A stretch of DNA of 35,160 nucleotides from contig JAISAN010000101.1 of assembly GCA_031266635.1 (NCBI GenBank), positions 1 through 35,160 on the forward strand, in the 5' to 3' direction. The position numbers were made by a program, and so were the translations under genes. This DNA is from Treponema sp. Lineage in GTDB: Bacteria; Spirochaetota; Spirochaetia; Treponematales; Breznakiellaceae. This document shows, one piece after another, positions 1 through 35,160 of this stretch; positions within the stretch are counted from its first letter, which is position 1, and each line of letters opens with the position of its first letter. A model generated the notes under the pieces. That model was not told the origin of the DNA and ran no database searches. It was given only the letters and a program-made list of their open reading frames with translations.

Positions 1-396
1 AAGATCACCAAATCCACTGAGAGCGTGCTCAACAAGTTTGAAGCCATAGACCGGGGGGTCAAGACCGTATCGGAGCAGGAAGAGCATATCCGTAACGCTA
101 TGGAGGAGCAGGGCGAAGGGAGCCAGCAGATACTGGAAGCCATCAGCCAGTTGAATGATACTACCCAAATGGTCAAGGACGGTTCCGCGAGGATGCGCGA
201 GGGAAGCGGCCAGGTGATTCATGAAGGGCAAAATCTGGAATCGATAACCCAGGAGATCGCCAGCGGGATGAACGAGATGGCCGCCGGGGCGGACCAGATC
301 AACACGGCGGTGAACCAGGTGAACGGGATCAGCGGGCAGAACAAAGAAAACATCGATGTTCTGGTCGCGGAGGTGTCAAAGTTCAAAGTGGAATGA
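1..396 (+). CDS. Methyl-accepting chemotaxis protein, C-terminal signalling domain (5-prime partial, runs off window edge)
   Basis: Frame 1 is open from base 1 to the stop at 394-396. Peptide EEQGEGSQQILEAISQLNDTTQ...GMNEMAAGADQINTAV is typical of the MCP cytoplasmic signalling hairpin. Confidence 0.85.
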   Translation, partial: KITKSTESVLNKFEAIDRGVKTVSEQEEHIRNAMEEQGEGSQQILEAISQLNDTTQMVKDGSARMREGSGQVIHEGQNLESITQEIASGMNEMAAGADQINTAVNQVNGISGQNKENIDVLVAEVSKFKVE

Positions 397-482
397 TGAT
401 GGTATTTGTTACATTAAGATTAAGACATCGGTAAAGTTCAAGGCTCCGGTGTAGAGGAATGGTTTCTGAGAAATTAATTTTA

Positions 483-590
483 GCCTCCGGGCCGCCTTTT
501 TGGCTAAACCGCCATCCTTGGCGGTTTACCTTCACAAGCCTTCCGGCTTGCAAAGGCCGCCAAAAAGGTTCGAGTCCCGCTTGGGACGGG
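483..590 (+). repeat. RepA copy 1: 108-bp structured repeat (about 93 percent identical to 24476-24583, same orientation)
   Basis: Hand alignment to 24476-24583 gives 7 mismatches and no gaps. Predicted 10-bp closing stem 495-504/559-568, hairpins 506-527 and 535-550, then GGTTCGAGTCCCGC (T-loop-like) and hairpin 574-587. Confidence 0.8.
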
Positions 591-767
591 GTGGATATTG
601 ATACGGTAACGGAGATATTCATTCGGATAAACTCGCAGGGCGCCCCTTTAAGCCAGGCCGATTTTGTTATGTCCAAGATATCCGCTAATGAATCCTATGG
701 CGGTAATATTCTGCGAAAAACGATAGATTATTTTTGCCACCTGGCGGCGGTTCCTTCTGGTATATAG
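591..767 (+). pseudogene. Remnant of a DUF262 / GmrSD-type (type IV restriction-like) gene, C-terminal fragment only
   Basis: In-frame peptide [30 protein letters not shown]...[10 protein letters not shown] resembles the F-x-R-[IL]-N-x-x-G-x-x-L region of DUF262 domains. It has no N-terminus or start of its own. The upstream part of ORF 459..767 is just a translation of RepA. Confidence 0.45.
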
Positions 768-853
768 ATTTAGGGTAATTTCGTTATACTATCTGAAAGA
801 TCGAAATACAAGTTATTTTTTTCTTCAGTTAAACCGGACAGCAGCGGTTTCCG

Positions 854-2005
854 TTACCAAATCAAAAAATCTTTTCCCAAAAGACGTAAGACCGCTTCAA
901 CAAAAAAATAATCACCGTAAATGATGGGGACTTCCGTATCCTCAGGCCCACCGTGGTACGAACCGGTTCCTCTGCCGATTATTCCGTCTGTTTGTATGTC
1001 CCAATCGGCAAAGGCTTTTTCACCAGCCTTCAGCAGGTTTCCCGCCGATTCATGATAAAACATCTTTTCGGATTCATCAACGCAGGACGCTATTTCCAAA
1101 AGGCCGCAGGCGCTTATCATAGCAGCGGTGGAATCGTATTTGACCGGCTCCGGCGGCGCGCGGAAATCAACCACGGAAATCCAGTTATTCCGCGCGCAAT
1201 TCGCCGTCACATAGTGGGCGATTCTCTTCGCCGCGTCAAGGTACTTTTGTTGCCGGGTATAACGGAAACTCAGGGCAAAACCGTAGACCGCCCAACTTTG
1301 GCCGCGGCTCCAGGAGGAACCGGGAGCGCAGCCCTGACCACCGGGCGTTTCAAGGCATTCACCGGTCTCCGGGGAAAGGACAGCTATGTGGTTGCAGCTT
1401 CCATCGGGCCTGACCAGCGCGCCAAGGGCGGTATCGGCGTGGTTTTGAGCGATGTATGAAAAACGAGGGTCATTTATCTCGGCAGAAGCCCAATACAGTA
1501 GGGGGATGTTCATCAGACAATCAATTATGATCCAGCCGGTTCGATCGCCGTTCCAGGCGCGGATAAATTTGCCCGCCGGATTGTAGCGTCCGGCCAGTAG
1601 GTTTGCCGCATGTAAGCCGCGCCGCCGGGAATCCAAACTGCCGGTCAACCGGTAGTTTGCCACCGCGGAGTGGAGCCACATAAAGCCTACATCATGGTGC
1701 AAACCTTCCCAGCTTTCCAGGGCTTTATCCAGCCGTTTTTCTATCGTTTCGGCAGTCTTCCGGTATGTTTCGTCTTTTGTGGCATGGTACATCTGCCAGA
1801 GTATCCCCGGCCAGAAACCATTGGTCCACCAGTAGATGCCTTCAGAGGTATCCAAATCATGGTAATGGCCGTCCCGGGGAATGTACGGGATTATATCCCC
1901 CAACCGAGAACATTCCGCCTTCAATTTGGCGTTGAGTTTCTCAAAGATGCTTTCCGCCCATTTTCGGTCTCCGGCAGCCAATCGGTAATTCATACGCTTC
2001 TCCAA
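854..2005 (-). CDS. Glycoside hydrolase family 88 (unsaturated glucuronyl hydrolase-like), no signal peptide
   Basis: 383-aa ORF with WWTNGFWPGILW, HHDVGFMW and IIDCLMNIPLLYWAS motifs characteristic of GH88 (alpha/alpha)6 enzymes that act on lyase-generated unsaturated uronates. Confidence 0.85.
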   Translation of the reverse strand: MEKRMNYRLAAGDRKWAESIFEKLNAKLKAECSRLGDIIPYIPRDGHYHDLDTSEGIYWWTNGFWPGILWQMYHATKDETYRKTAETIEKRLDKALESWEGLHHDVGFMWLHSAVANYRLTGSLDSRRRGLHAANLLAGRYNPAGKFIRAWNGDRTGWIIIDCLMNIPLLYWASAEINDPRFSYIAQNHADTALGALVRPDGSCNHIAVLSPETGECLETPGGQGCAPGSSWSRGQSWAVYGFALSFRYTRQQKYLDAAKRIAHYVTANCARNNWISVVDFRAPPEPVKYDSTAAMISACGLLEIASCVDESEKMFYHESAGNLLKAGEKAFADWDIQTDGIIGRGTGSYHGGPEDTEVPIIYGDYFFVEAVLRLLGKDFLIW

Positions 2006-2081
2006 ATCAACAACCGCGCGGCAGAACCACGCGGTATGTTGTTCTCATAAGGTATTAAACCCTCGCCACGAATCAAACCAG

Positions 2082-2993
2082 TTATATCCCTTCAAAACAG
2101 TCTCTCCAGAGAATCTCCATATAATCGCCGTTTATATGAATTGGCAATATGCTGTACCCCGATTGGCGCAGATTTTTTGGGTCCCAGTGATCCAGAAGCA
2201 GATAAGGCTGTCCTCCGGCACAAAAAATGCAGGCACTCTGGGCGCCGAAGGTTTGACGGTAACCAGGCCCCGAACAGGGGTTGTCGATCAGTTTCCACCG
2301 GGCGCCACACAATAATTGCGTGTTAACGGCGTACAGCATACTGTTTGGCTTCCAGCCGGTACATCCGGAACTGACCAGGTAGTATAGGTCGTTATGATGA
2401 AGAAGCGCCGGGGCCTCCCGTTCCTGATCAACCAGGACCTTGGTGAAAAGCCCGGTGAAGCCGGTAAAATCATCGTTCAGCTGGGAGATATACAATGTTT
2501 TGTTCCAGTCGCCGCTATGCACCAGATACGCTCTGCCGTCCGTATCCTGAAACACCGTCATGTCCCGGCAATCGGTACGGTTCGCGTGATGGACGGCAAG
2601 GAATTCAAAAGGACCAGTGGGTGAACCGGAAACAGCTACGCCCGCTCTGGCGAATGTGTAATCTTCGTTGTCCAAATGTATCCAGAGCGCGAAGTTTTTG
2701 TTTTTGGGGTTGTATATCACTTTGGGGCGCTCACAAACCCTGGATGTATGGATGGGACTTCCGGAATCGGTTTTATTTGCTTCCAATACATTGCCTTCGA
2801 ACTGCCAATCCCGCAGATTGGGCGAGGAATAGCAGGATATTCCCACAAAAGGAACCTGATTTTTACCGGGCAAATTATCAACGCCCTTATTTTCACCGTA
2901 CCAATACCAGGTTTTCCCATACTTGATAACGCAGCCGCCGTGGGCCTGTATGGAAGCCCCTGAATTATCCGTCCACAGTTCACCATTTTTCAT
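2082..2993 (-). CDS. Glycoside hydrolase family 43 (subfamily 24-like exo-beta-1,3-galactanase type), no signal peptide
   Basis: 303-aa ORF. IQAHGGCVIKYGKTWYWYGE, ERPKVIYNP and RDMTVFQDTDGRAYL match the five-bladed propeller GH43 pattern as I recall it for exo-beta-1,3-galactanases. Confidence 0.8.
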   Translation of the reverse strand: MKNGELWTDNSGASIQAHGGCVIKYGKTWYWYGENKGVDNLPGKNQVPFVGISCYSSPNLRDWQFEGNVLEANKTDSGSPIHTSRVCERPKVIYNPKNKNFALWIHLDNEDYTFARAGVAVSGSPTGPFEFLAVHHANRTDCRDMTVFQDTDGRAYLVHSGDWNKTLYISQLNDDFTGFTGLFTKVLVDQEREAPALLHHNDLYYLVSSGCTGWKPNSMLYAVNTQLLCGARWKLIDNPCSGPGYRQTFGAQSACIFCAGGQPYLLLDHWDPKNLRQSGYSILPIHINGDYMEILWRDCFEGI

Positions 2994-3034
2994 ACAAACT
3001 CCTTATTAAGGGTAACAATTCTTCGGCATGAATG

Positions 3035-3060
3035 AAAACCCCCGCCTTTCCGGGCGGAGG
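3035..3060 (-). terminator. Rho-independent terminator after the beta-helix hydrolase gene
   Basis: On the minus strand: CCTCCGCC-CGGAAA-GGCGGGGG (8-bp GC stem with one G-U) followed by TTTTCATTCAT. It starts 4 nt after the stop codon at 3064-3066. Confidence 0.6.
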
Positions 3061-3063
3061 TCT

Positions 3064-4545
3064 TCATTTCAAAACAATATGTTCCGCAAATTGCCCAATG
3101 TGGATGTTCCCTTCTTCGAAGCTTGTTATCCGATTCCCGTTGATAACGATATTTTTAAAGGTAATGTCGTTAACAACACGGGATTTGTCATATCCTTCAA
3201 TAACGGAAGGATTTTCAGGCCAGCCTTCGTAATTATACGAAATATCGCGAAAGGTAACATTCTCTATCCCCCGACCGGGACCGGTACAGTATTTTTCGTT
3301 GAACAAAATACGGAGATTAAAAAGCTGGCCTTCGGTGATATTTTCCACCCTGATTTTTTCAAAAACAACATTTCTCACCAGATTATGATCGCTCACGCTA
3401 AAGGCCATACACCCCTGATAATCCCGATCATCCTCATCATGTTCCAGAATATCAATGTTTGAAAAATGCAGGTTTTCTATCACGTTTCCGTCAAAACCAG
3501 TATCCCCGTGGAGGCCGATATTGATAGGATGCGCAATATCCGCCCAGAGGATGGCGTTTTTAACACGGTAATTTTTTGCATCGCCATAAAATTCCCAGCG
3601 GTGGGTATAAACGGCTATGCAGTCGTCCGAATTTCGCATAAAAATATCTTCGATAACAACATCGGAACAACTCATCAGATCAATACCATCGCTCCAACCC
3701 TTAGAGCTAAAGGACTTGAAGTTGCGGATTGTAAGGCCCGTTGTTTGTCCTCCCAATACAGTATAGTGATTGGGGTTGATAACGGTGATACCATTAATCT
3801 CGATATTCTGGCTGAACCGCAGATCAAACCCCTGTTCCGGGGCGTCAAGAATACCCCGGCCAATAAAACGCACATCCTCAACCGTATCGCAGAGGAATTT
3901 ACCGCGCAGCACGGCGCCGGGGGCCAGATATACGGTTTTACCGGAAGGAATAACAAATACCTTTTTTTCGTTTTCCGGCACATGTATTCCCGGCCCAAAA
4001 TAAATCACAGCGGGATCATGGGGATCGGGTTTTTCAGTTTCCAGGGGATTGGCGAAAACGTGCAGGTTATGCACGCGGTCACCGTTTACTTCCACCGAAA
4101 GTTTTACGGGCTCCGTCAGGGTAAAGGTAACATAATTGCCCTGTATTGTGGGCTGTATGCCTTTGGAAAGCGGGCGAATTTTTACATCATCCAGTATCCC
4201 GTTATTCATCTTGACCCGCATTTCCACCATACCTGAAAAATCAAACTGTACCATAGACGCCGGCTGTGGATTGTTCATGTCCACGATTACCTTATATTCG
4301 TAGAGGTCTTGCCATTCTCCGCCGGGCAGGCGCAGGCTCACCGTAAAATCGCTGTTGTGGTGGGTGTAAAAAATTTCCCGGGGAACCGGATGCAGGGTTA
4401 AGATATTTTTTTTTGCCATTATGGGATTCTCCGTTTTATCAATTTGTATGAATTCCTTTCCAGAAGATGAATTTCCGCAGCCGGTATAAACGAAAACCCC
4501 GGTTAAAATGAACGCCCCTAGGATGGCGGGCATGGGCCGCTTCAT
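3064..4545 (-). CDS. Right-handed beta-helix glycoside hydrolase (GH28/GH49-like) lipoprotein
   Basis: 493-aa ORF. Lipobox VYTG-C after a hydrophobic signal. DGIDLMSCSDVVIEDIFMRNSDDCIAVY resembles the GH28 NTDGID...GDDCIA catalytic region. The start shares one nucleotide with the GH31 stop (TAATG). Confidence 0.7.
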   Translation of the reverse strand: MKRPMPAILGAFILTGVFVYTGCGNSSSGKEFIQIDKTENPIMAKKNILTLHPVPREIFYTHHNSDFTVSLRLPGGEWQDLYEYKVIVDMNNPQPASMVQFDFSGMVEMRVKMNNGILDDVKIRPLSKGIQPTIQGNYVTFTLTEPVKLSVEVNGDRVHNLHVFANPLETEKPDPHDPAVIYFGPGIHVPENEKKVFVIPSGKTVYLAPGAVLRGKFLCDTVEDVRFIGRGILDAPEQGFDLRFSQNIEINGITVINPNHYTVLGGQTTGLTIRNFKSFSSKGWSDGIDLMSCSDVVIEDIFMRNSDDCIAVYTHRWEFYGDAKNYRVKNAILWADIAHPINIGLHGDTGFDGNVIENLHFSNIDILEHDEDDRDYQGCMAFSVSDHNLVRNVVFEKIRVENITEGQLFNLRILFNEKYCTGPGRGIENVTFRDISYNYEGWPENPSVIEGYDKSRVVNDITFKNIVINGNRITSFEEGNIHIGQFAEHIVLK

Positions 4546-6626
4546 TATGACAATACTCCACAGTCAATACCGTTCCATTCACGGACAACATAACGGGGCG
4601 GTTCCGTTCCTGTCCGCACGGCGGAAACGGAACCGTTACCGTCCTGGGTAAGAACCAGCGTGTTGTATTTTCCCTCTTCATGGGCGAGGCTCAGACCGTC
4701 ATCCTCGTACAGGGTAAAACGTTTTTCCCCGCCTCCAAAACAAAATACAGTTAAATCAAATACCGTATCTTCTTTAACACATAAGACCGGTTCCGCCAGG
4801 GGAAAAATAACGCCGGATTTGATAAAAACAGGTAAAATTTCAAGATCGGTTTTACAGACGATAGTTTTACCGCCTGAAAGCCGTTCGTGGGTCCAAAAGT
4901 CGTACCATTCACCGGCCGGAAGAAATACCTCCCGCGATGTTTGTCCCCTGAATACCGGCGCGACCAGCAGACTGTCGCCAAACATATACTGATCATCAAT
5001 GGTATGCGTAAGCCCATCGTTTTCATAATCAAGCGCGAGGGCGCGTACCGGCGGCCGGCCTTCCAGGTGGTAACGCCAGAACGCGGCGTAAAAATACGGG
5101 ATTAACTTCATCCTGAGTTCAAGAAACTTTTTAACAATCGCGGTGACGGCATCACTGCCGTTCATCTTTTCACCCGCGAGATTTTTCGCCAAATCGGTTT
5201 GAAACCAGGGCGGATTGGGTATTCTCCAGCAATTCAACAGCGACTGGGATGAAAATACAACGCTCTGGAGGCGGCGGATTAAATCTTCCGCGTCTTCGCA
5301 GGAACGGACCTCCGGCGACCAAAGGAGGCCGGAAAAGCCTGAATTGACCAGGGCACGGATAAATTGCCGGTGGTCGTACAGATCGCTGTAAAGCACAAAG
5401 GGGCTTTTTGCCGCCAGCGCCCAGGAGGAACGAACCTGTCCCATAGTACGTATGCCCCGATCCCTGAAAGCCTGTTCTATGGTTTTTTGGTACAGCAAAC
5501 CCAGTGCGCTGTGCATCTGCTCGCCATCCAGCCCTGAGGGAAAGGACGAAAGTTCCGGAAACGACCAGCTGGAAGGGTTAAAGTCGGAATTATCACATTC
5601 ATCAATCTTAAAGCCCGAGATGCCGTTATCAACAAAATGGTCCCGATGATAGCCGCCGAATAGCTCCCGCGTTTTTTTATCCGCCAGGTCAGGAACCAGC
5701 CCGCCCCATACTTCGTAATCGCCGGAACGGTTCTCCAGTTTTGCGTACAATTCGGCATGGGGATGTATAAATACATGCTCCCATAAATTGACATGATAAT
5801 TTTGCCGCCGAAGCTGGTGCAATAAATCGTCCGGCTCGGGGAACAGGAAAGCGTTCCACTGATAGGTACAGGAGTAGCTATGGGACTGCCAGCCCGGTTC
5901 GAGGCCGATAACGTCAAAAGGAATACCCTGGCGGCGAAATGTTTCAGCCAGTTGCAGCGTAAAGTTCTGGTCCGCGCCGCCGTACAAACGGTACCAGTTC
6001 CCCAGCGCCCAAAGGGGTGGAATACAGCCGCCCCCGGAAAAAAGATTGTACCGGCATACCACATCCAACATGGAGGGGCCTTCAAAAAAATAAAGATCCG
6101 CCCCTTCGCAATTCGGTATCTCAATGAGCACACGGCGTTCATTGTGGGCCTGTTTGAGGGCGTATAAAGACTGTTCCGAAAATTCCCGGTGCGCTTTCAT
6201 CGGTTTGGCAAACACTTTTGAAGAACCTTTCGCGCCGTTTGTACCGAGGTAGAAAGTAACATACCGGAACGTATCTACCAATACGCCGTATCCCGCAGTA
6301 GAAACATAAAACGGTATCGGCGCGTGGCTTTCCCCGGTATCAGCGGACGGATCGCTGTTCACTTTCATAAACCGGCGGCGGCCCGCGTGGTTAAGGGAAA
6401 AAAACTGTAGGCCGAATCCGTAAAAATTTTCGTCATTTTTCATGGGCAGTTCCACTACGGAACCGCGCCGCGTAAAACGGACGGTAATGTCTTTATACCC
6501 GAAGGGCAGCGATACCGATCCGGCGTCCTCAAGCCGGGCCGCGCCGCCGCCGAAAAAACGGACAGGGCTTGCATCTTCGGCGGAACCAAAGCAATACCGC
6601 CATACCCCTGAAACAAACTGGTTCAC
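4545..6626 (-). CDS. Glycoside hydrolase family 31 (alpha-glucosidase/alpha-xylosidase-like), no signal peptide
   Basis: 693-aa ORF. GIPFDVIGLEPGW and GFKIDECD (compare YicI KTDFGE nucleophile region), with size and order consistent with GH31. Confidence 0.7.
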   Translation of the reverse strand: MNQFVSGVWRYCFGSAEDASPVRFFGGGAARLEDAGSVSLPFGYKDITVRFTRRGSVVELPMKNDENFYGFGLQFFSLNHAGRRRFMKVNSDPSADTGESHAPIPFYVSTAGYGVLVDTFRYVTFYLGTNGAKGSSKVFAKPMKAHREFSEQSLYALKQAHNERRVLIEIPNCEGADLYFFEGPSMLDVVCRYNLFSGGGCIPPLWALGNWYRLYGGADQNFTLQLAETFRRQGIPFDVIGLEPGWQSHSYSCTYQWNAFLFPEPDDLLHQLRRQNYHVNLWEHVFIHPHAELYAKLENRSGDYEVWGGLVPDLADKKTRELFGGYHRDHFVDNGISGFKIDECDNSDFNPSSWSFPELSSFPSGLDGEQMHSALGLLYQKTIEQAFRDRGIRTMGQVRSSWALAAKSPFVLYSDLYDHRQFIRALVNSGFSGLLWSPEVRSCEDAEDLIRRLQSVVFSSQSLLNCWRIPNPPWFQTDLAKNLAGEKMNGSDAVTAIVKKFLELRMKLIPYFYAAFWRYHLEGRPPVRALALDYENDGLTHTIDDQYMFGDSLLVAPVFRGQTSREVFLPAGEWYDFWTHERLSGGKTIVCKTDLEILPVFIKSGVIFPLAEPVLCVKEDTVFDLTVFCFGGGEKRFTLYEDDGLSLAHEEGKYNTLVLTQDGNGSVSAVRTGTEPPRYVVREWNGIDCGVLS

Positions 6627-6694
6627 CGGCGCTCCTTTCTCATGATGAAATCATACAAGGCATTTTTTTCCTGGAGCAGCGCAAGTTTCATACG

Positions 6695-8296
6695 CTAACG
6701 GCTATCCAGATGTTTCTGTACCTGATCGATAATCGCCTGCCGTATCACGTCAAGTCCGGCGTTTTTTACCTGGGTATAATATTCCTCCAGGGCGGCTTTT
6801 GTTTTCTCAGGCGTCTCGGCCAGCCCCATCATTAAAATAGGACGATAGGTGGACTGTATACCGGCAACCGCGGCGTAAGCGGTACGTAACGCCGCATCCG
6901 CCTCATTGTTGAACGTAAAACCGGCAATGGGACTAGGAATGTAGCTGGCGGGATCATTTTGATACCTGAAAATTTCCTTTATGTCCTCCGGATAATTGGT
7001 ATCGATACGGATATAGTTGGGGTTCCATGTCATCTCATAACCCGGGAACACGTATTTATTTGCCGGGGAAAGATCCTGAAATTCATCATCCCCGACAGCC
7101 AGCCAGTCTTCCCCTTCAATGCCAAATTCAAACAGGTCGTGGTTTTCCCTGCTCCGAAAGATCCAGTCGATAAAGGCCATTGTTTTATCGATCTTTTTCG
7201 ACTGCCGGGGGACGCAGAGGAAATTCCACGCGGTAAGCGGAGTGGTTACAATTTTCTCCCGGTTCCGCATGGTGGGAATATACATATACATTTCTATTGC
7301 TTTTCCTATTTTCTCCATTGTCCGCGCATCGGCAAGGTAGTTTGAAATATTCCCTTCTTTTGCCGCTATTTTCTCCGCGTAAAATTGATTGAGATCGGTT
7401 ATGCTCTGGCGATCCCTCTGTGCGTATGCTACCCATTTGGTTATTTTATAAACAACACGATCGTTACGCGTGTTGCGGTTATATGGCGGCGGAAACATGG
7501 CATAAGCCGAATCCGGGTCTCCCAGGGTGGCCGCGCCGATTACTTTTTTTCCATCTTCGCTCAAGGCCACATCAAACATCATGCCCACGCCGTTACCCGA
7601 TCCGTCAATATTGAAAATATTCCTGGCCCGCTTTTCGATAATGTCATCGTCAAGATAATAAAAGGCCCTGGAGCCTCCAACACCAAAGGGGGCGATCATA
7701 AACAGCGCCCCGCTTTTAATATCAGCCTGGACATGCTGAAAATAGGCCGCCAAATCCTCGTTGGAATCAATGGGGGCCATGCCGTATTTTTCACGCAGGT
7801 CTTTGCGAAGGATAATAACCTGAATATCTTCCGCGGCCTGGGTCAAGGGGATGGCGTAAATACTGCCGTCCCCGTTAGTTACCTGGGCGATATATTCTGG
7901 CGGAAAGGCCTTTTTTAAGCCGGGATAGTTGTCATTATTAAAATAGGATGAAATATCCGCATAGGCCCCCTGGGAAGAAAGCCGGTTAAGGTTCATCCAG
8001 TAGGCGTCAAACACCAAGTCGGCGTTTTCCTGATTGCTCATAATAAGCGGCATCTTTTCCCGGTGATCCGCCCCGGAAGACCAGATAATGTCGAGTTTAA
8101 TATTGAGCGTGTCCTTTGTTTGTTCATAAAACTTCGCCAAAACCTTGTCCATGTTTTGCGGTTCTCCAAACAGGTAAACTTTAAGTGTTGTCTGCCCGGA
8201 AATGTCGTTTGTACAACAGACCATAAACACTATCGCCGTTAATACGGCGGCCGTCAAACAAAACCAAAAAACGCCTTTTTTCAGTCTTTTTTTCAT
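6695..8296 (-). CDS. Large extracellular solute-binding lipoprotein of a CUT1/LplABC-type sugar ABC importer (SBP1)
   Basis: The ORF-track start at 8311 is a TTG. ATG at 8296 (MKKRLKKG...) is preceded by GGAG 7 nt upstream. About 530 aa with a signal/lipobox (FMVC-C) and a DUF3502-like C-terminus. Paralog of 20999..22642. Confidence 0.85.
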   Translation of the reverse strand: MKKRLKKGVFWFCLTAAVLTAIVFMVCCTNDISGQTTLKVYLFGEPQNMDKVLAKFYEQTKDTLNIKLDIIWSSGADHREKMPLIMSNQENADLVFDAYWMNLNRLSSQGAYADISSYFNNDNYPGLKKAFPPEYIAQVTNGDGSIYAIPLTQAAEDIQVIILRKDLREKYGMAPIDSNEDLAAYFQHVQADIKSGALFMIAPFGVGGSRAFYYLDDDIIEKRARNIFNIDGSGNGVGMMFDVALSEDGKKVIGAATLGDPDSAYAMFPPPYNRNTRNDRVVYKITKWVAYAQRDRQSITDLNQFYAEKIAAKEGNISNYLADARTMEKIGKAIEMYMYIPTMRNREKIVTTPLTAWNFLCVPRQSKKIDKTMAFIDWIFRSRENHDLFEFGIEGEDWLAVGDDEFQDLSPANKYVFPGYEMTWNPNYIRIDTNYPEDIKEIFRYQNDPASYIPSPIAGFTFNNEADAALRTAYAAVAGIQSTYRPILMMGLAETPEKTKAALEEYYTQVKNAGLDVIRQAIIDQVQKHLDSR

Positions 8297-8330
8297 TTTT
8301 TCGCTCCACAAAAAGAATTATTTAGAATCT

Positions 8331-8450
8331 GAGGCTGTTCCAAAACTTCAGTTTTTGGAACAGCGACCTTAGATTTACATGGAAAAGGGGGTATTTGACC
8401 ACTTTTCCAAGAGGTTGTTTCAAAACCAACCGGGTTTTGGAACAACCTCA
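8331..8450 (+). repeat. BIME/REP-like composite repeat B1 (three hairpins, 16-bp terminal inverted repeats)
   Basis: Near-identical to 24794-24907. Hairpins 8334-8364 (12 bp) and 8411-8449 (16 bp, loop CAACCGG), plus a central GGAAAAG.../...CTTTTCC hairpin. The ends GAGGCTGTTCCAAAAC and GTTTTGGAACAACCTC are inverted (15/16). Confidence 0.85.
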
Positions 8451-8499
8451 TCTGTCCATAATGTAGACACTTTATGAAATCGGACCAATTTCCCAATCC

Positions 8500-9399
8500 C
8501 TACCCCTTAACCGCTCCTACCATAATACCTGAAGTAAAGTACCTCTGCAAAAAAGGGTATAATAATACTATCGGTCCGATGGTTACCATAGCGGTGGCCA
8601 TTTTTATGGTTGATGCCGGCAGATCGAGGGCGGAAATACGCATTTGACCGGCCATTTGGGTCATAAACTCCACGTTTCGCAGCATTTTCATTATCATCAT
8701 CTGCAGGGGCTGGAGATGGTTGCGATCAATGTAAAGCATGGCCTGAAACCAATTGTTCCAGTAACCCAGCGCGTAAAAAAGGCTTACCGCCGCGATCGAC
8801 GGCACCGCTACAGGCAGAATAATTTTGAAAAGGATGACGAGTTCGTGGGCGCCGTCCATACGGGCCGACTCGGCAAGGGAAGCGGGAACGGAGGCAAAGA
8901 AATTACGCATTAAAAACATATTCCACGGGTTGATCAATATGGGTAAAATCAATACAAGGAGATTGTCTTTCAAATGCAGATAGCGGGAAACAAGCATATA
9001 TGTCGGTATCAGACCGCCGTTAAAAAGCATGGTGAAGTATACAAAAAAATTGATCTTATTGGCGTATTTCAGTTTCCCTGACGCCAGCGGATAGGCCATT
9101 AAAACCGTTACCAAAAGGCTCAACAGCGTTCCGCATACCGTTACAAATATCGACACAGCGTAGGATTGATATATCTGGCTGCTCTTGAACAGCATTTTGT
9201 AAGCCGACAGTGAAAACCTGCGGGGGAACAGGGAGAAACCGTCCCGGGCTATGGATAACTCATCGGAAAACGATGCCGACAGCGCAATAACGAATGGTAT
9301 AAGGCAGACCACCGTAAAAATGAAAATAACGCCGTAACACAGCCCGGTAAGCATGCGGTCTCCCGCGGATTCCCGTATGGTATTTGCTCCGATGGTCAT
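8500..9399 (-). CDS. Carbohydrate ABC transporter permease (LplC/YtcP-like)
   Basis: 299-aa polytopic ORF with the EAA-loop region AESARMDGA. Confidence 0.9.
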   Translation of the reverse strand: MTIGANTIRESAGDRMLTGLCYGVIFIFTVVCLIPFVIALSASFSDELSIARDGFSLFPRRFSLSAYKMLFKSSQIYQSYAVSIFVTVCGTLLSLLVTVLMAYPLASGKLKYANKINFFVYFTMLFNGGLIPTYMLVSRYLHLKDNLLVLILPILINPWNMFLMRNFFASVPASLAESARMDGAHELVILFKIILPVAVPSIAAVSLFYALGYWNNWFQAMLYIDRNHLQPLQMMIMKMLRNVEFMTQMAGQMRISALDLPASTIKMATAMVTIGPIVLLYPFLQRYFTSGIMVGAVKG

Positions 9400-9412
9400 A
9401 TTGCCGGCCCCC

Positions 9413-10339
9413 CTAAAATATAGCCGAGCCCGGTTCGAGCCTGCGTGCGATTAGATTTGCGGAATAGACAAAAATTAAACCGAAGACACTTTGCAGCATC
9501 CCTACCGCCGTTGCCATGCCGTAATCGCTCATGCTGCGAAGCATACGGTACACGTAGGTATCGATAACGTCTGTGGTGGAAAAAAGCAGAGCGTTATCCT
9601 GAACAATACCGTAGATCATGCCAAAATCACCGTAGAATATACGGCCCACGCTGAACAACGTCATCAGTATAACGACAGGCCGCAGATACGGAATGGTGAT
9701 CCGCATGATGATTTGCAGACGGCTCGCGCCGTCGATGCGGGCAGCCTCAAATATGCCGGTATCCATGCCGGTTATGGCGGCAATGTATACGACAGCCATG
9801 TAGCCCGCGCCCTGCCAGATGCGTAATACGACCAGAATAAAGGGCCAGAATTGCGGGGACGAATAAAAATTAATGTCAACGCCGCGGGCACTGAGGAACG
9901 TGGGAATAATACCGCCGTCTGCCTGCAAAAAACTCTGCAGGAACAAGGCGATAACCGCCCATGAAATAAAATACGGTAAGATGGAAATGGTCTGGGTAAA
10001 CCGTTTTGTTTTTTTGTGCCTGATTTCGGAAAACATAATTGCCAGCGTTACGGCGGTAAAGGTCGTAAAAACGATAAACAATATATTGAGATACAAGGTA
10101 TTCAGCATCACCTTTAGGATTGTGTTATTTACAAACAGGAATTTAAAGTTGGCAAGACCGGCAAAATTACTGCCGAATACGCCGCGTATCAAATTGAATT
10201 CCTGAAACGCAATGACGAGGCCCCCCATGGGCAGGTAACTGAACACGAAAAAGAACAGTATACCCGGTACCATTAAAAGGTAAAGCGAGAAATTCTTTTT
10301 TATTTCCCCCAAAAAGGAACCCGGGTTTTTTACTGCCAT
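9413..10339 (-). CDS. Carbohydrate ABC transporter permease (LplB-like)
   Basis: Start set to the internal ATG at 10339 (MAVKNPGSFLGEIKK...). The 64-codon upstream extension overlaps the preceding gene and is Arg-rich nonsense. EAA loop EAARIDGASRLQ. Confidence 0.88.
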   Translation of the reverse strand: MAVKNPGSFLGEIKKNFSLYLLMVPGILFFFVFSYLPMGGLVIAFQEFNLIRGVFGSNFAGLANFKFLFVNNTILKVMLNTLYLNILFIVFTTFTAVTLAIMFSEIRHKKTKRFTQTISILPYFISWAVIALFLQSFLQADGGIIPTFLSARGVDINFYSSPQFWPFILVVLRIWQGAGYMAVVYIAAITGMDTGIFEAARIDGASRLQIIMRITIPYLRPVVILMTLFSVGRIFYGDFGMIYGIVQDNALLFSTTDVIDTYVYRMLRSMSDYGMATAVGMLQSVFGLIFVYSANLIARRLEPGSAIF

Positions 10340-10356
10340 TGTTTTTCCCTGCCGGT

Positions 10357-11958
10357 TTACCTTGAGTACATCAGCGTACCGAAACCAAGCTGATCGTATC
10401 CGCCGCTGGTAGAACCGTAATCCCCGCCGCCGCCTTCGGGGGACATGCCATCCACGCCCATCTTGGTATAATACGCCTTTGATTCCGTAAGCCCTTTCAC
10501 TTTTACGTAATGATAATAGGGGCCCGACCACATGGGACGGACCGTACCCCTGCTGGAGGAACTGATCTGCGTATGTTTTTCAACCAGGGGATTGGGATAT
10601 TGATTTTTGTTACCCCACAGCCGGACGTATTCGTGAAAGGGCACATCAAGCCCGGCGACGTTGTACTTCGCCGTGTATTCGCAGGCTTTAAGAAAACGGT
10701 TGTCGTCAAGGCCGTAAAAATCGTCGCCCTGATTCCAGGTCAGTTGGCAGATAAAATCCATCAGGGCGATACATAAAGTGGCGTGCCCCTGATCGCGGCC
10801 GCTTTCCTGTAACTGCGCCAATTCCTCATTCCCCACCGTATGAAGGTAATTGATCGCCTTGTACCAGTTACCGTTCCCATTGCCGTTTTGAAGGTAATCT
10901 ATGGCCAGGTTGTAAATATCCCGCCGGTCGCACAGTATACCGATGGCGAGGACGGAAGCCAGGTTACAAAGATCCCAGTTCGCCCAGTAATGATCATCGT
11001 GGGTGTCATGATGACGGGTGAGAAAATCCCTGTTTTTGGGGAAGAAAATATTTAACATCCACTGCTGAAAGGCGGAAAAATCAGCCGAGACCCAGCCCGA
11101 ATAAGCGCGGAGCAGTTCACCGGCCACGGCGAACTGATAGCCGTAAATCCCCGCCGCCAGGCTTTGGTCGGTGGTACCGGTTATTTCGCCGGTGCATATT
11201 TTCGCCCACTCATTCAGAATATACACGCCCCGGGCGGCGAAACTGCTGTCCCCGGAGATTCTCCACCGCAGGGCCAATTGGTACGCCGCCGCGGCATCGT
11301 TAAAGGCCCGGGAATAATTTTCCGAGGGCCCGCCGGAAGCCGCGCCCCGGACGATCTGCGTTACCGGATTCGGGGTGTACGAAATCTGGGCGTGTGAATT
11401 CGCGGTCAGTTTATTCCACCCGGAAACCCAGGGCTCCTCGCCGGCCGCCAGTTTCGCCTTGATCCGGTCAAAATCGGCATCGGTATGGAGGCCGCCAACG
11501 TGAAGCAGTGGGGTTGAAACGGGCTTTTGCCTGATTTCATCATCGGAGTAGGCCGCCACGGTAAGGGCAAGCCGTTTGCTTTCAGTTTTACCGGTCCCGG
11601 TAACCGATACATAATAGGTCCGGGCTTCAAGGTCGCCGGCGGCGGTGAGGGTAAGGAGCGGGACGCTGAAGGCCGCGCTGACGCCGTTCATAACAGTGGA
11701 ACCGGCAGCGGTAGTGTAAACCTTCCAAACACCGGTGTATGTACCGGTGAGGGTAAAGGATACAGATTCCTGAGTTTCGCCGGTTTTGAATACGGTGCTT
11801 TCCGCTGCCACAGGCGTTGCGGACTGTTCCGGTTCGCCGGTTTCGCCGCCGGTAAGGCCGGGGCAATTACTCAACACAAAAGCCGCAAGCAGCGTTAGTA
11901 CCAGCAGTCTGAACAAGAACGCCGGTTTCCTCTTTTCCACGGTTCCCGTATCCTTCAT
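10357..11958 (-). CDS. Lipoprotein: N-terminal Ig-like domain fused to an alginate-lyase-fold (alpha/alpha toroid, Pfam Alginate_lyase-like) domain
   Basis: Start set to ATG 11958 (MKDTGTVEKRK..., RBS GGAGAAGGG immediately upstream). Lipobox VLSN-C. DDHYWANWDL and QESGRDQGHA motifs. Paralog of 17129..18625. Confidence 0.6.
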   Translation of the reverse strand: MKDTGTVEKRKPAFLFRLLVLTLLAAFVLSNCPGLTGGETGEPEQSATPVAAESTVFKTGETQESVSFTLTGTYTGVWKVYTTAAGSTVMNGVSAAFSVPLLTLTAAGDLEARTYYVSVTGTGKTESKRLALTVAAYSDDEIRQKPVSTPLLHVGGLHTDADFDRIKAKLAAGEEPWVSGWNKLTANSHAQISYTPNPVTQIVRGAASGGPSENYSRAFNDAAAAYQLALRWRISGDSSFAARGVYILNEWAKICTGEITGTTDQSLAAGIYGYQFAVAGELLRAYSGWVSADFSAFQQWMLNIFFPKNRDFLTRHHDTHDDHYWANWDLCNLASVLAIGILCDRRDIYNLAIDYLQNGNGNGNWYKAINYLHTVGNEELAQLQESGRDQGHATLCIALMDFICQLTWNQGDDFYGLDDNRFLKACEYTAKYNVAGLDVPFHEYVRLWGNKNQYPNPLVEKHTQISSSSRGTVRPMWSGPYYHYVKVKGLTESKAYYTKMGVDGMSPEGGGGDYGSTSGGYDQLGFGTLMYSR

Positions 11959-12008
11959 CCCTTCTCCTTCTGAAAAAGCCGCCTGAGCCTCAGAGACCGG
12001 CATAAACG

Positions 12009-12032
12009 CCCGTCCGCGGTGAAGCGGACGGG
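12009..12032 (-). terminator. GC-rich hairpin between the 993-aa lipoprotein gene and the lyase gene (possible attenuator or partial terminator)
   Basis: Minus strand CCCGTCCGC-TTCACC-GCGGACGGG followed by CGTTTATG. The T-tract is weak, so read-through is likely. Confidence 0.3.
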
Positions 12033-12077
12033 TACTTGCGTTCCGGCAGCCCGCACGGCCGCCAGACAATACTGCTT

Positions 12078-15059
12078 TTAATCGCCGCTGCCGACGGCAT
12101 TTAATTGAGCCACCACCGCGGCGACGCCGCTCAGGTCGGCGGCAATCTTGGCCGCTTTGGTAAAGACGTACTTGTACAAGCCGGAATTCCGCATATTCCC
12201 GGCAAGCACGGTATTTATGTTGTCAAAGGCGCTTCGGCCGCTAAGCACACTGCCGTATGTACTGGTTGCGGCCTGCGCACCGTTGAGATAGGTCGTTATA
12301 TCATTACCGGACCGGACAATGGCGATATGGCACCAGGTGTTTAGCGCGGGCGTCCCCATACCGGTTCCCCGTCTTGCGGTCCCTTCGTACAGATTAAACT
12401 GCCACGCGTTGGTACTATTGTTGGGCTTTTCAATACGCAGAGAACCATCCGCATTTTTCCCCGTTGGGCCGTACATGACCAGGACATCCTTCGCTGTGCC
12501 TCCAACATCCCCCACCTTGTAGTACAGCTCGATAGTCCAGTCCGTTGCCGAGCGAATAAAGGCGCCGCTAAACGGATCCAGGGTAACAGTATTGTCGGCG
12601 GCCCCAAAATTAACCACGTTAAAGCCGTTGACTGTCCCAGCGCTGGTATCGGCGGAAAATTGAGACCCGATTGTTCCGATAGACACCGCGTTATTATACA
12701 GGGTTCCGATAAATTTGCCGTTGTCAACCTCGTAGCTGATGCTGGTCAGATTCCCGGCCGCCGTGGCGTCTACCGTCCATGTGGCGTACACCGTGACAGC
12801 CTCATCACTTATCGGGGAAGAATCGGTAAAAGGTGCCCCCGTACCGGCCGCGGCGGTGTTCCACCCCTGGAACGTATGGCCGCCCCGGGCGGGATTTACC
12901 GGCACTTCCACCGTCTGCCCCACCTTTCCCGGCACGACCTGGATAATGGCGCCGCCGGTCCACATGCCCCAGTTCCCATCGAAGGTAACGAGAGCGTCCA
13001 CCGCTTCGTCAATCCAGTGGGCGTACAGGGTGATGTCTCCGGTTATAACCGTTGACGGCTCGTACTTTATACCCACCGTGGCATCGGTATACCAGCCGTC
13101 GAAGTTCTTGGTCGCATGGGTAAGGTCGCTTAAACCGGGCCATTCCGCCGCGGCCACGGTTCCGCCCGCGCCGCCGATAGAGTTTACCGTAGCGGTTTTT
13201 GTGGTTCCACCGGAGATGAAAGTTCCGTCGTTGGCGTTAAAGGTAACGGTGAAGGTTTCGACCTGGTTTAGCTGGTTCACCACCGTGGTAACACCGGCGG
13301 CGCTAGGAATTATGGCGCTGCTATGGACCTTAAACTGGTAGAACTTGAGGTAATTCGCGCCGAAATAATTGTAGAACAGGGATTTGAAGTAATTGTTTGA
13401 AGCCAGCATACTGAAACTTGTCGTCCCGTCTTCTTTCAATTCGCCGTTCAGGTAAACGTCAATATTATCGCCGCTCTTGACATAGGCTATGTGGAACCAG
13501 CGGTTTGCGGCAAAAACGGGGGAACCGGCGGGGGAAGAAGAATTTAGCGCGGTCTGAGTACGGGTAGAACCGCTGTTACCGGTACGGACAATAAAATACC
13601 AGTTCGGATTTTCAACCCAGATACCGCCGTAATTCTTGTCGTTGTTGAGCCGGGCGAAATTCAGGGGGTTGGGATTGTTGCCCGTACCCGTCGCCAGGAC
13701 ATAAAACTCCACAGTCCAATCGGTTTTGGTCAACAAGGCTCCGGCCTGGGGGCCGAAGTTAAAGCGGTTGCCGTTGGAGACTTTGAGCGTATCGATGGTT
13801 TCAACAGCCGGACTTCCCGGTAACACCGCCCCGTTGGCGTCCACCGGGGGAACGGCAAAGGTCTCGTTATAGCTGCCGCCTGAAAGCGTACCCGCAACGG
13901 CGTCCCCCGCCCCGTTTACCGCGTAACTCACCGTGCTTATGCCCAGACTGTTGTCCCATTCCCACCGGGCGTAAACCGTAATGTCCTCCGTTACCGGTGT
14001 TAAGGTGGTAAGTTCCGTGCCCCAATTCTCCGTTCCGTCACTAGTGGAATCGGATTTTCCGGTATACCAGCCCGCGACCCTAAATCCTTTCAGGACCGGT
14101 ACGGGCAGGGCTCCCGTTTCCCCCACGGCGTGGCCGGTTTTTACTTCCACAATCCGGGTCTTTGCCCCATCGTCAAAAGCGCCGATGTGGGCGTCAAAGG
14201 TAACGTTGTAGCGCTGGATATATGCGCCCCAGCGGGCGTACAGAACGGTATCCGCCGTTATGACCGCCCCCTTGCCGACAAGTTCGCCGTCCTCAACCCC
14301 GGTGTACCAGCCGTCAAATTCACTGCCTGTTTTTTCGGGATCGGCGGGCCATTCGGAATCCGGCACTTTCCCGTCGCCGGGATAGGTTACGGTCGCCGTT
14401 TTGGCCGCTGTTGAGCCGCCGCTAAACTCCCCGCCGTTAGGGTTAAAGGTAACGGTGTAACTTATGGCCCCCCCGTTCCATCTGGCGTATACGGTCATAT
14501 CGCCGGTTACTTCCGTTTCGGTTGTAAAGGGCGCTTCCCAGAGATCTTTGTCGATATACCAGCCGATAAAAACATCGTTCGACTTGGCAGGATCCGAAGG
14601 AAACCGGTTTGCCGTTACCGTTTTATTGGGACTGGCTACGGTTACCTGCCTCGTATCGGCGTTGTTAATTTTACCGCCATTGGCATCGAAGGTAACGGTA
14701 AAAGACCAATTCCAGCGGGCGTAGATCGTTATATCCCGGCCTACCACCTGGGAAAAATCGTATTGGGTATTTCCCTCCGCGGTCGTGTACCAGCCAGAAA
14801 AGGTATAACCGCCGTCCCTTGCGGGTTCGGCAAGTTCACCCAGCGTCAGGACAGTACCGTTTTCTTTTACGATGCTTACGGTATTTTCACCGTCCTCAAA
14901 ATAGCCGCCCGAAGCATCCAGAATAATCGTAACCGTTTCAGAATTGTTGTTGAGATTTGGCGTAGTTAAGGGATTACAGCCGCCAAAAAACAGGGCGGCC
15001 ATCACCGCGAACATAAGTCCCGCCGGAAACAGGCGGTATATTTTGTTTTTCCGTTTCAT
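12078..15059 (-). CDS. Large surface lipoprotein: 4 Listeria-Bacteroides (InlB B-type) repeats + LamG, then 2 repeats + LamG
   Basis: 993 aa. Lipobox FFGG-C. Six units of the form [FY]TVTF[DN]xNGG...GW[YN]...[IV]T[ILV]YA[RHT]W. Two concanavalin/LamG-like modules (WTVEFYV...WFHIAYVKSGDNIDVYLNGE and WTIELYY...WCHIAIVRSGNDITTYLNGA). Confidence 0.75.
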   Translation of the reverse strand: MKRKNKIYRLFPAGLMFAVMAALFFGGCNPLTTPNLNNNSETVTIILDASGGYFEDGENTVSIVKENGTVLTLGELAEPARDGGYTFSGWYTTAEGNTQYDFSQVVGRDITIYARWNWSFTVTFDANGGKINNADTRQVTVASPNKTVTANRFPSDPAKSNDVFIGWYIDKDLWEAPFTTETEVTGDMTVYARWNGGAISYTVTFNPNGGEFSGGSTAAKTATVTYPGDGKVPDSEWPADPEKTGSEFDGWYTGVEDGELVGKGAVITADTVLYARWGAYIQRYNVTFDAHIGAFDDGAKTRIVEVKTGHAVGETGALPVPVLKGFRVAGWYTGKSDSTSDGTENWGTELTTLTPVTEDITVYARWEWDNSLGISTVSYAVNGAGDAVAGTLSGGSYNETFAVPPVDANGAVLPGSPAVETIDTLKVSNGNRFNFGPQAGALLTKTDWTVEFYVLATGTGNNPNPLNFARLNNDKNYGGIWVENPNWYFIVRTGNSGSTRTQTALNSSSPAGSPVFAANRWFHIAYVKSGDNIDVYLNGELKEDGTTSFSMLASNNYFKSLFYNYFGANYLKFYQFKVHSSAIIPSAAGVTTVVNQLNQVETFTVTFNANDGTFISGGTTKTATVNSIGGAGGTVAAAEWPGLSDLTHATKNFDGWYTDATVGIKYEPSTVITGDITLYAHWIDEAVDALVTFDGNWGMWTGGAIIQVVPGKVGQTVEVPVNPARGGHTFQGWNTAAAGTGAPFTDSSPISDEAVTVYATWTVDATAAGNLTSISYEVDNGKFIGTLYNNAVSIGTIGSQFSADTSAGTVNGFNVVNFGAADNTVTLDPFSGAFIRSATDWTIELYYKVGDVGGTAKDVLVMYGPTGKNADGSLRIEKPNNSTNAWQFNLYEGTARRGTGMGTPALNTWCHIAIVRSGNDITTYLNGAQAATSTYGSVLSGRSAFDNINTVLAGNMRNSGLYKYVFTKAAKIAADLSGVAAVVAQLNAVGSGD

Positions 15060-15074
15060 AAAAACATCTCCTGT

Positions 15075-15173
15075 AAGGCGCGTTCAAAACTCCGGTTTTA
15101 AGCGCGCCTTCTGTTTAAAGTTCCAGTGGCAGTCGTTCGGAAACTTCAAACCAATGGTTTGCGGTTTCCGAAC
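15075..15173. repeat. Palindromic-unit pair B5 (divergent member of the REP/BIME-like family)
   Basis: Hairpin 15075-15110 (AAGGCGCG..TTCAAAAC-TCCG-GTTTTAA..GCGCGCCTT) and hairpin 15135-15173 (GTTCGGAAAC / GTTTCCGAAC enclosing CAAACCA-A-TGGTTTG). It lies in the 118-nt gap between two minus-strand genes. Confidence 0.6.
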
Positions 15174-15177
15174 AACG

Positions 15178-15612
15178 CTAAGGTTGATTTACCGTGAGGG
15201 CAAGCCGTTCACTTTCGGCCCGGTCCCGTTCGGTAACCGATACATAATAGGTAAGGGAATCAAGGTTGTTGGCGGCGCTGGTCAACATCAGTTTGGAAGA
15301 AGGCTCGCCGGTCCCCGCGCTGAGGGTCTTTTGGTAAGTCACAAAAATACCGTCCAGTGTTTTGCCGCCGGTATCCGTGTCATAGACCTTCCAGATACTG
15401 CCGGCGGGGTGTATACTGGTGAGGGTAAAGGTAACGGACTTTTGTACCGCCGATGTTTTGACCACCGTGGCTGCCGCAGCCGTTGGCGCGGCGGAGGGAT
15501 CAATTTCGGGCGCTTCACCCGGACAGCCGGCAAAAAGACCCGCGAAAAAAAGCAGGGCCGGCAGCAAAAAGGCAAGACGGTTCGTCCGCCGTTCCGTTAA
15601 AAACAAATTCAT
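15178..15612 (-). CDS. Small lipoprotein consisting of a single Ig-like domain homologous to the N-terminus of the 10357..11958 lyase-fold protein
   Basis: 144 aa. Lipobox LFAG-C. KSVTFTLTS...WKVYDT...LTYYVSVTERDRAESERLALTV aligns with ESVSFTLTG...WKVYTT...RTYYVSVTGTGKTESKRLALTV. Confidence 0.6.
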   Translation of the reverse strand: MNLFLTERRTNRLAFLLPALLFFAGLFAGCPGEAPEIDPSAAPTAAAATVVKTSAVQKSVTFTLTSIHPAGSIWKVYDTDTGGKTLDGIFVTYQKTLSAGTGEPSSKLMLTSAANNLDSLTYYVSVTERDRAESERLALTVNQP

Positions 15613-15615
15613 ATA

Positions 15616-17112
15616 TTACTCTCCGTTTAATGCGTTTACGATTGCTGAAACACCCGCGAAATCGGCCTCTGTTTTGATGCCTTTGGTAAAGGTTATCTGA
15701 TAAAGCTTCGCATTGTTCAGCGCGGTGGTGAACAGGCAGTGGGTTACGGACTTAAACGCGGCGTTACTAAAGGCAGGACAGTTTCTGTCCTGCATAAACT
15801 CGCCGTTCAAGTAGGTTTTTAACGCTCCGCCATTTCTGGCAATGGCCATGTGATACCACCGGTTACGGCTCCCCGTGGAGGAAAGCCCAAAGTCAGGCCG
15901 GTCACCCGTATTGGGCCGGTAAATCCAGAGGCCGTGACCTTCCATCCAGAAAGCGCCGTCGTTTTCGGCGCCTGTGCCGTAAAACCGGATAGCCTTCGCC
16001 GCTCCGGCGGCCACGGTGTCCCCCAAATTGATGTACAGTTCGATGGTCCACTCGTTTTCGGCCAGATATGAACCTCCCATCTGACCGATGTCCAGCGTAC
16101 CGGTAGTGGTATTGGCAGGGAATTCCAGTACCCGGTAAGCATTGATCGTACCGGTGCTAGTGCCGGTATTATCTATGGGACGGATGATGCCGCCGTTTGG
16201 TATGGTTCCCACAAATTCGCCGTCTTCATTAACGCCATAGGTGATAGTATCAATGGCGGAATAGGTCCACTTGGCGAATACCTCTTTATCCCTGGTTATC
16301 CGGGTATCTTTGTCAAAGGCCACGTTATCCGCGGTAAACCAGCCTTCCAGCGGGAAGTCCGCCATTGCGGGGGTTTCGGGCCAGGATCCCGCTTCCTCAA
16401 GCGTAGTCGCCGCGGGGGCGTTTATCTTAACTTCCTTGCGTAATTCCGCCGGTCCCCAGCCGCCGCCGTTGGCGTTAAAGGTAACGGCAAACTCCTGGGG
16501 GCCGCTATACCAGTAGGCGTAAGACTGGGCTCCGTTTTCAGACAGGTTAAGGCCGGTAACCGGCGTCGTATTACCGAGCTCTTTGGCATAATCAGGCGTG
16601 CCCCCCGGCATTTCGGTAAACCAGCCGCCAAAAGCGTTATTGCCACTTGCCGGAAACGGCATATTGGATATTGTCCACGGCGGCCTTTTTACATTAACCG
16701 TAAAGATTTCGCCGCTGCCGTTTATGGTCCCGCCGTTGGGATTAAAAACAACGCGGTAATCTTTCGATGGATCGGCCCCGTTGCCCCAATAGGCGTAGAG
16801 GGCAAGATCCCGGTTGACCTCCCAGGGCGGTTCAAACAGATCACCTTCTTCCGCACGGTCATACCAGCCCCGGAATTGATATCCGGAGTAGTATGGTTCA
16901 GGTAATTCCTCGAGCAATTCTCCCGCATACATATTCAGCTTCATGCTGTAGGTTGGTTTTGAACTTTCCGTGGTCTGTTCCGCGGCGGTGTCAAAAGTTA
17001 TGATATGGGTCTTCGCAGTTTCTCCTCCCAGATCGCAGCCCGGCAGAATCACAAATGCCAGCGGCAAAAGTACCGTGACCACCGTTATCGCCTTTGTAAA
17101 AAATCGTTTCAT
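15616..17112 (-). CDS. Surface lipoprotein: 3 Listeria-Bacteroides repeats + C-terminal LamG domain (paralog of the 993-aa protein)
   Basis: 498 aa. Lipobox ILPG-C. Repeats end LALYAYW / SYAYW / VFAKW. LamG module WTIELYINLGD...WYHMAIARNGGALKTYLNGE. C-terminal tail matches those of the 993-aa protein modules. Confidence 0.75.
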   Translation of the reverse strand: MKRFFTKAITVVTVLLPLAFVILPGCDLGGETAKTHIITFDTAAEQTTESSKPTYSMKLNMYAGELLEELPEPYYSGYQFRGWYDRAEEGDLFEPPWEVNRDLALYAYWGNGADPSKDYRVVFNPNGGTINGSGEIFTVNVKRPPWTISNMPFPASGNNAFGGWFTEMPGGTPDYAKELGNTTPVTGLNLSENGAQSYAYWYSGPQEFAVTFNANGGGWGPAELRKEVKINAPAATTLEEAGSWPETPAMADFPLEGWFTADNVAFDKDTRITRDKEVFAKWTYSAIDTITYGVNEDGEFVGTIPNGGIIRPIDNTGTSTGTINAYRVLEFPANTTTGTLDIGQMGGSYLAENEWTIELYINLGDTVAAGAAKAIRFYGTGAENDGAFWMEGHGLWIYRPNTGDRPDFGLSSTGSRNRWYHMAIARNGGALKTYLNGEFMQDRNCPAFSNAAFKSVTHCLFTTALNNAKLYQITFTKGIKTEADFAGVSAIVNALNGE

Positions 17113-17128
17113 AATAAACCCCGCCTTG

Positions 17129-18625
17129 TTAATTTATGCCCAGTTCCCGAATCAAATCCGGCCCCGCTATAAGGAACGATCCGTAAGCCGGGGGAGAATC
17201 CGATCCATCATACTGTTCACCGTCCCGGGTGAGATATGATTCGGTCCAGGGCATGGAAAAGCCCCGCCGCCGGTGGTAGTGGTTGTAAACAGTCTCAAAT
17301 GCGGGTTTCCCGCTTCCCCGGCTCCCGGAACCGGGCGACCCTACCCCGATAAGATTGCCGTAAATATTTTCCGGGTTGTGACCTGAAACATCATCCCAGT
17401 TGGGATCGAAATAGTACCACGCGCTGTAGGGATCAAATTCCATAGGCGTGTGGGTCCAGTTGTTGTCCCCGGTATTGTACCGGGCGGTAAATTCACTGCC
17501 CTTCCACAGCGAGCTGTCAAAGGCCGTGTATACATCATCACCCTGTTTGTATGCCATCTCGCACACCATGCCCAGCTTCATAATGCCCAATACGGCATGC
17601 CCCTGATCCCGTTTGGTTTCCTGGGTCTGGCCGGTTACGGGGTGGACGTAATTGGCGAGGTTGCCGTTGTCAAAACCGCCCAGCCAGAAATTCAGGGATT
17701 TGTTGTACATTTCCTGATCATCAAGAAAAATCGCCATCCCCATATAGGCCGACGTAACGATAAGGCCGACGTTTCCCTGGGTGTTCGGCGTAATGGCGTA
17801 AAACCGTTCCATGCTCTCGATCCAGACATTCCGCATGGAATTTTCGATGTTCACAAACTGGCGGGCAGTCAGTCCCGAGCTTTTGTGGTTCACCGTATCC
17901 TTGCCGTGTTTCAGGAGTTCCGCGGCGCAGGCGAATACCGCGCCCTGTAGACCGGTCATAAGCCGGTAATCCCCGGTACCGCCGTCCTTCAGGCCCCTGG
18001 CAGTCTGGGAATAGGCGTCCAGGATCTCAAAAGATTTCATGGCATGCCGTTTATCCCCCGTAAGCATCCACATCAGGGCGTTGAGATACGCGGCCTGGAA
18101 ATCGGTTTCAATATTGGTTTTGTTGCTGCCGTACACCCCGTCCCGGGCAAGGTACACGTAGGGGCCTTTTAAAGTGTAGGTGTGCTGGGCGCTGCTGTTG
18201 GCTCTGAGGCTGTTCCAGGAACTCCGGGCCCGGTATTCGGCATAGCCCCTGCGGTTCCCGGCCTTGAGTTCCCGCCAGGCCGCCCATTTTTCCGGTTCCA
18301 CCACCGATTCATTGGTGTTAAAGTCCTGTCCCGAAGCCGTCGCCGGATTTAATTCCGCCGCCGGATCGGCGGGCGGCGTGGCGGGAGTTACGGCCTGTGA
18401 TATATCGGTTACGGCCGTATACACTCCATCCCCGTCATTGTCGGTCCACTCAATAATGCCTTCCCACCGGTCAATCAGTTTTCTAAGGGCCTCCATATCT
18501 TCCTGGGTATGAAGTACGCCCGGATGGAGAAATCCGTTCCGGGGCGTATACCCCGTGGGACTCATTTTGCATCCTGAAAACAGAATAAGGGCAGGTAGAA
18601 GCAGCGCCGGTATAATTTTTTTCAT
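17129..18625 (-). CDS. Alginate-lyase-fold (alpha/alpha toroid) lipoprotein, paralog 2
   Basis: 498 aa. Lipobox LFSG-C. QETKRDQGHAVLG matches QESGRDQGHATLC of paralog 1, and FQAAYLNALMWMLTGD matches AAAAYQLALRWRISGD. It carries an extra DNDGDG-containing insert. Confidence 0.6.
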   Translation of the reverse strand: MKKIIPALLLPALILFSGCKMSPTGYTPRNGFLHPGVLHTQEDMEALRKLIDRWEGIIEWTDNDGDGVYTAVTDISQAVTPATPPADPAAELNPATASGQDFNTNESVVEPEKWAAWRELKAGNRRGYAEYRARSSWNSLRANSSAQHTYTLKGPYVYLARDGVYGSNKTNIETDFQAAYLNALMWMLTGDKRHAMKSFEILDAYSQTARGLKDGGTGDYRLMTGLQGAVFACAAELLKHGKDTVNHKSSGLTARQFVNIENSMRNVWIESMERFYAITPNTQGNVGLIVTSAYMGMAIFLDDQEMYNKSLNFWLGGFDNGNLANYVHPVTGQTQETKRDQGHAVLGIMKLGMVCEMAYKQGDDVYTAFDSSLWKGSEFTARYNTGDNNWTHTPMEFDPYSAWYYFDPNWDDVSGHNPENIYGNLIGVGSPGSGSRGSGKPAFETVYNHYHRRRGFSMPWTESYLTRDGEQYDGSDSPPAYGSFLIAGPDLIRELGIN

Positions 18626-18650
18626 ATATGCCTCCTGTATACCCTCATGT

Positions 18651-20024
18651 TTAGAAACCCAGGTGGAAATAAACAGGGATAGTAATCAGGGTGTCCAGTT
18701 TACTGGGGCCCGACCGGTCTACCCCCAGCCCTTCACCGCCCGCATAGGAAATGCCGGCCCTGATGTAGCAGTCGGCGTTTACAAAATTCCACTGCGCATA
18801 AGCGCCGAAGCCGTATTTCACGCCCCCCTTCTTGTTGAGCCTGTCGTAATAATTCTCATCGCCGTAAATTTCAATACCCCCGTCGCCGGCAACGCTAAAG
18901 CGGTCGTTGAATTTATAGGAAGGGGAAAAATAAATTTTCGTTACCGGGGCCATGTCTGTTCTGCCGCTGCCGGTAGGTTCGCTGTATCCGCCGAAGCTGA
19001 ACTCGCCGCCGCCGCGCAGGGACAGATCAAAACCAAAATCGTACTGTATCCCCAAAGACACCCGGTGGGGTTCAAGGTAATTCCCCACGGTAATTCTTGG
19101 TTCGTAATAGACAATCTCGCCTGAGTCATTAAGAGCGGGAACCAGGACAGTGGGGTCCATAACAAGGAGGGACAAGGTTCCGCCCAATTCCGCGGTTAAA
19201 CCGGGCAAGCCGGTATAGGCAAAGGCCGCCTGAAAGCGGGGGCCGTTGTTGCTGTCGTTATTATCGCTGTCGGCAATCTTTCTGGTGTTGGGGGCGGGAT
19301 GAACGCCGATGTACTGAAACCGCGCGGAACCGATATTGGGAATATCGTAACCCACGGCGGCCTGAATATTTTCAAGCATATATTTCGCTTCCGTATAGCC
19401 ACCGTATATGCCCCGGTTATTGGCGCTGTTGGCTTCGATAATGTTGTACATCATGGCTCCCAGGTAGAGGTTTTTCAGGGCCGGAACCAAATCGCCGAAG
19501 GGACCGGGAAATTCCAGGGCTATGGCGTCCCTGCCCTCAAACCTGGTGAAAATACTGTCCGTGCCGCCATCCCCAACGCCAAGGTAATCCCCCCAGTTAA
19601 AGCCCTCCACCTTGCCGCGGAGGGTGTCAATGTTAAAGCGGCCCACGTCTATTTTGAACCACTCAAAGGGCCTGTACCATCCGTAGAACATATCCAGTTC
19701 GATGCTGTCAATAAAGTTGAGAATGTCCTGCTGCCGGTTGTCATACCACCAGGGGTAGAGGGCGATTTCCGCATAAAGCCCCACCGTATCCTTCAAGTCG
19801 GCGGTGAAGGTGAGGCTTAACTTGCTCCGGTTGTCGTTATTTCCCCCAAAGCCGCTTACCACGATAGGGTCCCCTATGGGCGTCCATTCGGGGTCATCCC
19901 GATCCACATAGTCAATAACCTGAACCATCGCCGCCGCTTCCATCCCGCCGCCGACAGAAATTTCGGCAAAAACTTCCCCCGCTGTTATCAAACATACAAC
20001 CAATACCAACATTAATTTTTTCAT
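18651..20024 (-). CDS. Putative outer-membrane beta-barrel (porin-like) protein
   Basis: 457 aa. Cleavable signal (VFA-EIS). Gly/Tyr/Asp-rich with alternating hydrophobic stretches. C-terminal YFHLGF ends in Phe, as in many OMP beta-signals. Confidence 0.55.
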   Translation of the reverse strand: MKKLMLVLVVCLITAGEVFAEISVGGGMEAAAMVQVIDYVDRDDPEWTPIGDPIVVSGFGGNNDNRSKLSLTFTADLKDTVGLYAEIALYPWWYDNRQQDILNFIDSIELDMFYGWYRPFEWFKIDVGRFNIDTLRGKVEGFNWGDYLGVGDGGTDSIFTRFEGRDAIALEFPGPFGDLVPALKNLYLGAMMYNIIEANSANNRGIYGGYTEAKYMLENIQAAVGYDIPNIGSARFQYIGVHPAPNTRKIADSDNNDSNNGPRFQAAFAYTGLPGLTAELGGTLSLLVMDPTVLVPALNDSGEIVYYEPRITVGNYLEPHRVSLGIQYDFGFDLSLRGGGEFSFGGYSEPTGSGRTDMAPVTKIYFSPSYKFNDRFSVAGDGGIEIYGDENYYDRLNKKGGVKYGFGAYAQWNFVNADCYIRAGISYAGGEGLGVDRSGPSKLDTLITIPVYFHLGF

Positions 20025-20110
20025 TTACTTTTCCCGCTCCTTTCGATTTTTGAGAGAAGCCGCCAACGGCTGCCCGAACCCCTCATAAATAAGACCACAA
20101 AGGCCGTTCC

Positions 20111-20794
20111 TCATTTGTAAATAAAGAAATCAAAATCAACGATTTCGCACCAATACTGGCTTGCTGTAGAGGTATTAACAGCCGAGCGCATATCAAAATT
20201 CAACATCCGCAACTGGTTGTAATCAAAATTGTCCGGGTTGTTATCCGGGTAATCGCTCAGGGCCTCGACATTTTTTACCGCTTTGTAAAAGGGAACCACA
20301 ATTTCCTTGTAGTTTGTTGGATTTGCGGCTCCGGCTTCGTAATCGTGGGCCTTAAACCCTACGCCCCAGACGGCCCAGCGGTAGGAAAAATCAAGAAATT
20401 TAACGGTAACTTCGGTACAATTGGTACGATATTTGAAGACAATGCCATCATAGGCACTGGCGTCGAAGGGTACCCCCCTGATATCAAGATCGCCGTCAAT
20501 GTTCCATACCCGCACGCCGTCATAGGGCCTCCCCTCCGCATCGCCGGCAGCCGTCGCGTTGGTACTGTCCAGTCTCCAGGTTTCCCCGGAGTCGGCTTCG
20601 TTCGGGACCAGCCAGCCGCAGTCGTTCCCGTGATTCGCCATAGCTTTGGCGCCGATTGAAAAGACATCGCTCAGATTAACCGGAATCCGCTCAATCTCAC
20701 TGCCCGGCACTTCACCGCAGCCTGAAAAAACCAAGGTGAACGCTAGCGCCGCTATTACGAACAGCCGCCCCGTCATCCCTATTGTTTTTTTCAT
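20111..20794 (-). CDS. Lipoprotein of unknown function (possible beta-sandwich / CBM-like)
   Basis: 227 aa. Lipobox VFSG-C. Aromatic-rich sequence with no recognisable catalytic motif. RBS AGGAGG 6 nt upstream of the ATG. Confidence 0.5.
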   Translation of the reverse strand: MKKTIGMTGRLFVIAALAFTLVFSGCGEVPGSEIERIPVNLSDVFSIGAKAMANHGNDCGWLVPNEADSGETWRLDSTNATAAGDAEGRPYDGVRVWNIDGDLDIRGVPFDASAYDGIVFKYRTNCTEVTVKFLDFSYRWAVWGVGFKAHDYEAGAANPTNYKEIVVPFYKAVKNVEALSDYPDNNPDNFDYNQLRMLNFDMRSAVNTSTASQYWCEIVDFDFFIYK

Positions 20795-20944
20795 AAAAAC
20801 CTCCTGATTACCGTTTTCATAAATTTCATAGGCGGAAGCTTTTTAGTTCCCGCTGTAAGAAGATTTATCACTGGAATTCAGGCGGTGTATACTGACAATT
20901 TTTAACAAAATTCAAAAATGTTAAAAAACAAACCATGGCGGGAA

Positions 20945-20984
20945 GTTCGAATTTTAACACTCCCGGGAGCGTTAAAATTCGAAC
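20945..20984. repeat. Perfect 14-bp-stem palindromic unit B6 (GTTCGAATTTTAAC / GTTAAAATTCGAAC)
   Basis: Arms 20945-20958 and 20971-20984 are exact reverse complements, with an inner CTC/GAG extension. It lies in the gap after the SBP2 stop. On the minus strand it is followed by a T-rich stretch. Confidence 0.7.
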
Positions 20985-20998
20985 CAGAGAGGGGACCT

Positions 20999-22642
20999 TT
21001 AACTGTCCAGATAATCCTGAACCTGGCGGACGATTGCATCCTTGACTTTGGCAAGCCCGGCGGCTTCCATTTGACGGTTCATTTCCCGGAGGATCGCGGC
21101 GGGGTCTTCGTAGGCTCCACATAACAGGGCGTTATGGTACTTTTTTAATATGACCCGGATATTTGCCAGCTCGCTGATAATTTCCCGGTCATCGAGGACA
21201 AAATCTGAAACCGGTATACGGGTAAAGGCATCGGGGGCATACTGATATTCAAACAGGCTTCTCACGTCCTCAGGCAGCCCCGCGGGAATACGGATAAAAC
21301 GGGGGTTCCAGGTTAATTCATAGCCGGGGAACAGATACCGATCCGCCTCGGAAAGCAGGGGATTCGGAACCGGTGTGGATGAATCATCCGCCATATTCCA
21401 GTGAACACCCCTGATACCGTATGAAAACAAATCGTTATGTTCCCGGGATTCAAAAACCCAATTCAAAAATTCAAAAACCTTTTCCGTTTTAGAGGAATTC
21501 CGGGGAACGCATAAATAATTCCACGCCCGGAACGACAGGGCGATGCTTCCCTTTTCCCGGTTCCTGGCGGCCTCAATGTACGGCCAGAAAGCGATCGACG
21601 CCTGGGGCAGATGGGTTTTCAGGGTATTTTGCCACCGGCTGAATTCGCTGACCGCTCCTTCTCCGGCGGCGGCAAAACCATTAAAAAACAGGGGACCCGC
21701 CTGTTCCCGCATCACCGAATCTTCGCTCACATAGACGTTCCACTTTGCCGCCTCCAGAAAATAACGGTTGAAACCCTCAAAGGTATTATATGGGTTGGGA
21801 TAGGCCGTATAGGAGTCTTCGGGATCGCCGTAGGCCGATACGCCGGTTACCCGCTTCCCATCGGACGAAAGTCCCACAAAAAACAGTTCCCTGACGCCGC
21901 CAATGATGCCTTCTATTGGGTAAATACCTTTCGCCGCCATGTCCCAGGTTGCGTCAAACATCATATAAAAACCCCGGTTGTTTTGTATGGATATGGGAAT
22001 CATACCTTTTTCTTCCCGCAATATGGTTTCAAAAAAAAAGCGGAGATCATCGTAGCTTTGTATCGTAATGCCGTAGGCGTCGGCCAGGTCTTTCCGGTAA
22101 TAGATACCGGGAATATCCAGCGGCGCGTTCATAATGGGGATGCCATAGATACCGCCGAAAAAATGGTTGCTGTCAAGAAAGGCGGGAGGAAAGGCTGAGC
22201 GGAGGCTCGAAAGGGCAGGATTGTCAAAATAACCGCTCAGTTCCTTGTAAACATTTTTTTGTATCAGAGAATTCAGATTCATCCAGGGTGCGTTAAAAAC
22301 CAGATCCGCTTCGGTACCGGTACTGGCAATCAAGGCTATCCGTTCCAGGTAGTCATCCCGGAGCATGGTATGAATCCGGATATCGATATTCAGCGTTTCC
22401 CTGGTTTGTTGTTCAAATTCCGCTATCACCTGATCCACATTCCGGTAGGTTTCATTGGAAGCGAACATATATATATTGATAACCGTTGCCTCCCCACCGG
22501 ATTGAAGGGGACTTTTTCCGCCGCATGAAAACAGGTGGAGAAAAAGGGCGCAAAACGCCGCAGCCGGAACCCACGCCGCCGGAAGGGGAATCCGCTTTGC
22601 GAAACGTAATTTATGTGACATTTTCCGCATTATGTTTTCCAT
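20999..22642 (-). CDS. Large extracellular solute-binding lipoprotein (SBP2), paralog of SBP1
   Basis: Start is uncertain (ATGs at 22669, 22663, 22642, 22630, 22621). All choices overlap the 3-prime end of the regulator gene. Lipobox HLFS-C. DUF3502-like C-terminus (VKDAIVRQVQDYLDS). Confidence 0.8.
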   Translation of the reverse strand: MENIMRKMSHKLRFAKRIPLPAAWVPAAAFCALFLHLFSCGGKSPLQSGGEATVINIYMFASNETYRNVDQVIAEFEQQTRETLNIDIRIHTMLRDDYLERIALIASTGTEADLVFNAPWMNLNSLIQKNVYKELSGYFDNPALSSLRSAFPPAFLDSNHFFGGIYGIPIMNAPLDIPGIYYRKDLADAYGITIQSYDDLRFFFETILREEKGMIPISIQNNRGFYMMFDATWDMAAKGIYPIEGIIGGVRELFFVGLSSDGKRVTGVSAYGDPEDSYTAYPNPYNTFEGFNRYFLEAAKWNVYVSEDSVMREQAGPLFFNGFAAAGEGAVSEFSRWQNTLKTHLPQASIAFWPYIEAARNREKGSIALSFRAWNYLCVPRNSSKTEKVFEFLNWVFESREHNDLFSYGIRGVHWNMADDSSTPVPNPLLSEADRYLFPGYELTWNPRFIRIPAGLPEDVRSLFEYQYAPDAFTRIPVSDFVLDDREIISELANIRVILKKYHNALLCGAYEDPAAILREMNRQMEAAGLAKVKDAIVRQVQDYLDS

Positions 22643-24197
22643 AATTATCACTACTCCCTCCATCGCCATATTTTTTACGGTACATTTCAGCGGTCAGCCC
22701 GGTAGACTGCTTAAAAATCACATAAAAATGTTTGGCGTTGAGAAAACCGGCCCGTTCCACGATTTCATGGACATGCATATTCGTCTCGACCAGCATCTTT
22801 TTAACATATTCCAGCCTCGTATCGGTCAGGTATTTGGAAAGGGATATGCCCTTGACGGCCTTAAAAATGGCCCGCAGATAATTGGGGGACAGGCCGATAT
22901 GTTCGGCAATCGTTTCTATGCTTATAGTGCCGTTTGAAAAATTACGGTTAATATAATCGGCGGCCATTTGTACCCATTCGTTTTTTCGGGTTTCAGAAAC
23001 CGCCACCGCCCTGGCCTTCATTTCGGCAAAACGTTCAATACCGGATTCGAGTTTTTGTACGGTCGATACAAGGTCAAGATATTCATGCCGCAGGTCATCG
23101 TAGACCTTCATGGAAAGGTTCAGATCTTTTTGGTTTTTTATATCATTGACGGTCCGCATGAGATCATACAGCGGGGTATACATATACTTGGATAGAAAAA
23201 AGGATATAACCAGGCTGGCCAGCATAAACAGAACGCTGATAACCGTCATAACGGTTTGTATTCTGTTGAAATTGGCGAGCAGCTCCGCTTTATTGCCAAG
23301 GCCGATAAACACCCAGCCCAGAGACGGGGATTTTTTATAGGTAACGAGGTAATCCGTTACCCCCCCCCCCCCTCCCCCCCGTCCGGGGTGGTACGTAAAG
23401 GAATCGTTCGCAAGTCCTGAACCGGTAATCATGCGGTACAGCTCATCTTCACACAGGTTTTTGTTTATCATGTCCGGATCGGAATCGCTGATAATAACGC
23501 CATTCCGGTCAATCACCAGGGTTGCATGTCCTTTGTCAAACAGGGGACCTTCGATTAACTTTTGAAAATACCCCTGATCAATATTGACAATAAATGCCGG
23601 CGTGCTCATACCGCGGTTCAGGCCAAAAAAAACGCTGATCCAGTTTTCATCTACCGTAAACGCTCCGTAGGTATCGGTAAACTTGACCTTTCTGGACAAA
23701 AAAACCGGCTTTTCATTTTGATCTTCCACCATCAGTACCGCATCACGATCAAACATTTCCGCCCGTCCGGCAATGCCGGCGGCGCCGTTAAAGCAGTAAA
23801 AAAAGGCGTCCTCGCCGGGGTTGTAAATGTACAGGGAACGGACCAGCCTGTTGCTTTTCACTTCCTCTCGCAGCCGCGCAAAGATCATCATATAGTCATC
23901 GGATTTTCGTAAAGCCTCGCCGTACATGGCTTTTATTATCACGTCATCGCTTGAATACACCTGAAACAAACGGTTATAGAGCGACTCAAAGAGCAGTTCG
24001 GTGATGCTGTAAGACTGTTCCATGTATTGCCGCGATTTTTCTTCGATTTCCTGTATATACTGCCCCTTGATTATCCCCATAATCAGACCGGATACCAGAA
24101 ACATAACAAAAGCGCCGACCACAAAAAACAGCAACATCGTGCGGAAAATGAGGGAATTCTTTTTAATATACTGAAACGCCCGGGCAACAAACGGCAT
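22611..24197 (-). CDS. Membrane-anchored AraC-family one-component regulator (TM - extracytoplasmic Cache-like sensor - TM - HTH)
   Basis: Start set to ATG 24197 (MPFVARAFQYIKK...). The GTG-extended ORF to 24281 reads through repeat B3. Two hydrophobic segments (LLFFVVGAFVMFLVSGLIMGII and VMTVISVLFMLASLVISFFL). C-terminal AraC HTH (IETIAEHIGLSPNYLRAIFK...KHFYVIFKQSTGLTAEMYRKKY). Confidence 0.8.
   Translation of the reverse strand: MPFVARAFQYIKKNSLIFRTMLLFFVVGAFVMFLVSGLIMGIIKGQYIQEIEEKSRQYMEQSYSITELLFESLYNRLFQVYSSDDVIIKAMYGEALRKSDDYMMIFARLREEVKSNRLVRSLYIYNPGEDAFFYCFNGAAGIAGRAEMFDRDAVLMVEDQNEKPVFLSRKVKFTDTYGAFTVDENWISVFFGLNRGMSTPAFIVNIDQGYFQKLIEGPLFDKGHATLVIDRNGVIISDSDPDMINKNLCEDELYRMITGSGLANDSFTYHPGRGGGGGGVTDYLVTYKKSPSLGWVFIGLGNKAELLANFNRIQTVMTVISVLFMLASLVISFFLSKYMYTPLYDLMRTVNDIKNQKDLNLSMKVYDDLRHEYLDLVSTVQKLESGIERFAEMKARAVAVSETRKNEWVQMAADYINRNFSNGTISIETIAEHIGLSPNYLRAIFKAVKGISLSKYLTDTRLEYVKKMLVETNMHVHEIVERAGFLNAKHFYVIFKQSTGLTAEMYRKKYGDGGSSDNYGKHNAENVT
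23360..23380 (-). repeat. Homopolymer tract inside the regulator CDS: C13-T-C7 on plus strand (G7-A-G13 on coding strand)
   Basis: Read directly: 23360-23372 are all C, 23373 is T, 23374-23380 are all C. It encodes the R-G-G-G-G-G-G stretch (PGRGGGGGGV) in the predicted sensor domain. Confidence 0.95.
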
Positions 24198-24228
24198 AAG
24201 TCCCCATCCGAAAATTTTTCTTACACTA

Positions 24229-24334
24229 GACTTGTTCGACAACCCGGTTGGTTGTCTCACAAGTCTTACAAAATGCCTCACATTTTGCGGTTTTCAGCGG
24301 AAGTTGTTCGGAAACTTGAGGTTTCCGAACAGCT
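24229..24334 (-). repeat. BIME/REP-like composite repeat B3 (inverted orientation, divergent stems)
   Basis: Three hairpins in the same order as B1/B2 when read on the minus strand. 24229-24265 has loop CCGGTTG, 24268-24286 is CAAAATG/CATTTTG, and 24302-24334 has GTTCGGAAAC/GTTTCCGAAC arms. Confidence 0.75.
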
Positions 24335-24339
24335 CTACT

Positions 24340-24348
24340 ATTATAGCA
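24340..24348 (-). promoter_or_regulatory. Candidate extended -10 promoter element (TGCTATAAT on minus strand) upstream of the regulator
   Basis: The reverse complement of 24340-24348 is TGCTATAAT, which fits TGnTATAAT. No convincing -35 was seen. It would place repeat B3 in the 5-prime UTR of the regulator mRNA. Confidence 0.3.
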
Positions 24349-24430
24349 CATAAAAAGAATTTAACGGCTTTTTACGTGGTAATTTTGAGGATTTTTTCAA
24401 AACCCGGTTGTTTTTGCATGTCAAATTTTA

Positions 24431-24447
24431 TGAGAGACGCGGGACTC
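24431..24447 (-). repeat. 17-bp direct repeat of the 3-prime end of tRNA-Arg (att-like)
   Basis: TGAGAGACGCGGGACTC at 24431-24447 is identical to 24637-24653, which covers the discriminator, the 3-prime acceptor strand and part of the T-stem of the tRNA on the minus strand. Confidence 0.9.
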
Positions 24448-24475
24448 CCCTCCGGCGCCGGACTTCCTGTCCTCC

Positions 24476-24583
24476 GCCTCCGGGCCGCCTTTTTGGCTAA
24501 ACCGCCATCCCTGGCGCTTTACCTCCACAAGCCTCCCGGCTTGTGAAGGCCGCCAAAAAGGTTCGAGTCCCGCTTTGGACGGG
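24476..24583 (+). repeat. RepA copy 2
   Basis: 108 bp, 7 mismatches to 483-590, same orientation. It lies between the 17-bp att-like repeat and the tRNA-Arg gene. Confidence 0.8.
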
Positions 24584-24636
24584 TCATGGCTGCTTTTGGA
24601 GAGTATGTCTAACAGATACCGCAGGATAAAAAATGT

Positions 24637-24710
<74 letters not shown>

Positions 24711-24793
24711 TGTAACCTTTATACCATAACTGAATAACTCAAAGCTGTCAACCGCCCGCCCGCAATGTCTCATTATAAAAATCTTACCTAAAT

Positions 24794-24907
24794 GAGGCTG
24801 TTCCAAAACTTCAGTTTTTGGAACAGCAACCTTGCATGGAAAAGCGGGCATTTGACCGCTTTTCCAAGAGGTTGTTTCAAAACCAACCGGGTTTTGGAAC
24901 AACCTCA
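24794..24907 (+). repeat. BIME/REP-like composite repeat B2
   Basis: Aligns with 8331-8450 apart from a 6-nt deletion and a few substitutions, including a compensatory change in the central hairpin (GGAAAAGCGG/CCGCTTTTCC). Confidence 0.85.
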
Positions 24908-25018
24908 AATTACACCGGTTCCTGCCCGCATTACGTCAATCGGGGATTTTGCCCCGGTCCGGACAACAAGAATTGGCGAAGGAGGGAAAATTCGCTATTC
25001 TTCAAATCAGGAGAATAT

Positions 25019-25603
25019 ATGGAGCCTATCATTTTAGCGTCCGGCTCGCTACGGAGGCAGGAATTTTTCCGCCTTCTGGGGCTGCCGTTCAGCATCATGC
25101 CTCCCCTCATTGACGAAACTATTGTCCAGGGAGTGGAACCCCGAAAAATGGCGGAAAATTTCGCGGCCAGGAAAGTAAAAAAGGTGGTTGAATTAATGAA
25201 AGGACGGATACCGGCCTGGGTCTGCGGGGCGGATACGATTATTTCAGTGGACGGAGATATTTACGGTAAGCCGAAGGACCGGGAGGACGCGGGGGCCATG
25301 CTTTCCCGGCTCCAGGGACGGGAGCATGAGGTTATTACCGCGGTGGCCCTGAAAAACCGGGAAGGGGTCATTGACTGCCGTTCCGTGATCAGCTCGGTGT
25401 CTTTCGCGCGTCTTTCGGAACAGGAAATCGAATGGTATCTCAATACCGGGGAATGGCAGGGGGTGGCGGGGTCCTACAAGATTCAGGGGCTGGCGTCCTG
25501 TTACATCACCGGCATAAAAGGCTCCCCCAGCGCGGTGGTGGGCTTGCCAATGAACGAATTTTATGTCATGTTAAGGGATAATGGTTATCCCTATGGGGGA
25601 TGA
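25019..25603 (+). CDS. maf: Maf-like nucleoside triphosphate pyrophosphatase / septum formation protein
   Basis: Start set to ATG 25019 (MEPIILASGSLRRQEFF...) with AGGAG upstream. The extended ORF from 24818 is a translation of repeat B2. ADTIISVDG and GAYKIQG-type motifs are present. Confidence 0.9.
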   Translation: MEPIILASGSLRRQEFFRLLGLPFSIMPPLIDETIVQGVEPRKMAENFAARKVKKVVELMKGRIPAWVCGADTIISVDGDIYGKPKDREDAGAMLSRLQGREHEVITAVALKNREGVIDCRSVISSVSFARLSEQEIEWYLNTGEWQGVAGSYKIQGLASCYITGIKGSPSAVVGLPMNEFYVMLRDNGYPYGG

Positions 25604-25633
25604 CGGGTCAAAGGGCGTTGCTTTTTGACCGGA

Positions 25634-25677
25634 GCGTTTCTGAAAAACCCAGGCGGATTTTCAGAAACGCATATTTT
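25634..25677 (+). terminator. 13-bp hairpin after maf (GCGTTTCTGAAAA / TTTTCAGAAACGC) followed by ATATTTT: possible terminator and solo palindromic unit
   Basis: Arms 25634-25646 and 25658-25670 are exact complements. The arm sequence is the B4 palindromic unit (GTTCAGAAAC/GTTTCTGAAC) in flipped order. Confidence 0.5.
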
Positions 25678-25777
25678 CCGCCGCCGGACGGGTTTTGCCC
25701 GTTTCCGGGGGTGAGATACAGGGAAGGTTGCGAAAAAGCGGCGCCTCCGGGTCCGGCTTTTTGCACGGGAGGATATT

Positions 25778-26683
25778 TTGGCTGTAGTTACCATGAAAAG
25801 TCTCCTGGAATCAGGGGTACATTTCGGCCATCAGGTGAAACGCTGGGACCCGCGGATGAAAAAGTACATCTTCGCGGAACGGAACGGCATTCACATCATC
25901 GACTTGCAGAAGACCATTCAGGCGATCAAGGACGCCTACGAAGCGGTCCGCAAAACCGTGGGGGCGGGAAAAACCGTCCTCTTCGTGGGAACAAAAAAAC
26001 AGGCCCAGCAGGCGATCCAAAAAGAAGCGGAACGCTGCGGCATGTTTTATGTGAACAACCGCTGGCTCGGCGGGATGCTCACCAATTTTTTTACCATCAA
26101 AAAGTCCCTGCTCCGTTTAAAAAAACTGGAAAAGATGGAAATAGACGGGACCTTTGAAAACCTCACCAAAAAAGAGATCGCCTCCCTGGGTAAGGAACGG
26201 GCGAAACTCCAGAAAAACCTGGGGGGCATAAAGGAAATGAAGGACCCGCCGGGGATCCTTTTTATCATCGACACCCGGAAAGAAGCTATCGCGGTGGCGG
26301 AAGCCCAGCGGATGGGTATACCCATTGTGGCGGTAGTGGACACCAACTGTAACCCCGAAGGCATAAATTATCCCATCCCCGGTAATGACGACGCGATCCG
26401 GGCCATCACCCTCTTTACCCAGATCGTTGCCAACGCGGTAGTGGAAGCGGATAACGAAGTGGGGCTCAAAATCATCGAAACCCTGGGTGATGAAGACGAG
26501 GACATGGAAGATATTATGACCGATGTATCGATCAAGGAAGAGGATCGGGAAATCGACATCGAATCCTATTCTACCGAGCCACCTGTTGTGGAAAACGTTG
26601 TCCAGGAAACCGGAACGGGTCCGGGAGTTGATGAAGAAGATCAGCTTCCGGTGGACGTAGACAAAGTATACGGAGAAGAATAA
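25778..26683 (+). CDS. rpsB: 30S ribosomal protein S2 with long acidic C-terminal tail
   Basis: TTG start after [25 protein letters not shown]...RWLGGMLTN is the canonical S2 N-terminus. The tail from about residue 237 is Asp/Glu-rich. Confidence 0.97.
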
Positions 26684-27537
26684 TGGAAATCAGCGCGGCG
26701 GATGTAAAGAAGCTTCGGGAAAAAACCGGGGCGGGAATGATGGAATGTAAAAAAGCCCTTGTCGATTCGGAAGGCGATTTTGCCGGCGCCGAAAAGCTCC
26801 TCAAGGAAAAGGGGCTTGCGGCGGTGGAGAAACGGGCCGGCCGGGCCACCAACGAAGGCAAGGTTTTTGTGAAAATCAGCGATGACGGCGCCAAAGCGGC
26901 CCTGGTGGAGCTGGCCTCGGAAACGGACTTTGTGGCCCGGAACCCGGAATTTATCGCCCTGGGGGATATTATTGCCGGCAAAGTTTTAGAAAAAGACTGC
27001 GCCGGGCCGAATGAAGAGCTTTCCGCCCTGGTGACGGATCTGGCCACCAAAATCCGGGAAAACATGAGCCTGAAACGGCTTACCCTGGTAAAGGCCGCAG
27101 CCAATGAATACCTTACCCGGTATATCCACGGGGACGGCAATATCGGCGTGGTGGTCAAAATGGAATCGGACAAGCCCGAAATCTTCAAAAGTGAAGACGC
27201 CAAAAATTTTGCCTTTACGATTGCCCTGCACATCGCGGCCTTTAATCCCCTGGCCCTGGACCGGACAAAAATCGATCCCGCCTACCTCAAAGAGCAGGAA
27301 GAGATTTTCCGCAAGCAGATGGAGGGGGACGAAAAGCTTAACGGTAAGCCCGCCAACGTGATCGACAATATCCTCAAGGGAAAGATCAGCAAGTACTTGT
27401 CGGATATTTGCCTCCTGGAACAGGCGTATGTGAAGGATGAGAAATTTACCGTGGCCCAGGCCCTAGCCGATTGCGGCAAGAAATTGGGGGCGGCCATCAG
27501 TGTCAAGGATTATGTCTATTATAAAGTAGGGGCATAA
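26683..27537 (+). CDS. tsf: Translation elongation factor Ts
   Basis: [26 protein letters not shown] is the EF-Ts UBA-like N-terminus. The ATG overlaps the rpsB TAA (TAATG). Confidence 0.97.
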   Translation: MEISAADVKKLREKTGAGMMECKKALVDSEGDFAGAEKLLKEKGLAAVEKRAGRATNEGKVFVKISDDGAKAALVELASETDFVARNPEFIALGDIIAGKVLEKDCAGPNEELSALVTDLATKIRENMSLKRLTLVKAAANEYLTRYIHGDGNIGVVVKMESDKPEIFKSEDAKNFAFTIALHIAAFNPLALDRTKIDPAYLKEQEEIFRKQMEGDEKLNGKPANVIDNILKGKISKYLSDICLLEQAYVKDEKFTVAQALADCGKKLGAAISVKDYVYYKVGA

Positions 27538-27538
27538 C

Positions 27539-28093
27539 ATGGCGGACGTTTTATTATCATCCGAAGAACGGATGAAAAAAACCGTGGCAAACCTCAAAGA
27601 AGGTTTTGCCTCCCTCCGAACCGGCCGGGCTTCGGCGTCCCTCTTTGACAAAATCCGGGTGGACTGCTACGGGGAGAAATCACCCCTGAACCAGGTGGCC
27701 AATATTTCCATCCCCGAGGCCCGGCTCATCGTGATCCAGCCCTGGGATAAAAACCTGATCGGAGAAATCGAAAAGGCCATCCGCAGCTCGGAACTGTCCC
27801 TCAACCCCTCCAACGACGGCAAGGTGATCCGCATCAGTATTCCGCCCCTCACGGAGGAACGGCGGAAGGAACTGGTGAAGCTGGCGAAAAACCAGGCCGA
27901 GCAGTCGAGGGTGGCGGTGCGGAATATCCGCCGGGACGGCAACGAGGAACTCAAAAAACTGCTCAAGGATTCTTCCATTACCGAAGATGATGAAAGCAAG
28001 TCCTCGGCGGAATTGCAGAAGCTGACGGATAATTACATCACCAGGGTGAATCAGGTTCTGGAAGAAAAAGAAAAAGAAATTTTGGAAGTCTAA
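27539..28093 (+). CDS. frr: Ribosome recycling factor
   Basis: 184 aa. LRTGRASASLFD...PLTEERRKELVK...RNIRRD are canonical RRF motifs. Confidence 0.97.
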   Translation: MADVLLSSEERMKKTVANLKEGFASLRTGRASASLFDKIRVDCYGEKSPLNQVANISIPEARLIVIQPWDKNLIGEIEKAIRSSELSLNPSNDGKVIRISIPPLTEERRKELVKLAKNQAEQSRVAVRNIRRDGNEELKKLLKDSSITEDDESKSSAELQKLTDNYITRVNQVLEEKEKEILEV

Positions 28094-28914
28094 TGCCCGG
28101 AGCCCCAGGAAAAGAACGCGCGGAAAAGGTGTATGGTCCTCCGGAAAAACCGGTTCCGGCCCATGTGGGAATTATTATGGACGGGAACGGCCGCTGGGCC
28201 CAAAGCCGGGGCCTTCCCCGTACTCAGGGGCATCTTGAGGGGCTCAAGGCGGCAAAACGGATTGTAAAGGCGGCCAGCGATTTGGGAATTCTATACCTCA
28301 CCCTCTATGTATTTTCCACGGAAAACTGGAAACGGGCCGGGGAAGAAGTGGGTTTTATCATGTCTTTAATTAAAAAATATCTCCGGGGAGAACTGAATTT
28401 TTACCGGGAAAACCGCATCCGTATCCGCCACGCGGGAGACCCGGCGGGGCTTTCCCCGGATATTGTGGCGGATCTGCGAACTGCCGCAGAGGATACCAAA
28501 AATTTCGGGGGAATGCAGGTGATCCTGGCCCTGAACTACGGCGGCCGGGACGAGATAGTCCGGGCGCTACGGCGGTTTGCTAAGGATGCCGGCAGCGGTA
28601 TATGCCCCGGCGGTTCCGTAACGGAGGAGGCAATCCGGGCGCGGCTTGACAACCCCGATGTGCCGGACCCGGACCTGGTTGTCCGTACCGCCGGGGAATT
28701 CAGGATCAGCAATTTTCTCCTCTGGGAAGGGGCCTATGCGGAATATGTTATTTCCCCAAAATTGTGGCCCGACTTTACCGAAGAAGACCTTGTCTTGGCG
28801 GTGAATGATTACCGGAACCGGGACCGCCGTTTTGGGGGCATAGTTTCCGCGGAACGCGGATTTAACGCCGGGAAAGAGACGCGGCCCGCGGAGAAAGCGA
28901 GGGCGGACGGATGA
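28093..28914 (+). CDS. uppS: Undecaprenyl (di-trans,poly-cis) diphosphate synthase
   Basis: HVGIIMDGNGRWA, FSTENWKR and RTAGEFRISNFLLWE motifs. The ATG overlaps the frr TAA. Confidence 0.95.
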   Translation: MPGAPGKERAEKVYGPPEKPVPAHVGIIMDGNGRWAQSRGLPRTQGHLEGLKAAKRIVKAASDLGILYLTLYVFSTENWKRAGEEVGFIMSLIKKYLRGELNFYRENRIRIRHAGDPAGLSPDIVADLRTAAEDTKNFGGMQVILALNYGGRDEIVRALRRFAKDAGSGICPGGSVTEEAIRARLDNPDVPDPDLVVRTAGEFRISNFLLWEGAYAEYVISPKLWPDFTEEDLVLAVNDYRNRDRRFGGIVSAERGFNAGKETRPAEKARADG

Positions 28915-29768
28915 ATATAAAAAAACTAATCTCCCGGCTGGCGGTTTTTTTCATCGGCCTTCCCCTTATCGCGGCGCTGGTGATTTATCTCCCCCAGCTT
29001 AACCACCTTGCCATAAATATCGCCGCGGTGGTTTTCAGCGCCCTGGGGGCGGTGGAGTTCGCGGGAATTCTCAAAAAGAAAAATCTTTCCCTGCCCGTGG
29101 TGGAAGCGGTTTTTCTCGGCGCGGCGGCCCCGGCGGCGATGACCGCGGTGGTGAGTTTCGGCGCTCCCATTCTGGCGTTGCCCGCGTTTATGGCCGCCGG
29201 GGCCTCGTGGGTTTTGATTTCCCGGATTTTTTCCCCGGAGAAAAAACTGGAAAATTTTATGGGCCGGACCGCCGCGGGTTTTGCGGTCCTCATTTACCCC
29301 GGCCTGTTTATGAGCTGGATCGTCCGGCTGAGTTTTTTGCCCAAAACGGAAATTATCATTTTAACGTTTTTAAGCAGTGTGTTTGCCAACGATTCTTTGG
29401 CCTGGACTACGGGGATGCTTTTCGGCAAGGGAAACCGGGGGATTATCCCGGCGAGCCCCAACAAAAGCATTGCCGGGTTTATCGGGGGTTTTGCCGCGTC
29501 CGCTCTGGTCGGTTTTTTGGGGGTCTTTCTTTTTCCCGAAGCCTTCAGGCCCCGGTTCCCCGCCCTGCCTTCGGGACTTATTTTGGGATTTGCCACAGGA
29601 ATCGCCGGGTCATTGGGGGATCTGGGAGAATCGGCGATAAAACGGAGCGCCGATGTAAAAGATTCCGGCTTCCTCATCCCCGGCAGGGGCGGCGTTCTTG
29701 ATTCCATTGATTCCCTGTCCCTGGCCGCGCCGGTATTTTATCTGGTCTGCCGTCTCCTCTTTTATTAG
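28911..29768 (+). CDS. cdsA: Phosphatidate cytidylyltransferase
   Basis: Polytopic 285-aa ORF with the C-terminal signature SAIKRSADVKDSGFLIPGRGGVLD. ATGA overlap with uppS. Confidence 0.9.
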   Translation: MNIKKLISRLAVFFIGLPLIAALVIYLPQLNHLAINIAAVVFSALGAVEFAGILKKKNLSLPVVEAVFLGAAAPAAMTAVVSFGAPILALPAFMAAGASWVLISRIFSPEKKLENFMGRTAAGFAVLIYPGLFMSWIVRLSFLPKTEIIILTFLSSVFANDSLAWTTGMLFGKGNRGIIPASPNKSIAGFIGGFAASALVGFLGVFLFPEAFRPRFPALPSGLILGFATGIAGSLGDLGESAIKRSADVKDSGFLIPGRGGVLDSIDSLSLAAPVFYLVCRLLFY

Positions 29769-29782
29769 GGTTTTTTATTACC

Positions 29783-30964
29783 ATGAAAAAAAGAATTGCC
29801 CTGCTGGGGGCTACCGGCTCTATCGGAAAAAGTACGCTGGATGTGATCCGCCGGGGAAAAGATGATTTTGAAGTTGTTCTCCTCTCAAGCCACACCGGCG
29901 CGGCGGCCCTGCGGGAACTGGGGAAGGAATTCCCCGGCGCGCGTCTGGCCCTTTCCGGCGGAGCGGCGGCGGAGGGCGTTTCTTTTCCCGGTCCCGGCGG
30001 ACTTCTGCGGGCCATAGCCGAAACAGGGGCGGACATTACGGTGAACGGCGTCTCCGGCGCCGCGGGGCTTCTGCCCTCACTGGCGGCGATTGACGCCGGT
30101 TCGGATCTGGCCCTGGCAAACAAGGAAACGATAGTTATGGCGGGCCCCCTGGTTTTTGATCGGGCCCGGGAAAAAAAGGTAAAAATCCTGCCGGTGGATT
30201 CGGAACATTCGGCGATCTTTCACCTTGTCGAGGCCCACGGGGCGGAGGGGGTGGAGGAAATTCTCCTTACCGCTTCCGGGGGGCCGTTCAGGAAATTGTC
30301 CCGGGAACAGATGGCGGCGGTTAGCGCCAAAGACGCATTGGCCCACCCCACCTGGAATATGGGGCCCAAAATTACCGTTGATTCCGCCTCCCTGGCGAAC
30401 AAGGGCCTTGAGGTGATCGAGGCGGTACGGCTTTTTGGCATGGCGCCGGAAAAGATCAGCGTCCTTATTCACCCCCAGAGCGTGGTTCATTCCATGGTAC
30501 GGATGAAAGACGGGGCGGTTTACGCCCAGCTTTCCCGGCCCGACATGCGGCTTCCCATCCACGAAGCCCTGTACTGGCCGGAAACGCGGCCTTCGCCCTT
30601 TGGGAAGCTCGATTTCCGGGGGCTCTCCCTGGATTTTGAAGCCCCTGACACGGAACGGTTTCCCATGCTGGGTTTGGCTTATATGGCAATCCGGCGGGGG
30701 GGCGTCTATCCCTGCGTATACAACGCGGCCAATGAGGAGGCGGCGGCGGCTTTTCTGGAGGGCCGCGCCGGATTCCTTGATATACCCCGGATTGTTGAGT
30801 ATGTTTTAACCAGAGATTTTATGCCGCCAGGTTTCGGGTCTTCGGAACCGGATATTTTAAAAGAAAAACCTGGCGATCTTGCAAACATTCTGGCCGCCGA
30901 CGGGGAAGCCCGGAAATTGGCCGGAGAATTTATATTAGAGTTGTTCAGAAACTTCAGTTTCTGA
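29783..30964 (+). CDS. dxr: 1-deoxy-D-xylulose 5-phosphate reductoisomerase
   Basis: LLGATGSIGKSTLDV, LANKETIV, PVDSEHSAIF and HPTWNMGPKITVDSA motifs. The last 8 codons and the stop lie inside repeat B4. Confidence 0.95.
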   Translation: MKKRIALLGATGSIGKSTLDVIRRGKDDFEVVLLSSHTGAAALRELGKEFPGARLALSGGAAAEGVSFPGPGGLLRAIAETGADITVNGVSGAAGLLPSLAAIDAGSDLALANKETIVMAGPLVFDRAREKKVKILPVDSEHSAIFHLVEAHGAEGVEEILLTASGGPFRKLSREQMAAVSAKDALAHPTWNMGPKITVDSASLANKGLEVIEAVRLFGMAPEKISVLIHPQSVVHSMVRMKDGAVYAQLSRPDMRLPIHEALYWPETRPSPFGKLDFRGLSLDFEAPDTERFPMLGLAYMAIRRGGVYPCVYNAANEEAAAAFLEGRAGFLDIPRIVEYVLTRDFMPPGFGSSEPDILKEKPGDLANILAADGEARKLAGEFILELFRNFSF

Positions 30965-31063
30965 ACAACAACCATTAAAAAACAGCAAAATGTGGAACAT
31001 TTTGCCGAGACTTGCAAGCTAACCGCAGGTTAGCAGATAACCAACCGGGTTATTGAACAAGTC
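30938..31063 (+). repeat. BIME/REP-like composite repeat B4 (divergent, with an extra inserted hairpin)
   Basis: Hairpin GTTGTTCAGAAAC-TTCA-GTTTCTGAACAAC, hairpin CAAAATG-TGGAA-CATTTTG, then GACTTG...ATAAC-CAACCGG-GTTATTGAACAAGTC. The reverse complement aligns with B3 (24229-24334). Confidence 0.7.
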
Positions 31064-31094
31064 CATTATCCTTAGTAAAAAGAGAGGCGGAATA

Positions 31095-32453
31095 ATGCTG
31101 ATATTAAAGATACTGCTGGGCCTTGCCGGGCTAGGAGTGGTGGTTTTTGTCCACGAGCTGGGACATTTTCTCGCCGCCCGGCTGATGGGGATCGACGTGG
31201 AAGCTTTTTCCATCGGCTGGGGAAAACCCGTCCTGAAAAAAAAGCTGGGGGCTGTGGAGTACCGGCTTGGCATGTTTCCCCTGGGCGGTTACTGCAAGAT
31301 GCGGGGGGAAAACGAATTTCAGGAAGCCTGGGAAAACCGGCAAAACGCGGTAACTCCGGTTCCGGGAACTTTTTTGGGCGCGGGGCCCTTTCGCCGTATT
31401 GTGGTATCCCTGGCGGGGCCCTTCTTCAACCTGGTTTTCGCGGTACTGGTTCTTTCGGTTATCTGGGGCTGCGGTTTTGAGGTGAATACCCTGAGCAACC
31501 GGATCGTTTTGGCCTCCGAAATAAACCCCGGCCAGCCCTACCCCGCCGATGAGGCGGGTCTCAAAACCGGGGACCGGATCATCGAAATCAACGGCAGAAA
31601 AACCCCCTACTACCACGACATTCAGGAAAATATCGCGGTGAATCCGGAAAAAGCGCTGGCCCTTACGGTAGACCGGGAGGGGGAGACCCTCTCCCTGGCG
31701 GTAAAGCCGAACCTGGACAAGAGTACCGGCGCGGGAAGAATCGGCGTCTACTTCTGGACCGATCCGGTCATTGAGAATGTACGAGCGGGGGGACCCGCCG
31801 CCGCCGCGGGCCTCCAGGGGGGAGACCGGATTCTCCGGGTAAACGGAGAGGAAATCCGGCACAGCGTGGATTTTTTCCGTTTTTTGGATACGGCCCCGCC
31901 CTCCCTTTCCGTTGAGTATGACCGGAACGGGGAGCCGCGAAACGCCACCATCATCCCCCTTTATGCGGAAGACGGAAGCGGCGATTTGGGGATCAATTAC
32001 CAGTATATTAGCTACCGGACCCCGGCGCTTTCACCTTTCGCGGCCCTGCTCAAAGGGGCCGGGGAAAGCTGGAAAACCTTCGTGGTCTCCCTGCGGAGCC
32101 TCGGCCTGCTGTTCCGGGGCGTAGATCTGACCCAGGCTGTTTCCGGCCCGGTTCGCATCACCTATATGGTGGGTGATATTGCCGCCGAGGGTTTTGGCCA
32201 GAGTTTTGGCACGGGACTCCGCTCTATGGCGGATTTTCTCGCCCTCATCTCCATCGCCCTCTGCATCATGAATCTCCTCCCCCTTCCCGTCCTTGACGGA
32301 GGCATGATAGTCCTGTTTATCATAGAAGCGATAAAGCGGAAGCCTCTGCATCCCCGGTTTATCAGCGCTTTTCAGACCGTGGGGGTGGTGCTTATTTTCG
32401 GCCTGATGATCTTTGCTGTTTTTGGAGATATTCTGTATCTGGTCCGGCGTTGA
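31095..32453 (+). CDS. rseP: RIP (site-2) zinc metalloprotease RseP
   Basis: Start set to ATG 31095 (MLILKILLG...). HELGH zinc motif, a PDZ-like segment and C-terminal NLLPLPVLDGG. Confidence 0.9.
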   Translation: MLILKILLGLAGLGVVVFVHELGHFLAARLMGIDVEAFSIGWGKPVLKKKLGAVEYRLGMFPLGGYCKMRGENEFQEAWENRQNAVTPVPGTFLGAGPFRRIVVSLAGPFFNLVFAVLVLSVIWGCGFEVNTLSNRIVLASEINPGQPYPADEAGLKTGDRIIEINGRKTPYYHDIQENIAVNPEKALALTVDREGETLSLAVKPNLDKSTGAGRIGVYFWTDPVIENVRAGGPAAAAGLQGGDRILRVNGEEIRHSVDFFRFLDTAPPSLSVEYDRNGEPRNATIIPLYAEDGSGDLGINYQYISYRTPALSPFAALLKGAGESWKTFVVSLRSLGLLFRGVDLTQAVSGPVRITYMVGDIAAEGFGQSFGTGLRSMADFLALISIALCIMNLLPLPVLDGGMIVLFIIEAIKRKPLHPRFISAFQTVGVVLIFGLMIFAVFGDILYLVRR

Positions 32454-32516
32454 CGCCGCCTGGGTTCCGCTGGTTTAGCCTTGTCCGGCGGCAATCCGGG
32501 GGCGGGGAGGAGTTGA

Positions 32517-33131
32517 ATGAACCAAAAAATATCCTGTCTCTGTGATAACAGCTTTTCGGTGGAATTCCCCGGAGAGATCGATCTGGATCAGCGGCCTGAA
32601 TACCTCAACGAAATTATGGACGGTTCTTTTATGAATTATACCTGTCCAAGCTGCGGAAAAAAACATAAACCCGAATTTTCCCTAATCCTCCTGTGGCCCA
32701 GCCGGAAAATCCGGTTTGAAATTCTGCCGGAACTTGAACGGGGGGAATTCTACCGCCGGAAAAAAGATCCGCCCGGTACGGAGACCCTTATCGGCTATCC
32801 GGAGATGGCGGACCGGCTGGCTCTTATCCGGGACGGCCTTGAACCCGCGGTAGTGGAGGCCCTGAAATATTACCTTCTCCTCAAAGCGGAAGAAAATTAC
32901 CCCGACAGTGATATTAGCGTCTGGTACCAGGCCAAGGGCCCTGAAAGCATCGAGTTTCACCTCCACGGAATCCGTGAAGGCGAGGTAGCGGTAAGCCGGG
33001 TTCCCCTGGCCGTTTATGAAAAAACCCTGGAGGATTTTCACAAACACCCCAGGGGCGAAATCTACCGGTCCCTTAGGTACCGGTCCTATCTTTCCGTACA
33101 GAACATGATCCATCCCGAGGGGTTAAAATGA
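32517..33131 (+). CDS. Hypothetical protein, CpXC-like zinc-ribbon N-terminus
   Basis: 204 aa. C-x-C ... C-P-S-C pairs (ISCLCDNSF...YTCPSCGKKH). GGAGGAG RBS. Annotation is by motif only. Confidence 0.4.
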   Translation: MNQKISCLCDNSFSVEFPGEIDLDQRPEYLNEIMDGSFMNYTCPSCGKKHKPEFSLILLWPSRKIRFEILPELERGEFYRRKKDPPGTETLIGYPEMADRLALIRDGLEPAVVEALKYYLLLKAEENYPDSDISVWYQAKGPESIEFHLHGIREGEVAVSRVPLAVYEKTLEDFHKHPRGEIYRSLRYRSYLSVQNMIHPEGLK

Positions 33132-35160
33132 AAATTCGGCTCTGGATGACCGCGATAAGCCTGGCGGCCGCCCTGCCGGCGGTCCAAACTATTTTCGCCC
33201 AGGGGAAAAACGACCAGCCGGGCTGGGCTTTTCAGGGGCTTATCCCCGGCGGACACCGGGGAGCCGTCAGGGCACTGGTTCATACCGGCGATCAGGTCCT
33301 CAGCGCCGGAGAAGACGGTTTTCTTGAAATATGGAATATCCGCACGAACAGGGCGGAAGAGCGGTTTCAGGTAAGTCCGTACCGGATCAACACCATGATT
33401 CTGCGGCCGGGAAAGCCGGAAATCTGCCTGATTGAAAGCGACGGGCTGGGCCTCTACCGGATTTCCGCATGGAACTACCAGGACCGGATTAGCCTTTTTA
33501 CCCTGCGTTTCAGGGACCCGGTTAATTATATCAACTATTCCGCGGGAGGCAGCTTTTTAATCGCCGCCCGGAGCGGCAGAACCGGGCTGGTTTTTATCCA
33601 CCCCGAAACCGGAGAACTGCTCCAGTCTCCCCCGGATTTAAGCGGCATGGTGAATTTTGCCGCCACCGGCAGATCGGAACGGAACATGATCGTGTATCTT
33701 TCGGGGGGCATCCTCTCTTACTGGGATTTGACATCGGGCAATGAGACCGGCCGTTTTGAGGTTCCCCCGCATATCAGGTCTCCCATAATATTTGGCAACA
33801 ACCGTTTTCTCGCGGGCTTTGACCGCAATGGGTTGACGGTGATTGACGCGGTTTCCGGGGATATTCTGGCGGAGAATTCCGCCATACCGCCGGATTCGAT
33901 TATATGCGCCGGAGGGGGGACGGATTTTTTCTGTATTGTCCAAAACGGCGGCGCGGATCCGCCTGGGGGTGAAGAAAACGGAAGCGCCGGGGCGGGGCGG
34001 GCCCCGGAACTCTACCGCTTTACCGTGAACAATGCCCGGCGGCTTGTCATGCGTGAGCGCCGAACCCTGTCCGGAGAAATTGTCCCGGCTGCCGCCGTGG
34101 CGGCCGGAGACAGCGTGGCTCTGGGAGGCGGCGACGGCGGCCTCCGGCTGCTTAAGCGGGACGGTCAGATTCAGGATTTGCTGGTAAAAAACCAACTGCG
34201 GATCATTGAGGCCGCCGCTTCGGACTCAACGCTTGCCTTCCTCGCCGAAGGAAATTTACTGGGCTTCATCCCCCTGGATTTTTTCCGCCTGGATAATTCC
34301 AAAACCCTGAAGCTTGAAGAACACGGCGGCTATACCCGGATTCTGCCCTTCTCCGAAGCGGCGGAAGAAGCGGGGAATTTTCTCTTTTGGCAGACCGGTA
34401 CCGCCCGCCTCCCCCCCATGATCCGGTCCGCGGAAGACCAGGGCTCCGCCTTTGTTCTCCAAAATCTTCCCCTCCGCTTTCCCCTCCGGTCCGCCGGGGT
34501 TTTTGGGGAAAAAGCCCTGTTTCTGGATTCCGCGGGGAATATGTCGGTACTGTCCGTCAATACCGGCGCGAAAACAGGATCCCTGGATTTTTCATTTTCT
34601 TCCATTGGTTCCATGGACGTGGCGTTTATCAACCGGGATAATATTATGCTGGGCCGAAGCAGCGTCTCGGGCAACAGCCCCTTTCTGATGATCAATATAC
34701 GCACCGGGGAAACCGTTCCCCTCTCCTACCCGTCTTCCGCGGGAGTCCGTGTTTACCGGGGCGCGTCAGGAATTATGTACGCCGCCCTGGTGGATGAGGA
34801 GGCCGGGAACCCCCGGACATCCATTATCCGGCTGGACGCGGAAAACCCCGGCCAGCCGGTTCGCCTGGTGGAATACCAGGGGGAAGATACGCTCTTTTCC
34901 CTGGCTGAATCCTCAAATATACTGGCTTCTACGCTGGGAGACAGCGGGGCCGCTCTTTTTTCTTCCCGGGGGATGCTGAATTTTGAACGGAGCCCCGGCC
35001 TTCCCCTCCGGCTTAGCGGCGGCGGATTGTTTTTTATCGTTATTGACGGGGACGGCAATATCTGCTGGCATGATCCCCGGTCAGGAAAACTGCTCGCCAT
35101 CTTCAGGCTCTACGAAAATGAGTGGATTTTACAGCAGAACCAGGATGAGACAGTGTGGGG
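33128..35160 (+). CDS. Secreted WD40/beta-propeller-like repeat protein (3-prime partial, open to window end)
   Basis: Absent from the ORF track because no stop occurs. I translated frame 2 by hand from ATG 33128 to 35158 and found no stop. Signal peptide MKIRLWMTAISLAAALPAVQTIFA-QG. GHRGAVRALVHTGDQVLSAGEDGFLEIWNI is a WD40-type blade. ATGA overlap with the upstream gene. Confidence 0.6.
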   Translation, partial: MKIRLWMTAISLAAALPAVQTIFAQGKNDQPGWAFQGLIPGGHRGAVRALVHTGDQVLSAGEDGFLEIWNIRTNRAEERFQVSPYRINTMILRPGKPEICLIESDGLGLYRISAWNYQDRISLFTLRFRDPVNYINYSAGGSFLIAARSGRTGLVFIHPETGELLQSPPDLSGMVNFAATGRSERNMIVYLSGGILSYWDLTSGNETGRFEVPPHIRSPIIFGNNRFLAGFDRNGLTVIDAVSGDILAENSAIPPDSIICAGGGTDFFCIVQNGGADPPGGEENGSAGAGRAPELYRFTVNNARRLVMRERRTLSGEIVPAAAVAAGDSVALGGGDGGLRLLKRDGQIQDLLVKNQLRIIEAAASDSTLAFLAEGNLLGFIPLDFFRLDNSKTLKLEEHGGYTRILPFSEAAEEAGNFLFWQTGTARLPPMIRSAEDQGSAFVLQNLPLRFPLRSAGVFGEKALFLDSAGNMSVLSVNTGAKTGSLDFSFSSIGSMDVAFINRDNIMLGRSSVSGNSPFLMINIRTGETVPLSYPSSAGVRVYRGASGIMYAALVDEEAGNPRTSIIRLDAENPGQPVRLVEYQGEDTLFSLAESSNILASTLGDSGAALFSSRGMLNFERSPGLPLRLSGGGLFFIVIDGDGNICWHDPRSGKLLAIFRLYENEWILQQNQDETVW

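Follow-up and report, generated by a model that had tools for sequence, protein, structure and literature searches.

Introduction

In Bacteroidota, Sus-like polysaccharide-utilisation loci (PULs) co-localise, for one glycan, a regulator, lipoproteins that bind the glycan, enzymes of the surface or periplasm, and a transporter, the latter being a SusC/SusD or TonB-dependent system, and the final glycosidases act in the periplasm. Published Bacteroides loci for arabinogalactan proteins (AGPs) combine GH43_24, a PL27 or GH145 Rha-GlcA lyase and GH105 (PMC8406133). In Proteobacteria, a passive substrate-linked barrel lies beside, or shares its regulation with, an ABC importer that depends on a binding protein, as in LamB/MalEFGK (maltodextrin), Vibrio ChiP and its chitobiose ABC system, and Dickeya KdgM/KdgN/TogMNAB (pectin). 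There, depolymerases are extracellular and final trimming is cytoplasmic, in Dickeya including that of unsaturated uronates. Finally, Gram-positive-type PULs and CUT1 importers of the Bacillus subtilis LplABC/YtcQP type have DUF3502 binding lipoproteins, a shared ATPase and control by a kinase and response-regulator pair.

Here, we analyzed a stretch of 35,160 nucleotides from a Treponema sp. genome (hereafter, the window). It carries a genuine 16-gene glycan-utilisation locus of a Treponema-like spirochaete (g1 to g16), and we are largely confident that its architecture is that of a PUL built on a porin-like barrel and an ABC importer.

Results

Locus layout and predicted localisation

Positions 854–24281 were filled by sixteen minus-strand open reading frames in the raw list, and refinement of gene starts by Shine-Dalgarno sites and signal peptides set the start of g16 at 24197, in agreement with the sixteen minus-strand genes (854–24197) described in an earlier sequence-only reading. 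Shine-Dalgarno sites precede the ATG of g1 at 1993 and that of g7 at 10339, while the start of g15 is ambiguous (22621 to 22669). With the refined starts, the junctions from g1 to g16 measured, in order, 88 and 70 nt, a 1-nt overlap, 68, 203, 13, 17, 119, 118, 3, 16, 25, 86 and 204 nt, and a 20-nt overlap. Hence, the spacing of under 30 nt or overlap that had been claimed for most junctions held for 7 of the 15, and "mostly" was overstated; since junctions of 68–204 nt occur and promoter and terminator scans were uninformative, a single operon is not established. Thirteen of the 16 products scored above curated Pfam cut-offs.

A three-hairpin intergenic repeat, with no strand assigned, occupies positions 8330–8450 between g6 and g5; it folds at -51.8 kcal/mol (z = -6.7) and has a second copy, 95–98% identical, at 24793–24907. 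A similar palindrome was present in a related Treponema locus (L003).

Lipoboxes were read in the translations of g3 (YTGC), g5 (MVCC), g8 (LSNC), g9 (FGGC), g10 (FAGC), g11 (LPGC), g12 (FSGC), g14 (FSGC) and g15 (LFSC), the nine products for which they had been reported. The translations of g1, g2 and g4 showed no N-terminal hydrophobic segment, in line with the previous observation that the GH88, GH43 and GH31 enzymes lack signal peptides.

Glycosidases and the enzyme module in other phyla

Placement of the enzymes in families by HMM searches, which had been proposed as a test, was clear for the three predicted cytoplasmic enzymes, while g3 (GH28) and g8/g12 (Alginate_lyase) passed the Pfam cut-offs weakly. 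The product of g1 (854–1993) is a GH88 unsaturated glucuronyl hydrolase by Pfam (Glyco_hydro_88, 35.8 bits vs. a cut-off of 26.6) and by its match to the Bacillus GL1 enzyme UGL (PDB 1vd5, 1.4e-64), with which D88 (hhDvgf) and D149 (iiiDc) align as both GH88 catalytic aspartates. This nearest relative serves in the degradation of gellan and xanthan. The g2 product (2082–2993; Pfam GH43, 73.6 bits) had 6eug/6euf, 7bys, 3vsf and 5flw as top PDB matches (6e-58 to 2e-35), the best of which (6eug/6euf, 7bys and 3vsf) are GH43_24 exo-β-1,3-galactanases. Four Pfam GH31 domains were found in g4 (4545–6626), which matched PDB 4xpo and 4xpr, both Pedobacter GH31 α-galactosidases, at 1e-130 over residues 4–668.

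The lipoprotein g3 (3064–4545) is a putative β-helix hydrolase of clan GH-N, lying between GH28 and GH49. It scored 46.6 bits against Pfam GH28 (cut-off 22.9), and its family profile matched GH49 isopullulanase 3wwg in the N-terminal part (3e-12) and GH28 exo-polygalacturonosidase 3jur in the catalytic helix (8.5e-6). Residues D286, D307, D308, H346 and G347 are invariant in the family. Both g3 and the lyase-like proteins g8 (lyA) and g12 (lyB), described below, belong to widespread families for which no close solved relative was found.

Among 64 loci with lyase-like genes in other phyla, 42 contained lyB and 22 lyA only. A g3-like β-helix was present in 24 of the former and in none of the latter; lyB, lyA and the β-helix occurred together in 14 loci, and lyB–β-helix fusion proteins of 800–925 aa in 11. 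Classical SusC/D loci of Bacteroidota, among them loci of Pedobacter and Paraprevotella that also contain HTCS genes, harbored the g3/g8/g12-type module in company with GH88, GH43_24-like, GH127, GH97 and GH31 genes. Because the module is common to SusC/D loci of Bacteroidota, Treponema would run the same chemistry through a porin and an ABC importer. Like Sus-like PULs, the present locus brings together genes for the regulation, binding, extracytoplasmic degradation and transport of one glycan; unlike them, it has neither SusC/SusD nor a TonB-dependent transporter, and its last three glycosidases are predicted to be cytoplasmic rather than periplasmic.

Substrate

A uronate-containing substrate, as suggested in the earlier reading, was indirectly supported by GH88 genes within 10 kb of lyase-like genes in 14 of the 64 other-phyla loci. 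Arabinogalactan, then named as one candidate, was strengthened by several observations. GH43_24-like genes abut lyB in four loci of Pedobacter/Sphingobacteriaceae type. The Paraprevotella xylaniphila locus contains GH31, GH127, two GH97, a β-helix and three lyase-like genes. Further, GH43_24, a Rha-GlcA lyase and an unsaturated-uronyl hydrolase form the signature of AGP loci (PMC8406133), a logic that the present locus would follow with GH88 in place of GH105. The accessory enzymes count against this reading, since just 4 (GH43_24-like) and 1 (GH31) of the 64 other-phyla loci have them together with the lyase module. As the lyase-like proteins lack detectable similarity to solved chains, they are not demonstrably PL27. 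On these grounds of gene content, we tentatively propose, with rather limited confidence, that the likeliest substrate is a type II arabinogalactan of acidic character with rhamnose/glucuronate caps, such as an AGP or a gum-like glycan.

The same architecture might instead serve another acidic heteroglycan, such as a rhamnogalacturonan/pectic side-chain complex, a glucuronomannan-type gum (ghatti, karaya) or a xanthan/gellan-type exopolysaccharide, with the GH43_24-like and GH31 genes as accessory additions in this strain. We regard this as doubtful, though it has points in its favor: the g3 family retains GH28-type Asp motifs, which would be just as suitable for an α-uronidase directed at a pectic glycan, and the match of the family profile to an exo-polygalacturonosidase falls in the catalytic helix; faint NCBIfam rhamnogalacturonidase matches were obtained; the nearest GH88 is the Bacillus GL1 enzyme, with its role on gellan and xanthan; and the GH genes beside the cassette differ among Treponema loci (L004, L010). 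Against it stands the position of GH43_24-like genes directly beside lyB in four distant Bacteroidota loci. In addition, the Pfam search recognised no pectate or rhamnogalacturonan lyase family, GH105, GH106 or GH78 in the window. The Paraprevotella GH127, GH97 and GH31 fit arabinogalactan side-chain enzymes, a GH97 β-L-arabinopyranosidase being described in PMC8056906.

Lyase-like lipoproteins

The two paralogous putative lyases are 32% identical. In g8 (10357–11958), an N-terminal Ig-like domain, which recurs in g10 (repeats D4 and D5), precedes a lyase-like α/α domain of type A; g12 (17129–18625) carries a domain of type B. As with PL5 enzymes (A1-III, AlgL) and 3nfv, an unassigned Bacteroides ovatus "alginate lyase", both exceed the Pfam Alginate_lyase cut-off of 22.2 bits (45.5 for g8 and 38.4 for g12), their core of about 370 aa fits a single-domain α/α toroid, and positions of Asn (NGNW versus NNH) and of Arg seem aligned. 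In contrast to those enzymes, the family profile gave weak matches (E 0.06 for 3nfv and about 1 for PL5 A1-III), in which the positions of PL5 His192 and Tyr246 land on Trp and an RDQGH motif. With neither of these catalytic residues of PL5 matched, conserved residues lend no support to β-elimination. The gene context also differs from that of PL5, suggesting plant arabinogalactan or an acidic gum rather than alginate. At least 505 relatives occur in GTDB representative genomes. Orthologues of g8 (47–52% identity) were found in Chitinophaga and Niastella, LamG–lyase fusions in L008, L010 and P0045-49, and there are homologues fused to CBM6/35/96 modules and to dockerin.

These data bear on whether g8 and g12 are instead α/α-toroid hydrolases or non-catalytic binders, with GH88 using unsaturated uronates made by the community. 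Besides the non-significant PL5 and 3nfv alignments and the absence of any phmmer match of g8 or g12 in the PDB, the invariant acidic residues D175, D219, E336, E356 and E378 would fit a hydrolase. We nevertheless consider it unlikely, given that both proteins score above the curated cut-off, that GH88 lies close by in the window as in the 14 loci of other phyla, and that the invariant N285, R339, H449, Y180 and Y366 could make a divergent β-elimination site.

The outer-membrane barrel and its conservation

The g13 product (18651–20024) begins with a signal peptide of the cleavable type (…GEVFA|EISVGG), terminates in …HLGF and matched no Pfam model. Its AlphaFold2 model is a large β-barrel (pLDDT 75.7, pTM 0.73), which, with the signal sequence, bears out the signal-peptide barrel noted previously. 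The top Foldseek matches were PorB, OmpT, chitoporin VhChiP, AlgE, MOMP and OprB (E about 1e-10; TM-scores 0.45–0.6), general and specific porins alike, VhChiP and OprB being sugar-specific. The family profile retrieved 867 representative clusters at E ≤ 1e-3. The adjacent 227-aa lipoprotein g14 (20111–20794) matched no Pfam or NCBIfam model; 14 homologues were found, and all those with a named source are Treponema metagenome-assembled genomes (MAGs). Its model (pLDDT 68.9) gave weak Foldseek matches of CBM11/CBM28/CBM4 type (E about 5e-3), and it is possibly a CBM-like β-sandwich. None of the 16 products matched Pfam models of TonB-dependent receptors, Plug or SusD. The non-Sus design proposed earlier was thus upheld, the barrel being porin-like and, in each close relative analyzed, syntenic with lyase and ABC genes.

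The closest homologues (75–77% identity) belong to named Treponema sp. MAGs, which agrees with the spirochaete-like genome inferred beforehand, and the suggested search of relatives recovered the gene order in nine further contigs. In these (L003, L004, L007, L008, L009, L010, L093, L094 and L095), the order g14-like gene, barrel, lyB is invariant, so that every barrel relative of at least 45% identity sits between the Treponema-only small lipoprotein and a lyase-like gene. A further contig, L001, begins at the barrel. The g14-like gene adjoins the barrel wherever the contig extends that far, lyB is directly downstream of it in all related loci and, where contigs reach, Flg_new/LamG genes, lyA, permeases and a binding protein follow.

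It is improbable that g13 and g14 form a scaffold or export device by which lipoproteins are anchored or exposed at the spirochaete surface, or a passenger general porin, rather than an oligosaccharide channel: distant family members (28–30% identity) do occur away from glycan genes (L002, L005, L006), the Foldseek matches include general porins at just those modest TM-scores, and the nine lipoproteins need sorting, but the clade of at least 45% identity always lies between g14-like and lyB and, where the contig extends, with ABC importer genes, even in the second paralogous locus of one MAG (L093), a linkage typical of substrate-specific porins.

With g13 read as an oligosaccharide channel, the locus resembles the Proteobacteria porin and ABC systems in having a substrate-linked barrel beside an importer, in separating extracytoplasmic depolymerases from cytoplasmic trimming, including, as in Dickeya, that of unsaturated uronates, and in a barrel model similar to VhChiP and OprB. 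It differs in that g13, which matched nothing in Pfam, bears no recognisable resemblance in sequence to those porins, has the obligate lipoprotein partner g14 and resides in a spirochaete; the extracytoplasmic parts of the locus are mostly lipoproteins and include large Flg_new/LamG binders.

Binding lipoproteins, importer and regulator

The 993-aa g9 (12078–15059) is a putative glycan-binding protein with six Flg_new repeats (188.8 bits over 6 stretches) and two LamG domains (Laminin_G_3, 57.3 bits over 2). The 498-aa g11 (15616–17112) has Flg_new repeats (59.1 bits) and one LamG domain (33.3 bits), and orthologues 52–53% identical stand at the equivalent position in L003 and L008. Between them, the 144-aa g10 (15178–15612), without a Pfam match, consists of one Ig-like domain that also forms tandem arrays within the large Flg_new/LamG proteins encoded by related loci.

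The importer comprises the solute-binding lipoprotein g5 (6695–8296; SBP_bac_1 and DUF3502) and the BPD_transp_1 permeases g6 (8500–9399) and g7 (9413–10339; 53.7 bits). A g5-like protein follows the permeases in L008, L010 and L093 (68–73% identity), and g6 counterparts in L003, L008 and L093 are 83–86% identical. A second solute-binding lipoprotein, g15 (20999–22630; DUF3502 54.8 bits, SBP_bac_1 34.4 bits), whose orthologues (66–69% identical) head L003 and L008, overlaps at its start the end of g16 (22611–24197). The latter encodes a predicted one-component membrane regulator, with two hydrophobic segments in its translation flanking a dCache-like domain (dCache_1, 26.7 bits, under the cut-off of 45), followed by an AraC-type HTH (HTH_18 65 bits, HTH_AraC 48.7 bits). 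No ABC ATPase gene is present in the locus.

The large SBP_bac_1/DUF3502 lipoprotein, two permeases, missing ATPase gene, AraC-family regulator and cytoplasmic exo-glycosidases are shared with Gram-positive-type PULs and LplABC/YtcQP-type importers, but here one membrane protein takes the place of the kinase and response-regulator pair. Since the host is diderm, an outer-membrane step (g13, g14) is added.

Discussion

We infer every step of the following pathway from sequence and gene context. The dCache–AraC regulator g16 would control the locus, maybe together with g15, a binding protein whose translation is coupled to its own, and the Flg_new, LamG and Ig-like modules of g9, g10 and g11 would bind the polymer. 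Depolymerisation at the surface or in the periplasm would fall to g8, g12 and the β-helix g3, and the resulting oligosaccharides may cross the outer membrane through g13 with g14. A CUT1-type importer (g5, g6 and g7), with its ATPase presumably encoded elsewhere, would deliver them to the cytoplasm, where GH88 (g1) would take off 4,5-unsaturated glucuronate, the GH43_24-like exo-β-1,3-galactanase (g2) would attack the galactan and the GH31 α-galactosidase-like g4 would remove terminal residues. The whole explanation, comprising architecture, pathway and substrate, appears reasonably probable.

As specific porins paired with ABC importers are already known in Proteobacteria, a non-Sus design does not mean an unprecedented one. 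The locus varies this known strategy rather than representing a new type of system, and one enzyme module may serve behind different transport parts, SusCD in Bacteroidota and a porin with an ABC importer in Treponema.

Organization and boundaries of the locus

ORF calling placed 16 genes in a row, all on the minus strand, between positions 854 and 24281 (g1 to g16, numbered from the 854 end), in agreement with the one-strand, sixteen-gene run described in the sequence-only reading. Gene starts were refined from Shine-Dalgarno sites and signal peptides, and the refined start of g16 coincided with the end at 24197 proposed there. The 15 junctions measured, in order, 88, 70, 1 (overlap), 68, 203, 13, 17, 119, 118, 3, 16, 25, 86, 204 and 20 (overlap) nt; gaps under 30 nt or overlaps, which had been described as prevailing in most of the run, were found at 7 of them, so that "mostly" was an overstatement. 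The localization signals were as previously read: the translations of nine products (g3, g5, g8, g9, g10, g11, g12, g14 and g15) began with a basic stretch, after which came a hydrophobic segment and then a lipobox with its Cys, while the GH88, GH43 and GH31 products (g1, g2 and g4) were leaderless.

The left flank consists of the 3' part of a chemoreceptor-like gene, and on the right a tRNA-Arg is followed by opposite-strand maf-, rpsB-, tsf-, frr-, uppS-, cdsA-, dxr- and rseP-like ORFs (the flanking protein-coding genes are named from their translations), and the locus is therefore sharply bounded. Promoter and terminator scans gave signals no higher than shuffled expectation, and the tRNA was the sole match in an Rfam search.

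Protein family assignments

The products were examined by Pfam and PDB sequence searches, the former suggested by the sequence-only reading; GH88, GH43 and GH31 were clear, g3, g8 and g12 were weakly placed, and g10, g13 and g14 had no Pfam match. A further NCBIfam search of the unknown products added nothing. The g1 product matched GH88 with 35.8 bits (cut-off, 26.6) and the PDB entry 1vd5 at 1.4e-64; in this alignment D88 stood opposite hhDvgf and D149 opposite iiiDc, two residues which we take to be the catalytic Asp pair of the Bacillus unsaturated glucuronyl hydrolase. The GH43 model was matched by g2 with 73.6 bits, and its six best PDB matches were all GH43_24 enzymes (6eug, 6euf, 7bys and 3vsf among them), nearest neighbours that point to a GH43_24-like exo-beta-1,3-galactanase. 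As for g4, it matched GH31_2nd (116 bits) and GH31_3rd (92 bits), together with Gal_mutarotas_2 and DUF5110, and its closest structures were the Pedobacter enzymes 4xpo and 4xpr (1e-130; 4xpo at 1.3e-130). Both are presumably alpha-galactosidases, and g4 may share this specificity with its 4xpo neighbour.

Among the remaining products, g5 and g15 were identified as solute-binding proteins (SBP_bac_1 and DUF3502), g6 and g7 as ABC permeases (BPD_transp_1), and g9 and g11 as proteins with Flg_new repeats and Laminin_G_3 domains, while g16 has an AraC-type HTH domain after a membrane-flanked dCache-like sensor that scored under the dCache cut-off. The weak placements were a GH28 model for g3 (46.6 bits vs. 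a cut-off of 22.9) and the Alginate_lyase model for g8 and g12 (45.5 and 38.4 bits, respectively, vs. 22.2). The CAZyme content thus comprises three clear glycoside hydrolases, one beta-helix hydrolase (g3) and two lyase-like proteins (g8 and g12).

Because the CAZymes lie together with the binding proteins and permeases of a CUT1 ABC transporter and with a transcriptional regulator, this is an ABC-importer-type polysaccharide-utilization locus (PUL), with no ABC ATPase gene among the 16 genes. In line with the earlier claim that no SusC/SusD pair or TonB-dependent receptor is present, none of the 16 products matched the TonB_dep_Rec, Plug or SusD models at E≤0.01, and the flanks were housekeeping in character; the locus is therefore not a Sus-like PUL. 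A TonB-dependent uptake route was rejected, as the locus holds no such protein.

The barrel g13 and its lipoprotein neighbour g14

In g13, the signal-peptide beta-barrel recognized earlier, the signal peptide is of the ordinary type and the C-terminal residue is Phe (…HLGF); the AlphaFold2 model of g13 is a large beta-barrel (pLDDT 75.7, pTM 0.73). The best PDB matches in Foldseek were PorB, OmpT, the chitoporin VhChiP, AlgE, MOMP and OprB (E ~1e-10), with a probability of 1.0 for the first five but TM-scores of just 0.45-0.6 and ~10% identity. The model is consistent with a porin-like outer-membrane barrel having a putative channel role. A word-indexed search of 5.8 billion proteins retrieved 19 relatives, of which the named ones all came from Treponema or Spirochaetaceae MAGs, and an exhaustive search with a family profile yielded 867 representative clusters with E≤1e-3, of which 249 reached E≤1e-30; g13 therefore belongs to a sizeable outer-membrane protein family that lacks a Pfam model.

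The strongest evidence on the barrel is its gene context, which was studied in contigs encoding barrel relatives found by protein search. Among relatives sharing at least 45% identity, all those assignable to a contig (loci L001, L003, L004, L007, L008, L009, L010, L093, L094 and L095) have a gene of the g12 type (lyB) after the barrel gene, as seen also by tblastn. A g14-like gene preceded the barrel wherever the contig extended upstream; that of L001 begins at the barrel. After lyB, Flg_new/LamG lipoproteins, a gene of the g8 type (lyA), two permeases and a binding protein followed wherever the contig continued. L003 and L093 come from one MAG, L093 being a second, paralogous copy of the locus, and barrel relatives of 28-30% identity (L002, L005 and L006) stand alone. 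A scan of a genome collection with the barrel alignment gave no confirmed relative, and scans of a metagenome contig collection, evidently without these contigs, gave no match. In L093, a CN_hydrolase-family gene (4951-5814) separates the binding-protein gene from the g14-like one, and has no counterpart in the window.

Fourteen homologues of g14 were found, and those with a source name were all from Treponema MAGs. Its model, of moderate confidence (pLDDT 68.9), showed weak matches to CBM11, CBM28 and CBM4-type beta-sandwiches, a lead only towards a possible carbohydrate-binding fold. A Logan contig of 9986 nt (P0051), from a public sequencing run, carries g14 at 97% identity, its N-terminus being called longer; a nearly identical strain is thus represented in another sample.

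Lyase-like proteins and the beta-helix hydrolase

The lyase-like proteins g8 and g12 are paralogues (32% identity) of two ancient types, A and B. At least 505 tblastn-confirmed matches to this family were found in GTDB representative genomes, within Bacteroidota, Planctomycetota, Verrucomicrobiota, some Firmicutes and Fibrobacterales, and members were fused to LamG, CBM6/35/96, dockerin or sulfatase domains. In phmmer searches against the PDB, neither g8 nor g12 had a match at E≤1. A clean family profile was built from single-domain members, leaving out CBM-bearing ones, which drew CBM6 chains; its best matches were 3nfv, an unassigned Bacteroides ovatus 'alginate lyase' structure (E 0.06), and the PL5 enzyme A1-III (E ~1). 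In these weak alignments an Asn (NGNW vs. NNH) and an Arg (RDQGH) corresponded but the positions of PL5 His192 and Tyr246 were unmatched, which makes lyase chemistry no more than plausible for g8 and g12. The PDB-chain searches with g8, g12 and the family profile returned no PL27 or PL42 L-rhamnose-alpha-1,4-D-glucuronate lyase, which argues against close membership of either family.

A profile of the g3 family matched GH49 isopullulanase (3e-12) over the N-terminal part and the GH28 exo-polygalacturonosidase 3jur (8.5e-6) over the catalytic helix, and the motifs SDG (D286), DDC (D307, D308) and HG (H346, G347) were invariant in 17 homologues. These similarities place g3 as a predicted clan GH-N hydrolase, between GH28 and GH49.

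An Ig-like domain of g10 (15231-15438) recurs as the N-terminal domain of g8 (11598-11766). In the related loci L001, L007, L008 and L010, giant Flg_new/LamG proteins carry this type of domain in tandem, with as many as ~10 copies.

The enzyme module in other phyla

Among 64 loci from other phyla, each of at least 12 kb, a g3-like gene accompanied lyB in 24 of 42 cases, and was absent from all 22 loci that have lyA alone. The full trio of lyA, lyB and a g3-like gene occurred in 14 loci, GH88 also in 14, and a GH43_24-like gene adjoining lyB in four. Further, in 11 loci (L034, L042, L044, L045, L051, L053, L055, L078, L079, L083 and L090), from Bacteroidaceae and Prevotellaceae MAGs, both families were joined in a single polypeptide of 800-925 aa with the lyB-type domain N-terminal and the g3-like beta-helix C-terminal (for example, L055, 9851-12628). 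These fusions are a Rosetta-stone link between two uncharacterized families.

The loci from Bacteroidota are PULs of the classical type. That of Pedobacter (L020) encodes SusD, an HTCS regulator, GH43, lyB, lyA and a GH28-like gene, and that of Paraprevotella xylaniphila (L030) encodes GH31, GH127, two GH97 enzymes, a GH28-like enzyme, an HTCS regulator and, besides a double lyase-like protein, one more protein of the lyase-like kind.

Repeats, GC content and acquisition

A 108-nt direct repeat, 94% identical between copies, brackets the locus (483-590 and 24476-24583). It folds as a strong multi-hairpin (z = -5.7 and -4.4), contains a tRNA T-arm-like GGTTCGAGTCC, and was not found in 92 other loci. 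We rejected the idea that a mobile island uses its copies for attachment, since no integrase was present and similarity ended at the repeat edges. A 102-aa plus-strand ORF (459-767), which looks like a gene remnant, lies between the chemoreceptor fragment and the locus and overlaps the left copy.

The last 16 nt of the minus-strand tRNA-Arg(CCG) gene (24637-24710), at 24638-24653, are duplicated ~200 nt away (24432-24447), with the right 108-nt repeat between the two; this duplication looks like an integration scar, with no integrase present. A three-hairpin element of ~120 nt was found between g6 and g5 (8330-8450) and upstream of the maf-like gene (24793-24907), the copies being 95-98% identical and folding at -52 and -62 kcal/mol (z = -6.7 and -9.9); L003 has a similar palindrome between its g14-like and barrel genes. 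The element may be REP-like and affect segmental mRNA stability.

GC content within the locus ranged from 0.46 to 0.58, being 0.46-0.50 over g2-g3 and g5-g7 (within 2001-10000), ~0.47-0.49 over g15-g16 (21001-25000) and 0.53-0.58 over g8-g13 (11001-20000), the last resembling the right flank (0.53-0.58). Such a mosaic would fit piecemeal acquisition of enzyme and transport genes and, together with the up to 57% identity of g3 to a Bacteroides MAG protein, hints at horizontal acquisition. The related MAGs may derive from insect gut.

Proposed mechanism and substrate

Localization signals, the conserved gene order and the shared enzyme module led us to propose a model in which the regulator would sense the substrate and the modular lipoproteins would capture the polymer, which g3, g8 and g12 would cleave outside the cytoplasm. 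The products would then pass through g13 together with g14, enter by ABC import, and be trimmed in the cytoplasm by the GH88, GH43_24-like and GH31 enzymes.

We rank capped type II arabinogalactan first as the substrate, giving it a little under an even chance, because of the enzymes that accompany the module. Arabinogalactan side chains are fitting targets for GH127 and alpha-galactosidase-type enzymes. In addition, Bacteroides arabinogalactan protein (AGP) loci bring together GH43_24, a Rha-GlcA lyase and a hydrolase for unsaturated uronyl residues (PMC8406133), and GH97 includes beta-L-arabinopyranosidases (PMC8056906). A pectic, gum or exopolysaccharide substrate is the alternative, in line with the GH28-like appearance of g3 and with accessory hydrolases that differ between loci. 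Alginate was rejected, given the arabinogalactan- or gum-like gene context and the unmatched PL5 catalytic positions.

A bolder reading, which we consider unlikely as a whole, has two parts. In the first, g14 and g13 would do in spirochaetes, and there alone, what SusD and SusC do elsewhere, independently of TonB; g14 would be a glycan-binding lipoprotein that caps a porin-like g13 channel reserved for what the adjacent enzymes release. In the second, lyA, lyB and the beta-helix, a trio conserved from Bacteroidota to Treponema and at times fused, would be uncharacterized CAZyme families that jointly strip acidic caps from complex arabinogalactans.

Relation to known systems

The locus resembles the porin and ABC systems of Proteobacteria (LamB/MalEFGK, ChiP, KdgM/TogMNAB) in function, Bacteroides AGP PULs in enzyme logic and Gram-positive LplABC-like systems in importer type. 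What is new here is the barrel and lipoprotein pair, met only in Treponema-type MAGs, and also the occurrence of the same enzyme module with two uptake machineries in two phyla. Our literature searches turned up no account of a porin-linked glycan locus in spirochaetes and, for gum arabic, nothing specific on the lyase-like family of g8 and g12. This family and that of the beta-helix are good targets for enzyme discovery on arabinogalactan and gum glycans, since they are widespread, genetically coupled and without a close solved structure.

Spirochaetes play a major part in fibre degradation in certain gut ecosystems and, to our knowledge, glycan transit across their outer membrane is largely undescribed. 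The pair g13 and g14 provides a concrete, conserved candidate for this step, and a single enzyme module placed behind SusCD in Bacteroidota or behind a porin and an ABC importer in Treponema constitutes a natural comparison of uptake strategies.

What the first reader, a model, noticed from the sequence alone, without database searches (positions are those of the whole stretch)
8331..8450. REP/BIME-like family of palindromic units with co-varying stems and a conserved CCAACCGGGTT loop
**Copies seen**
- Composite copies: 8331-8450, 24794-24907, 24229-24334 (inverted) and 30938-31063.
- Simpler members: 15075-15173, 20945-20984, 25634-25670 and a degenerate solo unit near 24397-24416.

**Shared architecture**
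- Every unit is a GTTC-nn-AAAC / GTTT-nn-GAAC type hairpin.
- The variable core differs between copies: CCAAAA, CGGAAA, CAGAAA, CGAATTTTAA.
- Both arms always change together, so pairing is preserved.
- The loop 11-mer CCAACCGGGTT is exact at 8426-8436, 24883-24893, 31041-51 and, as the reverse complement, 24241-51.
- Composite copies carry 16-bp terminal inverted repeats.

**Placement**
- All copies lie in intergenic gaps, mostly between co-directional genes.
- This resembles enterobacterial REP/BIME elements, which act in mRNA stabilisation, punctuation and protein binding. I do not recognise the sequence family.
Basis: seen in the sequence. Interest (0 to 1): 0.65.

Follow-up and report, generated by a model that had tools for sequence, protein, structure and literature searches.

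The report
Hairpin-ended mobile repeats in termite spirochetes
The palindromic repeats are real, but they are miniature non-coding transposons (MITEs) that have multiplied enormously in termite-gut Treponema, not REP/BIME elements: a known kind of element in a family that seems undescribed.

Summary
The four composite copies, their three-hairpin fold, the co-varying stems and the exact CCAACCGGGTT loop are all confirmed.

- **Extent:** the family goes far beyond this window. A collection scan found over 116 loci, nearly all in termite-gut Treponema/Spirochaetaceae MAGs. In the source metagenome the modules reach about 1,000-4,000 times the depth of the flanking DNA.
- **Mobility:** each copy has terminal inverted repeats and a target-site duplication. 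This is 4 bp for subfamily 1 (GAGGCTGTTCC...GGAACAAsCTC) and 3 bp, mostly ANT, for subfamily 2 (AGAGTTGTTC...GAACAAGTCY).
- **Empty sites:** two precise empty sites were found. One MAG carries seven identical copies at seven different sites.
- **Placement:** copies are intergenic (87% against 15% expected) and show no orientation bias.
- **Verdict:** this is a MITE family, not REP/RAYT and not a strand-specific RNA.
- **Unusual point:** each end is a self-contained hairpin (TTGTTC-NNN-AAC arms around a conserved loop). Complementarity within a hairpin is kept better than identity between the two termini.
- **Open:** no parent transposase was found. There is no match at Rfam gathering scores, none in the plasmid or viral collections, and none in the literature searched.

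The parts
8331..8449 (+). Copy A, subfamily 1 composite MITE (119 bp). H1 is 8334-8364, H2 is 8380-8409, and H3 is 8411-8449 with loop CCAACCGGG.
   Evidence: nhmmer E=4e-35. Contig loose ends at 8330/8450 mark the boundaries.
8327..8330 (.). Left copy of the 4-bp target-site duplication ATCT of A. The right copy is at 8450-8453.
   Evidence: direct reading. Family-wide 4-mer statistics.
8450..8453 (.). Right copy of the ATCT duplication of A.
24794..24906 (+). Copy B, subfamily 1 composite MITE (113 bp). It is flanked by AAAT at 24790-24793 and 24907-24910.
   Evidence: E=5e-34. Loose ends at 24793/24794.
24228..24336 (-). Copy C, subfamily 2 composite MITE (109 bp). It is flanked by ACT at 24225-24227 and 24337-24339. 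It is absent from the related strain in run X2.
   Evidence: E=2e-29. The X2 contig joins 24219 to 24337, leaving a single ACT.
30937..31064 (+). Copy D, subfamily 2 composite MITE (128 bp) with an extra nested hairpin (GCTAACCGCAGGTTAGC) in the 5' arm of H3. It is flanked by ATT at 30934-30936 and 31065-31067. It provides the last 9 codons and the TGA (30962-30964) of the dxr reading frame.
   Evidence: E=1e-26
15131..15180 (-). Solo H1-type hairpin unit (GTTCGGAAAC...GTTTCCGAAC) with a small hairpin inserted in its loop. It is a diverged, lower-copy relative.
   Evidence: nhmmer E=0.008 to H1 of subfamily 2. About 20-fold excess depth and about 30 contigs with unrelated flanks.
24392..24438 (-). 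Decayed remnant of an H3-type unit (ACAACCGGGTT, one mismatch to the loop).
   Evidence: I7/I8; E=0.009. No excess depth.

Best explanation
These are non-autonomous DNA transposons (MITEs) of a large, modular superfamily confined, as far as seen, to termite-gut Treponema and other Spirochaetaceae.

**Anatomy**
- A full element is about 105-130 bp, and up to about 170 bp with nested modules.
- It has two hairpin end-modules. Each is made of the arm TTGTTC-NNN-AAC and its complement around a conserved loop: C-TTCA-G in H1 and CC-AACCG-GG in H3.
- The outer arms are the terminal inverted repeats.
- A variable central hairpin, H2, lies between the end-modules.

**Proposed mechanism**
- A transposase supplied in trans recognises the outer termini. 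Its identity is inferred, not found.
- It inserts the element at AT-rich A(N)T or A(NN)T targets with a 3- or 4-bp staggered cut, which gives the flanking duplication.
- Short forms of 38-39 bp (left terminus + loop + right terminus) are either deletion products or minimal mobile units.

**Shown:** repetition, boundaries, inverted termini, duplications, presence/absence polymorphism, a recent burst in one genome, intergenic placement, and lack of orientation bias.

**Inferred:** the enzyme. My recall-based guess is an IS5/PIF-Harbinger-like DDE transposase, from GAG-type ends, the CTTGTTC motif and 3-4 bp duplications. The reason hairpin complementarity is maintained is also inferred.
For: **Extent and abundance**
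- The collection scan with CCAACCGGGTTNTNGAACAA gave over 116 loci. Of these, 113 are Treponema, Spirochaetaceae or Spirochaetia from termite guts, and many matches lie at contig ends.
- Summed contig depth over the modules is 72,000-223,000 against about 58 in the flanks in run X1, with over 1,500 contigs laid.

**Target-site duplication**
- In subfamily 2, 57 of 75 flanking 3-mers are identical, against 27.6 +/- 3.4 (maximum 39) with shuffled partners. The middle base agrees in 64 of 75.
- In subfamily 1, 8 of 15 parsed flanking 4-mers are identical. The two window copies were mis-parsed; read directly they also match, giving 10 of 15, against 1.35 expected.
- Further cases come from metagenome contigs.

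**Mobility**
- Empty site 1: an X2 contig lacks C exactly and keeps one ACT.
- Empty site 2: L080:584-716 is orthologous to the filled L007 site and runs through the junction.
- Seven identical 110-nt copies lie on seven contigs of MAG Cc175_bin63, with different flanks and duplications.

**Placement and homology**
- 80 of 92 copies are intergenic, against 15% under random placement. Orientation relative to co-directional genes is 14 same and 17 opposite.
- The two subfamilies are homologous (cross-hits with E of 1e-9 to 1e-11).
Against: - No autonomous partner was found. No transposase ORF bracketed by these termini occurs in about 880 kb of related loci.
- Within a hairpin the variable NNN matches its partner arm in 98% (H1) and 90% (H3) of positions. 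The two outer termini of the same element agree at only 52%. Double-stranded recognition of inverted termini does not by itself explain this.
- The loops are conserved across both subfamilies. This hints at recognition of a folded form, or at some other constraint.
- The loop conservation is partly ascertained, because my collection scans required the loop.
Confidence: 0.85

Rival explanations
1. REP/BIME-type elements. These would be extragenic palindromes spread by a RAYT (Y1 HUH) transposase acting on single-stranded hairpins, with host roles in mRNA stability or protein binding.
For: - Units are about 38-nt imperfect palindromes arranged as two units plus a linker, they are extragenic, and they are very numerous.
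- Hairpin complementarity is preserved better than identity between termini. Loops are conserved and stems co-vary. These features suit recognition in a folded single strand.
Against: - Flanking duplications of 3-4 bp that co-vary in the direct sense.
- Precise empty sites that retain one copy of the duplicated bases.
- As I recall them, RAYT/IS200-IS605-type mechanisms make no duplication.
- No conserved GTAG-like head sequence is present.
- No Y1 transposase gene was seen next to units in the loci examined. That search was not exhaustive.
Confidence: 0.05
2. A structured RNA family, either cis-regulatory or a small RNA, comparable to the TD-1/TD-2 motifs of Treponema denticola. The hairpins would act in the transcript.
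For: - Covariation and modular stems.
- A weak partial match of copy D (minus strand) to Rfam TD-1, 21.5 bits, E=0.12.
- Modules are present in contigs of a termite-gut metatranscriptome.
- TD-1/TD-2 were themselves described as multi-copy motifs with modular stems and overlapping reverse complements (PMC1950547).
Against: - The TD-1 score is far below the gathering score of 64.5, and no TD-1 or TD-2 hit appears in eight other loci. Nothing reaches Rfam gathering level.
- Copies lie in both orientations relative to neighbouring genes, without bias.
- Duplications and empty sites show insertion as DNA.
- The H1 loop occurs in both orientations (TTCA and TGAA).
Confidence: 0.04
3. Host-selected DNA or RNA signals, such as intrinsic terminators or binding sites for a nucleoid or recombination protein, that merely look repeated.
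For: - In subfamily 2, H2 read on the element's minus strand is a hairpin followed by a T-run. At least five non-homologous stem versions keep this form.
- The arms have a bipartite TTGTTC-N3-AAC form, like a protein half-site.
Against: - H1 and H3 are A/T-rich stems without a U-tract. No terminator-like site was called in A, B or C.
- Gene 3' ends face the terminator side no more often than the other side (19 against 24, p=0.54).
- Identical copies, duplications and insertion polymorphism show spread by transposition, not independent evolution of signals.
Confidence: 0.05

Closest known systems
Bacterial MITEs such as Correia/NEMIS elements of Neisseria and ERIC/IRU of enterobacteria (from my own knowledge)
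   Same: Elements of about 100-150 bp, non-coding, with terminal inverted repeats and short target-site duplications. They are intergenic, present in hundreds of copies, form long hairpins when transcribed, and exist in full and internally deleted forms.
   Different: - Each end here is itself a complete hairpin, so the inverted terminus is present twice per end, with a conserved loop.
- The duplication is 3 or 4 bp at A(N)nT rather than TA.
- Small hairpin modules are nested at fixed points.
- There is no sequence similarity, and no partner transposase is known.
REP / BIME elements with RAYT transposases
   Same: Palindromic units of about 35-40 nt, a mosaic of two units plus a linker, extragenic location, high copy number, and stems that co-vary.
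   Different: Flanking target-site duplications and exact empty sites are present here. There is no GTAG-type head, and no RAYT gene was seen. Whole composites move as units with inverted termini.
TD-1 / TD-2 RNA motifs of Treponema denticola (Rfam RF03155; PMC1950547)
   Same: Multi-copy, spirochete-specific motifs with covariation and modular or variable-length stems. Some overlap each other's reverse complements. Their function is unknown. There is a weak local resemblance (GUUAUCUGC, and a UUC-GAAA-UGA-UUUC hairpin).
   Different: The score is 21.5 bits against a gathering score of 64.5, and only for copy D. Other copies give nothing. This is not a member. Whether TD-1/TD-2 are themselves MITEs was not tested.
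Tourist-type MITEs and IS5/PIF-Harbinger transposons (recalled, not tested)
   Same: Termini of the form G(A/G)(G/C)CTTGTTC..., a 3-bp (or, in IS5-group elements, 4-bp) duplication at a short palindromic A/T-rich target, and GAG-type ends.
   Different: The target here is ANT/ANNT. As I recall it, the target of those elements is TWA/TNA/YTAR. No IS5-family transposase with these ends was found, so the link is only a lead.
Census of 'cMITEs' in prokaryotes (PMC11602168)
   Same: It reports that Spirochaetes genomes (Leptospira, Sediminispirochaeta, Treponema) are unusually rich in MITEs, at about 145 per genome, mostly intergenic.
   Different: It is a bulk census. The held text does not describe this family, its hairpin-module anatomy or its termite-gut distribution. 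The supplementary lists could not be read.

Membership tests
MITE (non-autonomous class II transposon) | Short, no coding capacity for a transposase | tested here: met
   Elements are 109-128 bp in the window and 38-170 bp in the family. They consist entirely of hairpins.
MITE (non-autonomous class II transposon) | Terminal inverted repeats | tested here: met
   A and B match at 16 of 17 positions (TGAGGCTGTTCCAAAAC / TGAGGTTGTTCCAAAAC). Subfamily 2 has AGAGTTGTTC against RGACTTGTTC.
MITE (non-autonomous class II transposon) | Target-site duplication flanking each copy | tested here: met
   57 of 75 identical 3-mers against 27.6 expected. The parse gave 8 of 15 identical 4-mers; with the two mis-parsed window copies read directly it is 10 of 15, against 1.35 expected. 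Informative non-consensus cases are GAT/GAT and AAA/AAA.
MITE (non-autonomous class II transposon) | Presence/absence polymorphism with exact empty sites; many dispersed, near-identical copies | tested here: met
   Empty sites in X2 and L080. Seven identical copies at seven sites in one MAG.
MITE (non-autonomous class II transposon) | A cognate autonomous element with the same termini | tested here: inconclusive
   None was found in about 880 kb of loci. No complete genome of a carrier could be scanned.
REP/BIME-RAYT | Insertion without target-site duplication (single-strand HUH mechanism) | tested here: not met
   Duplications of 3-4 bp are present.
REP/BIME-RAYT | A RAYT (Y1 transposase) gene flanked by inverted units in the same genome | tested here: inconclusive
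   ORFs next to units in the loci are ordinary genes. A genome-wide search was not possible.
REP/BIME-RAYT | Extragenic imperfect palindromes of about 20-40 nt in high copy number | tested here: met
Rfam TD-1 (RF03155) and any other Rfam family | Score at or above the family's gathering threshold | tested here: not met
   Only tRNA-Arg passes in the window. TD-1 scores 21.5 against 64.5 bits. No TD hit in eight other loci.
Intrinsic (Rho-independent) terminator | G+C-rich stem followed by a U-tract, placed downstream of genes in the sense orientation | tested here: not met
   H1 and H3 have no U-tract. Only H2 of subfamily 2 fits, on the minus strand. No orientation preference towards gene ends.
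IS5 / PIF-Harbinger-derived MITE (Tourist-like) | Termini and duplication matching those of an IS5-superfamily transposase-bearing element | not testable with these tools
   The resemblance is recalled only. No ISfinder-type library was available and no parent element was found.

The most novel reading that the evidence does not exclude
The end-modules may be recognised as folded hairpins or cruciforms, not as ordinary double-stranded inverted repeats. On this reading the 38-39-bp hairpin, not the composite, is the true mobile unit, moved by an uncharacterised enzyme that reads a hairpin loop yet makes a 3-4-bp staggered cut.

This would combine two things. One is REP/IS200-like substrate recognition: invariant loops, arms complementary within a hairpin at 90-98% against 52% between termini, and loop flipping. 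The other is DDE-like duplication. I know of no described bacterial transposon family with that combination.
Probability: 0.12. Interest if true: 0.7.

Novelty: new member of a known kind. Interest (0 to 1): 0.4.

Why it matters
- **Assembly and annotation:** termite-gut treponemes are a dominant, mostly uncultured symbiont group. A repeat that reaches thousands of genome-equivalents in their metagenomes breaks assemblies, since many MAG contigs end inside it. It also creates false ORF starts and ends.
- **Altered genes:** the element rewrites gene ends. Examples are the dxr C-terminus here and both ends of a TPR gene in L021.
- **Strain marker:** insertions differ between near-identical strains, so the family gives a ready marker for strain-level variation.
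- **Practical use:** a model of the family would improve binning, scaffolding and annotation of these genomes.
- **Mechanism:** the hairpin-module anatomy gives a clean case for asking why MITE ends are kept as perfect hairpins.

Tried and rejected
**Search for the autonomous partner**
- I looked for pairs of termini 0.5-3 kb apart, with and without matching duplications, that enclose ORFs. The enclosed ORFs are a DNA methyltransferase, a ROK kinase, MnmE, an ABC ATPase, a TPR protein, a nitroreductase-like protein and an exonuclease. These were read from the translations.
- A list of 'orphan' termini was too noisy to use.
- I looked for multi-copy ORFs among the loci. The clusters look like MCPs, kinases, ABC components and similar genes, not transposases.

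**Known-family and database checks**
- Rfam at gathering level and in permissive mode gave only sub-threshold hits (TD-1, ctRNA_pT181, mir-548 and similar), which I reject as chance or generic hairpin likeness.
- The plasmid collection gave no match. Viral contigs gave no match.
- Literature searches for the loop sequence, and for MITEs in termite Treponema, found nothing specific.

**Readings considered and set aside**
- A terminator reading was rejected for H1 and H3 and is not supported by orientation statistics for H2.
- I considered a 1-bp duplication with T...A as the element ends. I rejected it because non-consensus flanks (GAT/GAT, AAA/AAA) are duplicated in full.
- I considered Xer/dif-like sites, but the central region is 9 nt rather than 6, and I did not pursue it.

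Full report
**Observation**

Refined limits are A 8331-8449 (+), B 24794-24906 (+), C 24228-24336 (-) and D 30937-31064 (+). The 11-mer CCAACCGGGTT is exact four times against 0.07 expected. As single-stranded DNA each copy folds into three hairpins (H1, H2, H3), with z-scores of -6.6 to -11.7 against shuffles.

The window is ordinary chromosome. It holds a polysaccharide-utilisation cluster on the minus strand, an AraC regulator and tRNA-Arg(CCG). On the plus strand it holds maf, rpsB (Pfam), a run of ORFs I did not scan but read by gene order as tsf-pyrH-frr-uppS-cdsA, then dxr and an M50/PDZ protease (rseP-like). It comes from a termite-gut metagenome.

**The family outside the window**

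One scan of the species-representative genome collection used CCAACCGGGTTNTNGAACAA, which fits all four copies.
- 113 loci are Treponema, Spirochaetaceae or Spirochaetia from termite-gut MAG and single-cell projects.
- Two are hairpin-less chance matches (L036, L060).
- One is a genuine copy on a 3.5-kb contig binned as Tannerellaceae (L087).
- Many matches lie within 100 nt of a contig end, which is the signature of an assembly-breaking repeat.

Contigs of the source metagenome give a flank depth of about 58. Summed depth is 222,898 over H1 and 71,859 over H3 of copy A, with over 1,500 contigs laid. Figures for B, C and D are similar. Runs that hold the element are termite-gut metagenomes from several studies, one 'gut metagenome' and a few runs whose organism is coded. 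An exact 22-mer of subfamily 1 occurs in only 17 contigs of the large JGI/ENA metagenome collection. It occurs in no viral contig and no plasmid.

**Anatomy**

There are two homologous subfamilies, with nhmmer cross-hits of E 1e-9 to 1e-11.
- Subfamily 1 (A, B) runs GAGGCTGTTCC...GGAACAA(G/C)CTC.
- Subfamily 2 (C, D) runs AGAGTTGTTC...GAACAAGTC(C/T).

All four hairpin arms of an element share one format, TTGTTC-NNN-AAC. H1 closes on C-TTCA-G and H3 on CC-AACCG-GG. Between them lies a spacer and a variable hairpin, H2.

Lengths cluster at 105-110 nt. Short forms of 38-39 nt consist of the left terminus, the H3 loop (or sometimes the H1 loop) and the right terminus. Long forms reach 170 nt and carry extra small hairpins nested at fixed points.

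**Covariation**

On 23 distinct subfamily-2 copies, 97.7% of cells pair. Seven pairs and 41 cells change on both sides, and 0 of 500 shuffles reach this. Slid controls pair 33-47%. The caveat is that copies are related by descent.

**Mobility**

The bases flanking each copy are duplicated in the direct sense.
- Subfamily 2 has 57 of 75 identical 3-mers, against 27.6 +/- 3.4 with shuffled partners. They are mostly AAT or ATT but also AGT, ACT, GAT and AAA.
- Subfamily 1 has 4-mers such as ATCT (A), AAAT (B), ATTT, AGGT, AATA and ACAT. The parse gave 8 of 15; with the two mis-parsed window copies read directly it is 10 of 15, against 1.35 expected.

Two exact empty sites were found.
- A 9,986-nt contig of a roughly 97%-identical strain in run X2 joins 24219 to 24337. 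This removes copy C and leaves a single ACT.
- L080:584-716 is the 73%-identical orthologue of the filled site in L007. It runs through the junction with one trinucleotide.

Seven identical 110-nt copies lie on seven contigs of one MAG (Cc175_bin63), with different flanks and duplications. This indicates a recent burst.

**Placement**

Of 92 copies with both ends defined, 80 are intergenic, against 15% under random placement. Orientation relative to co-directional neighbours is 14 same and 17 opposite. Gene 3' ends face the H1 side 24 times and the H3 side 19 times.

**Interpretation**

Inverted termini, duplications, empty sites, identical dispersed copies and orientation-blind intergenic placement define a MITE.
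- The REP/RAYT reading fails on the duplication.
- A strand-specific RNA reading fails on orientation.
- Rfam gives nothing at gathering level. The best sub-threshold hit is copy D against TD-1 of Treponema denticola, 21.5 against 64.5 bits, and it is not repeated in other copies.
- TD-1/TD-2 were described as multi-copy motifs with modular stems and unknown function (PMC1950547). They may be an analogous family, but this element is not a member.
- A census paper notes that spirochete genomes are MITE-rich (PMC11602168). Nothing I could read describes this family.

**What is unusual**

Within a hairpin the variable NNN agrees with its partner arm at 98% (H1) and 90% (H3) of positions. The two outer termini of the same element agree at only 52%. 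The loops are conserved across subfamilies whose stems differ. The H1 loop is found flipped (TGAA for TTCA) in some copies.

So what is preserved is hairpin complementarity, beyond what a pair of inverted termini needs. Possible reasons are selection on a folded DNA or RNA form, arm-to-arm correction in palindromes, or each hairpin being a mini-element in its own right. I cannot separate these.

In subfamily 2, H2 read on the minus strand is terminator-like in several non-homologous versions. This fits a remnant of a parent gene's terminator, because there is no orientation preference.

**Limits**

- The transposase was not found in about 880 kb of related sequence.
- My suggestion of an IS5/PIF-like enzyme rests on recalled resemblance only.
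- Loop conservation is partly ascertained by the search patterns. Against this, contigs laid at 85% likeness or more show no variant at 10% or more in the H1 or H3 loops.

**Members wrongly included**

15075-15106, 20945-20984 and 25634-25670 have no family similarity. The first two have no excess depth. They are unrelated hairpins.

Noticed in passing
window 483-590 and 24476-24583 (also 24431-24447; tRNA-Arg 24637-24710): A second repeat of 108 nt at 94% identity (D4). One copy lies about 50 nt from the 3' end of tRNA-Arg(CCG). It is followed at 24431-24447 by a 16-nt duplicate of that tRNA's 3' end (GAGAGACGCGGGACTC), like a tiny att-flanked insert. It contains a T-arm-like GGTTCGAGTCCCGC, folds strongly (z about -6 on either strand), and has about 3-4-fold excess depth. 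There is no Rfam match.
   Followed up: partly
window 30937-30964; L021:5970-7268: Elements rewrite gene ends. The dxr frame ends ...ILELFRNFSF* inside copy D. Removing D and one ATT would restore an ORF ending ...SLVKREAE* with TAATG overlapping the next gene's start. This is inference from the sequence. In L021 a TPR protein takes both its first residues (..LRLFQNFSFWNS..) and its last (..ELFENFSF*) from elements.
   Followed up: partly
window 30983-31007 (-); subfamily 2 copies in L001-L116: H2 of subfamily 2 is a hairpin plus T-run on the element's minus strand. At least five unrelated stem sequences keep this form. Copies are not oriented towards gene ends.
   Followed up: yes
window 31009-31031; 15145-15163; L133, L119, L007, L100: Very small hairpin modules (GCTAACCGCAGGTTAGC, CGGACTAAAGTCCG, CGAACC-TTCG-GGTTCG and similar) are nested at fixed points: the 5' arm of H3, the H1 loop, and H2. 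They recur in many elements and also occur outside them. About a third of copies replace TTCG in the H3 5' arm by TGAG, which gives tandem G.A mismatches.
   Followed up: no
L082, L116, L048, L034, L110 (H1 loop): The H1 loop occurs in both orientations (CTTCAG and CTGAAG/CTGAGG) on otherwise identical stems. This implies inversion of the whole palindromic unit.
   Followed up: no
window 8315-8486 and 24747-24934 compared with run X2: The related strain in X2 has 157 unaligned letters in place of the 172 nt around copy A. It also lacks 188 nt spanning copy B and some flank, with 5 nt of microhomology. So both sites are polymorphic, but not as clean empty sites.
   Followed up: no
window 20945-20984: A perfect 14-bp stem with a palindromic CTCCCGGGAG core lies just downstream of the solute-binding-protein gene 20999-22669 (-). 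It is unique (no excess depth), and the X1 contigs break there. It is probably that gene's terminator.
   Followed up: partly
L087 (JAIRRS010000035.1): A complete subfamily-2 copy sits on a 3.5-kb contig binned as Tannerellaceae. This is either mis-binning or transfer outside the spirochetes.
   Followed up: no
window 12078-17112 (-): Periodic repeats of about 250 nt (D1/D3) are the Listeria-Bacteroides repeat (Flg_new) domains of two large surface proteins in the polysaccharide cluster. They are ordinary.
   Followed up: yes

Follow-up and report, generated by a model that had tools for sequence, protein, structure and literature searches.

We analysed a 35,160-nt stretch of DNA from Treponema sp. 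(contig JAISAN010000101.1, hereafter the window), in which a regulator gene heads a co-oriented 23-kb cluster for glycan degradation and ABC uptake. The features on which the analysis relies are listed below, with positions counted from the first letter of the window.

22611..24197, minus strand: regulator coding sequence (528 aa) with a conserved ATG at 24197, encoding a one-component membrane sensor-regulator.
24063..24155, minus strand: first transmembrane segment (TM1, residues about 15-45), from a hydropathy scan and a helix in the AlphaFold model.
23262..24062, minus strand: extracytoplasmic dCache-type sensor domain (residues about 46-312), from Pfam, Foldseek and the model.
23360..23380, minus strand: poly-G tract G7-A-G13 (21 nt), encoding (R)GGGGGG(V), the candidate hypermutable element.
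23184..23261, minus strand: second transmembrane segment (TM2, residues about 313-338), from a hydropathy scan; missing from every out-of-frame allele.
22674..22910, minus strand: AraC-type helix-turn-helix (HTH_18, residues 430-508, Pfam E 7.9e-18); missing from out-of-frame alleles.
22640..22667, minus strand: G-rich 3' tail of the regulator gene (GGCGATGGAGGGAGTAG), homologous to the G21-22 site of a sister clade.
20999..22642, minus strand: ABC solute-binding lipoprotein (SBP_bac_1 + DUF3502), the first structural gene, overlapping the 3' end of the regulator gene.
854..20794, minus strand: remainder of the co-oriented polysaccharide-utilisation cluster, the presumed target of the regulator, from Pfam matches and gene order.

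The mechanical open reading frame (22611..24281, minus strand) reaches a GTG at 24281; conservation places the start at the ATG at 24197, with GGGGA ahead of it. From there the protein is laid out as TM1, dCache domain, TM2, a long helix and the AraC HTH. The cluster at 854..20794 comprises two unknown ORFs, two alginate-lyase-fold proteins, two Flg_new/LamG surface proteins, two ABC permeases, a second binding protein, and GH31, GH28, GH43 and GH88 enzymes. Among the minus-strand ORFs of at least 150 aa between 854 and 24281, two of which had no Pfam match at all, none other than the regulator matched a DNA-binding Pfam family, in agreement with the preliminary description, which had called it the only regulator in the locus. 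A promoter and terminator scan around the regulator gave nothing above the shuffled expectation and found no operon boundaries; the region upstream of the gene differs from strain to strain.

Domains were assigned using Pfam together with a structural model. With 76 family members in the alignment, the AlphaFold model reached a mean pLDDT of 89.6 (a 9-sequence alignment gave 46). The N-terminal half of the model matched solved dCache ligand-binding domains in Foldseek (E 1e-9 to 1e-7), including TlpA, PscC, Mlp24 and Tlp3, with TM-scores of 0.5-0.65 on the target. Taken with the dCache_1 match, which at 26.7 bits lies under the gathering score of 45, the model displays the dCache_1 arrangement of tandem PAS-like modules with a long N-terminal helix between two transmembrane segments. 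The C-terminus carries the double-HTH DNA-binding domain of the AraC/XylS family (HTH_18, 65 bits with a cut-off of 33.6; HTH_AraC, 48.7 bits with a cut-off of 26.6) and aligns with the C-terminal domain of AraT (PDB 6swi) at 32% identity (E 2.4e-16, Foldseek TM-score 0.85). The tract had been placed in the sensor domain from the sequence alone, and both the dCache_1 match and the model bear this out: it encodes a loop (residues 270-282) that joins strands 264-269 and 283-290 of a beta-hairpin, and the model's pLDDT falls to 69 only in the block 271-280.

On the plus strand, positions 23360-23380 read C13 (23360-23372), T (23373) and C7 (23374-23380), that is, G7-A-G13 on the coding strand, confirming the intragenic run of 13 identical bases with 7 more after a single interruption that had been described. 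The codons are CGG GGG GGA GGG GGG GGG GGG GTA (R-G6-V, within ...YHPGRGGGGGGVTDY...), and the interrupting A (23373) is synonymous since it is the third base of a glycine codon; splitting the tract into 7 + 13, it should reduce mutability. A run of this length is not expected by chance: the number of G/C runs of at least 13 expected in 35,160 nt is 0.0014 under an iid model and 0.0019 when the window's own run-length decay is extrapolated, the expectation for 21-nt windows with at least 20 identical G/C is 2e-6, and no other G/C run in the window is longer than 7. All three natural forms of the tract (G7AG13 here, G18 and G16 in the assemblies described below) lie in the reading frame, as expected of a contingency gene, and their length is far above the cut-off of at least 7 that PhasomeIt applies to phase-variable poly-G/C (PMC6321876). 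Counted from the start codon, the tract lies 817 nt into the coding sequence (codon 273 of 528) and thus does not have the promoter location of tpr-type poly-G phase variation. A search for a promoter-like site beside the tract on the minus strand found none.

To follow the reading frame, all tract lengths were simulated. For every length indivisible by 3, a stop follows 0-8 codons past the tract, and with shifts of +/-1 or +/-2 the products end at residues 277-288, ahead of TM2 and the AraC HTH. For changes other than multiples of 3, this confirms the earlier statement that any slip would truncate the protein before these two elements. Premature termination upon frame shift, as in contingency genes, is found in the simulated lengths and also in the natural G16 allele. 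An in-frame ATG lies at the start of TM2 and has no Shine-Dalgarno-like sequence; an internal restart there, giving a sensor-less TM2-HTH protein from out-of-frame alleles, is speculation, and such alleles could leak through transcriptional slippage or reinitiation.

The tract was found at the identical codon in three assemblies of the same species, representing two strains (96-97% nt identity). Strain B comprises contigs L001 (Logan SRR14710921) and L002 (JGI 3300042612), and the window belongs to the other strain, at about 3.5% nucleotide divergence. L001 carries an uninterrupted G18 (positions 954-971) that is in frame and leaves the gene intact; L002 carries an uninterrupted G16 (positions 1346-1361) that shifts the frame, so that the gene is called as two ORFs of 285 aa and 257 aa. 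Over 6,696 nt the two contigs are 99.955% identical, with one synonymous SNP, and the tract (G18 vs G16 in the assembled consensus sequences) is their sole indel, which suggests that the tract evolves fast and rules out a compensating second indel in the G16 allele. Comparing related strains and bins, as the preliminary description had proposed, therefore returned lengths that vary as predicted (G7AG13, G18, G16), and length differs between near-identical strains, as in contingency genes, at the level of assembled consensus sequences. Two of these three alleles are in frame, a sample too small for statistics on an ON/OFF ratio. A metagenome scan with the upstream flank followed by G7 (TACCACCCCGGACGGGGGGG) found no extra alleles and returned one contig (L003), which has no BLAST similarity to the window, L001 or L002, hence a chance match that we discarded as a further allele.

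Homopolymers of 16 to 21 G are prone to miscalling by Illumina chemistry, library PCR and assemblers, and the G18/G16 difference could be technical, especially if SRR14710921 and JGI 3300042612 share one sample. We weighed the explanation that the tract is real and is a stable, neutral poly-glycine loop, that the differences between G16, G18 and G7AG13 are PCR, sequencing or assembly artefacts, and that the regulator is always ON; we consider it unlikely. In its favour, long G-runs are notoriously miscalled, and the strain B contigs, with one SNP in 6.7 kb, may represent a single population, or even one set of reads assembled by different pipelines. The regulator gene is also under strong purifying selection, with a dN/dS between the window and strain B of 0.08 for the part preceding the tract and 0.03 for the part that follows, which indicates that both halves are selected. 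The low values on both sides imply in turn that the downstream half is normally translated, so that OFF alleles would be transient. Against a stable loop, a consensus error of 2 nt requires a doubly slipped species to exceed the true length in number, and the difference of 3 nt (one codon) and the synonymous A between the strains are real evolutionary changes. Moreover, the experimentally studied bacterial G/C tracts of at least 8 all vary in vivo (PMC6321876, PMC7864442, PMC2823697), and a stable tract of 16-21 G would be without precedent.

A further proposal is that the G-run acts mainly through nucleic-acid structure, with an intramolecular G-quadruplex, formed in the mRNA or the non-template DNA, modulating transcription elongation or translation of the regulator in place of frameshifting. 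ViennaRNA with G-quadruplex energies switched on placed a three-layer quadruplex on the tract of each of the three alleles; for the window allele the local minimum free energy went from -28.9 to -58.2 kcal/mol. This prediction is not specific, as any run of at least 15 G's yields it, and the proposal leaves unexplained both the frame-breaking allele and the in-frame spacing of the other two; quadruplex-type spacing is also not conserved in orthologues. We judge it highly improbable.

Comparison with the family points to an origin of the tract within the lineage: it is a 7-codon insertion, and none of 75 family members has residues at these alignment positions. Orthologues read GAA GGG GGA at this site and, at 63-67% identity, have no homopolymer there. 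These include the regulator of Spirochaetia bacterium PG1894_85 (67% identity), the one genome returned when genome contigs were searched with the family alignment. Poly-glycine as a general family feature was ruled out, a glycine run of at least 4 being found in 0 of 149 more distant family representatives. Taken together, the alignments show the 7 inserted codons of the beta-hairpin loop to be specific to this lineage.

Long poly-G also occurs elsewhere in the gene in a sister clade: of its four contigs, three have G21-22 where the regulator gene reaches its 3' end, and the fourth terminates exactly at this site. The three lineages share 82-84.5% nt identity among themselves, and their tracts lie 13-41 nt from the contig ends. 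In the window, where the binding-protein gene follows, the homologous 3' tail (22640..22667) overlaps that gene's Shine-Dalgarno and start region, and strains differ there by frameshifting indels that give different C-terminal tails. Across nine loci, G/C runs of at least 9 number 6 in 13.8 kb of regulator genes vs 0 in 74 kb of flanking DNA. In the assembled contigs, long poly-G is thus shown to recur in the same regulator gene. Absence of a homopolymer from orthologues whose regulation is unchanged had been named in advance as evidence against a switch; the first half of this, the absence, holds at the mid-gene site in the 63-67% orthologues, and the sister clade has its G21-22 at another site of the gene. 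That the sister-clade assemblies break at poly-G indicates that such tracts trouble assemblers, a point in favour of the stable loop and artefactual length differences considered above.

The position of these tracts near contig ends also recalls the poly-G read tails produced by two-colour chemistry, poly-G being the typical no-signal artefact of NextSeq and NovaSeq. An origin of the tract as an assembly artefact of this kind is effectively refuted. It is internal to a 35-kb contig, both its flanks are contiguous coding sequence colinear with orthologues, and three independent assemblies have it at one and the same codon. The opposite ends of related contigs are without poly-G, and the position of the sister-clade tracts within the gene is shared by three different sequences.

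The absence of the tract from orthologues, which work without it, would also fit a non-adaptive mutational hotspot, a runaway expansion of a G5 in glycine codons, tolerated in a dispensable locus, whose OFF alleles are recurrent losses of function (incipient pseudogenisation). One orthologue (L009) has an in-frame TAA in the regulator gene, suggesting occasional loss of the regulator, gain and loss of accessory glycan loci are frequent, and the interruption in the window allele would dampen slippage. We nonetheless hold this explanation to be quite improbable: the tract is kept in two strains about 3.5% diverged at the nucleotide level with both gene halves under strong purifying selection, the OFF (G16) allele has accumulated no further damage, and an independent long tract is kept in this gene across three sister lineages about 16% diverged, with 0 in 74 kb of neighbouring DNA.

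We somewhat favour the reading that the tract makes the locus regulator a contingency gene, switched by translational phase variation, and thus adds a member to a kind already known. Under this model, an ancestral G5 (GAA GGG GGA) in a hairpin turn of the dCache sensor would have expanded into a simple-sequence repeat (SSR), and strand slippage at replication would gain or lose G's. Since the loop appears to tolerate added glycines, in-frame lengths (15, 18, 21 ... G) would yield the full-length TM-dCache-TM-AraC regulator and constitute the ON state, and a frame-broken tract would leave a sensor stub, secreted or anchored, that lacks both TM2 and the DNA-binding domain, the OFF state. The regulator comes first in the cluster and has an output domain of activator type, so that OFF alleles would silence induction of the locus heritably and reversibly. 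The length changes presumably arose in vivo and the switching is presumably reversible; activation of all 23 kb by the regulator is suggested by its AraC family membership and by gene order, and the tract would have adaptive value. The preliminary interpretation as a whole is partly supported: its structural statements (an intragenic tract in the sensor domain of the only recognisable regulator, and truncation by slips) stand, and the analogy with tpr promoters is retained in a loose sense.

If the switch is real, a 23-kb locus for polysaccharide degradation and uptake would be expressed only in a heritable subpopulation, amounting to division of labour or bet-hedging and bearing on glycan partitioning in gut and fermenter communities. 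It is conceivable, and we propose it tentatively, that a clade of uncultured, probably gut-associated spirochaetes repeatedly evolved exceptionally long poly-G of 16-22 nt at two sites of a membrane-bound dCache-AraC regulator, one acting as an ON/OFF switch in the middle of the sensor and the other, at the 3' end, as a tail or translation switch over the Shine-Dalgarno of the first transporter gene. Glycan foraging by a commensal would then proceed by stochastic, heritable bet-hedging and not by substrate sensing alone, and SSR contingency loci, familiar from the surface antigens of pathogens, would be found in symbionts as well, in regulons for nutrient utilisation.

For the surface structures of pathogens, phase variation driven by SSRs is textbook knowledge, and a handful of regulators (bvgS, flgR/S, rmpA) are documented cases. 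To our knowledge, it is hardly known in carbohydrate-utilisation regulons or in non-pathogenic spirochaetes. The poly-C tract of Bordetella pertussis bvgS was reportedly described by Stibitz et al. in 1989. This tract lies within the gene for the membrane sensor of a master regulator, and its frameshifts turn the whole regulon ON or OFF (PMC7742992). Both cases thus have a G/C homopolymer inside the ORF of a regulator's membrane sensor; the bvgS tract is short, with about 6 C as compared with 16-21 G here, and its rate of switching is about 1e-6 per generation, and it belongs to a two-component kinase controlling pathogen virulence genes, whereas the protein described here is a one-component TM-dCache-AraC regulator of a glycan locus in an uncultured spirochaete. 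In flgR/flgS of Campylobacter jejuni, slippage in intragenic homopolymers produces truncated OFF regulators, with revertants, in-frame pseudorevertants and several independent tracts per regulatory system (work of Hendrixson, reviewed in PMC3930126). The likeness is in the intragenic homopolymers of regulator genes and the truncated OFF proteins; unlike the present case, the runs are short and of A/T, the proteins are a cytoplasmic NtrC-type response regulator and a kinase, the target is the flagellar regulon, and switching was shown experimentally. An intra-ORF poly-G in rmpA of Klebsiella pneumoniae drives reversible ON/OFF switching of a polysaccharide-related phenotype (bioRxiv 10.1101/2025.09.12.675794). 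Here too poly-G lies within a polysaccharide-related regulator ORF, and the rmpA locus has more repeats in neighbouring genes; rmpA, however, encodes a small cytoplasmic LuxR-type protein on a virulence plasmid and acts on capsule synthesis, in contrast to a sensor-regulator of polysaccharide catabolism with a tract about twice as long.

The precedent invoked from the sequence alone was that of Treponema pallidum, where tracts of 7-12 G in the promoters of tpr genes, tp0126 and tprL tune transcription initiation via spacing or regulator binding (PMC7864442). It holds for the occurrence of poly-G in the spirochaete phylum, with length heterogeneity within and between isolates measured in T. pallidum; the analogy is loose because the tpr tracts are promoter elements, whereas the present tract is in an ORF and would act via the reading frame. 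By analogy of tract position, bvgS, flgR/flgS and rmpA, with intragenic tracts in regulators, are closer precedents. For the sister-clade G21-22, a precedent is found in Helicobacter canadensis, in which tracts of 12-20 G vary within populations and length change swaps the C-terminal tail with the protein kept (C-terminal phase variation, PMC2823697). This precedent does not apply to the mid-gene tract of the window and differs from the sister-clade site in that the tract there falls, in addition, on the Shine-Dalgarno and start region of the gene that follows.

Among PDB entries, the regulator matched 6swi, 3lsg and 12aw. Bacteroides hybrid two-component systems and Firmicute systems of the YesM/YesN and AraS/AraT types combine an extracytoplasmic sugar sensor with an AraC-type activator domain, and are encoded beside the glycan-degrading and ABC-transport genes that they induce. 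The present regulator, unlike these, has its sensor joined directly to the HTH and lacks both kinase and receiver. We know of no AraC-output carbohydrate sensor system that is phase-varied by a simple-sequence repeat. With one tract, one regulator and one defined gene cluster, the locus is a clean and testable case, and metagenome annotation of the regulator is expected to alternate between 'intact' and 'pseudogene', as has already occurred in JGI 3300042612.

The poly-G tract reads C13 (23360-23372), T (23373) and C7 (23374-23380) on the forward strand, i.e. G7-A-G13 on the minus strand, and lies in the minus-strand ORF 22611..24281. Its codons (CGG GGG GGA GGG GGG GGG GGG GTA) encode R-G6-V, with the interrupting A at a third codon position, where it is synonymous. 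The G+C content of the window is 52% and the longest G/C run after the tract is 7; with an expectation of ~0.0014-0.0019 for G/C runs of at least 13 and of 2e-6 for 21-mers with at least 20 identical G/C, the tract far exceeds chance, and its placement in the regulator coding sequence by the preliminary description was borne out. The longest A/T runs in the window, T9 at 4406-4414 (GH28-family gene) and A9 at 22031-22039 (binding protein), are both inside minus-strand locus genes and under the usual phase-variation threshold of at least 10 A/T.

The regulator start was set to the ATG at 24197, yielding 528 aa, using orthologue alignment and a GGGGA Shine-Dalgarno. Pfam profiles detected a C-terminal AraC HTH (HTH_18, 65 bits) and, as a weak match that covers the tract, dCache_1; hydropathy identified two TM segments (residues ~15-45 and 313-338). 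Carbohydrate response regulators with AraC-type output domains provide the closest counterparts of the HTH: AraT 6swi, YesN 3lsg and a hybrid two-component protein from Bacteroides. In an AlphaFold model built from a 76-sequence family alignment (mean pLDDT 89.6), the N-terminal half resembles solved double-Cache ligand-binding domains and the tract forms loop 270-282, between strands 264-269 and 283-290, where the sole pLDDT dip of the sensor domain (69) falls; together with the dCache_1 match, this agrees with the earlier assignment of the tract to the sensor domain. Compared with P0016-P0161, the window protein (22611-24197) represents a short form within a large ~770-aa TM-dCache-TM-AraC family, whose members add a ~250-aa domain between TM2 and HTH (PF17853, GGDEF_2-like, in P0009); just a handful of short-form sequences were found among 1.8 billion representatives.

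The regulator is the first of ~15 co-oriented genes, among which no second DNA-binding protein was detected, so that it is the only recognisable regulator in the locus, in line with what had been proposed:

854-24281, co-oriented: transport genes (two DUF3502 solute-binding proteins, two ABC permeases)
854-24281, co-oriented: surface and lyase genes (two alginate-lyase-fold proteins, two Flg_new/LamG surface proteins)
854-24281, co-oriented: glycoside hydrolases (GH31, GH28, GH43, GH88)
Far side of the regulator: tRNA-Arg, maf, rpsB, tsf, frr, uppS, cdsA, dxr, rseP

The nearest named genome, Spirochaetia bacterium PG1894_85, keeps the synteny of the regulator and the solute-binding protein gene (67% protein identity). 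The tRNA-Arg(CCG) at 24637-24710 (-) lies between the glycan locus and maf, and its 3' end has a 17-nt direct repeat 206 nt away plus an inverted T-arm copy (24431-24447, 24560-24573), copies that may be integration or rearrangement scars at the locus boundary.

To compare tract lengths among related strains, we used the 90%-identity protein cluster of the regulator, which comprises exactly three contigs:

Window: G7AG13, in frame
Logan SRR14710921 (L001): uninterrupted G18, in frame with one Gly fewer
JGI 3300042612 (L002): uninterrupted G16, out of frame

The window differs from L001 and L002 by 3-3.7% of nucleotides and is thus a separate strain, whereas across 6,696 nt L001 and L002 (together, strain B) are separated by one synonymous SNP and a single indel, the 2 nt of the tract. 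Tract length therefore varies among strains and includes one frame-broken allele, in which the gene is annotated as two pieces, a 285-aa "hypothetical protein" and a 257-aa "YesN/AraC" fragment. In simulations, all lengths that are not a multiple of 3 ended at residues 277-288, on a TAA right behind the tract or eight codons on, confirming that any such slip truncates the protein upstream of TM2 and the HTH. A poly-G sequencing artefact was rejected: the flanks match orthologues, the same tract occurs in three assemblies and the opposite ends of the related contigs carry no poly-G. The tract could also be stable and its length differences technical errors, as lengths come from consensus assemblies only and the two samples of strain B may be connected; we disfavour this, since a consensus is unlikely to shift by 2 nt and instability in vivo is universal among long G-tracts.

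Orthologues (63-67% identity) read ...SYHEGG|TDYLV... at the tract site, with the DNA CAT GAA GGG GGA ACG (or GGC GGA / GAG GGA). The GGGGGGV residues have zero occupancy in 75/75 other sequences of the 76-member alignment, and a run of even four glycines is absent from all 149 of the more distant family representatives. By these alignments, the tract arose when a short G-run in a hairpin turn expanded by ~7 codons, a lineage-specific event.

Four sister-clade contigs with an orthologous regulator (L005, L006, L007 and L009; 82-84.5% identical mutually, ~72% to the window) were then compared. After ...AEMFRR or ...AEMYRKAL, at the very 3' end of the gene, we found G22 (L005 7528-7549), G22 (L006 3743-3764) and G21 (L007 1446-1466); these contigs stop 13-41 nt past the poly-G, and L009 ends (6639) directly before the site. 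No poly-G was found at the opposite contig ends. Since the preceding sequences differ between contigs, this 3' tract is real, conserved and assembly-breaking. Its site aligns to the G-rich GGCGATGGAGGGAGTAG of the window (22651-22667), a patch that also serves the binding-protein gene as ribosome-binding region, overlapping its Shine-Dalgarno and start. This suggests a second, independent hypermutable tract that would affect the C-terminal tail and/or translation of the downstream gene. Between window 22640-22667 and L001 1672-1686, three small indels within the G-rich stretch shift the frame and swap the regulator tail (...GDGGSSDNYGKHNAENVT in the window vs ...GDGGIDKWKT in strain B, each followed by the stop). 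Across nine loci, the regulator genes (13.8 kb) contain six G/C runs of at least 9 and the flanks (74 kb) none. In L009 (ENA assembly ERZ28643736), an in-frame TAA (~6294-6296) replaces a conserved Glu codon (GIERFT*MKARA), reflecting a nonsense allele or else an error in sequencing. In the JGI contig Ga0466699_163137 (L011), positions 1-353 are an inverted duplicate of part of the regulator relative to 368 onward, probably a hairpin-type assembly artefact.

The existence of orthologues without the tract and the in-frame TAA in L009 would also suit a non-adaptive hotspot or pseudogenisation. We disfavour this reading, given purifying selection (between-strain dN/dS of 0.08 before the tract and 0.03 after), a tract that the strains have retained and an independent one in the sister clade. 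Low dN/dS on both sides indicates that the whole protein, downstream part included, is kept by selection and that the OFF allele is recent. G-quadruplex effects of the G-run are predicted, but this prediction is non-specific.

The tract anatomy is consistent with translational phase variation via slipped-strand mispairing, and we consider it fairly likely that the tract is a translational phase-variation switch (SSR contingency) in the regulator gene, with putative switching in vivo. It is well above the threshold of at least 7 for phase-variable G/C tracts (PMC6321876); tracts of 12-20 G were seen to vary in H. canadensis (PMC2823697), and poly-G tracts vary in vivo in T. pallidum (PMC7864442). 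All testable sequence-level predictions of the switch proposed in the preliminary description held, above all that of tract length varying between strains with a frame-broken allele, so that its interpretation is partly supported. Its comparison with T. pallidum tpr concerns a different mechanism, as those tracts lie in promoters. The closest precedents are bvgS (PMC7742992), flgR/flgS (PMC3930126) and rmpA (bioRxiv 10.1101/2025.09.12.675794), where the tract is intragenic in a regulator gene as in the window. From its AraC carbohydrate-sensor type and first-gene position, the regulator would activate the glycan cluster; OFF alleles would then silence all 23 kb, presumably reversibly. SSR contingency switches in regulator genes are of a known kind; unusual here are the very long tracts, which recur in sister lineages at two positions within one gene, and the setting, an uncultured spirochaete in which a one-component dCache-AraC sensor would govern a glycan-utilisation locus.

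A small MITE-like repeat, palindromic in its cores (CAACCGGGTTG; GTTCGGAAAC..GTTTCCGAAC), occurs at window 24229-24330 (also 24392-24416 and 24872-24902) and L001 3548-3687. The strain-B copy (141 nt) is inserted in frame into the signal-peptide region of the lipoprotein gene that is the counterpart of window 20111-20794. A window copy adjoins the regulator, 31 nt ahead of the ATG, precisely at the end of strain-B homology. In strain B the regulator leader is directly preceded by a textbook promoter (TTGAAA ... TGCTATAAT; L002 ~461-497) where window 24229-24281 holds the repeat, so that the regulator promoter differs between strains.
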